In this document: in pieces, positions 1-64,000 of the stretch
Layout of the letters: each line of letters starts with the position of its first letter
Numbering within the stretch: position 1 is the stretch's first letter
NCBI GenBank assembly: GCA_963729045.1
Contig: CAVSMN010000021.1
Span: forward strand, 4,664 to 68,663
Length of the DNA: 64,000 nt
Reading direction: 5' to 3'
From: an uncultured Nitrososphaeraceae archaeon
Lineage (GTDB): Archaea; Thermoproteota; Nitrososphaeria; Nitrososphaerales; Nitrososphaeraceae
Program-made: the position numbers and the translations under genes
The notes under the pieces: generated by a model
Database searches by the model: none
Told to the model about the DNA's origin: nothing
What the model saw: the letters and a program-made list of their open reading frames with translations, nothing else

Positions 1-99
1 AGTTAGAAGCTACAAGTATACATATTAGTCTTTGGGACAACTAAGAAAATTTCATCAACCATAATGTATAACACTATCAAAATATTTTCTATCATACAA

Positions 100-576
100 C
101 TACAATTCATTCTCCATTTCAGAATGCTCTTGTGAAGTCAACATTTTGCTGAAACCCATTGAAACCCATTCTTCAATCCACACACATTTTGCAGGGCTAT
201 ATTGACTAGTTTCATCGTCTGATGAACACAGATGCTGATAATTGCAACTGATACAAGGAGCACCTTCTATGTTTGCTATTTCGATAGGTTTTTTTGCTAA
301 TTCTGCGACTATCGATGATTTTTTTACAACCAATTTATACGTCCATCTGCCGTTATGTAACATTTTTTCTCGAGATATAAGGGACTGTTTTTCCAGATTA
401 CCTACTAATCTTGAGCCATCCCTGCTATCAAGAGAAAACGTCTTACAAAGTTCTGTTTGGAATATTCCGTTTTCACCGCTTTTGGATATTGTGTCAAATA
501 CTTGATCAATCAACTCGCTTTTAGTTTTAATTGAAACTTTTGGATTATAAGTTAACAGAGCTACTGTAGATAACAT
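100..576 (-). CDS. Archaeal TFE-beta / RPC34-like transcription factor (winged helix plus C-terminal Cys cluster)
   Basis: N-terminal wHTH (GIFQTELCKTFSLDSRDGSRLV) and C-terminal PC-x2-C-x5-C...SPAKC-x-W-x3-W motif typical of the RPC34/TFE-beta Fe-S domain. Confidence 0.75.
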   Translation of the reverse strand: MLSTVALLTYNPKVSIKTKSELIDQVFDTISKSGENGIFQTELCKTFSLDSRDGSRLVGNLEKQSLISREKMLHNGRWTYKLVVKKSSIVAELAKKPIEIANIEGAPCISCNYQHLCSSDDETSQYSPAKCVWIEEWVSMGFSKMLTSQEHSEMENEL

Positions 577-658
577 GATTAATTTTAGATAAATAAAATT
601 ATTTGAACTATTTTAAATAACGGTTATTTTTACACCACTCATTTGTTATTGATGATGG

Positions 659-714
659 CCCATGTGTATATCCTCATGATTTCCACCGAATCAGATACCT
701 ATTTATAGTAACGA
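659..714 (+). repeat. Dispersed modular element, A-linker-E
   Basis: ATGTGTATATCCTCATGATTT-CCACCGAATCA-GATACCTATTTATAGTAACGA. Confidence 0.9.
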
Positions 715-1371
715 TATATTAGAATTTGTTATATCTCAAAAAACTAGACCATTTTTCTGATCATATTATTATTCAAGCATTGATTAATCCGTATGCTTAG
801 GGAAAGGGCCTGCATAATACGAAAATTTTACATTTTCCCTTAAATCCAAAGATGTAAAAAGACAACATCCTTCATTGCTAAACAGAGGTTTGAGTTTTCT
901 AAATCTTGAAGAAGCATCAAATAAAAATGACTCGACTATTAAAGCTCGCCAAAAAGGGGAAAAGCCTGTTAGAAAGAACAATGCGTTACATAAAGGGCAA
1001 AACTGAATTTTAAGATGATTATTTTCCATGCAGACTAGAAAATTGTAAACTAGAGCATATACGGGATTGGTCGAATCTATTCACTGAATACCACAACTAG
1101 GATTTAGGAACAGTTAATTGAACATAGCAATAGACTTATTATTAATCTCTATTTCTTCTGCAATTGCATTAATGCTATGTGTAGATTTCGAATGTAAATT
1201 AGAATTCTTTGACATGTTTGCTGACAAGAAATAGATTTGTTAAAACAAAGAAAATCTATTCGGTCTGGATAAAATAATTAAGTAGATAGAGTAAGTAAAA
1301 AGTAATCCCTTTCTAATGAGTCCAATTAACTCAATTATTCATATTATTTGACCTGTGAATAGGACATATAT

Positions 1372-1473
1372 ATGAAAGTGAAACATCTATTATTATCGAT
1401 CATTTTAGCCACGTTTATCGCCGGATTTGGTCTATTTGAATCCTCAAACACTAGTGCGCAGAACCCCCTTTAA
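1372..1473 (+). pseudogene. Signal-peptide remnant of a secreted protein
   Basis: MKVKHLLLSIILATFIAGFGLFESSNTSAQNPL* followed by stop-riddled sequence. Confidence 0.4.
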
Positions 1474-1805
1474 TGGGCTTCGGAAATAACTATCCATTGA
1501 ATCATATAATTAAACTAGAGTTTGAATCTAGGACAAGCATACATTGACTGTTTTGCAGTTGTGTTCCTGTTAATCATTACTATAGCCTAGACTTTAACCA
1601 AATGATCCCAAAGAGGATAAGGACGGTGTTGGATGAGTTGAGGAGAGAATTAAGTTAGTCTAAACAGTAGTAACGATAGAAATAGTCAAGGTTTGTTGTT
1701 TAGCGAAATGTTTAACTGATTACAGAACATAATTCAGACTATATAACGGATATTAAACGACTTTTTCAGGTCACAAATAAATTAACTATGATAATTAAAG
1801 GTAAA

Positions 1806-2286
1806 ATGTTCCATAATTAATTATTGACCATACTTACATTGTATTTTCCTGTCTCTATCCAATCTAATCTAGTATCTGCCCAAAGTGACGGTTATACTCA
1901 TGGGTGCTCAGATGGAAAAATATAATCCGAATCAAAGATACCTAAATCAGCCAGGAAATGGATCTGAAAATCAAAATGAAGAATTCAGGAATGAGTATAT
2001 CAAAGGCTTTAATGATTGTTATGGCAGCTACAATACCTGTTATGATCAGGGCGTCCTTGACGGAATGACTGTTAACGAAAACATGAGGACAGGTCAATTT
2101 GAGAGCCAAGTTCAAAGATACGGTGGTTGCTACGACCAGGGCTTTCATTTTGGATGTGCATTGGTAAAGGGTATGCAGAGGCTTGTTTTGATTATCTGTA
2201 TGAGCCGCCCCAAAACATCGGGCAACCATGAATTAATTCATGGCAGATCCATAGTGATCAGTCCTATTTACAAGATTAAAATATGA
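1806..2286 (+). pseudogene. Degraded secreted protein with GY/GC-type repeats
   Basis: Broken signal peptide ...VSAQSDGYTHGCSDGK is out of frame with ORF 1885-2286 (YIKGFNDC, CYDQG x2). Confidence 0.45.
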
Positions 2287-3262
2287 AGAAAATGGTCTAA
2301 CCATTTCTTTATACTTTCATAAACCTTCGGTTACAAATAAATCGATAATATCTATTGTTAATTATTACTGCTAAGATGAGTGGTTTTATATTGCCTAGTT
2401 TTGTTTGTTTGGCTTTCTTTGGTTTAATTTCATCAATCAAAATAACCATGCTTTAATCTCTCAAGATCAGTAGATTCTATTGTTATTGTTTCAAATACTC
2501 ATTGTGGAGAGTTTGTCATTCATAATTCCCAAACAAGTAAATCCTAAAATTGACAAGCAGTCAGAAATTCCGAAATGTCCCTCAAAATGGTCAATAACTG
2601 AACTGATCCAGTATTGTGGACCTGATACTAACGAAATAATTACACAGAGAGTAACACCGGTGCTAGATTAGTTGAGGAAAGAGTTAAACTTACAAAACCT
2701 CCAAATAATAGAGGTTAGTTCCTTTAGACAGCTCTGATTAAATTTTACTCAGCAAGTTCCATCCGTACTGAAAAATGTGTTTTTGGCGGTCTAAATTGGA
2801 CTGAATATTCCTCCGTGTCTGGTTAAAACATTGGTTGCCTACTGCTACACTGCAATCCGGACCAGTTTGATCGCCATATGCTGCGACACCACCTCCGGTG
2901 GCATCACTACCTTCTCCTATAACAAATCCGCAATAGCCACAATTACTATTATCAGTACCAGACTCTCCATTAGCAACACCACCTTTCTTAACTCTACATA
3001 CTATCTTTATATTCTATTGGGGTGTTAGCTACATCCATGAAGGAACACGGAAAGGTAACAACAACAAATGTAATTATTCTAACAACAGTAACAATAGTAT
3101 TCATTGGTGCGTTTATTTGTGCTATCACTATCTTACGACAAAAGACTAATGCGTAGTATGTACCAAATCCAGCTTATTCTGGTGGTGGAGAAGGACCACC
3201 GATAAAACCGTTCCATCCACCTAGTGATGCAGCTCATAGCAAACAGCAAGAAGGGTTTAATA

Positions 3263-3295
3263 CCACCGAACCCACATAGCATAACAGTTCTTTTA
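3263..3295 (+). repeat. Dispersed modular element, linker plus degenerate D
   Basis: CCACCGAACCC-ACATAGCATAACAGTTCTT. Confidence 0.5.
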
Positions 3296-3383
3296 AATGG
3301 GTTCTACTAACAGATGGATAAAAAATGATAAAATTTATACTAGTTTTATCTCATATTGGAAACTTCGATCTAACTTCTTAGAA

Positions 3384-4544
3384 TTAGTGTTTTCTTCCTC
3401 CAAAGCCTCCGAGCCTCCTGATGCCCATGGCAGTTTTTGCCTCTTTCAATACATCATTTACATATTCTTTCATCGACTCGAGGGATTCCTCTATTTCCTT
3501 TCTTCTTTTTTCAGCCTCAAATAGTTCCCTCGTTTTTTTCTCAACTTCTTTAATGAGAGTGTTATTCCACTTTGCTAAAAGTATTATCAATACTACTACA
3601 GCGACAAAGGTTGAGGTAAATAAAGTTAACATCTTTAGATTCTCGGCGGAAATTACATGTCGGATTTGTGAGTGAATTTGGTCCGTCGGTGTGACAATCT
3701 GTATAAAAAATTCAGGTCTATCTCCGATGATGACAGGAGATTGAGTATTCAGTCTTTCTCCCCTTCCATAGTCATAAATAGCGTAACCCGAGTTGCCCAT
3801 CAGGAGAGAGCGAGTAAGGTTGTTCAATATTGTATTGTGATTTATAAAATCCTGTACATAGTTCCCAAAATAGTTCTGCCCTATCAATTTCTTGTCCACA
3901 CCATTGGCTAGGATAGTCCCCGATCGATCAAAAGCGACCAGAAATTGTCTGTCCCCGAGTTCCACATTTCCATATTTTGCAAAAAAGGGCTCAGTGGGAA
4001 TAGCGGCTCCTACTATTCCTATATATTGGTTCGATTCTCTATTGACTATCGGATATGTTATGAATTCCCTATAGATACCCTGTCTTTCAAATCCACCAGA
4101 TAGTGTTAGGTTGAGGTTGGTCTTGGTGTCTCTGATCCAATTTCTTAGCGAGAAGTCTTGTCCCAGAAAAGTTTCAGTTCCTCTGGGTGCCAAGCTCATA
4201 CGTACTACTCCATCCTCGTCAATCACAAAGAGCCGATTTACAATATCGTCGTAGTCGTCGTACTTTTCTTTTAGTAACATTTCTGGTTCTGTTCCCATTA
4301 AATCGCCTTCTTGAAAGTATTTAGATGTCGCCAATCCATCTAACATAGTAATTACAAGATTAAGATCTGACTGAATATGATTGGAAATACTCTTTGTGGA
4401 TTCAAGTTGCCTCTCCTTCTCCTCCTCAATGAACCTGTCTCTAACCGATTCTTCAGTAATGCTCTGATTGTAGATAATTAATCCTACGGATAGAGATAAA
4501 ATCAAGATTACTGATATTATGCCAATTTTCTTAACTTTGTCCAA
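3384..4544 (-). CDS. Membrane-anchored Cache (dCache-like) sensor protein lacking a kinase domain
   Basis: Two TM helices flank an extracellular region resembling the sensor of the kinase at 22681-24638 (YAIYDYGRGERLNT vs YAIYDFGTGERLNT); ends in a coiled coil with no H-box. Confidence 0.75.
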   Translation of the reverse strand: MDKVKKIGIISVILILSLSVGLIIYNQSITEESVRDRFIEEEKERQLESTKSISNHIQSDLNLVITMLDGLATSKYFQEGDLMGTEPEMLLKEKYDDYDDIVNRLFVIDEDGVVRMSLAPRGTETFLGQDFSLRNWIRDTKTNLNLTLSGGFERQGIYREFITYPIVNRESNQYIGIVGAAIPTEPFFAKYGNVELGDRQFLVAFDRSGTILANGVDKKLIGQNYFGNYVQDFINHNTILNNLTRSLLMGNSGYAIYDYGRGERLNTQSPVIIGDRPEFFIQIVTPTDQIHSQIRHVISAENLKMLTLFTSTFVAVVVLIILLAKWNNTLIKEVEKKTRELFEAEKRRKEIEESLESMKEYVNDVLKEAKTAMGIRRLGGFGGRKH

Positions 4545-4624
4545 TCAGACCCATTATTATTACCATCTTAGCTCTTATTAACCAATTCTGGGATGAGGGC
4601 GAATTTGAATCTAGGCTTATATAG

Positions 4625-5995
4625 TTGACTATGTATCTCACTATAAGATTGCTACGACCAGCGCTTATTACCGCTATAGGGGTACTAGCAGTTTCCATTT
4701 TAGCGAATTATTCATTAAGTTTTGGAAGTAATTTGCAGCAGATAGATAACTCATCGAACAAAGAAAATGTCACACTTTCCGCAATCCTTGAAGACCAAGG
4801 CGATCCGGCAAGGTGGAATTCGCTGATTGGGCCAGCTCTGGATAGGCTTAGAGAGGAGCATCCTGATACCACCATCAACATCGACTACAGAACTTTTCCT
4901 TATAATGAAACAAGAGAGAAGTTATTATCGACTCTTTCGGAACACATCCCAATTGATCTTATTACACTTGACCAGATCTGGCTTGGAGAGTTTGCTGAGG
5001 ACCGATTAATTGCGGATCTTACAAACTACACACAAACCTGGGATCGTCAGAAAGATTGGTATGAAGTAAATTGGGATGGTGGTGCATTAGGTGAGAATAT
5101 CTATGGCATATGGGCATGGACTGATGTAAGAGGAATTTGGTACTGGAAGGATTTACTAGAAGAGGCCTCAGTTGATCCTAACTCACTGAAGACATGGGAC
5201 GGATATATCGCAGCGGCAAAGCAACTAGATTCAGTACTTCGACCTAAAGGGATAGAAGGAATTCATCTTACAGGAGCTGGGCATTCCCCTGACCTCTGGT
5301 ATCCATATCTTTGGATGCTCGGTGGAAATATCTTACAGGAGAGAGAAGGACATCCCACAAAAGGTACTTACTGGTTTCCTGCTTTTAATAGCAGCGAAGG
5401 AGTAAGGGCGATGAATTTCATAAAGGATCAGGTGGATGCGGGCATAAAACCTCAAAAGAATCATTTCTGGGGAGAGGAGTTTCTTGATCGAAAATTTGCT
5501 GTAATGATAGAAGCCCTACAACATCATATACCCATAACGACTGCCGACAACCGATCTGCATTTGAAGAGAAGGTCGGATTTATACCCATGTTTCCTGTTC
5601 CACATGAAGGCAATCAAACTTCTACCTTAATGGGGGGATGGCTGTTCAGTATACCTTCATCTTCAACTCACAAGGATCTCGCATGGGAGCTAATTACCAT
5701 TATGCTGGAACCAGATATTCTTGGTCCATATCTCGTAAACCATGCAAATTTGCCAACTCAGATTCCAATTGGCGAAGGTCCTTTTTCGGAAGAACCAATG
5801 AGTGTTATACCATATTATGACGATTTGATTTCCATGATTAACTCTGGTCATGAGAGACCCAATATCAGAGAATATTCTCAGATAGCTGAGTTTGTGAAGG
5901 AGGCACTAGATGGCGTTTTCTATAAAGGCGCGGACCCAAAACGAGCTCTAGATGATGCTGCCTCTGCTTCTGCAAAAGTGCTTGGTTGGTTGTAA
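4625..5995 (+). CDS. Extracellular solute-binding protein, family 1 (sugar ABC-type)
   Basis: Signal peptide; DLITLDQIWLGEFA, IWYWKDLLEEA, TWDGYIAAAKQL, LMGGWLFSI, AWELI motifs. Confidence 0.85.
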   Translation: MTMYLTIRLLRPALITAIGVLAVSILANYSLSFGSNLQQIDNSSNKENVTLSAILEDQGDPARWNSLIGPALDRLREEHPDTTINIDYRTFPYNETREKLLSTLSEHIPIDLITLDQIWLGEFAEDRLIADLTNYTQTWDRQKDWYEVNWDGGALGENIYGIWAWTDVRGIWYWKDLLEEASVDPNSLKTWDGYIAAAKQLDSVLRPKGIEGIHLTGAGHSPDLWYPYLWMLGGNILQEREGHPTKGTYWFPAFNSSEGVRAMNFIKDQVDAGIKPQKNHFWGEEFLDRKFAVMIEALQHHIPITTADNRSAFEEKVGFIPMFPVPHEGNQTSTLMGGWLFSIPSSSTHKDLAWELITIMLEPDILGPYLVNHANLPTQIPIGEGPFSEEPMSVIPYYDDLISMINSGHERPNIREYSQIAEFVKEALDGVFYKGADPKRALDDAASASAKVLGWL

Positions 5996-6178
5996 TTCAC
6001 GATATATGAAGCTACCATATGCTGTTTCTATATGGAATAGAGGCATCGAGAATATCCGGGGCATTGACTTGAGATGTCATCCTTGAAGCATCCCAAGAGA
6101 TCGCAGTCATATTTTCCAATTCAATGCAGGGTTAATTGTGGAGTAATGAAATATCTCGACATAGATTGCATACACTAG

Positions 6179-6220
6179 TGTATTACATACCGCCGAATCC
6201 GCTATCTATTTATAGTAACT
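6179..6220 (+). repeat. Dispersed modular element, partial B-linker-E
   Basis: TGTATTACATA-CCGCCGAATCC-GCTATCTATTTATAGTAAC. Confidence 0.8.
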
Positions 6221-6324
6221 ACTGGTAAGACAATGAAGTATCATTCTATGTTAAATTGCTTGGATTTTGATAAATAAAGGGATGAGTGCTTTACCCAGTC
6301 CTGCGGTTTTTTTGTCTTATCCTG

Positions 6325-6522
6325 TTAAAAGTAAGATATTACCTGACTATCATGCTCTGTAGATTGTCCTTGGAATATGGGGGAACCAGAATACATATTT
6401 CCAGCATCTGATTGTCCACCTGCATTATTTCCGGAATTTACCTGTACCTGAGTGTTTATGTTATTACCAGGTCCGAGTATTCTTTCAAATGACAAGAGTA
6501 ACGTTCCAATTACAGAAACCAT
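6325..6522 (-). pseudogene. Remnant of Q/N/S/G-rich secreted repeat-family protein
   Basis: GNNINTQVQVNSGNNAGGQS resembles the repeat unit of the 60018-61848 protein. Confidence 0.5.
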
Positions 6523-6774
6523 TTCTGGAATTAATTTCTAACATACGTATTTTCCATTACCTGGGTTATACCTCTATCAAACTGGAAGACTCAACCATTC
6601 TAGTCGCTATGACCTCATCCTGAAAAAAACACTAATAAACCCGTCAAATGGGTCTGTCAAGATAACCAAAATAAGAAAAATCTATCAAATTATACGATGA
6701 TAATTCTAAAAAATTTTTTCTCAGGCACACAAACCTTCACTCTGAACTAACCTTGTAGCAATGACTATTTATCT

Positions 6775-7609
6775 ATGTACATTATAAGAGAAACATTGAA
6801 TCAAATAACTAATTTGTTAGTACTTTTGATAGTGGCTTTATTTATTTTACCTGTCTCAGCATTCATGTATGCTAGTGGGTCTACTGATAATAGTGACTCA
6901 TCACCGTCTGACTTTCTTCCCGATAACGTCGACTCATCATCCGGTAGTGAGTCTACTGATAATAGTAACGGCACGTCAGACAGTGGGTCTACTGATAATA
7001 GTGACTCATCACCGTCTGACTTTCTTCCCGATAACGTCGACTCATCATCCGATAGCGGGTCTACTGATGTAAATGCCGATTCATCAACAATCGACTACGG
7101 AAAATAATCCCACTTTACCAAGTGAATCTCCGTTAAGTAACAATACTGGAAATGTACAAGGGGAGGATTTGGTCAGCATCATCCTGACCTTGCACAACCA
7201 AGAGCGTGCTGCAGTTGGGGTTCCACCGCTTACGTGGAGCGACAGCCTCGCCGCCCACGCACAGCCTTGGGCCGATAATGTATATGCTACAGGTGATGCG
7301 TCCCATTCAAGTGGGCGTGCTGACTTCGGTTTTTATGGTGAGAACATGGCAAGGGGAGGAGGTCCGTCTTATGCAACTCCGTCTTGGCTAGCTCAGACGT
7401 GGGCCAACGAAAAGAGTGGATATGTACCGGGCACCCCCGCGTCCGATAGCACTGGCCATTACACTCAGATGGTTGACAAGCAATCAACCGAGGTTGGTTG
7501 CGGGTTTACTAGTGGACCCGGTGGTCTATACGCTGAATATGGTGGAACGAATGTATTGGTTTGTCAATATACTCCCCCTGGCAACTGGAATAGTCAACCA
7601 CCATATTAG
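6775..7609 (+). CDS. Secreted CAP/SCP (PR-1-like) domain protein with Ser/Asp linker, frameshifted near 7075-7105
   Basis: Signal peptide and S/D repeats in ORF 6775-7107; HNQERAAVGVPPLTWS, GENMA, GHYTQMV, VGCG, VCQYTPPGN in ORF 7073-7609. Confidence 0.85.
6879..7051 (+). repeat. Internal ~65-bp direct repeat (two copies, 108 bp apart)
   Basis: GTCTACTGATAATAGTGACTCATCACCGTCTGACTTTCTTCCCGATAACGTCGACTCATCATCCG at ~6879 and ~6987. Confidence 0.9.
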
Positions 7610-8040
7610 AAGGACCTCCTTCCTGTCACGGTAAGTACTCGCCTTTCACCCTGAACCAAGACCAAAGACGTTGCTTTTACAAACAAATTAGCACTTAAAA
7701 AATGAGAGTGAGGTGGAGTCTCCCTCTTTTATTTTTTAAAAGAATTTGAAGGATTCAAAAAACCATAGTGAACAAATGATACTCTTATGTATTTAACGGA
7801 GTTTCCTTACGATATGAAATTTTTGAGTAATAATTAATCGGTCTAGTCTATTCATAATAATTTTATCAAACTAAAATTTACTAGATCAATAATCATATCG
7901 ACAAGGTGGAGCCTACAGGACCTTAAAGAATAAAATTCACAATACAAAACCGTGAGAAATTGACGTTCATAATGGCAAAACTCTCTACATTCAGAAAATA
8001 GTATTTCAAAGCAGATAAATATTGTTTGTCAATTCTTGAT

Positions 8041-8082
8041 TTGCAAATTCAAGTCGAATTTGTTTCACATATCACCGAACCA
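8041..8082 (+). repeat. Dispersed modular element, B-linker
   Basis: TTGCAAATTCAAGTCGAATTTGTTTCACATA-TCACCGAACCA. Confidence 0.85.
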
Positions 8083-8294
8083 AAATTGAGGTTATTTTTT
8101 CTAGAGAATATGCTTAAAAAGTCACTAAAGATTTAACATCTTTTAAAATTCTCGCATAGATGGAGGAGGATTGGCTAAAAGAATAAAGTGGATCTAGTTA
8201 AGGATAGTATGAGTTATAACTCAAATATTTCTTAAAGATTCTTCCCAATTGTTTATTGGTATAGTTTTTTTCTAAAATCAATTAGGGGGAGATA

Positions 8295-8795
8295 TTGTCC
8301 ATCAAATTAATTCCAGTTTTAATTTTCATAGCGCTACTATCCAATATTCTATTGGATATAGATCCAGTCTCGGCTGACACTTTAGTGACTAGCGCAGAAG
8401 TTGGCGATAATCCTTTGTTGTTAGAATATGATCCCAATAGTGGGAAAGTCGATATATTAACTCGCGATTCTAATATTCTAAATCAAACTGTTGCTCCATG
8501 GGGTTGCACTCCTGAAATAACAAAGGGCTGTATAGACATGACCAATGCATCCAGCACATATCTTAGCATTGCTATAGGTGCTGTTGTTGGTGCGTTAATT
8601 AGTTGGTTGGTATACGCTTTACAAAAAAGGTCCACTGTCAAACAAGATGAAAACCTCAAGAGACTCAAAGAGTTAGATGAAAGACATGATAATATCTTAA
8701 ACGTAATACAACAATTCCAAAAACATCAGGAAAAACTTCTTGAACAAATACTTGGTCTGGAAAAAAAAATTGACTCTTTAATTGAGAGGAAATAG
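8295..8795 (+). CDS. Hypothetical membrane protein (signal peptide, one YVTN-like blade, TM helix, coiled coil)
   Basis: EVGDNPLLLEYDPNSGKV; TM YLSIAIGAVVGALISWLVY; C-terminal coiled coil. Confidence 0.6.
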   Translation: MSIKLIPVLIFIALLSNILLDIDPVSADTLVTSAEVGDNPLLLEYDPNSGKVDILTRDSNILNQTVAPWGCTPEITKGCIDMTNASSTYLSIAIGAVVGALISWLVYALQKRSTVKQDENLKRLKELDERHDNILNVIQQFQKHQEKLLEQILGLEKKIDSLIERK

Positions 8796-9085
8796 AATAA
8801 TACCTGATATCCTTAGAGGATAAATCATAAGCGGATGTATCACCGATGGTAATACAAAATAACTATCATTATATTTTTTAAAAAAGAAATGAGCTCTCAA
8901 ACTCCTTCAGATTCTTAATCTATTTGTACATTCTACATATTACCCAAAATCTCCCTCAAGATTAATTCTTTTTGTCTTTGAGACATACTTAGTTCTGAAA
9001 GTGTTAGTCAATTGTTAAATCCAAAATTGAACGTTAAAAATATGGATCTAGCCGACCTATCCAAGGTTATTTTGTGTGCAAGATA

Positions 9086-9114
9086 AGTCAAACTTGTTTC
9101 ACATACCACCGAGG
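9086..9114 (+). repeat. Dispersed modular element, B-linker
   Basis: AGTCAAACTTGTTTCACATA-CCACCGAGG. Confidence 0.8.
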
Positions 9115-9169
9115 ACAAATATCTAAGATAGTAATTCTTTTAATAATTTGTTGTAATTGTTATAAAGTT

Positions 9170-9295
9170 ATGTATGAAGAACATACGATAAAATGTTCAT
9201 CGTGTGACAAATTATTTACTTCAAAATACGACGAGACTGTTTGTGATGAGTGCCCTAATGAACTTGAAAAAAATAGTATGTTTAATGCATTATAG
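9170..9295 (+). CDS. Zinc-finger microprotein (CxxC...CxxC), 41 aa
   Basis: MYEEHTIKCSSCDKLFTSKYDETVCDEC; close paralog at 25603-25713 supports this start. Confidence 0.7.
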   Translation: MYEEHTIKCSSCDKLFTSKYDETVCDECPNELEKNSMFNAL

Positions 9296-9309
9296 GATAA
9301 CCTTCAAGT

Positions 9310-9707
9310 CTATTTATTCCCCGATGTCATTATCTTTTTTAGTTCTTCATAAAACTCCTTGCTTGGAGATGAAGTGGATAATGATGTTTGCCATTGTTTT
9401 TCAATTGTTTTAACCGCTAATTCAGCCGCTTTGTCTATATTATTTCCCCAATCTCTTTCAATTATTTTCTTTATCTTCTCTACATGAACTTCTTTTAAAG
9501 CTTCAAAAAATGCGCTTTCCAATAATTTTTTTGCACCTTCAATTGGATCGGTGTTGCAACACGAACAACTGGTCATTACTACCATGCATTGTTTCACACC
9601 CACAACTATTGCATTCATGCATATCTGAATACTTGTTATGACTGTGATGTGAAGACTTCTCTTCCATAATGAACTTCGCAATTTGAATCACATTGATTTC
9701 CTGTCAT
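9310..9707 (-). CDS. His/Cys-rich putative metal-binding protein (two apparent frameshifts)
   Basis: Reconstruction from ATG 9707: MTGNQCDSNCEVHYG/EKSSHHSHNKYSDMHECNSCGCETMHGSND/CSCCNTDPIEGAKKLLESAFFEALKEVH. Confidence 0.55.
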
Positions 9708-9729
9708 CAATAAATCACTTTGTAATAGT

Positions 9730-9797
9730 CACTATAAAAAAGTAAGTATATAAATTGGTAAGTGATATAATTGTAAGTAGATGAGAGATTGGTAAGT
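9730..9797. promoter_or_regulatory. Candidate operator between divergent genes
   Basis: GTAAGT repeated at 9742, 9758, 9773, 9792 directly upstream of the HxlR-family gene. Confidence 0.4.
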
Positions 9798-10258
9798 TGA
9801 CAGAAGAAATAAATACCTTAAAACAAAATCATCAATACGAAACTCGTTATAATCAGTCAGTTAGAATAGATGGAATGAAATGCAAATGCTGTCCTGTTTT
9901 TAACACCTTTAACATTATTGGTAAGAAATTTTCGCTATTGATACTTCGGAATATGATTTATAATAATCAGAGAAGATTTAATGAATTTTTAAATTCTATT
10001 GAAGAAATAAATCCTAAAACATTATCTATTCGTCTAAAAGAAATGGAAAAAGATGGAATCATAAAACGACAAATATACCATGAGACTCCTGTTAGAATAG
10101 AATACCACTTAACTCAGAAAGGTAAAGAATTACGACCGATATTGGAGCAAATGGCTTTATTTTCTCTAAAATATTGTTGTGATCAAATATTTGATAATCC
10201 TGATCCTGTCAAGATTGGCAAGATTACTGCCAGATCATTTGGAAAATATGGTGCATAA
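9797..10258 (+). CDS. HxlR-family winged-helix transcriptional regulator
   Basis: CPVFNTFNIIGKKFSLLIL...RRFNEF...INPKTLSIRLKEMEKDGII.R...PVRIEYHLTQKGKEL. Confidence 0.9.
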   Translation: MTEEINTLKQNHQYETRYNQSVRIDGMKCKCCPVFNTFNIIGKKFSLLILRNMIYNNQRRFNEFLNSIEEINPKTLSIRLKEMEKDGIIKRQIYHETPVRIEYHLTQKGKELRPILEQMALFSLKYCCDQIFDNPDPVKIGKITARSFGKYGA

Positions 10259-10533
10259 GTATATTTTTGAAAATGGTCCTTTTATGTATACAATACCAAA
10301 TCATCCAGTTACTCTAGTTTTTCGCAAACTGAAAGGCAGAGATTAGACTAAGATTGATTACAGAAATTAACCAAGTAATTATTTGATCTTATCCCCATTT
10401 GAGATTATTCTAAATATTTTTTATATCTCTTATCGTCTGATACTGTCAACCAACTCGATTATATTAGTATGTTTACATCTGATTCCCTTTTATAATTTGT
10501 TTTCTAAAACATTAAGGAATCATGTGAAATAAC

Positions 10534-10749
10534 ATGGGATGTAAAAATATTTGTAAAAAGTATATGGCATCAAAACCATCAAACAAACAATCAAGATACG
10601 CAGAAGGACAAAAGAGATGTAGCGTATGGGAAATTTATATCAAATGGGATGGATTATGTTGTCCGTGTTGTGGTTATAAACTAAGATTCAGACCAATAAA
10701 TACAAGACTAAGAAGAAAGATTACTAGGCCACTATATCCAAGATTATGA
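10534..10749 (+). CDS. Small Cys-rich zinc-binding protein
   Basis: CKNIC...RYAEGQKRC..W...CPCCGYKLR; one expected Cys reads as Trp. Confidence 0.7.
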   Translation: MGCKNICKKYMASKPSNKQSRYAEGQKRCSVWEIYIKWDGLCCPCCGYKLRFRPINTRLRRKITRPLYPRL

Positions 10750-11068
10750 AAAATTAATCCAAAACTAATGTTCATTAAGTCTGAAATGATCATAGATTAA
10801 ATAATATGTATACAAAAGTTAATGTTTTATCGGGTAGAACTATAATTTCGCAAGAAAATATAGCTTTATTCAATAATAGCATTTTTAGACTCTAGTATAG
10901 GACATACGAGGATTTGCAAATATCGCGAGTTCAGCTGTGAGAATTAGGATTATTCTTTAAGAGAACAGTATAATCATGAATTGACCATCCGTTGTAATTA
11001 TTATTATACCTAGGAAACCCACAAATCTTTGAAAACAAATTTCATTCTCCTGATTAATATTAATTCCC

Positions 11069-11125
11069 AACTAGTGTGAAATTTCATACTCGTCCCACCG
11101 AATTAGATACCTACTTATAGTAACG
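11069..11125 (+). repeat. Dispersed modular element, C-linker-E
   Basis: GTGTGAAATTTCATACTCGTC-CCACCGAATTA-GATACCTACTTATAGTAACG. Confidence 0.9.
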
Positions 11126-11134
11126 TTTTAATAT

Positions 11135-12481
11135 CTAAAAATGCCTTAAAAGTTGTGGCTTCCAGTAAGTATGGTTCCATATAGCGAAATCGATTCCCTC
11201 TCTGTCCTCGTAGAGTATTTCCCATAGTTCATCACTAGATAGTAATTCTTGTAAGAACAATTCACAATTTTTGTAGGAAGTAGTATTTGAATCAGAAAGC
11301 CAGATTCTATTTGTTTTTATACCTTGATCATGTTCTTTGATACCAAAACTTTCGGATTGTAAAACATATTTTTCTTTCCACAATCCCATTGCAGTACTTT
11401 TAATATAGAATGTAGGAACGCTGTCTTCCAATTTTCTTACAAGTTCTAAAGCTGTGCTTGGATCTATTTCTAACAACGTAACACCCCATTCCTTATGCCA
11501 TTTGAAAAAATCTGCACACAAATTTCTGGTTTTAGAATTCTGCCAATCTTTTTCAATAAGCGACTTATCAAGGATCATTATCCTCACACTTTGGAAATCT
11601 TTGATTTTGGTTCTCCGTATTAGGTTTGCATGAAGATTTAGGTATGACGTTTTTGATTGATATTCTTGGAATTTACTTGGTAACAGTAAATTAGTAGAAT
11701 CATATTGACTAGCATCTTCAAATAGGGCATGATATAGATTTGTGGTTGATTCATCTAACAATACTATTTCTTTTCCGTGGTCAATTTTCTTCTTTAATGA
11801 TAATGCTTCAGACTCTAAAAATATGTCAAAAGGAATTACCAATTTTGAATTTATATCTACTCTATCAATTAAACCTCTTTTATCTTTTGGGATCGCAATA
11901 TTCCCAAAGGTAAATGATTTTCCATCTTGTTTAGTGTTGCAATAATTAAAAACATGTATTGGTTTCTTATGTTTTACAAAAAACTCTCCTAAATCCTGAA
12001 AGAATCTACTATTAGCTATTTTAAAACCGAATGATTCACTTGTTTCTTTTTTGTAGTTTTTAGTAAAGAATTCGTAGACATTGCTATCTAACAATATGTG
12101 ACTATCATCACAAAGATCGCATAACCTCCTAGCAAACGTTGGACCATTTCCCCATACAGGTATACCTAGAATAGATTTCGCTGACTCAATTTCTATTGCT
12201 TTATTTCGTGCAATACCAATTTTTAATCCAAAATTTTGTTCCTCAGAACATGGCGGAAATTTTTCATGAATCTTTAATGCCAGTTGTAAAGGTAATAGAG
12301 AATCTTCTTTGAACCAAATTATTGCACCATCGCCAGTAAAAGATATTTGTAACATTTTTTCGGAATTTTCCAAAAAATCGTTTATTACTTGAAGTAAATC
12401 TTTAATGTTGTCTACCTGTGAATCAACGTCTTTAGATGATCCAACGATGTCTATGCAGAAAAAATTGTAATATTCCACCAA
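11135..12481 (-). CDS. Class III nucleotide (adenylate/guanylate-type) cyclase domain protein with unknown C-terminal domain
   Basis: FFCIDIVGSS, FTGDGA, LKIGI, WGNGPTFARRL motifs. Confidence 0.75.
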   Translation of the reverse strand: MVEYYNFFCIDIVGSSKDVDSQVDNIKDLLQVINDFLENSEKMLQISFTGDGAIIWFKEDSLLPLQLALKIHEKFPPCSEEQNFGLKIGIARNKAIEIESAKSILGIPVWGNGPTFARRLCDLCDDSHILLDSNVYEFFTKNYKKETSESFGFKIANSRFFQDLGEFFVKHKKPIHVFNYCNTKQDGKSFTFGNIAIPKDKRGLIDRVDINSKLVIPFDIFLESEALSLKKKIDHGKEIVLLDESTTNLYHALFEDASQYDSTNLLLPSKFQEYQSKTSYLNLHANLIRRTKIKDFQSVRIMILDKSLIEKDWQNSKTRNLCADFFKWHKEWGVTLLEIDPSTALELVRKLEDSVPTFYIKSTAMGLWKEKYVLQSESFGIKEHDQGIKTNRIWLSDSNTTSYKNCELFLQELLSSDELWEILYEDREGIDFAIWNHTYWKPQLLRHF

Positions 12482-12602
12482 ATATAATATTGCATACTCT
12501 ATATTATTTTTTTAAAAATACCAGTTCTAAATCATGAACCCAAATACTGACAGATGAGTATACTATTCTGACTAAAGAATCATAGAGCAGATGTCCCAAA
12601 GA

Positions 12603-13248
12603 ATGAATGAAGACAATGAGTAAAGTATAGGATAAAATATATGAGTCAGATAATGCATTTTTTGGCGACGAACCTAGCCATTTTGCAAGCCTCTGTTTAA
12701 AAGAAATGAGAACAATTAATGTAAAAAAATTGTTAGAATTAGGTGGTGCAGGTCATGGAAGAGATTCGATATTTTTTGAATCAAATGGAATTCAGATAGG
12801 GTCATTAGATTATTTAAACGCTGGAGTTGATTAATACTCAATAAGGCAAAAAAAGAAAAAGAATTGCAAGCAAATTCACAAACCTTTGATGTAAGAAATG
12901 CACTTCCATTTCCAAATAACTAGTTTGATGCAATCTACTCCCATATGTTCCTTAATATGAAGTTCTCATCAGATGAACTCAGTTTCATTATCTCAGAAAT
13001 AAAGAGTATTAAAAGATGGGGGGGTTTCCCTTTTTTTCAGCCAGAAGTAATCATGACAATTTTTATAGGAAGGAAATAGAAATTTAAAAAGATATTTTCA
13101 ACATTAATGGTTTTAAAATTCGTTTCTTTACGGAAAACTGATATACAGAGTTTGTTCGGTGGACAATTTAAATTGCTTTGAATAAAAGTTGCATTTGAAG
13201 ACCCAGTTACCCTCTATCTAATATGTTGTAGGAAGAAATCATCCATAG
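12603..13248 (+). pseudogene. Class I SAM-dependent methyltransferase pseudogene
   Basis: FGDEPSHFA, LLELGGAGHGRDSIFF, FDVRNALPFPNN*FDAIYSHM fragments interrupted by several stops and frameshifts. Confidence 0.75.
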
Positions 13249-13358
13249 ACTTTCTAATGTTCTTGATCCAGAATAAGGGGTAATCATATGTAAAGGAAAC
13301 TAAAAGAGAACTCTCTATCTCCAATACCTCATGGTAAAAGTGTTTATTGGGTAATAAG

Positions 13359-13444
13359 ATTCGGTCAAATTTGTTTCACATACTGGCGAACCCGCAAACC
13401 ATTCGGAACTTAATTCCACCGAACCAGCTACCTATTAGTAACGA
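13359..13444 (+). repeat. Dispersed modular element, full B-linker-D-linker-E
   Basis: TCGGTCAAATTTGTTTCACATA-CTGGCGAACCC-GCAAACCATTCGGAACTTAATT-CCACCGAACCA-GCTACCTATTAGTAACGA. Confidence 0.9.
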
Positions 13445-13510
13445 AGCGAATACAGTTAGAGGTAAAGTAATTCTAAACTGTCTGTATTATTAAAAAAGTT
13501 TATAAAAAAA

Positions 13511-13705
13511 TCAACTCGTTTTTATTAACTTTCTAAAGTTCTCCTTGTCCTTGCCGACGCGTTCATTAAATGTCTCTTCTGTATATCCGTGAGCCTCTAT
13601 ACCGTGTTTTTTTGCATTCTCTAAAAGTTCTTCCTCAGTTTCACCATACATTGTATGAGTGCAAACAGGATCACCTGCATCTTTACAGTTTAAACTTAAT
13701 GTCAC
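13511..13705 (-). CDS. DUF1059-family small metal-binding protein
   Basis: CKDAGDPVC...GETEEELLENAKKHGIEAHG. Confidence 0.85.
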   Translation of the reverse strand: MTLSLNCKDAGDPVCTHTMYGETEEELLENAKKHGIEAHGYTEETFNERVGKDKENFRKLIKTS

Positions 13706-14766
13706 GACATATTGATATTGTGCAACATAATAAAGTTATCCTAAATATTCTCAAATGTTGGAAATTTCAAATTTTCGATTCCCGTAACTTCATAATTTAA
13801 TACATATTATAATATATTGTGAATATTACTTTTCTCTATAATTACACCGGCATTGGTTCTTGGATTTTATATCTCTTTTACTTTACTTTTATTACAAACT
13901 CCATGGCTTCCCCAAATCCGTCTTTTGAAGTGACGTAGTAAAACGACAGTGACACTTTTAGTTCGTTAAGTAGAGACTTTGACCAGACTAAAGACAATAT
14001 TAACGACGATGATAAAAACTCCAAAGACACAACCAACGATGATGAGAGCTTACAAGAACGATCTTAAACATTTTAAAATCACTACTCTTAGGATTCCTTA
14101 ATTATTTGAAGGTATTTAGGATAAATTATTTCAAGTAGTTAAAAATTTTGATTTTAAAATCTATCAATTTTTAGATTAAATAAACAAATTAAGAACGATC
14201 TATAAATTCCAAAAAAAGTTGATGTGTAAAAATGTTAAGATATCATATCTGCAATTGTATTTAATTTTACTGAACTATTGAATTTGTAGAAATCATATAA
14301 TAAATAGTGGATTACCCTCAGATCGGGGGTCTTTCCAAAGAAACGGCTTAGTGACCCTAGAGATAATAAATTTGCCTCATCATTCTGCAATTTTATGCCA
14401 ACTTGTAGGATGCGAAGTTCAAGTAAAAATTGAATTTCAAAAAGTTTTTTAATATGTTCAATGAGTATATGATTACCGTAGTCAAAAATCGTCTTCCAAT
14501 TAAGGTCTTATACTCTTTCTGTGTAAGATCTTACTAGTATTGGATGCCTTTAACAATTACCCACAAGAAGAGAACCTGTTTGGCTATTATGTGATCTATG
14601 AGTACTAGATTCTAACATATCGAGAATATTATTAAGAATTACCCTTTCGATGGTTGATCACTTTGATTAACAAAAATGTCATTTCATCGATTTACCCTAG
14701 TGATTCGCTCTTGTTGTCCTTTTAGATCATATGTTTAGTTCGTATCGTATTCAAAAAATCATTCTA

Positions 14767-14824
14767 GACTAGTATGAAATTTCATACCCGTACTACCAAA
14801 CTCATAATATACGAAACTTAATCC
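14767..14824 (+). repeat. Dispersed modular element, C-linker-D
   Basis: GTATGAAATTTCATACCCGTA-CTACCAAACTC-ATAATATACGAAACTTAATC; contains a perfect 16-bp palindrome. Confidence 0.8.
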
Positions 14825-14894
14825 TTGGGAGCCTATTTTCGTCAATATTTGGTATTAAAAACCGTTTGATACCCATGTTTATATAGTATGTTGA

Positions 14895-15521
14895 GTGCTA
14901 TATAATATGTCAAAGAAAACAGGAACTAAAGAAAACTATTCAAATAATACCAATGAACAAATTAATAATAACAACAATAACAATAATGATTTCCAAGAAT
15001 CCGTTAACCAATCACTAGATGAAACCAAAGATAATATCAAAAAATCAATAGATGAATCAAGACACCAAATTCCACGAATTAATAATATTGTAAATAGTTA
15101 TCAAGAAGAATCACTACAAACTGCAAAAGAGATTTCAGAGGATTATATCGATTCTCAAAAACAAGTTGTTAATTCACTCCAATCAGTTTGGAGACCATAC
15201 AATGAAATCTTTAATGGGTTCGTTACCAACTTCTTTTCCCCTGATGCAGCAGCTAAAGCATATACTAGATTTGTCAGTAACGTTGCAGATAATACAGTAT
15301 CGGCTGTTAGACTTTCAAACAACGTAATTTTCTCAACCTTAGAATCATGGAAACCAGCTTTAAAACAAGCAAAAGATATATCTAGACACATATCAAACAC
15401 GGGAGTAAATACAGCAAGAACATTTGAACAAAATTCAAGCCAATTAGTAGAAGATGTTAAAGAGGTAGTCAATTCAAACACAAACTCTGCTACTAGAACT
15501 AAAGACTCCACACATCATTAA
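14895..15521 (+). CDS. Hypothetical helical protein (possibly phasin-like)
   Basis: Poly-Asn N-terminus, amphipathic helical segments (VNQSLDETKDNIKKSIDE). Confidence 0.65.
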   Translation: MLYNMSKKTGTKENYSNNTNEQINNNNNNNNDFQESVNQSLDETKDNIKKSIDESRHQIPRINNIVNSYQEESLQTAKEISEDYIDSQKQVVNSLQSVWRPYNEIFNGFVTNFFSPDAAAKAYTRFVSNVADNTVSAVRLSNNVIFSTLESWKPALKQAKDISRHISNTGVNTARTFEQNSSQLVEDVKEVVNSNTNSATRTKDSTHH

Positions 15522-15693
15522 CAAAAAAATAGACAAATTCAAAACTGCAAATAAAATCAACCCATCAGTTTTCCTTTGGAGTTAAACAAACTCAAGGAAT
15601 TAAGTTACCAATACTATAGCTAAATTTACTTTTCTTACCATTGTCTTTTTCATCCATAAAGAAAAAATGATTTAAATTATAACTCAATAAGAC

Positions 15694-15763
15694 AACTCAA
15701 GTGAATTTTCTCATGATTTCTCCAGAATCCCTATACTATATGGAACTTAATCCCGCCGACCTA
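15694..15763 (+). repeat. Dispersed modular element, A-linker-D-linker
   Basis: AAGTGAATTTTCTCATGATTT-CTCCAGAATCC-CTATACTATATGGAACTTAATC-CCGCCGACCTA. Confidence 0.85.
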
Positions 15764-16026
15764 ATTCATTAACAACCTTACAATATCTTATTCCCAAAAA
15801 TTTATACAAAGTATGGAGAATACATTGGACATTTGAGAATGTTTGATTAAGTTTAGTTTACCACTATTGTTCAGAATGCTTCTTGATGAAGTAAATTCAT
15901 TAACTGTTGTAATTTCATCTAAGACACCTTCTAAATACTTTACATCATCTAGTGTATTTAGTTCTACAGGATCCGAATCACTTCATGAATTAAAGGTTAT
16001 GCAAAGAGTATCTCATTGATGAGTTG

Positions 16027-16524
16027 TTAATTGTCTTCGTCATCATCCCCATCGTCCCCATCTGCATCATTTCCTTCGCTATTATCTGTTATCTCTCCTC
16101 CTGTCGATTTGGTAAAATAGCTAAATGAGTGTTCATCTTGCCATTTAACGGTAAAGTCATAGCTGGTACCATTACTCTTAATCGCTTCGTCAAGTATTTG
16201 TAAAGCAAAATCAGATCTGTCTCCTGGGCCGATAGTGGTAGGACTAGTACCGCCTGATTCGTGACCTACGGTTCTCCCCCGATCATCAAAAAAGATTGCA
16301 GATATTTCTACTGATCTTGCAGTGGCTGTACCATTATTCAAAATCACACCAACAATTTCATCCGCAAATGCTTTACTAGTATAATTTTGACTTAGTAATA
16401 CCATGTCATATTTTTTCTTGTTTTCCTGACTAAAAGCATCAGAATGAAAACTTACGTCTAAAACCGATATTGTTATCAACACAAATGATAATCCAAAAAT
16501 TCCGATATTTGACCATGCTTTCAT
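16027..16524 (-). CDS. Secreted FxLYD-domain protein with acidic tail
   Basis: Signal peptide; IVGVILNNG...VEISAIFFDDRGRTVG...IGPGDRSDF. Confidence 0.75.
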   Translation of the reverse strand: MKAWSNIGIFGLSFVLITISVLDVSFHSDAFSQENKKKYDMVLLSQNYTSKAFADEIVGVILNNGTATARSVEISAIFFDDRGRTVGHESGGTSPTTIGPGDRSDFALQILDEAIKSNGTSYDFTVKWQDEHSFSYFTKSTGGEITDNSEGNDADGDDGDDDEDN

Positions 16525-17088
16525 TTTAGCTCATTGATAACAAGCGTGTAGAAAAAACTTTTATTGTAGATTTTTCTATTCAAAATTTCTACTTGATAAT
16601 CAATACCGTAATAATTAAAAATTACTATCCATAACTATTCTTACTAACTAACTTTACCTTCATAAACGAAAATATCTCCATGAATTTACTAACAGGGCAG
16701 TTTATGATTTAGAACATTTAGATAATTAGAGATTCAAAATATTGTTCGTAATAACCATAATTACTGGATACATTAGATCTCTTGCGTAATTAGTCCAAAC
16801 AGCTTTTATGAAAAGATGTGTGAATATATCGCAATTTCTAAATTATTTTAAAAATACAAGAAGAAAAATCAAACAATATTTGTATTGCAAATGAGGTTGA
16901 ATATGTTGTTGACCGTTTAATTACTTATAAATGGAATCGTATATAGATATATTAAGGAAAATTAATTAAGGGTTTGTGTCTCAAGTGACACAGGTTAATT
17001 TTTCTCAGAAATACAAAATTTTCCTATCGATAATAAAATTCAATTCAACCAATTGATGAATACGTATGTGATAATATTGTAACTGTCG

Positions 17089-17904
17089 CTAATCCAAAAA
17101 AACTGTATGTAAATCCTCATTCAGTGAATCTAAAGTTTCCATGTCTTTTTGATTGATATGAAAATCAAATACCTTGCTGTTTTCTAAAATTCTTTCTTCA
17201 TGACTAGATTTTGGAATAACAATCAGATTGTGTTGTAAACTCCAACGCACAAGTATTTGTGCAGGGCTCTTGTCATACCTTATTGCCATTTTTACCAAGT
17301 CATGATGGTTAAGTCTTTTACCTCTTGTTAGTGGACTATATGCTTCAAGCTGAATTGCATTACTCTTGCAGAATTGTAATAGATCTTTCTGGTATAAGAA
17401 TGGGTGAAATTCCACCTGATTAATAGCAGGTACAATATCAGAGTTTTGTATCGTTTCTTTGAGTTCATTAATAGAATAGTTGCTTACTCCAATCGCACGG
17501 ACTTTTCCATTATTTAGTAATTGGATCATAGCCTTCCATGTTTCAATAATTTTTTTCTGGACTGGCCAATGTATAAGATAAAGATCCACATAAGATAAAC
17601 CAAGACGTTTCAGGCTAGCTTCAAATGCTCTTAAAGTTGAATCGTATCCTTGATCACTATTCCAGACTTTTGTGGTGATAAAGATGTCTTCTCTTTTTAT
17701 GTCACTGACTTTCAAAGCCTTACCCACATCAGATTCATTACCATAAATCTTGGCGGTGTCAATGTGTCTATATCCAATTTTCAGGGCATATTTGACTGCA
17801 TTGGTGGTTTTTCCCCCAGGAGGTGTTTGATAGACTCCAAGTCCAAGCCGTGGAATTTGAATTCCGTTATTTAAATAAGCAGTGGAATTTAAGGTATATG
17901 ACAT
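17089..17904 (-). CDS. Aldo/keto reductase (glyoxal / 2,5-DKG reductase-like)
   Basis: GYRHIDTAKIYGNE, FITTKVW, DLYLIHWP, AIGVSNY, NQVEFHP, IPKS. Confidence 0.95.
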   Translation of the reverse strand: MSYTLNSTAYLNNGIQIPRLGLGVYQTPPGGKTTNAVKYALKIGYRHIDTAKIYGNESDVGKALKVSDIKREDIFITTKVWNSDQGYDSTLRAFEASLKRLGLSYVDLYLIHWPVQKKIIETWKAMIQLLNNGKVRAIGVSNYSINELKETIQNSDIVPAINQVEFHPFLYQKDLLQFCKSNAIQLEAYSPLTRGKRLNHHDLVKMAIRYDKSPAQILVRWSLQHNLIVIPKSSHEERILENSKVFDFHINQKDMETLDSLNEDLHTVFLD

Positions 17905-18004
17905 ACAAAAAGTAATCTCAGATCTGACTTAACTCTATCTATCTATCTATGACAGTAAACCATCAAAACAATATTTTACTTCAAACATTACAAATTGATA
18001 AAAT

Positions 18005-18051
18005 ATGATTTCCACCGAACCCTTATACCATACCATACACTTGATTGTAAC
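18005..18051 (+). repeat. Dispersed modular element, partial A-linker-D
   Basis: ATGATTT-CCACCGAACCC-TTATACCATACC. Confidence 0.85.
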
Positions 18052-18081
18052 CAAACATTAATGTTCGCGACTTAGGAGATA

Positions 18082-18149
18082 GAGTTGCAAATTCGGTCAA
18101 ATTTGTTTCACATTCCACCGAACCAGTTACCACTATATGGTATAGTAAC
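18082..18149 (+). repeat. Dispersed modular element, B-linker-E
   Basis: GAGTTGCAAATTCGGTCAAATTTGTTTCACATT-CCACCGAACCA-GTTACCACTATATGGTATAGTAAC. Confidence 0.9.
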
Positions 18150-18166
18150 AATTTAGTAACACTCGC

Positions 18167-18907
18167 CTAAGAAGAATTGTCCCTTATATTGAAGATGTAG
18201 AAAAATACTTTTTCTTGTCCATCCTTAGTAGTATTAATAGTGTGACAACTTATAGATTCTAGTGGACCATGTCTTTGCGTACAGTCGAACTCATCTGGCT
18301 TGTTACCAATTTGACTGGAGATAACTTCATACCCATTCAAGTCTAAAAATCTTGGTGAAACAGTGGTTTCAATGAATATGACGCGGTTATATGGTAAAGA
18401 TGCCTCAGTAGTCTTTCCCATCTGACCTTCACCTATTGTGACATCTCCTCTAAATATGTTAGCTGTTCCAGGTCCTGCAGCTCCCAAATACGACCCTGCG
18501 TGACCATTACACCCATGATCAGTAGCACGACCAGGTTCACATCCAGGGCAGATAATGAATTGTATTATTAATTTTATTTTTACTTTGTCTTCATTTGTAT
18601 GAGTTCCATCTAAGCCATCAATAGTACGTATATCCCCAGAAACATTAGATGTAGTCTTTGAATTAATCTGGCTATCACACTGTACATTATTCTCCGATAG
18701 TGTAGCAGCATCTCCTGACATTATCTGATTATCTTGTCCAGATGATTGAGATTATTCGGTTCCTTGCTCTGAATCGCTATCAACACTTTCTGATAACACG
18801 CTATTCTGAGCACTTGCGCTAAAGAGAGGAGAATTGAATGTTACTACTACAATTAATAAGAGAAGGAATATGAACATGAGCGGTAAACTCAACTGTTTTA
18901 TTGACAT
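18167..18907 (-). pseudogene. Secreted protein with one Q/S/N repeat unit, interrupted by in-frame TAA at 18752-18754
   Basis: Signal peptide MSIKQLSLPLMFIFLLLLIVVV is in frame with ORF 18167-18721; EQGTE*SQSSGQDNQIMSG. Confidence 0.65.
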
Positions 18908-19081
18908 ATTAATTCAATATTAATAGATCATATAACAATGGCTATTAATTGTACTTTTAAATATTGCTGTGTCAATATCATTGATTTTTGAGAATGATAA
19001 TGTTGATATGCTAAATATTGGACTATTCTCAGATTATCAACAAAATCAAAAGAATGATATAAACAAGGTGGGATGCATTAA

Positions 19082-19136
19082 AACTCATGTGGATATCCTC
19101 ATGAATTCCACCTAACTAGCTCTATATCTTAGTAAC
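19082..19136 (+). repeat. Dispersed modular element, A-linker-E
   Basis: ATGTGGATATCCTCATGAATT-CCACCTAACTA-GCTCTATATCTTAGTAAC. Confidence 0.9.
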
Positions 19137-19366
19137 CATAAATACAATGATAGTCTAACCCGGATTGAAAATCATGAATTATTCAATCGAATTATTTCGA
19201 TAGCGTTAATTGGTTCCTTATGGTTTATTTTTATTCTTTTTTGTTTCTTGGATATTGAAATGTACCTAGTAGGTATGATACTTTCCAAATGTTCTTAATA
19301 TAATATACCATCGTGTTGATGGGGATCATGAATATATAGTCGCATGGTTAATGAAGAAACATAAAA

Positions 19367-20875
19367 TTGAGAAAAATAATAATACCAATAACATTTCTTG
19401 CAATTTTGATGCTAGGTTTTAATGAATTAGATGTGAGTGCTCAAGAAAGCAATTTTACCATAGTCTTAAATCCTGGTGCAACTAACAGCGACAGCCAGAA
19501 TCCTATGTCACCTGTCAATGTTACTATTCCTGCAGGGACCAATGTTACTTGGATAAATAAAGACTCTTCTCCTCACATGTTAGTCTCTGGAACCCCAGAT
19601 GAAGGTCCAAATAACATATTCTATGGTGATTTCTTTGGTACAGATGAGAATTACACTGTAACATTTGATGAACCAGGCTTGTATTCATACTATGATCCAA
19701 TTTGGAGTCATATCAGAGGAGAAGTAACTGTTGAGAATCCCGTATTTTCTGCCGATCTGGGATCGAGTACGAATTACTCAAGTATGAATGGTATTGATGA
19801 TAACCCCGTGCTAAATTCTAATACACCTGACGTAATTGATTCCAATACAAATAATTTAAACACATCAGAGAATGATTCGTTGTCAATCCCATCATCGTCT
19901 TTTTTATCGTCAGTTCCTAGCTTTACCACTAACGATACAAGTGACCAAACTTCTCCATTATCATCACTAGGTTCGGATCAGGCCCTTACAAACATATTCA
20001 ATAAGGTCGGTCCACTGCTCGGCCTTTTGATGAATGGCAATAGCAGTTCCTCTTCTTCACCCTTCTCCTCTCTGTCCCAATCAAACGAATCTTTTGGTGT
20101 CGGTACCCTGGATAATCAATCCTCATTTCCGTCATCCACCACTCAATCGTCAAGTCCCGATCAGGCCCTTACAAACATATTCAATAAGGTCGGTCCACTG
20201 CTCGGCCTTTTGATGAATGGCAATAGCAGTTCCTCTTCTTCACCCTTCTCCTCTCTGTCCCAATCAAACGAATCTTTTGGTGTCGGTACCCTGGATAATC
20301 AATCCTCATTTCCGTCATCCACCACTCAATCGTCAAGTCCCGATCAGGCCCTTACAAACATATTCAATAAGGTCGGTCCACTGCTCGGCCTTTTGATGAA
20401 TGGCAATAGCAGTTCCTCTTCTTCACCCTTCTCCTCTCTGTCCCAATCAAACGAATCTTTTGGTGTCGGTACCCTGGATAATCAATCCTCATTTCCGTCA
20501 TCCACCACTCAATCGTCAAGTCCCGATCAGGCCCTTACAAACATATTCAATAAGGTCGGTCCACTGCTCGGCCTTTTGATGAATGGCAATAGCAGTTCCT
20601 CTTCTTCACCCTTCTCCTCTCTGTCCCAATCAAACGAATCTTTTGGTGTCGGTACCCTGGATAATCAATCCTCATTTCCGTCATCCACCACTCAATCGTC
20701 AAGTCCCGATCAGGCCCTTACAAACATATTCAATAAGGTCGGTCCACTGCTCGGCCTTTTGATGAATGGCAATAGCAGTTCCTCTTCTTCACCCTTCTCC
20801 TCTCTGTCCCAATCAAATGAGATGTTTGGAGAAAACTTGATGGATACTGCTAATATTAGTAACGGTGAACCTTAA
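19367..20875 (+). CDS. Secreted cupredoxin-fold protein with Ser-rich 61-aa tandem repeats
   Basis: Signal peptide; VTWINKDSSPH...TFDEPGLYSYYDPIWSHIRGEVTV; repeats follow. Confidence 0.8.
   Translation: MRKIIIPITFLAILMLGFNELDVSAQESNFTIVLNPGATNSDSQNPMSPVNVTIPAGTNVTWINKDSSPHMLVSGTPDEGPNNIFYGDFFGTDENYTVTFDEPGLYSYYDPIWSHIRGEVTVENPVFSADLGSSTNYSSMNGIDDNPVLNSNTPDVIDSNTNNLNTSENDSLSIPSSSFLSSVPSFTTNDTSDQTSPLSSLGSDQALTNIFNKVGPLLGLLMNGNSSSSSSPFSSLSQSNESFGVGTLDNQSSFPSSTTQSSSPDQALTNIFNKVGPLLGLLMNGNSSSSSSPFSSLSQSNESFGVGTLDNQSSFPSSTTQSSSPDQALTNIFNKVGPLLGLLMNGNSSSSSSPFSSLSQSNESFGVGTLDNQSSFPSSTTQSSSPDQALTNIFNKVGPLLGLLMNGNSSSSSSPFSSLSQSNESFGVGTLDNQSSFPSSTTQSSSPDQALTNIFNKVGPLLGLLMNGNSSSSSSPFSSLSQSNEMFGENLMDTANISNGEP
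19976..20817 (+). repeat. 183-bp tandem repeat, ~4.6 copies, apparently identical
   Basis: GATCAGGCCCTTACAAACATATTC begins at 19976, 20159, 20342, 20525, 20708. Confidence 0.97.
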
Positions 20876-21490
20876 GATGAATTATTATCATATGAAACTT
20901 CCATCTCTCCTCTCAGGGACACTTTTTCTGTACAAGACAATCTATCACTTCATTAGATAAAAGAAGGGTAAAAGTCCGGGAAGAATTGATGATTACCTCA
21001 AAAGATCCTACAGTATAGTAGCTGAAATACCAGAACTCCCTACATTTTTAGATGATGAAGAATACCATATTCAGATGTTACATTTAAGGTGGGCTCAGAG
21101 AAATACATATCTTTAAGACTGATTTTGGATCATTACTATAGGGTAATTATTGCAACGGTTTGATATAATATGTCAACCCATCTTTATTTCATATTTAACA
21201 GACATGTCAATAAGAAATTACTCGGATGAATTTATCATAATAAGATCATCATAGTACAGATTTGAATTTATCTTCTATATTTTCAAAAGAATATTCATAA
21301 CTACCGATTGTGGAGAGATTAAACAACAAATTATATCATATTGGGAATATCAGACAAAGATACCTATAAAACTTAAGGAATATGTTGAAAAGGAAATTAA
21401 GCCTAAAGGGACGATATCTAAATAATTAAAAAAGATATGTTAGAATTTATTATAAATACAATAAACAAAACATTAATACATTAAAATTCG

Positions 21491-22621
21491 ATGAATAATA
21501 AGATAAGTTTGTATATTAAGACCCTTGTTATGGTTGTTCTTGTCATGTTTGGAGTGCTTGTCATTTTCTCTTCTAATATTTTTCCCATAAGTGCCGACTA
21601 TACGAAAATATCAGAAAAACTAATAACAACTCCAACACAAGACCAGTCTACAGCAGATAATGGAAAGAAACTGAAAATAGCTTTTCTAACGGATGGCTTA
21701 TTTAGTGATGCAGGGTGGGGGGCATTCGGATACAATGCAGCACAGGCATTACAGGGAAAATATTCCTATATAGTCGAACTTAAAGAAAACGTGCCTATTC
21801 CAAAAATAGAAGAAACATTAAGAGATTATGCCAAGGCAGGTTATGACTTAATAATATCTCATGGCTTTGAGTGGGGAAAGCCGGCAGTTAATGTAGGTAA
21901 GGATTATCCCGCAGCAAAGTTTGTAATTTTTACAGGACTTGTTAATTCTAGTAATGTGGCTTCAATCTATCCGATGCAACAAGAAGGAACTTATGTGTTA
22001 GGAGCACTTGCAGCAACTATGTCCAAAACAGGCACAATTGGTTTTGTAGGTGGAGAAAGATACCCTAATCTGATCAATATTTATGAAGGATATAGACAAG
22101 GCGCTCAGGATGTTAATCCTAGCGTAAAGGTACTCGTCACATATTTAGACGATTGGGATAATTCCACAAAAGGAAAAAAAGCAGCCATTTCTCAAATAGA
22201 TAGTGGCGCAGACTTTCTATTACATGTGGCTGATACCTCTGGCCAAGGTGTTATTGAAGCTGCTAAAGAAAGAGGAATATACGCCTTTGGTGCAATCTCT
22301 GACCAGAATAAGTTAGCTCCTGAGACAGTACTTACATCCTTTGTATTAGATGCCGAAAAGGCATTTGATCAAGTTATTAAATTAGTAAAAACAGGTAATT
22401 TCAGTGGGCAAATATTTAAGCCAGGGCTAGAATCAGAAAAGGGCTCATCTGGGGAGGGAATCGTGTATATAGCACCATTTCATAACCTTGATCATAATGT
22501 TCCAGAAAACGTAAAGCTATGGTTTGAACAGTTAAAAGAAGATATTGTCAACGGAAAAATCAAAGTACCTGAAAGATATTCCGGTAACATTGGAAACTAC
22601 CTTGCTAATAACACAGGTTAA
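21491..22621 (+). CDS. BMP/PnrA-family substrate-binding protein
   Basis: GYDLIISHGFEW, GALAATMSKTGTIGFVGG, GVIEAAKERG, DQNKLAPETVLTS. Confidence 0.9.
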   Translation: MNNKISLYIKTLVMVVLVMFGVLVIFSSNIFPISADYTKISEKLITTPTQDQSTADNGKKLKIAFLTDGLFSDAGWGAFGYNAAQALQGKYSYIVELKENVPIPKIEETLRDYAKAGYDLIISHGFEWGKPAVNVGKDYPAAKFVIFTGLVNSSNVASIYPMQQEGTYVLGALAATMSKTGTIGFVGGERYPNLINIYEGYRQGAQDVNPSVKVLVTYLDDWDNSTKGKKAAISQIDSGADFLLHVADTSGQGVIEAAKERGIYAFGAISDQNKLAPETVLTSFVLDAEKAFDQVIKLVKTGNFSGQIFKPGLESEKGSSGEGIVYIAPFHNLDHNVPENVKLWFEQLKEDIVNGKIKVPERYSGNIGNYLANNTG

Positions 22622-22680
22622 AATCTTTGACGAATATCTTTTTTTTAATCCTTCTAAAAGTATTGAAATAGTGAAGCAAA

Positions 22681-24638
22681 TTGGGAAAGCGTTTTCTATT
22701 TCTCAGAAGAAAAGAAATGACCATTGTTTCAATAATACTATTAATTGCTGGATCTTATTCTTTATTATTCTTCCAACAAAATATTGCAGAACAGAATATT
22801 AGAGACAGTCTTTTTCTAGCTCATAGGAATAATCAGATAGAGGTTACAAAGGGTCTTTCAGAGCATGTTAGTGCCGATCTTCGATTGGTAGCATCGATTC
22901 TCCAAGGATTATCCGATTCTATTTATTTGCAACAGGGAGAATTGTATGGCGATAGGGTTGGAAACCTAATAGAAGAACGATTTAATGAAATAAACAACAT
23001 TAGTAAAATCGATGGGCTTTTTATCGCAGACAAAAATAATATAATAACGCATAATAAGGTATCAGAAGGACAAAGGAGTTTTGTCAATATAGATATTTCA
23101 CTTAGAGATTACGTAAATGAAACAAAGAGGACTTTAAATCCCGTATTTTCAAATGGCTTCAAAGGAATTGATGGCACTTATAAAATAGCATTAACTTCTC
23201 CTATAATAAATAGAGATACTCAAGAATACCTCGGAATGGTCGGAGTGGAAATACCATCTGTTGATTTCTTTGCACGATACGGAAATGTATATAACATCAG
23301 ATTCACAATTTTTGGTAGCGTATGATCGAAATTCAAATTATATATCCACTCCTAGAACCAACTTTTTAGGGACAAGCTTATTTAGTGATGAAGTTCAGCG
23401 CTTTTTCAATTTTAACTCATATCCAAAACAAATATTATCAAGGTGTTTTTGATGGTCGACTATTTGGAGGATATGCCATATATGATTTTGGAACTGGAGA
23501 AAGACTTAATACTGGATATCCTGTTTCTGTTGATGGAAACTCCAAATATTTCGTTTTCCTAATTACGCCTACAGCATCGGTTTACTCTGATATTGATGAG
23601 ACTTTATCTGCAGAAAGATCAAAGTTTTATTTGTTGATTGCGGGGATTACTACTACAATTGTAATTTTGGTTTTATTTTTAGTAAAACTGAATAGTATAT
23701 TGAATGAACAAGTTAAGAGAAGAACAAAAGATTTAGAGGAATCAAACAAACGCCTTAAAATTGCTAATGAAAAACTTAATATTCATGACAAAATGCAAAA
23801 GGACTTTATCAATATAGCAGCCCATGAACTAAGAACCCCTACTCAGGCGATATCAGGAAATTTGGAATTGATCAAAATGACTTATGTTCCTTCTATTTTC
23901 CAAACGTCCCCGCCAGATAAAATAGGCATTAAAGGTGAATTAGAGAGACTGGTCAAAGATGAAGATAGGCTACATGATTTTACATATACACTTGTATCAA
24001 CACATAGAAATGCACAAAGACTAGAGAAATTGGTGAATGATATTTTAGATACTGCACGAATTGAGGGTAATCGTCTTGAGTTGCATAAAGAATCCTTTAA
24101 TTTAAACGAAAAAATACAGAATGTAATTAAAGATATCCACAATAAGACTAATCTTAGTTCACATTATGGTAATTCCTATACTTCTTTTAACATAGTTTTT
24201 GAACCGCAAGAAGATCCCATCATGGTATCTGCAGATAAAATAAGGATTTTCGAAGTTCTTTCAAACGTGATAAATAATGCGATAAAATTTTCAAATGGTG
24301 AACCCATCACTATTTCAGCTAAAAATTTTCAAAAAAATGAAATTGGAGCGATGATAAGTAGTAATCATAATAATGAATTAGTCGACACCGAAAATACAAG
24401 GGAAAATGAAGATGAAAAGGTGGTGGTGGTATCAGTTAGGGATAGAGGAACAGGCATAGACTCTGATATTCTACCAAGGTTATTTACAAAGTTTGCTACA
24501 AAATCAGATCAAGGTACAGGACTAGGACTGTATATAGCAAAAAGTATTATTGACGCTCATGGTGGGATTATATGGGCTGAAAATAACAAAGATGGAAAAG
24601 GGGCTACGTTTTATTTCACATTGCCATTAACTAAATGA
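22681..24638 (+). CDS. Cache-sensor histidine kinase (frameshifts near 23298 and 23417)
   Basis: Three consecutive ORFs give TM-Cache-TM-HisKA (AAHELRTP)-HATPase (NAIKF, DRGTGI, GTGLGL). Confidence 0.9.
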
Positions 24639-24721
24639 TCATAGGATACATTATCGCCAATTTTCTATGCCTATCATTTTCTCTTTATTCATTAAATGCA
24701 TTATGGGAACCTAAATAAACA

Positions 24722-24778
24722 AACCCATTTGGATATCCTCATGATTTCCACCGAACACGCTACCTATTTTAGTAACGA
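24722..24778 (+). repeat. Dispersed modular element, A-linker-E
   Basis: ATTTGGATATCCTCATGATTT-CCACCGAACAC-GCTACCTATTTTAGTAACGA. Confidence 0.92.
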
Positions 24779-24930
24779 TATAGGAAGGTATAAGATATAG
24801 GGCTAATACTTAATTTTCATCTTTTTAAAACAAATCTTTTTTGTGTTTTCATCTTCACAATTGAGATGGGAAAAACGACCATTTGACTATTTTGAGAGTA
24901 AAGGTCAGATAAACGATCTTTTGGATTCTG

Positions 24931-25098
24931 TTATTTTATTTCCTTTTTTGCGCATGAATCACAGTATTTTTCTATCATGGTAGCTCCCTCTACAGTGAAT
25001 ATTGCTTCCTGAGTAGCCGTATTACCGCAACTTACACAGTATTTTGTCTTTCCGCCAAGGTCAACGAATGCCCTTATCGATGAAAAATTCTTTTCCAT
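24931..25098 (-). CDS. Zinc-finger microprotein, 55 aa
   Basis: MEKNFSSIRAF...CVSCGNTATQEA...IEKYCDSC; probable start ATG 25098. Confidence 0.7.
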   Translation of the reverse strand: MEKNFSSIRAFVDLGGKTKYCVSCGNTATQEAIFTVEGATMIEKYCDSCAKKEIK

Positions 25099-25430
25099 TC
25101 TATGTCTCCATTTTATTATTATGCAATTGCACTTATAGTATCTGTTTGCTAGATGTGAGCCAAATTTATGTAAAAAACTATTAGCAGATGAATGTTTTAT
25201 GCTCATTGGTGAATTTAATTTATTTTTTCTGCAGTAGTTTTTTGTATAAAAACAGAGGACAAGTTAAATAGAGCATCCAAAGAATTTAGAAAATCCATTC
25301 CTAGACTTAAAGGATCTTTACAAGTTACTAGATTATCATTTGATCTATTTCCTTCACTTTTGAATCAAATCACTAATTGCCCGCATTAAAATAGAGAACG
25401 CATATTTATGGTAGTTGATCATAGTCGAAA

Positions 25431-25468
25431 CGTCCAAACCCTTATACCATGAGGAACTTAGTCCCCCA
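25431..25468 (+). repeat. Dispersed modular element, linker-D
   Basis: CGTCCAAACCC-TTATACCATGAGGAACTTAGTC-CCCC. Confidence 0.75.
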
Positions 25469-25602
25469 AGAAGCCTATGAATTTTTCTTTACATATTAGA
25501 AAGAAAATTGGGTTCATCGTTTGACTAATCACTGGATATCAATTAAAGGATAAATAGAAGATGGTAATTGTTTTAATAATTTGTTATACATATTGTTAAG
25601 TT

Positions 25603-25713
25603 ATGTATGAAAAACATACGATAAAATGTTCGTCGTGTGGTAGATTATTTACATCAAAAGAAGATGAGACTGTCTGTGATAAGTGTTCCAAAGAGCTTGA
25701 GAATATAAAATAA
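25603..25713 (+). CDS. Zinc-finger microprotein, 36 aa (not in ORF track)
   Basis: MYEKHTIKCSSCGRLFTSKEDETVCDKCSKELENIK*; paralog of 9170-9295. Confidence 0.7.
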   Translation: MYEKHTIKCSSCGRLFTSKEDETVCDKCSKELENIK

Positions 25714-25872
25714 TTTCTACTTTAATCTAGCTTTGTAAAATGATAGTTAATGAAACTCTATAGCCACGTTTACTACCATGTAACTCTTTTAATTAGGTTG
25801 AAGTCAATCTCAATTGGATCGAGATATTGGAGGAGAGTATATACAGGAAATGATGACAATAACTTTTAGAGC

Positions 25873-26592
25873 ATGATATTTACTCAAAGTAGTGTCAAAA
25901 TTTATTCATCTTTTGTCTTCGTATTTTTTTTCCTATTCTTGGCACTAAATTTCATTTATACAGAATCAAATCAATATATAGTAAAGAATATTGTTTTTGC
26001 CCAAACTCTTGATAACCTAACACTATCTACTATGATTAATCAAGGCTCTCCTTATTATGGAAATCTTAGCTCTCCATTAGTGGTTATAGATTTTAGCGAT
26101 TTTCAATGTCATCTATGTAAAAGATATGTAGATAATACAGAACAACAAATCAATTCTTCCTATGTCCAACCAGACAAAGCAATCTATGTATTTAAACATC
26201 TTCCAAACAGAGGATTTGATTCGAAAAACGCTTCATTAGCAGCACAATGTACAAATGACCAAGGACAATTCTGGGAGTTTCATAAGATTTTGTATGCAAA
26301 TCAAGGTCCAATAGATTCCGGTTGGGTCAATACTGAAAACTTGAAGAAATTTGCTTCACAGTTACCTGATATCAATATTACTGAGTTTAACTCATGTTTT
26401 GATACTAAAAAATATGAATCATTCATAGACAAAGATATTGCCTTGGCAAATTCATTAGGATTTACAGAAACTCCATCTTTCATAATAATGAACAGCGAAG
26501 GTTCCATTATCGAAAAAATTCAGGGTCCAAAGCCATTTCCAATATTTAAGACAGTTATTGATAACCTGGAAAACAAGATAACTAAGAATTAG
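25873..26592 (+). CDS. DsbA-family thiol-disulfide oxidoreductase
   Basis: FSDFQCHLC, AAQCTNDQGQFWEFH, cis-Pro motif TETPSF. Confidence 0.9.
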   Translation: MIFTQSSVKIYSSFVFVFFFLFLALNFIYTESNQYIVKNIVFAQTLDNLTLSTMINQGSPYYGNLSSPLVVIDFSDFQCHLCKRYVDNTEQQINSSYVQPDKAIYVFKHLPNRGFDSKNASLAAQCTNDQGQFWEFHKILYANQGPIDSGWVNTENLKKFASQLPDINITEFNSCFDTKKYESFIDKDIALANSLGFTETPSFIIMNSEGSIIEKIQGPKPFPIFKTVIDNLENKITKN

Positions 26593-27081
26593 ATGTCAGG
26601 ATTTTTTGCATTCAAAGTAGTATACGGTTCAAATCCAATTTTGTATATCGGATTAACCATTCTGGTATTTACTGTCTTTTGGATTTTTTTTAATGCATTT
26701 GATGAGCTGCTATATTTTTCACCGATCCTTTATTTTTATCTACCAAAAGACGCTATAGTCGGATTTGTTTTATCTACTATCAGTGCACTGCTTCTGGGAG
26801 TTCTTGTTTCAATGAATATTTACCTATTGAGAAATTCAAGTATTAGATTTAATAAATCGTTAATTTCGAGTTCATTTTTTACAATATTATCTAGTGCTTG
26901 CGCCAGCTGTTCTTCAATTGGATTTGTAATCATTTCTACTTTTGGGAGCGCAGGGGTAATTGCTACTGCCTTTCTTACAAATTATCAGATTCCACTAAGA
27001 TTGCTTGCAATTGGTGTTTTGATTTTAGCTCTATATACTGTTTATCGCAAAATTACAAACAGTTGTTCATTAAATAATTAA
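26593..27081 (+). CDS. Membrane protein with CxxC motif, likely DsbA redox partner
   Basis: About four TM helices, ACASCS motif, starts immediately after the DsbA stop. Confidence 0.7.
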   Translation: MSGFFAFKVVYGSNPILYIGLTILVFTVFWIFFNAFDELLYFSPILYFYLPKDAIVGFVLSTISALLLGVLVSMNIYLLRNSSIRFNKSLISSSFFTILSSACASCSSIGFVIISTFGSAGVIATAFLTNYQIPLRLLAIGVLILALYTVYRKITNSCSLNN

Positions 27082-27500
27082 TAATATGAAAATTCATGAT
27101 GAAAGTAATCGTTTGGTTTAGGTATATCCCGAACAGGAAATAAGTAGTAAGTCGGTAAATTAAAATAATAAATATCGCTCAACGAGAAAATGCTGATAAA
27201 ATATAGATAGATCCCTTATTCTGTTTAAAATTACCGTGATCCTGAAAGTATTGACTATCACTTTGGTAAATCTCCTTTAATATTTGGTGTTAGTGGCAAC
27301 CCGGAATTCACAAGAGATCCACATATTATACAGTAATTATTTTGATTTGAGGGTTCCCATTTTTATTAATTATCTTTGATTAAGAAATTTTTTCACGTAT
27401 AATGACATAATAATTATCAACCAGATTTACGGAAGGGTTTACGAATGAAATTTGTAATATATATGAAATAATAAAGTTGTGGTGGTGGTAGTGGCGGTGG

Positions 27501-27842
27501 TTAGTTTACAATTACTTTTCCTGTCATAGTGGGATGTAATTTGCAATGATAATCAAAAGTACCCGATTGATCGAACATGTATTCAAAAGTTTGATCTGGT
27601 CTGAGATCGTCTGAACTAAAAATATCATTATTTTCTGTTACTGTATGAACACCAAAGTCGGTATTATCCATGTGACTGTATCACCTTGGCTTATAGTTAT
27701 AGGATTTGGATTGTATGCTTTATCTCCTAGTGTAGAAGCATCCGAAACTATTGATACTTCACTATTTGATTGTGCATAGGCAACTGGAATTATAGAGATG
27801 ACTAATGTCAATGCAATCGATATTAATACGTAACATTTCCAT
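27501..27842 (-). CDS. Blue (type 1) copper protein, plastocyanin/azurin family, frameshifted (not in ORF track)
   Basis: Signal peptide; AYNPNPITISQGDTVTW/NTDFGVHTVT...FDYHCKLHPTMTGKVIVN*; His, Cys, His, Met ligands intact. Confidence 0.85.
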
Positions 27843-27959
27843 TAGAGTAAAATTCAATCTATTATATTTCCTTTAGTTATTTTCTGTTTTGAGAATGATG
27901 TATTCTTAATCCTTGAAATAGTATGAATATAATATCAATATGTCACACTGGTTCTGCAT

Positions 27960-28650
27960 GAATTATTACTCGAGATGCTCCAGTGTTTTTTGCTTAATGG
28001 ATATATAATGACCTCATCTTTGATTGAACCAGGGGCATTTTCCTCTAAAACTTTATCTACATTATCGTTTAGTCCCCTTTGTGTGATTCTATTCTTGTTA
28101 CCAATGATCCAATTAATTGAGTCATGCAGCTTTAATAGCTACATTCGAGTCTTCCCTGAATCACAATAATACCTTCGGATGAACTAATCCGATCCATATC
28201 TGCCTCAGGATCATAATCTATCGCGCCAGTATCATATTCAGTATAGTTAAACTTTGATATTGCGTTAGACTATCTAGGTTCTGTTTGGTCGACATACGAT
28301 ATCCTACAAATTTACAGGAAATCCACAATCTGTTTTACCCATTAGATTACGAAAAGTTGGTACACGCCTCATCTTACAATCTTTCATATCCTTTAATTCA
28401 GGTTATTGTCAAACGTTTATTTCCTTCTTGTTCTAATAGTATTTGGAATCCAATTATTCTACCGGGATCGATATTGATGCCACTCTGTTCTAGTCAATTA
28501 CCTGAATTCATCTCAATTGACAAAGTGTTATCTTATATATCAAATTCCATGCACACTTGTGGCCTCACTTCACAGTAAGTATTTTTTGTTTTAATGTCCT
28601 GGTACTAACTCTTGTTCTCTTCCTGGTATTTCCCAATACTCCGTTCATAA
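27960..28650 (-). pseudogene. Heavily degraded gene remnant whose 5' end is duplicated at ~29630-29720
   Basis: ATGAAC...GGACATTAAAACAAAAAATA start shared with ~29720; many stops. Confidence 0.3.
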
Positions 28651-28847
28651 TTCGACTGTACTTGGGTATTTTGTATCTATGGTCAAAATATGGCAAAATA
28701 ACACAACCGTTAAATACCAATTACTATAAATAAGTATTAGTAATGAGACAGATTAAAAAAACCTACTTTATTCATAAACAGAACAATGTAGGATTTGAAC
28801 TTAAAAGGAATTATCTGGAAAGATCAAAACAAGATGGATTTATTTAA

Positions 28848-29435
28848 ATGATTCAAAAAATAAGATCCTCCATTAATACCTATGGATTGTTATCCGCTTT
28901 TTCCATCTCTATGTTTGTACTGGTAATGTTTGCATTTGATCATTCAAATTATGCTACAGTATTTTTTATTCCGAACGCATATGCTATCAATAATACTGAG
29001 GCAATAGGTGGTCTGGCCACAACTGTTGATTTAGGTAGTCCATTTTTTGTTCAGAAATATTAGCATGATCCTGAGCCGCCAAAATCGGAATCTGAACCAA
29101 ATCTTTATGTGAACCATACAAACGATGGAATAATCAATGGAAACTTGAGCGTCGTTCATGTGGGAAACGACACTGAGACTCTCAGAAATAATAACACAGT
29201 CTATCTCCAAGGTAACTATAGTCTAACGTCTCATAATGGTATGGATACGGCAAGTTATAATTTCCAAGGAATAGGTACCTATGGTCCAAACGACACGTAC
29301 GAAAGTAAGGGCGTGGCAATTTTTGATGAAGTCGCTACTGGAAAACTATCATCCCTAGCGAATTCAGTTGCCATCTATAAGGTCAAGGTTGATGCCAATG
29401 ATAACGGGGCATTTCTTATGTGGCACTGGAAGTAA
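28848..29435 (+). pseudogene. Secreted beta-rich protein (ends FLMWHWK) with in-frame TAG at 29061-29063
   Basis: ORFs 28848-29063 and 29109-29435 share a frame; paralog at 49650-50176. Confidence 0.75.
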
Positions 29436-30181
29436 GATATGTGGCACTGAAAAACTATAACCTAGAATTAAGAGTCAATGCGGGAATGGCACATAAGAGC
29501 AGCAAAATATTTCGATACAGTTTAACCAATTGGAGGAATGGACCTGGAAACCTCAACTATTACAGGAATAAATAATACGGAAGTGGCCGCCTTTCTTCAT
29601 AGAATTGTAAAAGCCAGCACACTTTGACTGGCACTTCACAATGAAATATTTTTTGTTTTAATGTCCAGATCGTAATACTTGTTATAATTCTGGGATTTTC
29701 CCGAAATTCTGTTCATAATTCCAAAGTTATACCACCTTTAAATTAAATAACGATAGAAGATTAAAATTAAAAAACGGAAGGCTTTCTTGATAACTTTGAT
29801 GTTTGCATCTATCGAAACGAAGCCGCAGTGTAAATTTCATCAAATTGCGATATGGTATTAGTTTATTCTATTCCAATGATTTTATAAATCATATAATTAC
29901 ATTTTCTAATAGTTAGTATCTACACCGATAGTTAAATACATCAATACATCAATATATTATTCATTTTTTAATATTTTTTTGGTTAGGTCGTACATATTAT
30001 GGCGAATATATGAGGTCAAAACCAAAAAGTATAGCAAGCAATAAATAGCAATCGAAAGAAACGAGCATTACTGATGATACAGAATAATAACTATTACTTT
30101 TTTAATAAACAGTACAGTTTAAGAATTGAACATAAAAGAAATCATTTAGAAAGATCAAAATACTTGGTGGGATTTAATTAA

Positions 30182-31645
30182 ATGGTTAACAAAATAAGGT
30201 CCTCTATTAATAGCCGTGGCTTTGTATACACTTTTTCCATCTCTATGTTTGTTTATGATGATTATGTTTGCATTTGAATCATTCAAATTATAATGCTTTA
30301 GCCCAAAATCAATCTTCACCTTTGGCTGGAATGAACTTTTCAAAGCCTGTAGATGTATATAGTAAAGATGGAGTTTTGAAAACTACACTAGTTGCAGATT
30401 ACAAGATAGGTCAAGTTGATAACCAGACAATTACTGGAATGGTCTATAATGGTTCGCTCCGGGGCCCGCTTTCCATGTCTATCCTGGAGATAGAGTTGAA
30501 ATTGATTTAGTAAACAATCTCAATGAATCTACCAATCTCCATTTCCATGGAGTTCATGTATCTCCTGGAAATAATTCGGACAATGTATTTCTTGATGTTG
30601 CGCCAGGTAAGACACAGCATTATGTTCTCGATATTCCAAAAGATCACGAACCAGGTACGAATTGGTATCATTCACATTTGCATAAACTTTCTTATGGACA
30701 AGTTTCGGCAGGTCTGTCTGGGCTTGTTTATTGTTGAAGGTTTAGAAAAGTTATTGCCAGAGCCATTACAGAATATCACACAACATACCATTGCCATGAG
30801 AGATTTTCCATTTGACAATCTATTCGTTACTACAGATGATTTGAGTAATACGATGACAGGCCATGAAAGCCTAACTGTTAACGGTGAAGTCAACCCGACT
30901 ATCAACATTACATCAGGAGAGACCCAGCTTATGGCGTCTTGCAAACATCGGTCCTGAGAATGAACTACATATTCCACTGCCTGGCAATACATTCAATGTT
31001 ATAGCAGAAGATGGAAGCCCAGTTTGGAAGGTGTGGAATAATGATACTCTTTTCTTACCTTCTGGAAAACGGTTTGATGTATTGGTGACTGCCAACGGGA
31101 GCGGGTCTATTCCATTAGGATCCTGTTAATACCATTTACTGCACCATATGATTCACACATTGCGACTGTAAATATACAAGGTAACCAAACCAGATGAAAA
31201 ACCTGCAGATATCCTTCCAACAAGCTTAATTCCAAAGAGAGACCTCAAGTAATGCGAACATAACTAATCATAGAGTCCTTAATTTCTCATCAAACGATAG
31301 AGATTGGATATACATGATAAATAACACGACCTTTGATCCTAACAGAGTAGATATAACAGCGAAGCTTGGAACTGTAGAGGAGTGGAAGTTAGTAAACCTT
31401 GATAAAATCTCATCTGGCAATATTCATCCATTTCATATCCATGTAAATGATTTTCAGGTAATGTCAGTTAACGGAAAACCATATGACGCTCACGGATACC
31501 AAGATACAGTTATTATTCCGACTGAGGAGGTGAAGTGGTTATTAGGATACCGTTTGATGATTTTGTAGGAAAAACTGTTTATCACTGCCACTTGATGTTC
31601 CATGGGGACTTTGGCATGATGGGTATCCTTGAGATCGTTAAATAG
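30182..31645 (+). CDS. Three-domain multicopper oxidase, multiply frameshifted
   Basis: NLHFHG, WYHSHLH, HPFHIH and HCHLMFHGDFGMM copper motifs recovered across frames. Confidence 0.88.
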
Positions 31646-31657
31646 GTGATGATGTGA

Positions 31658-32231
31658 TTGGAGATTAGTAAAATGTTTAAGACAAATATATCCCAAAAAG
31701 GAAAAACAGTGGCTTTGTTCGTTGTACTAGCCTTTGCCGTAGCCGGACTTACAGCAGTAACCTTTCTTTCAGATCCGTTTGCGTTAGCGCAAAGCCCCGG
31801 AATTGACCCAAATGATTGTTTTAGGTCAAACGTTACAATAGATACTTGTCCTACAAACCCAAATATCCAAAGCTCAAAATGACACAACGGATTGTTTTAA
31901 GAAAATTGAAGAAACCAAGGTAGGGACTGGCGAAATTCAAAACTACACAAAAACCGTTCAGAACTTTAACTCCTTATACCTACTAACAACAAAATAACAG
32001 CAATAAATGAGAATATTGCTGGAGGTAGCGGTCCAGTAACTGATATGGATGGCGTATGGGATTTAATGAAAAATCAAACTATGACTCGACAAGATAGACA
32101 AATGGTATTGGACGAAGTTAATATTCTCTTGGCAGACGCCAAACCCGGGTTTACCAAAATACAAAACGGATGAACTAAGTTTGTGTATCACCACTGAACT
32201 CAATTCTTTAGGTCCTGCACTTAACTATTAG
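31658..32231 (+). CDS. Secreted hypothetical protein, frameshifted
   Basis: Signal peptide; coding-like sequence continues in other frames (NDTTDCFKKIEE...LCITTELNSLGPALNY*). Confidence 0.55.
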
Positions 32232-32503
32232 GCCCACCCTTTTTTCTATAGACAAGACAATAGCCTGCAAGATTATCATTTCTTTTCATCTATTATTTTT
32301 GTCGCGAACCTCGACACTCAAAGAGACTGACCACTGAACCTGAATCCCAACAATCAAGATGTTATAATAGTTCCATGTCATTTTTGCCGCCTAGCCCACT
32401 CGATTCGCAATTGTATACTGCGTTCAATATCTTGCCCAATAAAAATCCGAAGTGGGATATATTTAATACACAAACTCTTAAAACTTTTCAAAAATTTATT
32501 ATA

Positions 32504-32593
32504 GACTCGTGTGAAATTTAATACTCGTCCAATCGAACCATTATACCATACAGAACTTAATCATTATAAATCAACTCTTCATTTTGGTAACGA
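32504..32593 (+). repeat. Dispersed modular element, C-linker-D-(degenerate linker)-E
   Basis: GTGTGAAATTTAATACTCGTC-CAATCGAACCA-TTATACCATACAGAACTTAATC-N11-ACTCTTCATTTTGGTAACGA. Confidence 0.88.
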
Positions 32594-33002
32594 TATCCAA
32601 TAGAAGTCAAGCCAAAAACCCTATCCTAAATTCTTCCTTTTCACATACAAGAACAAAGTATACAGTATCACAAATAGTAATCAAGTTAAAGACATCTAAT
32701 ACTCTGATTCCGTAATATTTATGTCCTATTAAGTCATATAATCAACTTTTAGACTCTAACACAGACGTTATAATATTTGAATGAAACATAAGCAAAACTA
32801 TGTCTCAGGCTACCAACTATCAGTAATTCATGGGCTTATCATACGATAAAAAGGATAAATAAAATTCATAGTAATTTTTGTTTTGGGTTTATTATTTGCT
32901 AGATAATACACTTATCATATTACTTTGTCTTGGCTATTCACAGAAGATGATCATTAAACATGACAAAGAGTTTATCAATAATATCGATGTAGAATTGGAG
33001 AA

Positions 33003-33227
33003 ATGAAAACATGTGAAATTTGTGGCGGTACAGTATCATCTGGAACTACCACCACTATATGTTCATCTTGTACCAGTATTAAAGAATCTACAACGGCTTC
33101 AAGAGGTTCTCTTGAAGATCATATATGTGGTTGTATCAATACAGACAGAAGAAATTGCCCATGGTGCAAGAAACCATGCCATCATGATACATCCTTGAAC
33201 CCTAAGATATTAATTTCACCAATGTGA
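33003..33227 (+). CDS. Small double zinc-finger protein
   Basis: CEIC...CSSC; HICGC...CPWCKKPCHH. Confidence 0.7.
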   Translation: MKTCEICGGTVSSGTTTTICSSCTSIKESTTASRGSLEDHICGCINTDRRNCPWCKKPCHHDTSLNPKILISPM

Positions 33228-33428
33228 TATCTAGCCCACAACTACTTCAGTCCTAATAAGAAATGGTGTTAAACTAGAAAATACCTGCATAATTCTTAAG
33301 GATTGGATTTGAGATGTATTAGGTATGGTCATCGTTCAAAAACATTTACCTTTACCTTCATTCTAATACGACCTCAACGAATCCTCAGTATGTACTTTAT
33401 CTATTTTTCCTTAATAGTTGAAATGCAA

Positions 33429-33483
33429 GCAAATTTGGGGTTGTTCCCACCGAAACAGCTTACTAACATGGTCTCATGGTAAG
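33429..33483 (+). repeat. Dispersed modular element, degenerate B-linker-E
   Basis: GCAAATTTGGGGTTGTTC-CCACCGAAACA-GCTTAC...GGTAAG. Confidence 0.6.
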
Positions 33484-33604
33484 AATGCTTTCATGAATTA
33501 TTCAACCAATAATATAATGAAATGATATCCAGAAAAACGCAATTGATTGCAATTGATTACAACAAAAACGTGGACATTATTAGTCCAGATTTTCAATCAT
33601 TCTT

Positions 33605-33949
33605 ATGAATTTTCAAAACATCAATTCACAACAATATACTGATCAAATGTCGAAACTAACATCGATATTTTCAATTCTTTTTGTTTCCATGTTTATTATG
33701 ACAATCATTTTGACAGATGATAAAGGGGGCGTAAATGAGAAATCAATACCAAGACCGCAATTACCAACTTCTGAATCATCATCGACAATCGGAGATGATT
33801 TCGAATTAAAAGATCTTACAATCCCGTCACATAAATATTTGGATGAATCTAAAATCACAAAGCAGTCAGGAACGAGTTATTTCATATCAAACTATATCAA
33901 TGCGTGGAAACTAAGTAAAGCAAATTCGGCAATGCAAATGATTGTATAA
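33605..33949 (+). CDS. Hypothetical membrane-anchored protein, possibly truncated
   Basis: ORF with one hydrophobic segment; no recognised motif. Confidence 0.35.
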   Translation: MNFQNINSQQYTDQMSKLTSIFSILFVSMFIMTIILTDDKGGVNEKSIPRPQLPTSESSSTIGDDFELKDLTIPSHKYLDESKITKQSGTSYFISNYINAWKLSKANSAMQMIV

Positions 33950-34021
33950 AATGAATAATACGTCTCTTTCAATAGTAGTTATACACATCATGGCGGTACA
34001 AACTAGGTAACCATAGTCATC

Positions 34022-34070
34022 AAACCGATGTTATATCCTAATGATTTTAACCGAACCCGCCTATTATACG
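34022..34070 (+). repeat. Dispersed modular element, A-linker
   Basis: ATGTTATATCCTAATGATTT-TAACCGAACCC-GCCTATTA. Confidence 0.75.
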
Positions 34071-34120
34071 GGTTATTCTTTAATATATTCGTCATAAAAA
34101 TATGGATCTTTATGATTTTC

Positions 34121-34330
34121 AGCTCTATTCACTTCAGCATTTCTAACTCCTTGCTATGATGGTGGATAAATAGTTTCAGCAAATTCTTTGAATGATTAAG
34201 TTTGCAGTTTTTCAACCCATAAGGATAGTAGTCATCAAAACTCTCGGTTTTGTCCTTGATATACTGCATCGTCCTTTCGAGAATGCTTTTCTCGTAAGAG
34301 GCATGATTGTGATTGGATATTTGATATTTA
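34121..34330 (-). mobile_element. IS6-family transposase C-terminal remnant with degenerate terminal inverted repeat
   Basis: EKSILERTMQYIKDKTESFDDYYP...CKLNH resembles IS6-like transposases of Nitrososphaeraceae; AGCTCTATTCACTT at the end resembles an IS6 IR. Confidence 0.7.
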
Positions 34331-35166
34331 TATGTTTTAGTTGTCATCATTTCCATGATAATGAAAACAAATGAATAGTGCTATGAAAATGAATGCATCT
34401 ATAACTAATAGGGAAGAATAGTAACAGTATAATATACCTAACTACAATTTTCAATGGATATATGATTTGATAATCCATACATCATAAATTTACTTAGTTC
34501 ATAGTCTCTAGTCTCAAAGGTAATGGTTACCATGAAGCTTATCATCGATTAAGATTATTATATATCATCTAATTTGACAAAGAAATAATCAGAACAAGAA
34601 CATATCAAAATTATCAGGATTTGATGATACAATATCTATTTTTTCTAATCAAAGTCGTTCACTTCCTTTAAATCCGTACATAGAGGTTATTTAACCTTAA
34701 ATATTCTGATAGACTCTCTAAAGTTCAAAGGATCTAGTAATTAAACTGAATAGAACGGATTTTGAATCTGTATTATCCGATGTGACATCCAAAGCGTTTA
34801 CCCGTAAAATATACTTAGACCACTTTATCATATTTCGTCAACGGTATTTGCTTTTTGTGTTAACGCTGATGGTTTTAACAATAGACCTCACAGATCTTGT
34901 CTTAAACCTCAAAGAACCTAGCTAACTGAAAAGTTATATGAATTGATTCTCCAATGAGAAAGTTACATTCTTAGTTTCTTTATGCTCCCTCTTTTATGGG
35001 TGTCTTATCACAAGGTATTCAATTATAAAAAATCGACATTATCACAAGAAATTAATTCATACAAGAAGGATGAATCGGTTTGCACTTACAATATTGTTTG
35101 TTTATCCACAAAAGTTTGCTAGACCTTTATCTTTATGAACAAAGAAAAATAAAGTATTTTTAACAT

Positions 35167-35980
35167 CTAGTTGAGCAGATAGGTTATCTGCACACTGACA
35201 GAAACCTCTTGTTGTCCTGGAATTATAGGAGTTGAGGAAGCTCCAGAAGCAAATGATCTTTGCATAAATTGATCGCTAAAAGGCATGGGGTTGAATCCAT
35301 CTGTATTAACTGATATTGATTTGATACCTACGATTGTAGACCCTATTGCCGATGAGGCTATATCTGCATTTTGTTTGGCGTTGCTAATAGCTTGTTGTAT
35401 TAGTGTATTTTTGACCTTGTCTAACGATTTGTCAGAAACTTTAAAATCCACCCCATTAATGGTATTGGCTCCTGCAGTTACAGCAGAATCAATCCATGAT
35501 GAAATATTATCAAAGTTCGGACTTTGAACTGTCACGATGTTAGACACTGTGAACCCAGTTTTTACCATATTTCCTGTTTCTGTAAAATTGAAATTAGGTT
35601 GAATACTATATTGAGAAGTACTGATCTCATTTTCTTTGACGCCATTATCTCTTAAACTAGCGATTATTTCGTTTGCTATTTTCGAGTTTGATGTTACTGC
35701 ATCAGTGACAGATTCATTTGTAGATTGTACATCCAATCGAGATAGTTACCAAATCGGTATTTACTTTGTCCGTTGCAGAACCTGACACAAATAAAGTATT
35801 ATTGAGAGATGCTGTTTGAGTTTTATTGACTTGGTTAGAATCCGTGACTTGGGCAAATACCTCAATAGGCTCCATGTACATAACAATAAGAGATACAAAT
35901 CCCAATCCCAATCCCAAAAATAATAAGATTGTAAGATTACTCATATTTCGTTTCAAATTTTTTTCATAATAATTTGACAT
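35167..35980 (-). CDS. SIMPL (DUF541) domain secreted protein, frameshift near 35735
   Basis: TLFVSGSATDKVNTDLVTISIG / ISTSQYSIQP...IDSAVTAGANTINGVDF...PIIPGQQEVSVSVQITY. Confidence 0.9.
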
Positions 35981-36996
35981 CGATTTATTAGAACCTACTC
36001 CAATATATAAGAAGACCCTATTTTTTAAGGCTAGACGAGTCTATAATGAATTCTGAAATCTTCTTTTTATTGATAAATTTTCTTGTGGGTTGTGCTTTTG
36101 AATCAACTTTCAACTCGCGCCGTGGCGCTTCTTTTGACTTTGTTTAAGAATGACATTGTTTTGACAACGTTTCTAGTCGACAAACCAGGATAGAACAAAT
36201 GAAGACTAAATTCCAAATCTAATAGAAATGTCTTGCTTCTTTTAAAAATCATACTAGAGATTGAGCCATTTCAAGGAATAGTTTTGTCGTTAAATTATTA
36301 GAGCCACTAAACACATCATATTAAATTATTTGTTTTCAAAAAACTGGACCTGGCTTAGGCTTTGTCTAAAATTTACTTTTAGATCCAATGCTTTCTACAT
36401 TCGTGTTATCAGTAAAGAAATCTGAAGAATTACTAGTATCCTTAAGTAAATCATCTTTGTCGTTATTAGTAAAGTCACTAGATCCTAAGTTATCAGGAGT
36501 AAGGTTCTTAAACAAGTTGTATATCTCCTTAGGAGTAATCATGTAATATACTTTTGAGTCGTTTATATTCACATCAACAGCAGCTCCCAGATGCATTATA
36601 AACATTGAATAAATGATGAGAGATTTTATCAAATTTGTCTTAATCAACTGGAGTATAACTTATGTATGTCAAAGGATAAAAGGTTATCTTGAGTTTTTGC
36701 ATTAACATTAATACTATTGTCTCTAGAAGCCATTATTCCTGCAATAACATACTAGACAAAAGCCGGGAATGCGACGAACTGATTATCCACGAATACGAGG
36801 ATCAAATTAGGAGCCCCAAGAAAAGTATACCAATACTGTTTCAGACTCAAAGTATCAATATCAATCCTCTACAAGTTCATCCTACGATGACGTCGGATCC
36901 CCATCAGGACATATTTTCTAAGATACAACCTTCAAGTAACTAGAAATAACATGAAAGTTATAAAAGTAGCCATTTCCTTATTGCAATGTTGAAAGA

Positions 36997-38454
36997 TTGA
37001 ATACAACAAGTCACTTTCAAAGGGCATTGATATTTCAGGGAGGCGGATCTTTAGGAGCTTATGAGGCTGGCGTTTACAAGGCTACTTATGAATTGCTTTC
37101 TGAGAGGGATGTAAAACTGGGTAGGAAAGGAAAACCGATATTTCATATTGTAGCTGGTACCTCTATAGGCGCAATGAATGCAGCCGTACTAGTCAGTTAT
37201 GTAAAAGAGAACAAGAGCTGGCAAGGATCTGCGGATCGGCTGATTGAATTCTGGGAATATATGGCGACGGAATCCTTTATGGATGCAATTCCAAGTTTTA
37301 ATGAATGGTGGAATTATTGGCAATATTTTAATAAAGATTTGGCATCAAGCGAATCAGCGAGAAGATATTATGACACTAAACAATTCATGCTTAGAGGAGT
37401 ACCAAATGTATTTACCCTTTCCAAAATGTTGGAAGATAGGAGGTTTTTGGATCCTGTTAATACTCAGTATCTTTATAGTAACGAACCGCTCAGAAAGAGT
37501 CTTGAGAAATTTGCAAAGTTTCCGATAGCGACCAGTTACCAAAATAACGAACCTCGGCTACTTTTGGTGAGCGTCGACGTACAGGAAGGAAGCACTGTAG
37601 TATTTGATAGTTACGAAAAGGAGGATGGCACTCGGAAAACTGAATATGGTCGTTACGGTCCTGAATATGTAAGGGGACCCAATGACCACGGAGGATTTGA
37701 GTTTGTAATAAGTCATAATGACGGGATAGAAGTTGACTTTGTTCTTGCAAGTGGTTCAGTACCAGTTAACTACGAATATACCAAATTACAGGTCGAAGAT
37801 ACCAATGGTAGTAATCGAATTAAAAGTGGAATCGAACAGCAGAAAGAAGAGGTAAATAGTCCTACTACCAAGAAAGTTCGGTATTTTTGGGATGGTGGCA
37901 TTATAGCAAATACTCCACTTAGAGAGGCCGTTATTGAACACCGCAGGTATTGGGCTTCCGTTAGAAAATCTGAAGTACCTCCTCTACGCGTTTTCATAGT
38001 TAATGTACATCCAATTAAACAAGACTCCTTACCTACTGATCATGACTCTCTCGTGGACAGAAAAAATGACTTGACGTATCATGATAGGACCTTATTTGAT
38101 GAAAGGATGGCGTTACTGATGACCGATTATGTTAACATCGCTAATAGCCTCATTAAGCTAGCCGAAGATAACAACGTTAAAAGGTCTTTAATAGATGACA
38201 TTCTAAAGCGGCAGGCCGATACGAGAAATTTTAGCACTGGGAAGCACTTAAAATACGCGGATCTGGTTGAACATATGGTTTCTGTAGAACAGGTAATTAG
38301 AATAGAACGCAAGAACGACACACATACGATATCGAATAAAACTTTTGATTTCTCAAGCACCACAGTTAGAAATCTAATAAGAGACGGTTATAAAGAAACA
38401 TTAGAGCAGGAAGCTAAAATACTACAAGTGTGGGACTCGGAGCACCCAAGATAA
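36997..38454 (+). CDS. Patatin-like phospholipase
   Basis: GGGSLG, GTSIG and DGG catalytic motifs. Confidence 0.92.
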   Translation: MNTTSHFQRALIFQGGGSLGAYEAGVYKATYELLSERDVKLGRKGKPIFHIVAGTSIGAMNAAVLVSYVKENKSWQGSADRLIEFWEYMATESFMDAIPSFNEWWNYWQYFNKDLASSESARRYYDTKQFMLRGVPNVFTLSKMLEDRRFLDPVNTQYLYSNEPLRKSLEKFAKFPIATSYQNNEPRLLLVSVDVQEGSTVVFDSYEKEDGTRKTEYGRYGPEYVRGPNDHGGFEFVISHNDGIEVDFVLASGSVPVNYEYTKLQVEDTNGSNRIKSGIEQQKEEVNSPTTKKVRYFWDGGIIANTPLREAVIEHRRYWASVRKSEVPPLRVFIVNVHPIKQDSLPTDHDSLVDRKNDLTYHDRTLFDERMALLMTDYVNIANSLIKLAEDNNVKRSLIDDILKRQADTRNFSTGKHLKYADLVEHMVSVEQVIRIERKNDTHTISNKTFDFSSTTVRNLIRDGYKETLEQEAKILQVWDSEHPR

Positions 38455-38522
38455 TATAATATTAACAGTTCCGTATCTATTACGATTATAACGCAATAAT
38501 TTTTCCAGTTAATCTCTTATTC

Positions 38523-40064
38523 TTAATTGCTCTTTCCATTTCTTAATTTCATTAAGATATCTCTGGCAAGAGCAAAGGGTATAGGTAGATTGTAAATACC
38601 GAAATCATAATGATTCCAACAATGGTGAGTACCAATTCCATTCTTGATCATCTCTTTGACCTGTATTTTGCCTTGTTCATAAACTAGTGCATTAGGAGGA
38701 GTCCCCATTGGTAGGAGGAATGCGAGGGAACTAGATAATGTGATAGCAGCAAGAAACGGTAATGGGGGCCATTGATTTAATGCAGCCATGCTTGCAACAA
38801 CGGGTATGAATATAGCTGCCGTTGCTGTATTTGACATAGTATTACCTATAATCATTGTTATAGAAACAATAACAATTACTATTACTGGGAAGGGCAGAAT
38901 ACTTAATACTGATAATTTGGTCCCCAGATAGTCAGCAAGGCCAGATGTTGTAAACGCTAATGACAGGGAAATTCCTGCACCCAGGATAAATAAAACGCCA
39001 AGTGGGACTTTTTGCACATCTGACCAGTTCAGAAATTTTTCAGTTCTATTTTTTGGTATCACAAATAATGATACACCCCCAAAAATTGCAATAACTGCAG
39101 TTTCAAGATATGAATCATCACCAGCCCAATATGGAGCCGCGAACATTAAGATTAAGACTGATAGCAAAATTATTAATGAGGCCTTTTGCTCCCTTGTGAT
39201 TTTTCCTAATCTTTCTTTTTCAGCGATAATTATCTTCTTAATGAGGGATTCATCCATTTGCTCCTTTCTTACTTGAGCTGTGAAATATAGGATAGATATC
39301 ATCAACATTGTAATTGCCAGTGGAGCAGCTACCGAAGTCCAAGTACCAAATGTGATAGTTTTGCCGAATAACTCGTTTACAATTTCTGCATAGATTAGAT
39401 TAGGAGGGGATGCAATAAGGGTTGTAATACTCCCAATTGAAGAGGAGAATGCAACCCCAAGTAAAAGGCTAACTTTAAACTTTCTACTAAATTTAATACC
39501 GTTATCAGATAACAGGGATAGAGTGGCGAAAACCATTGGAATAATCAAAATAGCTACTGTAGTGCTCATAATAACCGTGGAAATTAAAGCCGTACAAATC
39601 ATAAAACCAAGTATTATTCTCTTGGGTGAATATCCGAAAATGTTAATGATTCCTAACGCAATTTTTCGTTGTAAACCGGATTTCTCAACTGCGAGAACGA
39701 CCAGAAACATCCCCAATAGAAGAATAATTATTGGGCTCATGTATTCTGCTCCTACGACTCGTAGTGGTAAGACTCCTGTTATAGGAAACAGAGCTAGAGG
39801 TAATAGAGCAGTTGCATAGATACTAACAGCTTCGGTGACCCACCACACGACAAGCCAAAGTGTTATGCCAGCAACTAGTTTACCTTGATCTGGTAAACCT
39901 TCTGGGGCAGGAATAACAAGAAGGATGAAAAACAAAACTGGACCTAAAATGAGTCCAATTATCTTAGTCTTGCTTACTTTTGCAGATGGGGAGGAAAGGC
40001 TGTTCTGCATCCATGCTAGCATTATTTGACAGTAATATAAGTGAATAATGTGTATCAGAAACAA
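38523..40064 (-). CDS. SLC13/DASS sodium:dicarboxylate or sulfate symporter (3' frameshift near 38632; true stop probably ~38552)
   Basis: WWVTEAV, ASPPN, MSNTATA, LPMGTPPNA; last TM helix continues in another frame (VLTIVGIIMISVF). Confidence 0.92.
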   Translation of the reverse strand: MFLIHIIHLYYCQIMLAWMQNSLSSPSAKVSKTKIIGLILGPVLFFILLVIPAPEGLPDQGKLVAGITLWLVVWWVTEAVSIYATALLPLALFPITGVLPLRVVGAEYMSPIIILLLGMFLVVLAVEKSGLQRKIALGIINIFGYSPKRIILGFMICTALISTVIMSTTVAILIIPMVFATLSLLSDNGIKFSRKFKVSLLLGVAFSSSIGSITTLIASPPNLIYAEIVNELFGKTITFGTWTSVAAPLAITMLMISILYFTAQVRKEQMDESLIKKIIIAEKERLGKITREQKASLIILLSVLILMFAAPYWAGDDSYLETAVIAIFGGVSLFVIPKNRTEKFLNWSDVQKVPLGVLFILGAGISLSLAFTTSGLADYLGTKLSVLSILPFPVIVIVIVSITMIIGNTMSNTATAAIFIPVVASMAALNQWPPLPFLAAITLSSSLAFLLPMGTPPNALVYEQGKIQVKEMIKNGIGTHHCWNHYDFGIYNLPIPFALARDILMKLRNGKSN

Positions 40065-40179
40065 ACAATGGCAAAGACCAAACTGACTCGCTTAATAGCT
40101 GGAGTTAGTGAAAGAAACATAATGCAAATGAATATTTGGATTGTGATAGATATTTAGCCTGAAATTTTCAAAGCCACAA

Positions 40180-40410
40180 CTTCCAGACGATTCTACCGAT
40201 GACAGTTTTGAGGATATAAGCAGAGTCGTGAATACAAATAGTCCATCTTCAGTATCGTATTATTCATCTTTATTCGAAGGTTTTTGGGAACAGGCAAAAC
40301 TCTACGAAAGGACAAAAGAAGAACTGGACACCACCAAAGACGAATTGACAAAGATGAAGGACTATATATAGACAATTGCAAAAGAACTCTCGATTATGTC
40401 AGAAGATAGA
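40180..40410 (+). pseudogene. Remnant of a signal-transduction protein C-terminus
   Basis: TNSPSSVSYYSSLFEGFWEQAKLYERTKEELDTTKDELTKMKDYI*; end resembles ESLESMKEYV of 3384-4544. Confidence 0.4.
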
Positions 40411-40575
40411 ATGGGTTAATTTTAATAGGAAATAAGATAAATTTTGTTATCAATTTGGCTTCAGTTGAATATGATTGTTCCTCTATTTGAATTTCACAGA
40501 ATGGACAACAGACTATATCTTAATTATGAAGTTTTGGATATGAGAACATGGTAGCAATAGATATTTTTTTATTGA

Positions 40576-41437
40576 ATGAAGTCACCAAAATTGGCAATGA
40601 GGTTCGAGTTTCCCAAAGGCGTAGCCGTGGATGCTTCAGGTTATGTGTACGTAGCTGACGATGCGAATCATCGTATTCAGAAATCTGATAGCAATGGAAA
40701 TTTTAGAAAAGAATGGGGAGAAGAAGGCTCTGACAAAGGAGAGTTCAAGTTTCCCAAAGGCGTAGCCGTGGATACATTCAGGCTATTTGTACGTAGCTGA
40801 TGATGGCAACTGCCGTGTCCAAAAGTTTGACAGCAATGGCAACTTCATTGGTGAATGGGGACGCAAAGGCTCTGACAAAGGAGAGTTCAAGTTTCCCAAA
40901 GGCGTAGCCGTGGATACATCTGGCTATGTGTATGTAACTGACGACGAAAATCATCGTGTTCAAAAGTTTGACAGCAATGGCAACTTCATTACAACGTGGG
41001 GTTCAGAGGGTTCGAGAGATGGTCAACTTAAGCATCCTTATGGGATTCGAGTTGACTCCAATGGCTATGTGTACGTAGCTGACGATGCGAATCATCGTGT
41101 TCAAAAGTTTGACAGCAATGGCAACTTCATTGGTGAATGGGGACGCAAAGGCTCTGACAAAGGAGAGTTCAAGTTTCCCAAAGGCGTAGCCGTGGATACT
41201 TCAGGCTATTTGTACGTAGCTGATGATGGCAACTGCCGTGTTCAAAAGTTTGACAGCAATGGCAACTTCATTGGTGAATGGGGACGCAAAGGCTCTGACA
41301 AAGGAGAGTTCAAGTTTCCCAAAGGCGTAGCCGTGGATACATCTGGCTATGTGTATGTAACTGACGACGAAAATCATCGTGTTCAAAAGTTTGACAGCAA
41401 TGGCAACTTCATTGGTGAATGGGGAAGACGCGATTGA
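40576..41437 (+). CDS. NHL-repeat beta-propeller protein (about six 47-aa repeats), frameshift at ~40776
   Basis: FKFPKGVAVDTSGYVYVADDxNHRVQKFDSNGNFI repeats at 141-bp period. Confidence 0.9.
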
Positions 41438-41791
41438 CAATGTGATTTAATCATAATCACAAAAAATAAAATATGTCTAAAACAAAAATTATCATTTAAC
41501 TATAAGTCTAGAATGTTAAAATCCTAAACGTAACCTCCGGACCCGTTACCTGTCCTGATCCATTTTATAGTTTTTATTTATATTTTCTTGATATTGGATT
41601 CTAAATATACCAAAGTATTGCAGTAAGGTTATTGAACCCCTTTACCTACACAACTCTAATCCATTTGTGGCCAGTCCAATAATAGTAAAACATTTATCAT
41701 CATTAGCAAAACAATAAGGAACTGCTTAATTTAAAAGTAAATTAATTGACTATAATTTGGTCACATAGTTTTTCATTTATGTAAATTGGTT

Positions 41792-41828
41792 AAATTGAGT
41801 CAAATTTGTTTCACATATCCGAACCCGC
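41792..41828 (+). repeat. Dispersed modular element, B-linker
   Basis: AAATTGAGTCAAATTTGTTTCACATA-TCCGAACCC-GC. Confidence 0.85.
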
Positions 41829-42627
41829 ATCAATTTTGGTTTCTCACTTCTTGCATGAACCAGATCTTACCACATATCAAAATTTAGCATTAATTAGTCA
41901 ACCCGTTGAATATCGTATTAAGTATTGTTCGGTAGGATTTTATTTCAATATACTTTGGTTCAGGACCAGAGATTTGTGAAACGAATTTGACATCAAGAAT
42001 GGAATCCGCTAAAAATATTATTACGGTATTAATCACTACCCTGTTCCGAATTACTATTTGACATTGTTGAGCAATCCCTTTTTGAAAAAATTTGTACTTA
42101 ATCTCAACTCTATCAACCAGTCTCACCTATTGGAGTAGATGGAATTTGAATATAATATTAAAAGTCAAATATTTGTGGATCCATACTATGATCTAAACCT
42201 AACATATTTACTTGTACCCAATAATATTCACCCAACCTGTTATTTATGAAATTCTTCCTTACACAAATTCGATTTAGAAAAATATTTATTTCCTTTTCGC
42301 TCATGTTAGTTAACACACTTTTCTTTGGGATTAAAAAGGCCCCCGGATATCTTAAAATTGAGATAGCTTGTAATGCGATGGACTTGTTTTTAAAGAGTTT
42401 TTTCAGTGACCCCACACACAAAGAATTGCACACATGAAAAACATCTAAAGTTTGAAAAAGTTTGTGAAAATATAAATAGAGTTTTGCAAATGTCAGACAA
42501 GAAATAAACATGTCTTCAATTTAGATATATACTGGCTTGTTACAAATGGATAAGCAATGTACGGATAAATATTTCAGCGAACGTTGCTCCTACCATAATT
42601 TAAAGTAAGCTGGATGAAATATTTCCT

Positions 42628-43053
42628 CTATCTTACCTTAAATTGGCCACGCGGAGGCAATTCCTGAAGTGTCCAAGCGTTGCCATCAGGATCATTAAAA
42701 CGAATGAACTTCCCCCAAGCTTGTACATCGACGTCAGTAACATCCACTCCGCGCTTTACAAGTTCATCATTAGCGGCCTGAGCATCCTTGACTACCATTT
42801 GTAAACCTTTAATGCTACCAGGTTTCATATTCTCGGCAATGCCAATCCCAAAACAAATTGAACAGGCAGACCCAGGAGGTGTCATTTGAACAAAACGTAG
42901 CTTTTCGTTCACGGTATGGTCATGGTCTAAGTTAAAACCTATTTTATCTTTATAAAAATCAAGTGCACGATCCACATCAGTTACTGGAATTGCAATCAAT
43001 TCAAGTTTCATTTCCATCAACAATCCACCCAACACTATATGTAAACAAGACAA
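42628..43053 (-). CDS. VOC / glyoxalase-bleomycin resistance family protein (probable start ~43017)
   Basis: IPVTDVDRALDFYKDKIGF...WGKFIRFNDPDGNAWTLQE. Confidence 0.92.
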   Translation of the reverse strand: MSCLHIVLGGLLMEMKLELIAIPVTDVDRALDFYKDKIGFNLDHDHTVNEKLRFVQMTPPGSACSICFGIGIAENMKPGSIKGLQMVVKDAQAANDELVKRGVDVTDVDVQAWGKFIRFNDPDGNAWTLQELPPRGQFKVR

Positions 43054-44165
43054 TACTCAAATACTGGTTGGTCAGATGAGTTCTTTGAATAGATATCCAT
43101 GAATATCTATTATATATCCATGAATAAAAAGATGCGGTAGTATTGATTTTGATATGACACCATTTCCTTCTCATATCGGGATTTTTGCGGGGAGGAATGT
43201 AAAATATTAATTGAGTATCATACCTTGTTGATTGTTCTTGAAACATTGGAGAGTCGGAGTGCATGTTTCCGTTATCTAATTATATTGCCACGTTACTACC
43301 AAAGTTTAATTGAATCAGGATGTTCATGTTGTTACAAAACCTGATTTTCCTTCGGTTCGACAACAAAGAAAACATTTCTAAATAAATATAATCAAACTGT
43401 TTTTGTAAGTCAGGAGGATAATAGATATTCTAGGTGATACTGTAAAACCCACACTCTTAAAACTATTTGAGTCAACTCTATTGAAATTAGAATAGATGGT
43501 GCTTTATGACTATAATATCAAATACGAAAAAAATGATATTAGATCTTATAGTGGAAAAGAAACAAAAGGTGTTAACTAAGTCAATTTTAGCGAAAATCAC
43601 AATAGGAGGTGATTCTAATCTTATCGAGAGAGAAAAATGAAGACAATCATGAAATTGAACCATTAATGATTTCCGTCCTGCCTATCATATCAGCTCAAAC
43701 AAAGTGGAATTGTTTTAGAGATTGAGGACCTTTTTCAATTACTCTTATCGAAGGAAACGAATTTCATGACAAGTGTTATTTCCACTCGAAAAAGACAAAA
43801 AAATCCACAATGGGTTTTAAACCTATTCTTGATTTTATTTAATTCCAGAATCAGGATATAGTCCAAAACTAATGGTGGCACCTAAAGAAAGCATCAAAAA
43901 AAACAATCAAGTAATTTTGTGAAGCAACGATTATCCTCATTTGACGGATAGAAATTTCGAAGAGACTACATAGAGGGAAAAGTTGCCTAGAGTTTCATGC
44001 TCCTACAATTGAAGAAGTGAGGAGGCCTATTCGTTGCTATCCCGATAGGCGTATTCGTTCAATCGTGATTGTAATGACATGGAATCTATTTAATATGGGT
44101 CATATATCTCCAATTAGGACCTAATATCATTTTGATCTTTATATACGAAGTTATCATAACATAAT

Positions 44166-45546
44166 ATGCAAGTTGCTGTAAGATTTAATGGAGTACTTCC
44201 AAATGTCTCTGAGTTAGGAGAAGAAGAAATCTCTGAAAGAACCTTCAAAGTAATGAAGCAGAATATCGCATCAAACACGTCTTGTTCTATTTTTTCAAAA
44301 AATGAACATAATGAAAATACATCTCATGTACTTGTGGATGTTGGCCGTGGAGTAGTCCAAAGCATTGAGCGAGGATTCTCTAGTCTTGAATTCAAATCAT
44401 CATCTTTACCAGACCCCCATCTTCCTAACGCAATTTTGATAACTCATTCACATGATGATCATATTGCAGATCTTCCAGCCTTAATAGAAAAAATTACTAA
44501 TAGTTCCAAGAATTTACAGATTTTCTGTACCTGAAGAATGCTATACACAGATTGTTCAAAAGTTTCCCCAACTTTCATCTATTATTTCATCCAATCCCTC
44601 TTCTGTAATAAACAATAATGCTGTTTCAGTTAATGTGATACGTCCAAACAATATCTTTAACATTGATAATCTTTCGATAACTCCTATTTTGGCAAACCAT
44701 GGTAGCGATACTCCTACTGGTTCAGTCATTTATGTAGTAGATACAGATAATATAAAAATGGTATTTGGATGGGATTTTCTTTCTCTAGTAGACGTAGACG
44801 AAAAGATACTCTGGAATCCTGATCTTGTTGTACTGGGGGCTCATAGCTATAATCCGCATCCAGAAACAGGAATGATCTCTGTTTCAGATGCTTACTCACT
44901 AATAAGACAATGGAATGCTAAAGATAGCTATATAGTGCATTATAGTGGGTTAGCAGATCTTGAGGATGCTAAAAATCAATGGTTTAGAGGACCTACAAAA
45001 CCTATGACATCGGAGGAACTACAAAAGGTAATAGATTCTAGCGGTCCTATAACAGGTGCAGAAGATCATTATTCTTTTAAAATAATAGTAGCAAAGGAAG
45101 GAATGATATGGCATTCAAAAACACAATTTGAAGATTCCATGGAACAAAATGTTAGCAATGAAAAAATAGGAAATGAACTATTAATTGAAGGGCTTGAAAA
45201 ATATGTATTGAAATTTGAGCATAATTCTATAGACAATAATTTAAAAATTATGGTTGAAGATCGAATTAATAGACGCGATTTATCCTTTGTTAATCCACAC
45301 AAAGATAGTAAATACGATAATATAGTTTATGCAGAGGCAGAGAAAGGAGGAATGATGACTCGTGGTCCAGAATTGAGAATGGAGGTAATGGATACAATTC
45401 CACAATCCTCGCAGTCACAAGAAGATTCTGCTGTTGTTAAAATACTTGCTTACAAAGGTAAAAAGGATGTTTATAGAAACGATATACGGATTAATAATTC
45501 AGACGCAGTAAGGTTGAAAAGATATCTTCAAGAAAATTTAACATAA
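44166..45546 (+). CDS. Metallo-beta-lactamase-fold hydrolase, frameshift near 44531
   Basis: LVDVG, THSHDDH, ANHG, IVHYSG across two ORFs. Confidence 0.85.
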
Positions 45547-45892
45547 TATCCTAAGCAATTAATATATCAGAAAAGGTACCTATTTCTTTATACATGTCTA
45601 TAGGTACGGAAAAGATATTCTATTTAATATATGAACATTCCTTATAATATGAAACTTTTGAGCAATAGTTAATTGGTCTATTTTATTGATAGTAATCTTA
45701 AAGTAAAAATTTAAGAGATCAATAAACTTATCGACCATACGATGTTTACAAAACAATGAATTATGATATCTATGATGTAAAATAGTGATTTGTTGACATT
45801 ATTATCGATGAATCTCTTGCTATAGACACAACAATGTATTTCAAAGCGGATATCACATACTAATTCAATTCAATACTCAAATTAAAAAATAA

Positions 45893-45923
45893 GGACAAAT
45901 TTGTTTCATATACCGCCTAACCC
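45893..45923 (+). repeat. Dispersed modular element, B-linker
   Basis: GGACAAATTTGTTTCATATA-CCGCCTAACCC. Confidence 0.8.
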
Positions 45924-46186
45924 ATATCAGATCTGTAATGGATATTTGTATAATCTGATGAGAATGGCAGCAGCCCTAGAATGTCTGATTTGAACACTTT
46001 AGATGAACTAGTTTATTAAGCAAGTATTTCGGCTAAAGATAAATCAAAAGCTACGTCACGACAATTGAAGCATATAACTATCACTTTTGCTTTCACTTTA
46101 AAGCAATTACAGTGATTTTTCAGACGAGGGCTTAACTAGGAAGGATTAATTGACCGATCTGATTGAGTTCATGAAAGATTTACAAA

Positions 46187-47687
46187 ATGAGATGCGAGAA
46201 CCCTGTCATGAATCAGATACTCGATGCTTATAAACCGATGTGGTCGCTAAAACATGCCATTTCTCTAATGGGTTGGGACTTTGAAACTTATATGCCTAGA
46301 GAAGGGGCAGAAGAGAGGGGAGTGGCCGATTCTCAGCTTCACATGATGCATAAAGATCTTCTGCTAAAGAAAGATTTTAGTGGTCTTGTTGAGTCAGCGA
46401 AGAAACTGAGGAGCCTTAGTGACTTTGAGAAGGGAATTGTACCAGGTACTTGATAGGGAAATAACTAAGCAGGTCAAGATACCCAAAGAATTGACTGAAG
46501 CAGAATCTTTGGTAAGGATAAGGGGAAATATGGCATGGAGGGAAGCAAGGGCAAAATCTGCTTTTAAGATGTATGAACCGCACTTGAAGAAGATGATAGA
46601 AATAAAGAAGCAAATCGCTGCGAAGATAGGTTATGAAAAACATCCATATAATGCACTCTTAGATACATTCGAAGAGCAGCTTACCGTAAATGACTTGGAT
46701 AAAATATTCGATGCATTAACCCCTCGTATTCAAACGCTTCTGAAAAAACTCGTAGATTCAAATAGCCCGTTCTGCAAAACGAACAAACTTGCAAAATCAA
46801 AATATGATATCAATAAAGTGAATGAACTCAATCACGATATTTTGACTCTTCTGCAATACGACATGAAACGTTTCAGAATGGATATATCCACTCATCCTTT
46901 CACCGAGACTATGGGGCTAAACGATATCAGAATAACTACTCGGTATGAAGGGATTGATTTCAAAAAGTCGATATTTAGTACCATTCATGAAGCTGGTCAC
47001 GCATTGTACAATCTACAATGCGATCAATCATTGTCTTTTTCTCCCATTGAAGGAGGATCTTCACTTGGACTCCATGAATCTCAGTCAAGGTTTTGGGAGA
47101 ACATTGTGTGCAGAAGTATGCCTTTTGTTCAATTGATAAGTCCATTGATTAGAAAACAAATAGATTTCACAAACCAAACTACAGATGACGAATTATACCT
47201 TTATTTCAATAATGTCAAAGCTGACTATATACGAGTTGACGCCGATGAAGTTACTTACAATTTACATATAGCAATTAGGTATGAGATAGAGAAAAAAATA
47301 TTTGGAGATGAGCTCAATGTATCTGAGATTCCTGAATTCTGGAACGATAGAATGGAGCAGCTTCTTGGTGTGAGGCCAACTAAGGATTCAGAGGGAGTGC
47401 TTCAGGATACCCATTGGAGCAGCGGCCTTTTTGGGTATTTCCCAACTTACACTCTGGGAAATTTGGTTTCAGCAATAATTGCTTCAAAGATGCGAAAAGA
47501 TCTAGAAGACTCCGAGGAAGACATTAAGAGGGGTAATTTTGATCCTATCAGAAAATGGTTAAGATTAAAAATACATCAGTATGGATCTGCTTTTGCTCCC
47601 AAAGTACTTCTTGATAAGAACCTAAATGAAGGATATAACCCAGATTACTTTGTTAACTACCTTGAGACTAAATATCTTGGCTCCTGA
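46187..47687 (+). CDS. Carboxypeptidase M32 (Taq-like), frameshift near 46442
   Basis: HPF, DIRITTR, HEAGHALY, HESQSRFWEN, IRVDADE, GYFPTYTLG. Confidence 0.95.
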
Positions 47688-48049
47688 ACCATTGTCTGGA
47701 TGATATCTAGAATCCGACTCATTATCGGTTCAAATGAATTGCAATGTTTAAACATGTATCCGGATAGAAGATGCTAATTCAGCCTAGTTGGAATTGAGTT
47801 TGCAGGTTGAAGCAAAATTCCAATATTGGCTACCGTTCTCTGATACCAATTAATGGAAATAATACTAATCATTGTTAAACTCAGTTTTGACTGTTACGGG
47901 ATGGAACATGAAACTTGGAGCATTTCTTAGGATAATAGCGGATATTGTTGACAAGTTCCACAGGTTATCTTCTGTGGAAAATGATTGGATAAGTTCTTAT
48001 GTAATCATTCAAGAAATATCAAGAAGCTGAGTCAGGACTAGCATGTATA

Positions 48050-48399
48050 CCTTGTGGGTGAACCAAAGTTTGTCACAAGTCACAACTGTCCGTGTTGTAC
48101 CCGTCTCCAGATGGAGAATGACCCACCGTTACAGTCTCCACCACATTATTATTTTGGTCTACTACCGAAACTGAGCCCTAGAATTGATTCATCACATACG
48201 TATGCCCATTGTCCGCGTTAAAGACGACACCACTTGGACGGTTCCCAACCGTTATAGTTACTATGACCTCATCCTGAGCTAGAACTTTAACTAAATCAGC
48301 AAATGAAACCGCTAAAACAGCAAATACAAAAAAGGTTAGAAAACAAAAGATAATGAAGTCAAGATCGAAAATGAACTTATTGTATACACAAATCTTCAT
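48050..48399 (-). pseudogene. YVTN beta-propeller repeat protein remnant
   Basis: TITVGNRPSGVVFNADNGHTYVMNQF*GSVSVVD...VVETVTVGHSP. Confidence 0.65.
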
Positions 48400-48577
48400 T
48401 TTGAACTGGCCACATAATAATGACTATTAATTTTACTTTTAGATGTTTCTTCTATATCACTTGATGTTGTTCTAATAGAATAAATTTGATTTCGTGGTCT
48501 GTGATCATCAAAAATATCAAAGTTATTTTGTTATAACCTGTAACCACGGAATGATAATATTCCAGGATTTCAAAACT

Positions 48578-48635
48578 GAGTTGCAAATTCTGTCAAATTT
48601 GTTTCATCTACTATCTTACCCGCATATTATGCGGG
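48578..48635 (+). repeat. Dispersed modular element, B-degenerate linker-hairpin
   Basis: GAGTTGCAAATTCTGTCAAATTTGTTTCATCTA-CTATCTTACCC, then inverted repeat CCCGCATA-T-TATGCGGG. Confidence 0.75.
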
Positions 48636-48868
48636 AATATATGTCAGATATTCTTTATTATATTCGTCATGATGTAAGGAACTTTATTATTTTCATATTA
48701 ACTGGAGATTAAATATATCTCTGGAAAATTAGAGATCACAAAAAGAAATATTTAATTGTTGGACAATCTCTCATGTTTAAGCTTTATTCTAAAATCTTAT
48801 CCAATCTAGTCAAATTACAAATCAGGCCAATAACTGTAAAATATTAGAACTCTGAATATTGAGTATCT

Positions 48869-49267
48869 GTGAATATTATGGATAGTCAAGGAAACGGAAA
48901 AAACAATATTAACAACAATAACACCAAAGATGAGCAAAACATGAACAACCCTAACCAGTTTAGATTGATTACGGATTGGTGGCAACAGAATTCGCCTATG
49001 GCTTGGGGTGAAATGTATAATGAATATATTGAATACATTACGTCCATGACTGAAATATACAAAGAGTACATTAAGCGCTCAGAAAAAATGACCGAATTGT
49101 ATAAAGAATTGGCAATAAATACCGAAAAAATGACTGACCTGTATAAAGAGTCTGTTAAGAGTACCGAAAGAATGAGTAATCAATGGCTAAATAAATTTCC
49201 TAATCCTCTATTTTCAAAAGAACAAAGACCAGAAAAACGGGTTAGTAAACTAAAAGATAAAAAATAA
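48869..49267 (+). CDS. Hypothetical helical protein with 14-aa internal repeats
   Basis: SMTEIYKE / KMTELYKE / KMTDLYKE. Confidence 0.6.
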   Translation: MNIMDSQGNGKNNINNNNTKDEQNMNNPNQFRLITDWWQQNSPMAWGEMYNEYIEYITSMTEIYKEYIKRSEKMTELYKELAINTEKMTDLYKESVKSTERMSNQWLNKFPNPLFSKEQRPEKRVSKLKDKK

Positions 49268-49303
49268 CTATGATTTGAAATTATTTACAAACAAACTTGA
49301 AAT

Positions 49304-49359
49304 ACTCATGTGGATATCCTTATGATTTCCACCGATCCAGATCTCTATGTTAGTATTGA
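49304..49359 (+). repeat. Dispersed modular element, A-linker-E
   Basis: ATGTGGATATCCTTATGATTT-CCACCGATCCA-GATCTCTATGTTAGTATTGA. Confidence 0.88.
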
Positions 49360-49649
49360 TCAGGATTTTATTGCAAATACTACAAATTCAAGGTGGGATA
49401 GTAGCGAACTAAGACATAAAATTTTTCTTGTCCTTTCTCATCATTCAGGTAAATATAACCACTTCTTGTTGAAGATGGGGGCCATATGGTCAAGTTCTCC
49501 GATTATCAACGAAAAATTTGGTGGTCGGTCTCATGGTCAAATGTTCAAATGTCGAATTAATGTCAATTACTAACGTCCAAGGCAAATTTTCAAAAGCCCC
49601 GATTCAAACATGTCTTCTACCCTATCCGATATCGTTACTTCGCCTGTAT

Positions 49650-50176
49650 CTATCTCCAATGCCACATAAGAAATGTACCTGTGCCATTTTTGTCGACTTG
49701 ATCCTTGTAGATTCCTGCTGAATTGCTCGGAAATGAGAGTTCACCTGTAGCACCATCATCAAAAATTGCTATTCCGTTGCTATCAAAACTACCATCTGGG
49801 TTATAATTGCCAATCGCATAAAACTTATAAGTTGCTATATCTTTATCATCAGTAACATATTTTGATTTTCCTTGGATGTAGGATGTGTCATTGTTTCTGA
49901 AAGTCTCAGTGCCATTTCCAGCTGCAGTTATGTTTAATGTACCATTAATTAATCCCTCGCCTGTGAAACTTGCGGTAATACTGTTGTCTGTAGTTTTCGG
50001 CTTCCCTGCGGTAGTCTCATAATGTTCAACAAGAAATGGGTTTCCCAAATTCAAAATTGAGATGTGTTGGTGTTATCAATGGCCTGGGTGTATTGTGTGA
50101 TGGCGGCCATAGAAGAGAGGGTTACAAATCCAATAATCAATGCTAAAGCACTATTGTTTTTGATTCTGAATTTCAT
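49650..50176 (-). CDS. Secreted beta-rich protein (ends FLMWHWR), frameshift near 50055
   Basis: Signal peptide from ATG 50176 is out of frame with ORF 49650-50054; paralog of 28848-29435. Confidence 0.75.
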
Positions 50177-50541
50177 ATCAATCTTTTTGATATAGTAGAT
50201 TAATAAGTTTGCGTCGTATTTCAAGGAGGAATGCTGAAAATAATATTGATTATAAATTGGTAAATATTCCTTACTCTGTTGTTTGATGATTCTTTTGACA
50301 AAATCATGTTCAATATTCTAGTAACTAACTAAATCATTCAGATTATAACAATTGAGAATCTATTTAACAACAAGAAATGGACTACAGAAATTTCCAGGCA
50401 ATCAAACTTTAATCGCGGCTTATTTTCATATCTATAGATTTTTTCTTATATTACAAAAACATGTCATATTTGTTACACTTACCCATGAAGCCATCTAGGG
50501 TAACTAATCTCAGGTATCTTGAGTAGGCTATCTGCCCAATG

Positions 50542-52095
50542 TCAGTCACTATGTCTCTTCGATATTTTCATTCTTATACCATTTTTTGGTCTGAGTGTTA
50601 CTAGTGACTGTATTTTTATATTTACACTATCTTTCTCTTCAAGTGTAATCTTCCAATTATTGACAACATTTGCTAACACGATAATACCTTCAATCCAAGC
50701 TAATGGTTCTCCTATGCATGATCTAGGACCGCCACCAAAAGGAAAGTAGCAAAATCGTGGCATTGATGTTTTAAATTCTAAAGACCATCTTTCAGGAATA
50801 AACTTTTCAGGATCTGAAAAATACCTGACATCATGATGCATTAGATATTGACTCATTATAATAACTGAGCCAGAAGGTATGGAATACTTTTCATTTAGAG
50901 AGTAATCCTGTATAGTCTGACGACCTATAGCCCAAGAAGGAGGGTAGAGTCTCATTGACTCCATCAAAACTTTTTCTGTATATTTTAATCTTGTTAAATC
51001 ATCAACGGTGATAATTTTTCTGTTGCCCTCATCATCCTCTTTCTCCTTAAGTATGGTGTAAATTTCATCCAGAATTTTAGATTCAATCTTAGGATTACAA
51101 GATAATAGATACAAAGTCCATGTCAACGCATTAGCAGTCGTCTCATGCCCTGCTAAAAATATCGTCATTACTTCATCTCTAAGCTGTTTATCAGTCATTT
51201 TTGAAGTAGCTTTCTCTTGTTCTTTACCTTTCTCGAATAATAATTGTTCGTCATTATCATTTACTTTTTTATCTGTTGAACCGATAAGAACAGAAAGAAT
51301 ATTTAATTCGTTTTCATATTTTTGGAAATTCTTTTGTTGTCCTAATTGAGTACCATTAGTTTTAGATTCATTTATTTTCTTGTTTTCATCAACAGGTGTT
51401 TTTTGACGTTGCAGATCAATTTTACTATAAATTGTATTATCTAGTTCTTTTAAAGCCTCTTTATATTCCAAGGTTAAGGGTATAGGGAGTCTTTCAATAA
51501 ATCTTAAAAATGGAAGTCTGAGTTTGTTAATATACTCTATAATTAGTGTAATATGATCACTAATTTTATCGATCTCATTTAATGTTATTGCATTTTTTCC
51601 AAATAGTAGTTTACTAATTATAGAGAGTGTTAATTTAGTCATTTCTTTATGGATATTTACTATCATTCCTTCTCTCCAGTTTGTATTTGTATATTCAATA
51701 CAATGTTCTGTTATTATGTTTCCAAATGTCCTTACCTTGTCTTTGGTAAATGCTTGCTGGACCATTCTCCTTTGCTTTGAGTGACTTTCTCCCTCATTTG
51801 TTATTAACCCATTACCAATTACTCGTTTTGCTAACTGCAATCCTGGACTTTTAACAAAATTTTGATTATGTTTTACTAGAATATTCTCAATTAGATATGG
51901 GTCATTTATGAGATATACATGTAACTTTGGTCCAAATTTAAAATGAGAAATATCGCCGTACCTAGTGGTGATTTCTTTTAGTATTGGTAAAGGATTTGAT
52001 ATGAATTTAAAAGCCAACCTGTAAGGAAATATCTCACGTGGTCCTGGTGGATATACATGATCTGCATTTTTATTAGAAATTGACTTCACTTTCAT
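50542..52095 (-). CDS. Cytochrome P450
   Basis: AGHETT I-helix, ESMR (ExxR), PERW, FPFGGGPRSCIG heme ligand. Confidence 0.97.
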   Translation of the reverse strand: MKVKSISNKNADHVYPPGPREIFPYRLAFKFISNPLPILKEITTRYGDISHFKFGPKLHVYLINDPYLIENILVKHNQNFVKSPGLQLAKRVIGNGLITNEGESHSKQRRMVQQAFTKDKVRTFGNIITEHCIEYTNTNWREGMIVNIHKEMTKLTLSIISKLLFGKNAITLNEIDKISDHITLIIEYINKLRLPFLRFIERLPIPLTLEYKEALKELDNTIYSKIDLQRQKTPVDENKKINESKTNGTQLGQQKNFQKYENELNILSVLIGSTDKKVNDNDEQLLFEKGKEQEKATSKMTDKQLRDEVMTIFLAGHETTANALTWTLYLLSCNPKIESKILDEIYTILKEKEDDEGNRKIITVDDLTRLKYTEKVLMESMRLYPPSWAIGRQTIQDYSLNEKYSIPSGSVIIMSQYLMHHDVRYFSDPEKFIPERWSLEFKTSMPRFCYFPFGGGPRSCIGEPLAWIEGIIVLANVVNNWKITLEEKDSVNIKIQSLVTLRPKNGIRMKISKRHSD

Positions 52096-52308
52096 GAATT
52101 CTATTTATGTTTCAACATGCCAATGTATAATTATTTTTACGTGATTTAGTTATTTTTTGTGAAATATTCATATTATTTGATAACTTTTCGCTGGCGCCAT
52201 TCGAGATTAATGGTATAAGGAGTTTCATTATATAGTTAGAAAGATGACGAAATATTCGCAGATCCGTAAATCATCTTCATCTAACCTCCCACTAACAAGT
52301 CCGTATTC

Positions 52309-52340
52309 CCACCGATTGCGCTACCTTATATAAGTAACGA
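52309..52340 (+). repeat. Dispersed modular element, linker-E
   Basis: CCACCGATTGC-GCTACCTTATATAAGTAACGA. Confidence 0.8.
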
Positions 52341-52552
52341 GATTTTATGAAAGGGTATCATTCACTTAGAATAATATTACTTTTAGATGCCCCTATAAAA
52401 TTTAAATCACCGTAATAACATTGCACTACCACAATCTAACCATTAAATCAATTTGAGGAATTAAGGTCCCAGAGCTTATTATGGTGAGAACAATTTGAAG
52501 AGTGATAGCAGCTTGCTCTATATACTAAATATAATATAATTTAGTTTGTCAA

Positions 52553-52946
52553 GTGGAAGAAATGAATTTGGAGGGTAATAGAGTAGTGATGATTTTTTTG
52601 GTAAGATCCGATATAAAAATGAGCAAAGGACAAATTGCAGGTAAAGTAGCAGATGTTACTCAATATGTTATAGAGGAATGCATACAGAGAAAATACATTA
52701 CATATACAACGTGGAAGAAATTCCATGGTTCTCAAAAAATTGTCTTAAGGGTAAATTCAGAAAATGAATTTCATGAATTACATTCAAAACTAATTGAGTT
52801 ATCTCATGAACTCAGTTTTCCAATCAAGATTGTAAAAGATGATCAAAAAATAAAGATAGTCTGAAAATATGCCCACAGTTTTAGTATTTGGACCCATAAA
52901 AAGAAGCAAGGTTGAACATATTGTTGCTGATTTAAAATTATTGTGA
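52553..52946 (+). CDS. Peptidyl-tRNA hydrolase 2 (PTH2)-like protein, divergent and frameshifted near 52860-52885
   Basis: VRSDIKMSKG, QKIVLRVNSE, and in other frames ENMPTV / FGPIKRSKVEHIVADLKLL*. Confidence 0.75.
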
Positions 52947-53110
52947 ATTGCTATAATAATAAATTATTACTCTCGTACGACGCAATGTGCTTAGATAGAT
53001 TTACCTATTCAATTATATTTTGTTATAGATTGATGACCTTCTTGTAATGGTTCCCTTGTATAACAAGGCCCAAGTCAAAATCTGTTTTTTAACCCATTGT
53101 TTGTTGCTCG

Positions 53111-53165
53111 ACTCATAGAGATATCCATATGATTTCCACCGAACACGATACCTATCCATGGTAGC
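53111..53165 (+). repeat. Dispersed modular element, A-linker-E
   Basis: ATAGAGATATCCATATGATTT-CCACCGAACAC-GATACCTATCCATGGTAGC. Confidence 0.88.
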
Positions 53166-53261
53166 TATTGGACATTCTTTTGTTGATAATGCAAACGAGA
53201 GTATTGATACGCTGAATTATGTTATGAATCTACTTATGACTATTCTTATAATTACTTAATA

Positions 53262-53792
53262 TTATTGAAGAGGATTTTCTATTTCATTTTTCGTATAGAT
53301 CTTAAACATTCTTTTGATTTCATCTCTCATTCCTTCCGGTACTTCATAATAGACTATTATCTGTAAGGAATTGTTTGGTAGACTGTGAGATTGAGAGCCA
53401 TGAGTTTTTCCTTTGAATTCTTTTATTAAATCAGATAGCGTCTCATAATGTGTTATGATCGTATCGGGTGACCCTTCTAGTATTTCCACAGAGTTATCCA
53501 TCGGCTGTTTGTTGTTTGAGTTAGGCCATGATTTTTTATAATTGTAATTATTCTTACTGCTATAATTATTCTGGAAATCATTTTTGTAAAGCGTGGGCTT
53601 TGACGAGATATTATTGTCAATTGTTCCTGCACCTGCCGATTTATTGCTATAGATTGCTCTGTTTGGACAAAAATGTTTCTTCTTTGTTAGAACCTCTGAA
53701 TATTCGCTATTTAGGGTATTCCAGTAAATTTTGGTGTTACAACCATAGACACAATATTTTGAATTAGTGTTGGAGACCTCGGATGAACTCAT
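53262..53792 (-). CDS. Hypothetical protein with N-terminal Cys/His motif
   Basis: CVYGCNTKIYW...KKHFCPN; C-terminal GKTHGSQSH...IIVYYEVPEG. Confidence 0.7.
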   Translation of the reverse strand: MSSSEVSNTNSKYCVYGCNTKIYWNTLNSEYSEVLTKKKHFCPNRAIYSNKSAGAGTIDNNISSKPTLYKNDFQNNYSSKNNYNYKKSWPNSNNKQPMDNSVEILEGSPDTIITHYETLSDLIKEFKGKTHGSQSHSLPNNSLQIIVYYEVPEGMRDEIKRMFKIYTKNEIENPLQ

Positions 53793-53999
53793 CTAAATAA
53801 TTATACTTTTTAGTTAATATATATTACGCTGTGTAACAATAGGTAATTTATCAAGATATTTTCATTATTGAAGTTACGGACTTTGACGAATTAATTACTA
53901 TTATGTTTCGTTAAGTCATTAATCATACTGAAGACCATTATTTTAATAACCCTCTCATGATCAATATGGAATGTTTTCTGTCTCAAATAAGTAAGACCT

Positions 54000-54174
54000 A
54001 CCTTCTGCAACAGGAACTGATGTCGTAGGTCACTACACGCAGATGGTATGGAAATCTACAACTGAGGTTGGTTGAGGGACCGCCAGCGGTGGGCCAGATG
54101 ACTCCAATGGGTGGGACATTCTAGTTTGTCGCTATAGCCCACCGGGCAACTACATGGGGCAAGCACCGTATTAG
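54000..54174 (+). pseudogene. CAP/SCP domain C-terminal fragment
   Basis: GHYTQMVWKSTTEVG*GTASGG...ILVCRYSPPGNYMGQAPY*. Confidence 0.85.
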
Positions 54175-55444
54175 GAGAGTTTTTCCTGTCACTATAAATA
54201 TCCCACTATCACTCTGTACCAAGATCACGAACGGAGTTGCTCCAAACAAAATAAGCAATGATTGATGAGAAGAGGTAAACAATCCTATATGCACACAACT
54301 ATTAGGATCAAACATCCTTTTTGGTTCGAATAAAGGTTGATCGAGAATATAATTATTCCTGTTGAAGATATACGATAATTAAGAGGATTGCAAATATTAT
54401 CAGAGAAACAAAAATAGTAGAATGCTCTTAATTTATATCGAGTTTATTTTGTAGAAAACTATGAAAGTAGATATTTAACTGAGCCAGGGTCCTAATTTTA
54501 TTTTGATGATTTTGTTCTATAATACCAACCCAATTAGATTAATATCATATCATCTGTTTTACTCTATTAGGATCATGGTTTTCTATTGTGCGATTGTAAT
54601 ATTTCCTACAGGTAGTGTACGATTAGAAAGTTCTAAAGGCGAATTAGATTCATGCACTAGGGGTTCACCCGGATCTGCAATTGCAAGTGGCTCTCCATTT
54701 ACGGCTGTTGGGTACAATGTGAAAATCCTAATATTGAAAAACTAACCATTATGACGGCTACCAAAAATACCTTAAGTACATCCATGTTCCTATAACTTTA
54801 GCACGAGTATTATAACATATATATTTCTTTATCTGTATGATTTCAATGTTGTCATTTGATATATCAATACCTAACCATTTAGTGAATGACGTGTTAGTAT
54901 AATTCATAACTTCAAAAAATAGAATTCATCTCAAATTTGCATACTTATGAATTTCATTGTATAACACTAGTTAACAATGTAATTATAAATTTTGTATGAC
55001 CTCATATATTTACATAAATTTTATCATAAATATGAAAGCCGTGACAAACTTGGTGATATTGCAGTTGCTACTTCAGTTAAATATCTCAAAAACAGATAAA
55101 TCGAATATACATGGAATAGATTTTTACTATTCAGGATTACATTTTCCAAGGATTGATGAAAGTACCTTGCTTTTGCTATGATCTCTTATCCACCAACAAA
55201 CTTGATCAAGTAGATGATTATCTAAATATGATTGACAACCTTTTGGATCAATTTGATATGATGATCAATAAAACAAAATAGAATTGCCAATTAATTAATA
55301 GAATGTTCTATTTGTTCTAATCTTTTATAATAGTCTTGACATAAAAAACTGATGTGGGATTCGCGATATTAAGCTCTAGTAAAAACCTGAGTTGATCTTG
55401 GCCTTCTAAATTCAAAATCCATTAATATTGTTATAATAGGCCCT

Positions 55445-55669
55445 TTGATGAATTCGAAAATCATTGCCACAATCGTAATTATTTCAATGTTTGCAGGCTT
55501 TGCAGCCTTAGTCGGCCAAATATCTCAACAGGCTTCTGCCGCTTCTATTCCTTGTGATAGCAAAGGGTCAAGTGGTCAAGGAGCTACACATTGTAACTTT
55601 GGAGATTGTAAGGTATTAATTACACCAAGTGATAAAATAAATAAATACTCAAATAGCAAATGCAGATAA
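55445..55669 (+). CDS. Small secreted Cys-containing peptide
   Basis: Signal peptide ending ASA; mature part of about 42 aa with 4 Cys. Confidence 0.6.
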   Translation: MMNSKIIATIVIISMFAGFAALVGQISQQASAASIPCDSKGSSGQGATHCNFGDCKVLITPSDKINKYSNSKCR

Positions 55670-55916
55670 TACCTACAATGATCAGCTATTGTATGTATAG
55701 CCTTTTTTTATTACACCAAAATTAAAATTGGGTTAAGAGTACATTATCAAGATATTTTATTATCGTTTTTGTGCCTGTAAATATGAGATTTCATTATTTG
55801 ACAATATGATAACAACAAAAGGTCAAAATAAAAATAAGTTTTGCTAGTAATAAAATCAAATATTCTCAGATTATCAATCCATTTACCGGACTGACTCCAG
55901 TTAGAAAAACCTATTA

Positions 55917-55997
55917 AACCCATGTGGATCTCCTAATGATTTCCACCGAACCCTTATACCATAGGAACTTAATCCCACTGAACCCGCTAGCTGTTTT
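55917..55997 (+). repeat. Dispersed modular element, A-linker-D-linker-(E)
   Basis: ATGTGGATCTCCTAATGATTT-CCACCGAACCC-TTATACCATAGGAACTTAATC-CCACTGAACCC-GCTAGCTGTTTT. Confidence 0.92.
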
Positions 55998-56020
55998 ACT
56001 ATTATTGAGTGATAGAAATG

Positions 56021-56051
56021 GGTCAAATTTGTTTTACATACCACCGAGCCT
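56021..56051 (+). repeat. Dispersed modular element, B-linker
   Basis: GGTCAAATTTGTTTTACATA-CCACCGAGCCT. Confidence 0.88.
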
Positions 56052-56363
56052 GTTATGTTATTGTTCCTTTTTCAGAACTTTATCCCAATAACCAGAGAAA
56101 GGTAGATTGATAGAAATAGAATACAGTGATCAATATTCAATGATCCTGTTTGCAATGCGGACATCCAAAACTTGAGAAAAATGCGTAGGAGGATTAAATA
56201 TGTTCATTGACATTGTGGATAATCTTCCTGGGAAACAGGTACAAAAATGCGTCAGGAGGTATGAGATGAGTCTATACTAATTATCAAGTTATATATAACG
56301 ATAATACATAGAATTGGGATTTATTACCAATATATTTAATAGGATCCATTACGATACTAAAGT

Positions 56364-56660
56364 ATGGTTTTTAAAGTTATTATCAGACACCCAAGTGAAG
56401 ATGATGATGAACACACTTATTATGGGATAGTTTTTCCCAACCGAGACATAGGGCAAATAAAGCGACTTGGATTTGATGCACCTGATAAACTGAAGGCTAC
56501 GTTTACTTTTGATTCGGATAAAGTAAAACCAGGAGAACATTTTCTAGCTATACTAGTACCAGTTAACGAAAGTGAAATTACGGAAAGCACTTGCGGCTTG
56601 CTTGCATGTAAGATGGGAACGAACTCAGATAAACCTATGCCAGAAGTAGTTGATTTCTAA
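56364..56660 (+). CDS. Hypothetical protein
   Basis: Clean 98-aa ORF with ATG start and AT-rich upstream region. Confidence 0.55.
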   Translation: MVFKVIIRHPSEDDDEHTYYGIVFPNRDIGQIKRLGFDAPDKLKATFTFDSDKVKPGEHFLAILVPVNESEITESTCGLLACKMGTNSDKPMPEVVDF

Positions 56661-56833
56661 ATATTTATTAGAAACAACAGAAAAATCCAGCCATTTGGTT
56701 TATCCTTTGAGTCAAACAAACTCTAAGAATTTTTAAACTCATCGATACTGAAATTAAATTCACTTTTCTGAGCCTTATCTTTTTCATCCATATGAAGAAA
56801 CTTGATTTAATAATTAGACTAATTTCAAGGAGT

Positions 56834-56890
56834 AACTCATGTGGAAATTCTCATGATATATACCGAACGTGCCACATGTTTTGGTAACGA
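56834..56890 (+). repeat. Dispersed modular element, A-linker-E
   Basis: ATGTGGAAATTCTCATGATAT-ATACCGAACGT-GCCACATGTTTTGGTAACGA. Confidence 0.85.
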
Positions 56891-56929
56891 TGTAATATAA
56901 TAGTCACTGGCACGACGGATTTAGAGATT

Positions 56930-57258
56930 GACGATGGACAGACCTGGGCAGACGAAGTGTGGTTGCCGAAAAGTAAGATTATCAAGATGCACCGTTCTAG
57001 ACTATGGGCTGGAACGGTGCTCCCGGTCATTATGCTAATAGGGTCTGGCGGACTACGATCGAGGTTGGTTGTGCGACTGCCCATAGTGATATACTGTGGT
57101 TCCCGTTTCTGGTGTTTCGCTACACCCCGACGGACAACATCTTTGGGCAGCCAGTGTATTGGAAAAGCCTTGTTCCAATCGCGGTAAGTATCTATCTATC
57201 ACTATCTGCCAAGACCCTGATAAAGTTGCTCCAAGCAACATATACCCTATTAAACTAA
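56930..57258 (+). pseudogene. CAP/SCP domain C-terminal fragment
   Basis: QTWADE...GHYANRVWRTTIEVGCATA...LVFRYTPTDNIFGQPVY. Confidence 0.75.
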
Positions 57259-57421
57259 GGATAGGTAGAATCTTAATCATCTCCATCTTTACCCTATTCC
57301 CCTACTTCCTCCGCTGTCCCCTTCCCCAGTAGTCGTATAAGGAGATACTATGGATTCACTGTTATAATATATGGTAACCATATTTTATCAGTTCAATCCA
57401 TTCTTTATATTCTCATAGGCA

Positions 57422-58046
57422 TTAATGCCCATGTTCAGGTGGATTATTACCATAAATGTTTAATGTCCCTGTACCATTATTATATTGATAAAACGATGCA
57501 ACCGGTCCAGGATAAACCTTATTGTTTACAGTTATTGGTGTATATTTGCTAATTCCTTGATATAATTGACCATTATTTTCCTTTGTAATGTTACTCACAC
57601 TAAAAACTCGACTTATTTCTTCAATGTTTTGTGAATTATTTTTTTGTAAATCAGCCAATTCTAAATGAGAATGATGGAAAAATGCTAATATTTGAAATAA
57701 TCACTTTGTTATTTTCTGAGTTGAACAATGGATGTTGGTCTATCCTTTGATTTCCACTTTCATTCACTAGAACCGTGACACTTCCGTTTGTAGGGTTGTA
57801 TCGCTCTCCTGTAGAACTATACCCTCCAGGATCCTTGATTGTTTGCATGGTAATAGATAGGTAAGGCTTATTTACCGTATTTGCATCAGGAATTTGAGTT
57901 GCATTTTCAACCGAAGATATTGTCGTGTTTCGTTGTTGCGAATATGATTTGTGAATAATAGGAATGCCACCATAAATCACACAAACAGTTGTTAGAAATA
58001 TTGATACAACACATATACATAACCAACTATTAAAAGTTCTATCCAT
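57422..58046 (-). CDS. Secreted hypothetical protein, split by a frameshift near 57655
   Basis: Signal peptide in 57651-58046; overlapping downstream ORF 57422-57658 has similar Asn-rich composition. Confidence 0.55.
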
Positions 58047-58232
58047 TGTTAATATGATGATTACCTAGTAAAATACTTTAAAGGTCGTCTATTCATACGA
58101 TGATTTCAAATACTTTAGAAATCATAGTCGATTATGTTATTAAAAATGGCTTTCGAGTCAAATATATGTGCGATGCAGCTGAAGTCTATTTTTCGATTAT
58201 AAGTTTGTACATATCCCTTACCTTATTGAATT

Positions 58233-58272
58233 GACTCATCTTAATATCCTCATGATTTCCACATGACCTGCT
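58233..58272 (+). repeat. Dispersed modular element, degenerate A-linker
   Basis: ATCTTAATATCCTCATGATTT-CCACATGACCT-GCT. Confidence 0.7.
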
Positions 58273-58368
58273 TAGAAATACACACTAATATAACAGACCT
58301 AGGACTAGCAAGTCAAAATCGCAATGTTAACTTGTCAAGTAAATCTATAGTAGTTTTCGTGTGCTGGA

Positions 58369-59235
58369 TCATTGTTTTTCACCCACTATACATATAGCTT
58401 CATTATCTAAAACTATGGAATCTGTATTATTTTTTACATATTTTGTTGCTGCTTCTGTAACTGCTTTCCATATCTGTTCTTTGCGATCTAAAGTTTGATC
58501 GGCTAACATTGCAAGAACCGGAGCGGCTATATCTTTAGTGAAATTTGTGTATTCTTCAGCAGAATCAAACTCAAAGGTTACATTAATCCGTTCAATCTCG
58601 ATATCTTTGAATCCACACCTGATAAAAGAATTCTTGAGAATTGTTTCATCAGCTAGACTATATGGTCCCGGTGTTCTACGAGAAGATGGTGATGGAATAT
58701 TAAGTTCCTTTCTTACAGTATCCATAGCCAACGCAAGTTGAGGAACTTTCTCTGATGTTGCCCAGACACTAGCCGCAAAACGCCCACCGGTTACCAATGA
58801 TTTATAGATATTAGATAATCCTGAGTCGAGCTCGTCTAAAAACATCAATCCCAATCTACATAATGCCGCGTCAAAATTTGATTCGGGTAAGTCAATCGTT
58901 GCTGCATCACCTTCTTTAAAGTCAATTATTCCTTCCAAGTGCTCTGCGATGGCCCTCTTTTTTGCTATTGACAACATTTGTAATGATATGTCTGTAGCCA
59001 ACACATGACCACTGGTACCCACGCATTTAGCTACAGCAATTGCGGGTTCTCCTATCCCAGTCGCTATATCAAGAACTTTTGAAGCTGGTTTTATTTTTGC
59101 CATATCTATTAATTTGTCACTCATTTTATAAGCACCATTTTCAAATGTCTTATACCACTTTTCCCACCCTGCAGCTACACTTTCCCAATCTTGACGTTGA
59201 TCTCGTCTCAATTGATCCACATCTGAATTAGGCAT
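58369..59235 (-). CDS. Class I SAM-dependent methyltransferase (UbiE/COQ5-like)
   Basis: VLDIATGIGEPA, ATDIS, FDAALCRLGLMF, LVTGGRF. Confidence 0.92.
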   Translation of the reverse strand: MPNSDVDQLRRDQRQDWESVAAGWEKWYKTFENGAYKMSDKLIDMAKIKPASKVLDIATGIGEPAIAVAKCVGTSGHVLATDISLQMLSIAKKRAIAEHLEGIIDFKEGDAATIDLPESNFDAALCRLGLMFLDELDSGLSNIYKSLVTGGRFAASVWATSEKVPQLALAMDTVRKELNIPSPSSRRTPGPYSLADETILKNSFIRCGFKDIEIERINVTFEFDSAEEYTNFTKDIAAPVLAMLADQTLDRKEQIWKAVTEAATKYVKNNTDSIVLDNEAICIVGEKQ

Positions 59236-59396
59236 ATTATCTTAACTCTATCGATCACATTATTATTTTTTAATTGTATTGACTTTAAGGATCAATTTGA
59301 CTTGGCAAAATTAATAAAACCTAAGCTGATCCGTCTTTGCATAAATTCTAATCGATGATCTAAAGACTACCGAATTACTCTATCTATTATTTAGAA

Positions 59397-59427
59397 GTGT
59401 GGATATCTCATTATTTTCACCGAACAC
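59397..59427 (+). repeat. Dispersed modular element, A-linker
   Basis: GTGTGGATATCTCATTATTT-TCACCGAACAC. Confidence 0.7.
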
Positions 59428-60017
59428 CCTTAGGCCTATACAATAATATATCAAATTTGGACTATATGTATTGTATATTAATTACAGAAATCTGGCCCAT
59501 CACCATATCAAAATTTTGTATGCATTAAAATCAAAAGAGGTTAAACGACAGTATTCGATGATGCTTTCATGATTTTAGTAGGTTATGTTTCATAATGCTT
59601 CAAAAAAAGAAGTATACTGATACAATGGAAACTTACAACATCAGAAATATTCAAATCCTTCTCTCATTTATTGAACCAGACATAGAGAAATCCGGTCTTG
59701 AATCAAAACTTGGAGCCTATGATAAAGTAACTGAATTTGATTTTGTTTTACTTTATCCAAATATCGTTTTAAAGAAAAACATATCGTCTGACACTATTAA
59801 CTAGTGATTGTTGTGAGTTAGAATCAAATAACAAGGTCCCAGAATTGGAACACATATTTCAATTCTGAACAAAAAGAAAAGGTATAGTGCCACTATTTTT
59901 GAGGACGATTTTAGAAAGAGGACTGGAAATATAAAAAAGAAAATATATGACAAATTTCTACTCGAATTAGTAATCATATACATGACTTTATATACCCATA
60001 TTCGTAATAAGTGCTGA

Positions 60018-61848
60018 ATGAGTAGCATTATCTAATGTAAATACTCTGTCTTTAGTTATAGTTTCAATATCATTCATTTTACTTTTAGGTCCAACTTCAA
60101 TGACCATGAATGTATTTGCTACAACCAATACAGCCAATCAAGGCATAGGCCAATCACAATCTGCAATCCAACTTGGTGTTTGTGTATCGGGGAACGGTAC
60201 ACTTTTTTCGTGTAATAATTCGAATACACAAAACCAAGCAAACACTGGAAACAACGCATTAGTACAACAAGGTGGCAGTGGTAGTGGTGGCAATTCAGCC
60301 AATCAAGGCATAGGCCAATCACAAACCTCCAACCAAGGTAGTGGCGTAGCCTCTGGTGGCAACACTACTAATTCTGGAAACAACGCAAATACTCAAAACC
60401 AGACTAACACTGGAAACAACGCAGCAGCTCAAAGTGGCGGTAGTGGTAGTGGTGGCAATTCAGCCAACCAAGGCATAGGCCAATCACAAACCTCCAACCA
60501 AGGTAGTGGCGTAGTATCTGGTGGCAACACTGCTGGTTCCGGAAACAACGCAAACACACAAACTCAAAATAATACCGGTAGTAACGCTGTCGGACAACAA
60601 GGTGGCAGTGGTAGTGGTGGCAATTCAGCCAATCAAGGCATAGGCCAATCACAAACCTCCAACCAAGGTAGTGGCGTAGTATCTGGTGGCAACACAACTG
60701 ATTCTGGAAACAACGCAAATACTCAAAGTCAAACAAACACTGGAAACAACGCAGCAGCTCAACAAGGTGGTAGTGGTAGTGGTGGCAATTCAGCCAACCA
60801 AGGCATAGGCCAATCACAAACCTCCAACCAAGGTAGTGGCGTAGCCTCTGGTGGCAATACTGCTGGTTCCGGAAACAACGCAAATACTCAAACTCAAAAT
60901 AATACCGGTAGTAACGCTGTCGGACAACAAGGTGGCAGTGGTAGTGGTGGCAATTCAGCCAATCAAGGCATAGGCCAATCACAATCCTCTAACCAAAACG
61001 CACAATGTGTTTCTGGTGGAAATACCGCAAATTCATGTAATAACACAAGTACTCAAAACCAAGCAAATAGTGGAAACAACGCAGCAGCTCAAAGTGGTGG
61101 CAGTGGTAGTGGTGGCAATTCAGCCAATCAAGGCATAGGCCAATCACAATCCTCTAACCAAAACGCACAATGTGTTGGTGGCGGAAACGTAGCTGATTCA
61201 TGTAATAACACCAGTACTCAAAACCAAGCAAACAGCGGAAGCAATGCAGTAGGACAACAAGGTGGCAGTGGTAGTGGTGGCAATTCAGTGCCAATCAAGG
61301 CATAGGCCAATCACAATCCTCTAACCAAAACGCACAATGTGTAGCAGGCGGCTCCTTAAGCAATTCATGCAGTAACAAAAATACACAAAGTCAAACAAAC
61401 ACTGGAAACAACGCAGCAGCTCAAAGTGGCGGTAGTGGTAGTGGTGGCAATTCAGCCAATCAAGGCATAGGCCAATCACAATCCTCTAACCAAAACGCAC
61501 AATGTGTTTCTGGTAAAGATGCTATAGTATCTTGTGACAATGAAAACTTCCAAAAACAAGTAAATAGTGGAAGCAACGCATTAGTACAACAAGGTGGCAC
61601 GGGGTAACACTGCTAACCAAGGCATAGGACAATCACAAACATCCAACCAAGGTAGTGGCGCAGCATCTGGTGGCGACACAACTGATTCTGCAACCAGCGC
61701 AAACTCACAAAGTCAAGACAACAGTGGAAGCAATGCAGCAGCACAACAAGGAGGTAACGATGATATTGATAGCGGTGATAGCGGTGATAGCGGTGATAGC
61801 GGTGATAGCGGTGATAGCGGTGATGATGGAGGAAATTCATCTGACTGA
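60018..61848 (+). CDS. Secreted Gln/Asn/Gly/Ser-rich protein with about ten 55-aa repeats (frameshifts near 60024, 61289, ~61600)
   Basis: Signal peptide reconstructed from ATG 60018; unit NSANQGIGQSQTSNQGSGVASGGNT..SGNNANTQ.Q.NTGNNAAAQ.GGSGSGG. Confidence 0.85.
60127..61750 (+). repeat. 165-bp imperfect tandem repeat
   Basis: AATTCAG(CC) at 60292, 60457, 60622, 60787, 60952, 61117, 61282, 61449. Confidence 0.95.
61768..61821 (+). repeat. (GATAGCGGT)x6 microsatellite encoding (DSG)6
   Basis: Six exact 9-bp units. Confidence 0.95.
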
Positions 61849-62385
61849 GGCATAAGCCAATCACAAACCTCCAACCAATACAGTGGCGCAGCATCTGGTA
61901 GCGTAACAACTAATTCTAGAAAAGACTTTATGATGCTGTGACCCTTATTCATCACATCAATATTTTCAATACTTTTGTTTCTGCCTAGGAAAGAAATACC
62001 GAAGTTGATTTTGAAATATTTGATAATATAACTGCTGGCGTTCCTTTCAGGATATCCCAAATATAAGTGATAAAGATGTTTAGACCAGAAGAGAAGGATT
62101 ACCTAATGAAGGAATATTCTTAAATCAAAGGAGATAGTGAGACAACATCTGTCACTATTGAATAGGTTTTCGAATTTTTTGAATTTGGAGGATGTCTTGA
62201 TGAAAGGTGATATCAACTTGTAAATCTTACTGGAAACGACTCCGAATTACTCCTGAATACAAAACCACAAAAAAGATTGCAACTTCAACATTCGAGATAT
62301 GCTATTTTACTATTTACCGACTCAGTTTCTGTTAACATAGGACTATGCTGACCTCTTTTGATATTTCTTTGGTACTATTCCCTTG

Positions 62386-62955
62386 TCACTTTTCTAACGA
62401 TGTATCTATTGTAAGTGTATTAGATACCTTTTCTGAACCTTGAGTATTAGTCAAATAAACTTCCGCTTTGATTTTTTGTATTGATTTATCTGTAAAAGAA
62501 GTTGCAAATTGAATTATGCCTGATTGACCAACTACGTATCCTTTTTGAATAGATGATGTTTTTAAAGGAGTTCCATCAGACAAATACACTTTCATAGTTC
62601 CTTTCATAGGGGTGTTTACCAATGATTGGTCATTTGTTTGATAATTAACAAGAACCTTAAGCTGATTAAAATTACTATCTGTCAGAGGAGCAAACTTTGC
62701 AGAGTCTAGTTGAATTGTTATCTTGTCCTGTGAGGTTGGAATATCAACCTTTTGTTGGGCTTGTGCGTATACATCGTTAATAATTCCAAAATTCTCACTA
62801 TTTATGACAACAGATAGCGAAATTATCAACGTAATTGCAATAGTGATGATAGCAATTTTCGGGTTTGGGATAAAAATAAGCCGGTTGCAATTCTTGTCTA
62901 TGGAGTTTATGGTTCTCATTAATACGTTTGATATACATTCTACATTTACAGACAT
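62386..62955 (-). CDS. Secreted or membrane-anchored hypothetical protein
   Basis: Hydrophobic segment then VYAQ; beta-rich mature domain. Confidence 0.7.
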   Translation of the reverse strand: MSVNVECISNVLMRTINSIDKNCNRLIFIPNPKIAIITIAITLIISLSVVINSENFGIINDVYAQAQQKVDIPTSQDKITIQLDSAKFAPLTDSNFNQLKVLVNYQTNDQSLVNTPMKGTMKVYLSDGTPLKTSSIQKGYVVGQSGIIQFATSFTDKSIQKIKAEVYLTNTQGSEKVSNTLTIDTSLEK

Positions 62956-64000
62956 TAAATTAAGAGTAATACTATATTATATAGCCAATAATGCAAATAT
63001 ATAATTAAACATAATTAGAACAAAAAGAGATCGTCCTTTTTTCTTTTATTTTCTTCTCTTCAGGTATTATGGTTTTAAGATATTTAACAATTAATCAATT
63101 GCATTGATTCGTATTTCTATGCAGAATTTCATTCATAAAATAATCTACCAATCCTTTGAAAATATCTCATCTTGATAAAAATAGTGCTTTCTAGATAATT
63201 ACAAATCTACTAGTACACATAGATATCAGTTAACAATTATTAGTGACTGCTTGGTTTAATCCAAAATAACTATGTTATCATATTGAAATAAAAAATAGAA
63301 AATCAATAGGGGATTAAATTAAAGCTTGCTTCGTATAACCTGAAATATTCTTTTTCTAGCTAATATGCCCACAGAAATTGATATAAACAGTACCCATAGA
63401 CCTACCATCGTGGATTCTGAATACTCTATCACTTTCTATTTAGTATGCTAGTATAATTATATGTTTTATCCTCTCTTGTGAATCTATTCATATTAAAAAA
63501 GTATTTATTATTTTTTGAGATCCAATTACTGCAATACTTGTTCGATAATTATTAATAACTTAATCTTGCCTTTGCAAATTTTACCCACATAAAGATTGTA
63601 AGATTTATAAAATATATTTTCTTGATTCCGTCATGTTATATAAATAAATCATTTACCAGATAAAATATGTATTTTCCCACCCTTCATTCAGAGGTTGGTA
63701 TCATTGATTATACCCTTAATCGATTTCAGATACTGGTAATCCGTCTATACAAACCAGCAATATCTATTTCATCCTGTCTTATGTACTACATAGTAGAAAA
63801 ATTAAATGTCACACTTTAATAGCCACGCATAGATACCAAAGGTAACAAATAAATCCAATGTGCATTTTTTTAGATTTGGAACTCACAATTCTAATCCATC
63901 AATATGCTATCTATAGAACTTGTGGCTGAATTGAAAATAACTATGTAGTTATTTTAATTATTAGTAACATCATGTACTCAATCACCTACTTTGAAAAATT

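What the first reader, a model, noticed from the sequence alone, without database searches (positions are those of the whole stretch)
659..59427. Dispersed modular palindrome-linker element with a combinatorial grammar (~28 copies)
Seen in the sequence: about 28 copies, roughly one per 2.3 kb, none inside a credible gene. All share an 11-nt linker, consensus CCACCGAACCC. The linker is preceded by one of three alternative arms: A = ATGTGGATATCCTCATGATTT, B = (GAGTTGCAAATTC)GGTCAAATTTGTTTCACATA, C = GTGTGAAATTTCATACTCGTC. It is followed either by a terminal arm E = GCTACCTATTT(A)TAGTAACGA or by an internal arm D = TTATACCATACGGAACTTAATC plus a second linker, giving a 32-33 nt period. Observed combinations include A-E (659, 19082, 24722, 49304, 53111, 56834), C-E (11069), B-E (18082), B-D-E (13359), A-D (15694, 18005, 55917) and C-D (14767, 32504). 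Inference: arms exchanged around a constant linker suggest recombination or assembly at the linker. Candidate identities are a REP/BIME-like or MITE family moved by a trans-acting nuclease, a cassette-junction site, or a multicopy structured RNA. I do not recognise it as a named element.
Basis: partly seen in the sequence, partly recalled or inferred. Interest (0 to 1): 0.92.

Follow-up and report, generated by a model that had tools for sequence, protein, structure and literature searches.

The report
tRNA-Lys-anchored gene cassette junction array
The repeats are copies of the tail end of a lysine tRNA gene that separate small blocks of accessory genes in a soil archaeon, and related genomes carry the same blocks in other orders joined at these copies, so they are likely recombination sites of a gene-collecting array that resembles a bacterial integron built from different parts.

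Summary
In detail: about 29 co-oriented, intergenic arm-linker-arm sites. The 11-nt linker is the 3' end of this genome's tRNA-Lys(CTT). In related genomes such arrays run up to about 130 kb downstream of that tRNA. Each site is the end arm of one gene block, the tRNA-derived core, and the start arm of the next. Blocks recur with different neighbours (same neighbour in 4 of 142 comparisons), and homology switches at the core. Tyrosine integrases follow the tRNA in 12 of 23 genomes, with their own start arms. The commonest start arms (E, D) almost never lead into an integrase (2 of 142). A parallel array at tRNA-Lys(TTT) reuses the arm families around another core. Best reading: hybrid att junctions of integrase-free cassettes, likely moved by integrases of visiting elements; excision was not shown. 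REP, MITE and RNA readings are not supported. This is an unusually dense variant of known tandem accretion at tRNA genes; I found no paper on it for this lineage. The scan has found it before on other DNA, including other pieces of this genome. Window 1-547 is probably an assembly chimera, so the tRNA link comes from relatives.

The parts
659..714 (+). Junction A-core-E (core 683-693)
   Evidence: the same downstream block follows a C arm in G004 C7
815..964 (+). 5' stub of a tyrosine integrase behind the E arm
   Evidence: G000:C21:5478-5627, E 2e-4
3263..3273 (+). Perfect core without a classified arm (borderline)
   Evidence: homology to G041 starts here
6190..6221 (+). Core-E junction, left arm unclassified
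8052..8082 (+). B-core junction
9086..9116 (+). B-core junction
11069..11126 (+). C-core-E junction
13359..13445 (+). B-core-D-core-E (33-bp double junction)
14767..14823 (+). C-degenerate core-D junction
14793..15719 (+). Cassette with one 208-aa ORF (14895-15521); its family has 9 copies in 5 genomes, with differing neighbours
   Evidence: RNA contigs of 4 of 4 laid runs cover the ORF
15694..15763 (+). A-core-D-core junction
18005..18034 (+). Truncated A-core-truncated D (borderline)
18082..18150 (+). B-core-E junction
19082..19140 (+). A-core-E junction
24722..24780 (+). A-core-E junction; opens a 0.68-kb cassette (to 25430) that also occurs twice in G020
25431..25474 (+). Degenerate core-D-core junction
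32504..32562 (+). C-core-D junction
33447..33480 (+). Core with weak E-like arm (borderline)
   Evidence: homology to G020 ends here
34022..34075 (+). Degenerate A-core-G junction
41798..41828 (+). B-core junction (core shortened)
43741..44079 (+). Decayed tyrosine-integrase fragment with 4 stops
   Evidence: G000:C21:48404-48742, E 1e-9
45893..45923 (+). B-core junction
48591..48640 (+). B-degenerate core-G-like junction
49304..49360 (+). A-core-degenerate E junction
50462..50492 (+). Degenerate B-core junction
52309..52340 (+). Core-E junction
53111..53168 (+). A-core-E junction
55917..55995 (+). A-core-D-core junction (32-bp period)
56021..56051 (+). B-core junction followed by an integrase stub
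56140..56235 (+). 5' stub (32 codons) of a G011-type tyrosine integrase
   Evidence: 62% identity, E 1e-6
56834..56892 (+). A-degenerate core-E junction
58233..58292 (+). A-core-H junction; H is the arm that follows tRNA-Lys(CTT) in this genome's contig C14
58259..59416 (+). Methyltransferase cassette (gene 58369-59235, minus strand); a related cassette (66% nt) with the same H start and A end lies directly behind the tRNA in G022
59391..59427 (+). Degenerate A-core junction
1..547 (.). Not part of the array: about 100% identical to a genome of another genus (G097), probably an assembly mis-join

Best explanation
The sites are junctions between small gene cassettes, each made of the end arm of one cassette, a core identical to the 3' end of tRNA-Lys(CTT), and the start arm of the next, and they are likely hybrid att sites at which tRNA-targeting tyrosine integrases, likely supplied in trans by visiting elements, would cut cassettes out and insert them again. 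SHOWN: the core is the tRNA end; in relatives the arrays lie downstream of that tRNA in its orientation; homology between genomes switches at the core; the same integrase-free units occur at different positions, including directly behind the tRNA; integrase genes begin behind their own start arms at this core. INFERRED: strand exchange within about CCACCGA(A); excision as a circle that carries end arm-core-start arm; insertion at the tRNA and at internal junctions; the palindromic arms as binding sites on double-stranded DNA. The 'combinatorial grammar' follows directly, because every junction pairs arms of two unrelated cassettes.
For: Core = tRNA-Lys(CTT) end at G000:C14:114771. Sites are co-oriented downstream of the tRNA in G007, G015, G020, G012, G041, G024, G046 and G004. 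Among 308 sites, 153 pairs share only the upstream flank, 97 only the downstream flank and 11 both (pairs not independent). Of 260 site-to-site segments, 60 fall into 21 multi-member families (one is an artefact upstream of the tRNA); neighbours agree in 4 of 142 comparisons. Core positions 1-8 are 82-91% conserved, and positions 10-11 go with the right arm (p 3e-4, 9e-6). An integrase start lies within 500 bp of G/H/N/K arms in 16 of 23 cases, of E in 2 of 95 and of D in 0 of 47. Behind the tRNA: integrase in 12 of 23 genomes, none in 11, of which 2 contigs are too short to judge. One integrase clade keeps the catalytic R, K, H-x-x-R, H and Y (motif recalled). In G011 the tRNA has a variant core, and 5 of 5 exact 10-mers in the fetched 80 kb (the tRNA included) carry it, against 8 of 97 elsewhere. 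A second array at tRNA-Lys(TTT) has the same architecture and related D, B and E arms.
Against: No circle, excision or enzyme activity was shown. No integrase could be assigned to the E or D arms. G000's own tRNA-Lys(CTT) integrase is broken, and the fetched arrays of the single-contig genomes G041 and G012 hold no intact integrase of the two modelled groups. I see no clear inverted repeat flanking the core, as a lambda-type site would have (seen in the sequence). Only 20 of 90 internal E junctions would restore the tRNA acceptor stem, against 5 of 5 at the tRNA, and most array-2 sites differ from their tRNA at core position 7; insertion at the tRNA alone does not explain this. Start and end arms show no fixed pairing. 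The window is not joined to the tRNA in this assembly. The excess of alignment ends at sites (368 of 1892 against 2.7% expected) is partly circular, because the arms are themselves homologous.
Confidence: 0.72

Rival explanations
1. Passive scars only: every unit entered as a large element with its own integrase and then shrank by deletion (CIME-type decay). The small units do not move on their own.
For: Integrase 5' stubs lie behind many internal G/H/N/K arms and behind two E arms, three of them in the window. Core mismatches rise weakly with distance from the tRNA (rho 0.18, p 0.018, n 174). CIMEs and accretion are described in PMC5704250 (passages) and PMC3146451 (passages).
Against: The same 0.4-2.7-kb integrase-free units with intact ends recur in different genomes, and twice within one array, with different neighbours. 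Integrase-free units sit directly behind the tRNA in 9 genomes that could be judged. E and D arms lead into an integrase in only 2 of 142 cases.
Confidence: 0.16
2. attC-like system: the palindromic arms fold as single-stranded hairpins that are read by structure by an unidentified resident recombinase.
For: A, C, F and, in part, B are palindromes centred 13 bp before the core, with different letters but kept symmetry between classes. No fixed integrase goes with the arrays.
Against: No compensation within a class (almost all |z| < 2). Predicted DNA folds are weak (-1 to -9 kcal/mol) and differ between classes. The core is conserved in sequence and follows the tRNA allele. No IntI-specific model is among the hits of three integrases.
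Confidence: 0.06
3. The sites are promoters, terminators or small RNAs of the neighbouring genes rather than recombination sites.
For: All are intergenic; palindromes could bind regulators; D plus core mimics a tRNA T-arm.
Against: One strand throughout, whereas the genes face both ways (20 plus, 15 minus). The sites are confined to tRNA-anchored arrays and are breakpoints of homology. No Rfam match.
Confidence: 0.03
4. REP/BIME-like or MITE family spread by a transposase.
For: Short palindromes, many copies, 32-33-bp doublets.
Against: No inverted pairs or dispersal: 29 forward against 1 reverse hit in C21:1-130000. No Y1 transposase or reverse transcriptase was found in G000, 87% complete. 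The core is a tRNA end.
Confidence: 0.02

Closest known systems
Tandem accretion at tRNA/tmRNA att sites and cis-mobilizable elements (CIMEs; PMC5704250, passages); tandem ssrA islands of Dehalococcoides (PMC3146451, passages)
   Same: Direct repeats of the target gene's 3' end divide up to about 100 kb downstream; some units lack an integration module.
   Different: Here there are 30-50 junctions per array, the median spacing is 2.2 kb, and most units hold one or two genes without integrase. Units are duplicated within a strain, whereas that paper reports no duplicate islands. The enzymes are tyrosine, not serine, recombinases.
Tycheposons and cryptic elements of Prochlorococcus (bioRxiv 10.1101/2020.12.28.424599, passages)
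   Same: Transient integrase-bearing elements at the tRNA-proximal end, with partial tRNAs and integrase fragments further into the island.
   Different: There, most island material lacks clear boundaries. Here nearly the whole island is cut into bounded units with conserved arms and a core of only about 8 bp. I did not test for replication or packaging modules.
Cryptic integrated elements of Thaumarchaeota (PMC6563490; abstract, section 6 and passages)
   Same: tRNA 3' targets, short att sites (as short as 8 bp), same phylum.
   Different: That survey lists single elements or pairs; its main text has 0 mentions of Nitrosocosmicus and 0 of tRNA-Lys. I did not see its supplements.
Integrons, including archaeal ones (bioRxiv 10.1101/2022.02.06.479319, passages)
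   Same: Long array of small accessory-gene cassettes separated by co-oriented sites and shuffled between genomes.
   Different: No IntI, no attC fold, genes in both orientations, entry site in a tRNA gene, no resident integrase.

Membership tests
tRNA-targeted tandem islands / CIMEs | Direct repeats of the target gene's 3' end downstream of it, in the same orientation | tested here: met
   Met in relatives; in G000 the link is cut by a probable mis-join
tRNA-targeted tandem islands / CIMEs | Site-specific integrase next to the att site in some units | tested here: met
   12 of 23 genomes
tRNA-targeted tandem islands / CIMEs | Units without integrase that keep both att ends | tested here: met
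tRNA-targeted tandem islands / CIMEs | Integrase-free units derive from autonomous elements by deletion and move only in cis | tested here: inconclusive
   Stubs support descent for G/H/N/K arms; E and D units recur with changing neighbours
tRNA-targeted tandem islands / CIMEs | Excision as a circle | not testable with these tools
   Only assembled contigs were available; joints at cores had short sides
Integron | IntI with its specific insertion, resident at the array head | tested here: not met
   No IntI-specific family hit; head integrases vary or are absent. The insertion itself was not examined separately.
Integron | attC hairpin recognised by structure | tested here: not met
   No covariation within a class, weak folds
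Integron | Cassette genes mostly co-oriented | tested here: not met
   20 plus, 15 minus among 35 window ORFs
Integron | Small cassettes shuffled at co-oriented sites | tested here: met
Tycheposon | Integrase plus replication or packaging hallmark genes in the element | not tested
   The cargo of the integrase-bearing elements was not annotated
REP/BIME (RAYT) or IS200/605-derived MITE | HUH Y1 transposase in the genome | tested here: not met
   PF01797: 0 matches in G000, 87% complete
REP/BIME (RAYT) or IS200/605-derived MITE | Dispersed copies in both orientations | tested here: not met
Known IS end | Match in ISfinder | not testable with these tools
   No such library on hand
Rfam RNA family | Match at gathering score | tested here: not met

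The most novel reading that the evidence does not exclude
An integron analogue made from tRNA-integrase parts. A dedicated class of integrase-free cassettes, with portable arms shared by two tRNA-Lys arrays, inserts not only at the tRNA but at any internal junction; the D arm supplies a new T-arm-like target 33 bp inside the array. Cassettes travel between cells as cargo of unrelated integrative elements, as the two CTT-type junctions beside the tRNA-Ser integrase of G015 suggest.
Probability: 0.35. Interest if true: 0.8.

Novelty: new variant of a known kind. Interest (0 to 1): 0.55.

Why it matters
These arrays hold 50-130 kb of accessory genes per locus in a widespread genus of soil ammonia oxidisers: sensor kinases, solute-binding proteins, a P450, a cupredoxin, methyltransferases. 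If the cassettes move, this would explain how the accessory genome of these archaea is assembled, and it would give an 8-bp-core integration system for a group that, to my knowledge, lacks genetic tools. The arm catalogue and the mapped crossover interval make the mechanism directly testable. The score is moderate because tandem accretion at tRNA genes is an established mechanism and mobility was not shown.

Tried and rejected
Rfam: 0 matches. No tRNA in the window. Pfam PF00589 found nothing in G000, although custom profiles found integrase pieces, so that blank was a sensitivity problem. My first pattern for the second array was out of register and found 0 of 5; it was corrected. A likeness of the reverse linker to archaeal ORB origin boxes (recalled) was dropped, because it does not extend into arms B, C or D. 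DNA contigs of 4 runs gave joints at or beside cores (13392>24761, 11102>19083, 18119>24804, 18031>24748), but with sides of 21-30 letters where shown, which the shared arms can explain; not counted as evidence of circles. RNA contigs of 4 runs cover cargo genes, and nearly none of the listed pieces cover a junction, but contigs show neither ends nor absence. The idea that a foreign rRNA operon was captured as cargo was rejected in favour of a mis-join: about 100% identity to G097 over 5.2 kb, ending inside a gene. The Atlas search of the 208-aa cassette protein gave only unnamed archaeal clusters; phasin-like clusters at 0.89 or lower are a lead only. A fixed pairing of start and end arms was not found. 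Literature searches found no description of these arrays in this lineage; subscription papers are not covered. PMC13245735 (passages) mentions only islands flanked by integrases.
Full report
Observation. The copies are real. Without four second cores this is about 29 loci, none inside my 35 gene spans. Similar sites continue in contig C21 beyond the window to about C21:100-109 kb, increasingly weak.

The linker is a tRNA end. ARAGORN finds tRNA-Lys(CTT) at G000:C14:114694-114783. Its 3' T-stem strand and acceptor strand read CCACCGAACCC-GC. The sequence behind that tRNA (arm H) recurs behind the junction at window 58259. The A-linker pattern occurs in 18 of 24 genomes of the genus and in 0 of 16 genomes of other families. 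A D-arm pattern occurs in 18 of 21 genomes of the genus and in 5 of 129 of other genera of the family (two genomes flagged unpublished are among the non-matching ones, and no other claim rests on them). The genus is probably Nitrosocosmicus; that label comes from an earlier scan note and from recall, not from a call.

Arrays behind the tRNA. The tRNA end was found in 28 of 33 other genomes of the genus. In the eight that I could follow for 30 kb or more with dense sites, the sites run downstream of the tRNA in its orientation, for example 44 forward and 0 reverse in 140 kb of G041. G048 and G011 have only 2-4 sites, and the short stretches of G018 and G043 and the 40 kb of G047 have none, so density varies. 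In G000 the window is not joined to the tRNA. C21:2-5210, which includes window 1-547, is about 100% identical to G097, a genome of another genus, and its 16S is 96% identical to the other three copies in G000. I read this as an assembly mis-join. DNA beyond the array in C21 matches the distal flank of the G015 array.

Shuffling at the core. Among 308 sites, 153 pairs share only the upstream flank, 97 only the downstream flank and 11 both. In the downstream-only pairs identity jumps at core position 1. Clustering 260 site-to-site segments gives 21 multi-member families (60 segments; one family is an artefact upstream of the tRNA), and neighbours agree in 4 of 142 comparisons. The window's 14793-15719 unit has 9 copies in 5 genomes, mostly ending in arm A. 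A 0.74-kb unit lies directly behind the tRNA in G048 and inside the arrays of G041 and G024. Core positions 1-8 and a T at -2 are conserved whatever the arms; positions 10-11 go with the right arm. That fits an overlap of about 7 bp, as described for tyrosine recombinases (PMC8371274, passages). In G011 the array follows the tRNA's variant allele. These counts come from related genomes and are not independent events.

Integrases and two classes of start arm. Behind the tRNA lie tyrosine recombinases of at least two groups. They are weak Pfam and NCBIfam matches below the cut-offs, and one group keeps the full catalytic set. An integrase start follows arms G, H, N and K in 16 of 23 cases, E in 2 of 95, D in 0 of 47 and M in 1 of 8. 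Of 24 genomes scored, I set aside G047, whose tRNA end differs. Of the other 23, 12 have an integrase or its stub first and 11 do not; two of the latter contigs end within 140 bp of the tRNA. No integrase is fixed across five genomes searched, and G000's head copy is broken. So integrase-bearing elements visit the site, while most units are integrase-free cassettes of about 1-5 kb (median spacing 2.2 kb) carrying accessory genes.

A second array. D-like arms elsewhere in G000 led to an array behind tRNA-Lys(TTT) in G041, G015, G012 and G007. It has its own core but related D, B and E arms. There D is purely an end arm, and in both arrays D plus core mimics the T-arm of the target tRNA. The arms therefore look like portable binding sites and the core like the address (inference).

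What is not explained. Most internal E junctions (70 of 90), and most array-2 sites, would not restore the tRNA's acceptor stem. This suggests insertion at internal junctions, or a directional change after insertion. No enzyme is assigned to E and D, and how new cassettes get their ends is unknown. The palindromes show no compensation within a class, which argues against an attC-like fold. Public contigs could not show circles.

Comparison and verdict. The system works like tandem accretion at tRNA att sites with integrase-free units (PMC5704250, PMC3146451 and the tycheposon preprint; passages read). It resembles an integron in outcome but fails the IntI, attC and co-orientation tests. Nine literature searches found no description for this lineage. 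The scan itself holds 117 notes with these words in at least 87 genomes, including other pieces of this genome; these are unchecked AI notes and are not counted as support. Verdict: a real, new variant of a known kind; interest 0.55.

Noticed in passing
window 1-547 (G000:C21:2-5210): An rRNA operon, hflX and a winged-helix gene about 100% identical to G097 (another genus) are joined mid-gene to the array. Probably an assembly chimera; the 16S is 96% identical to the genome's other copies.
   Followed up: yes
L105-L098 (G041:C1:339074 downward); L115, L091-L097 (G015:C1:514231 upward); G000 C18, C17, C1, C13: Second cassette array at tRNA-Lys(TTT), with its own core and shared arm families.
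   Followed up: partly
L111 (G015:C1:1796026-1800219); L114 (G013:C218): tRNA-Lys(CTT)-type junctions lie in reverse orientation beside the integrase of a tRNA-Ser element, and beside another integrase in G013. Cassettes may ride on other elements.
   Followed up: partly
G000 C15, C13, C9: Strand-skewed matches to other tRNA ends: Thr(TGT) 0 vs 12 on C15, Gly(CCC) 7 vs 1 on C13, Leu 9 vs 1 on C9. Possibly further arrays.
   Followed up: no
window 14895-15521 and 48869-49267: The most widespread cassette encodes an unnamed 208-aa protein with a weak phasin-like lead, covered by RNA contigs of four soil runs. The second ORF looks compositionally similar; not tested.
   Followed up: partly
window 19976-20820, 40602-41425, 60100-61305: Long internal tandem repeats in cargo genes: S/Q-rich repeats in a cupredoxin, NHL repeats, and a Q/N/G-rich repeat protein.
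   Followed up: no
window 16750-16950: A high-depth repeated segment in metagenome contigs. A further repeat near window 956-1128 matches many places in several genomes. Possibly other small elements.
   Followed up: no
G169 (genus g28): 20 D-arm matches in a genome of another genus: a real array or contamination.
   Followed up: no
window 22681-24638, 44166-45546, 46187-47687: Genes split by single frameshifts. Contigs of two runs lack a base at 23419 and of one at 23302, so some splits are probably assembly errors.
   Followed up: partly
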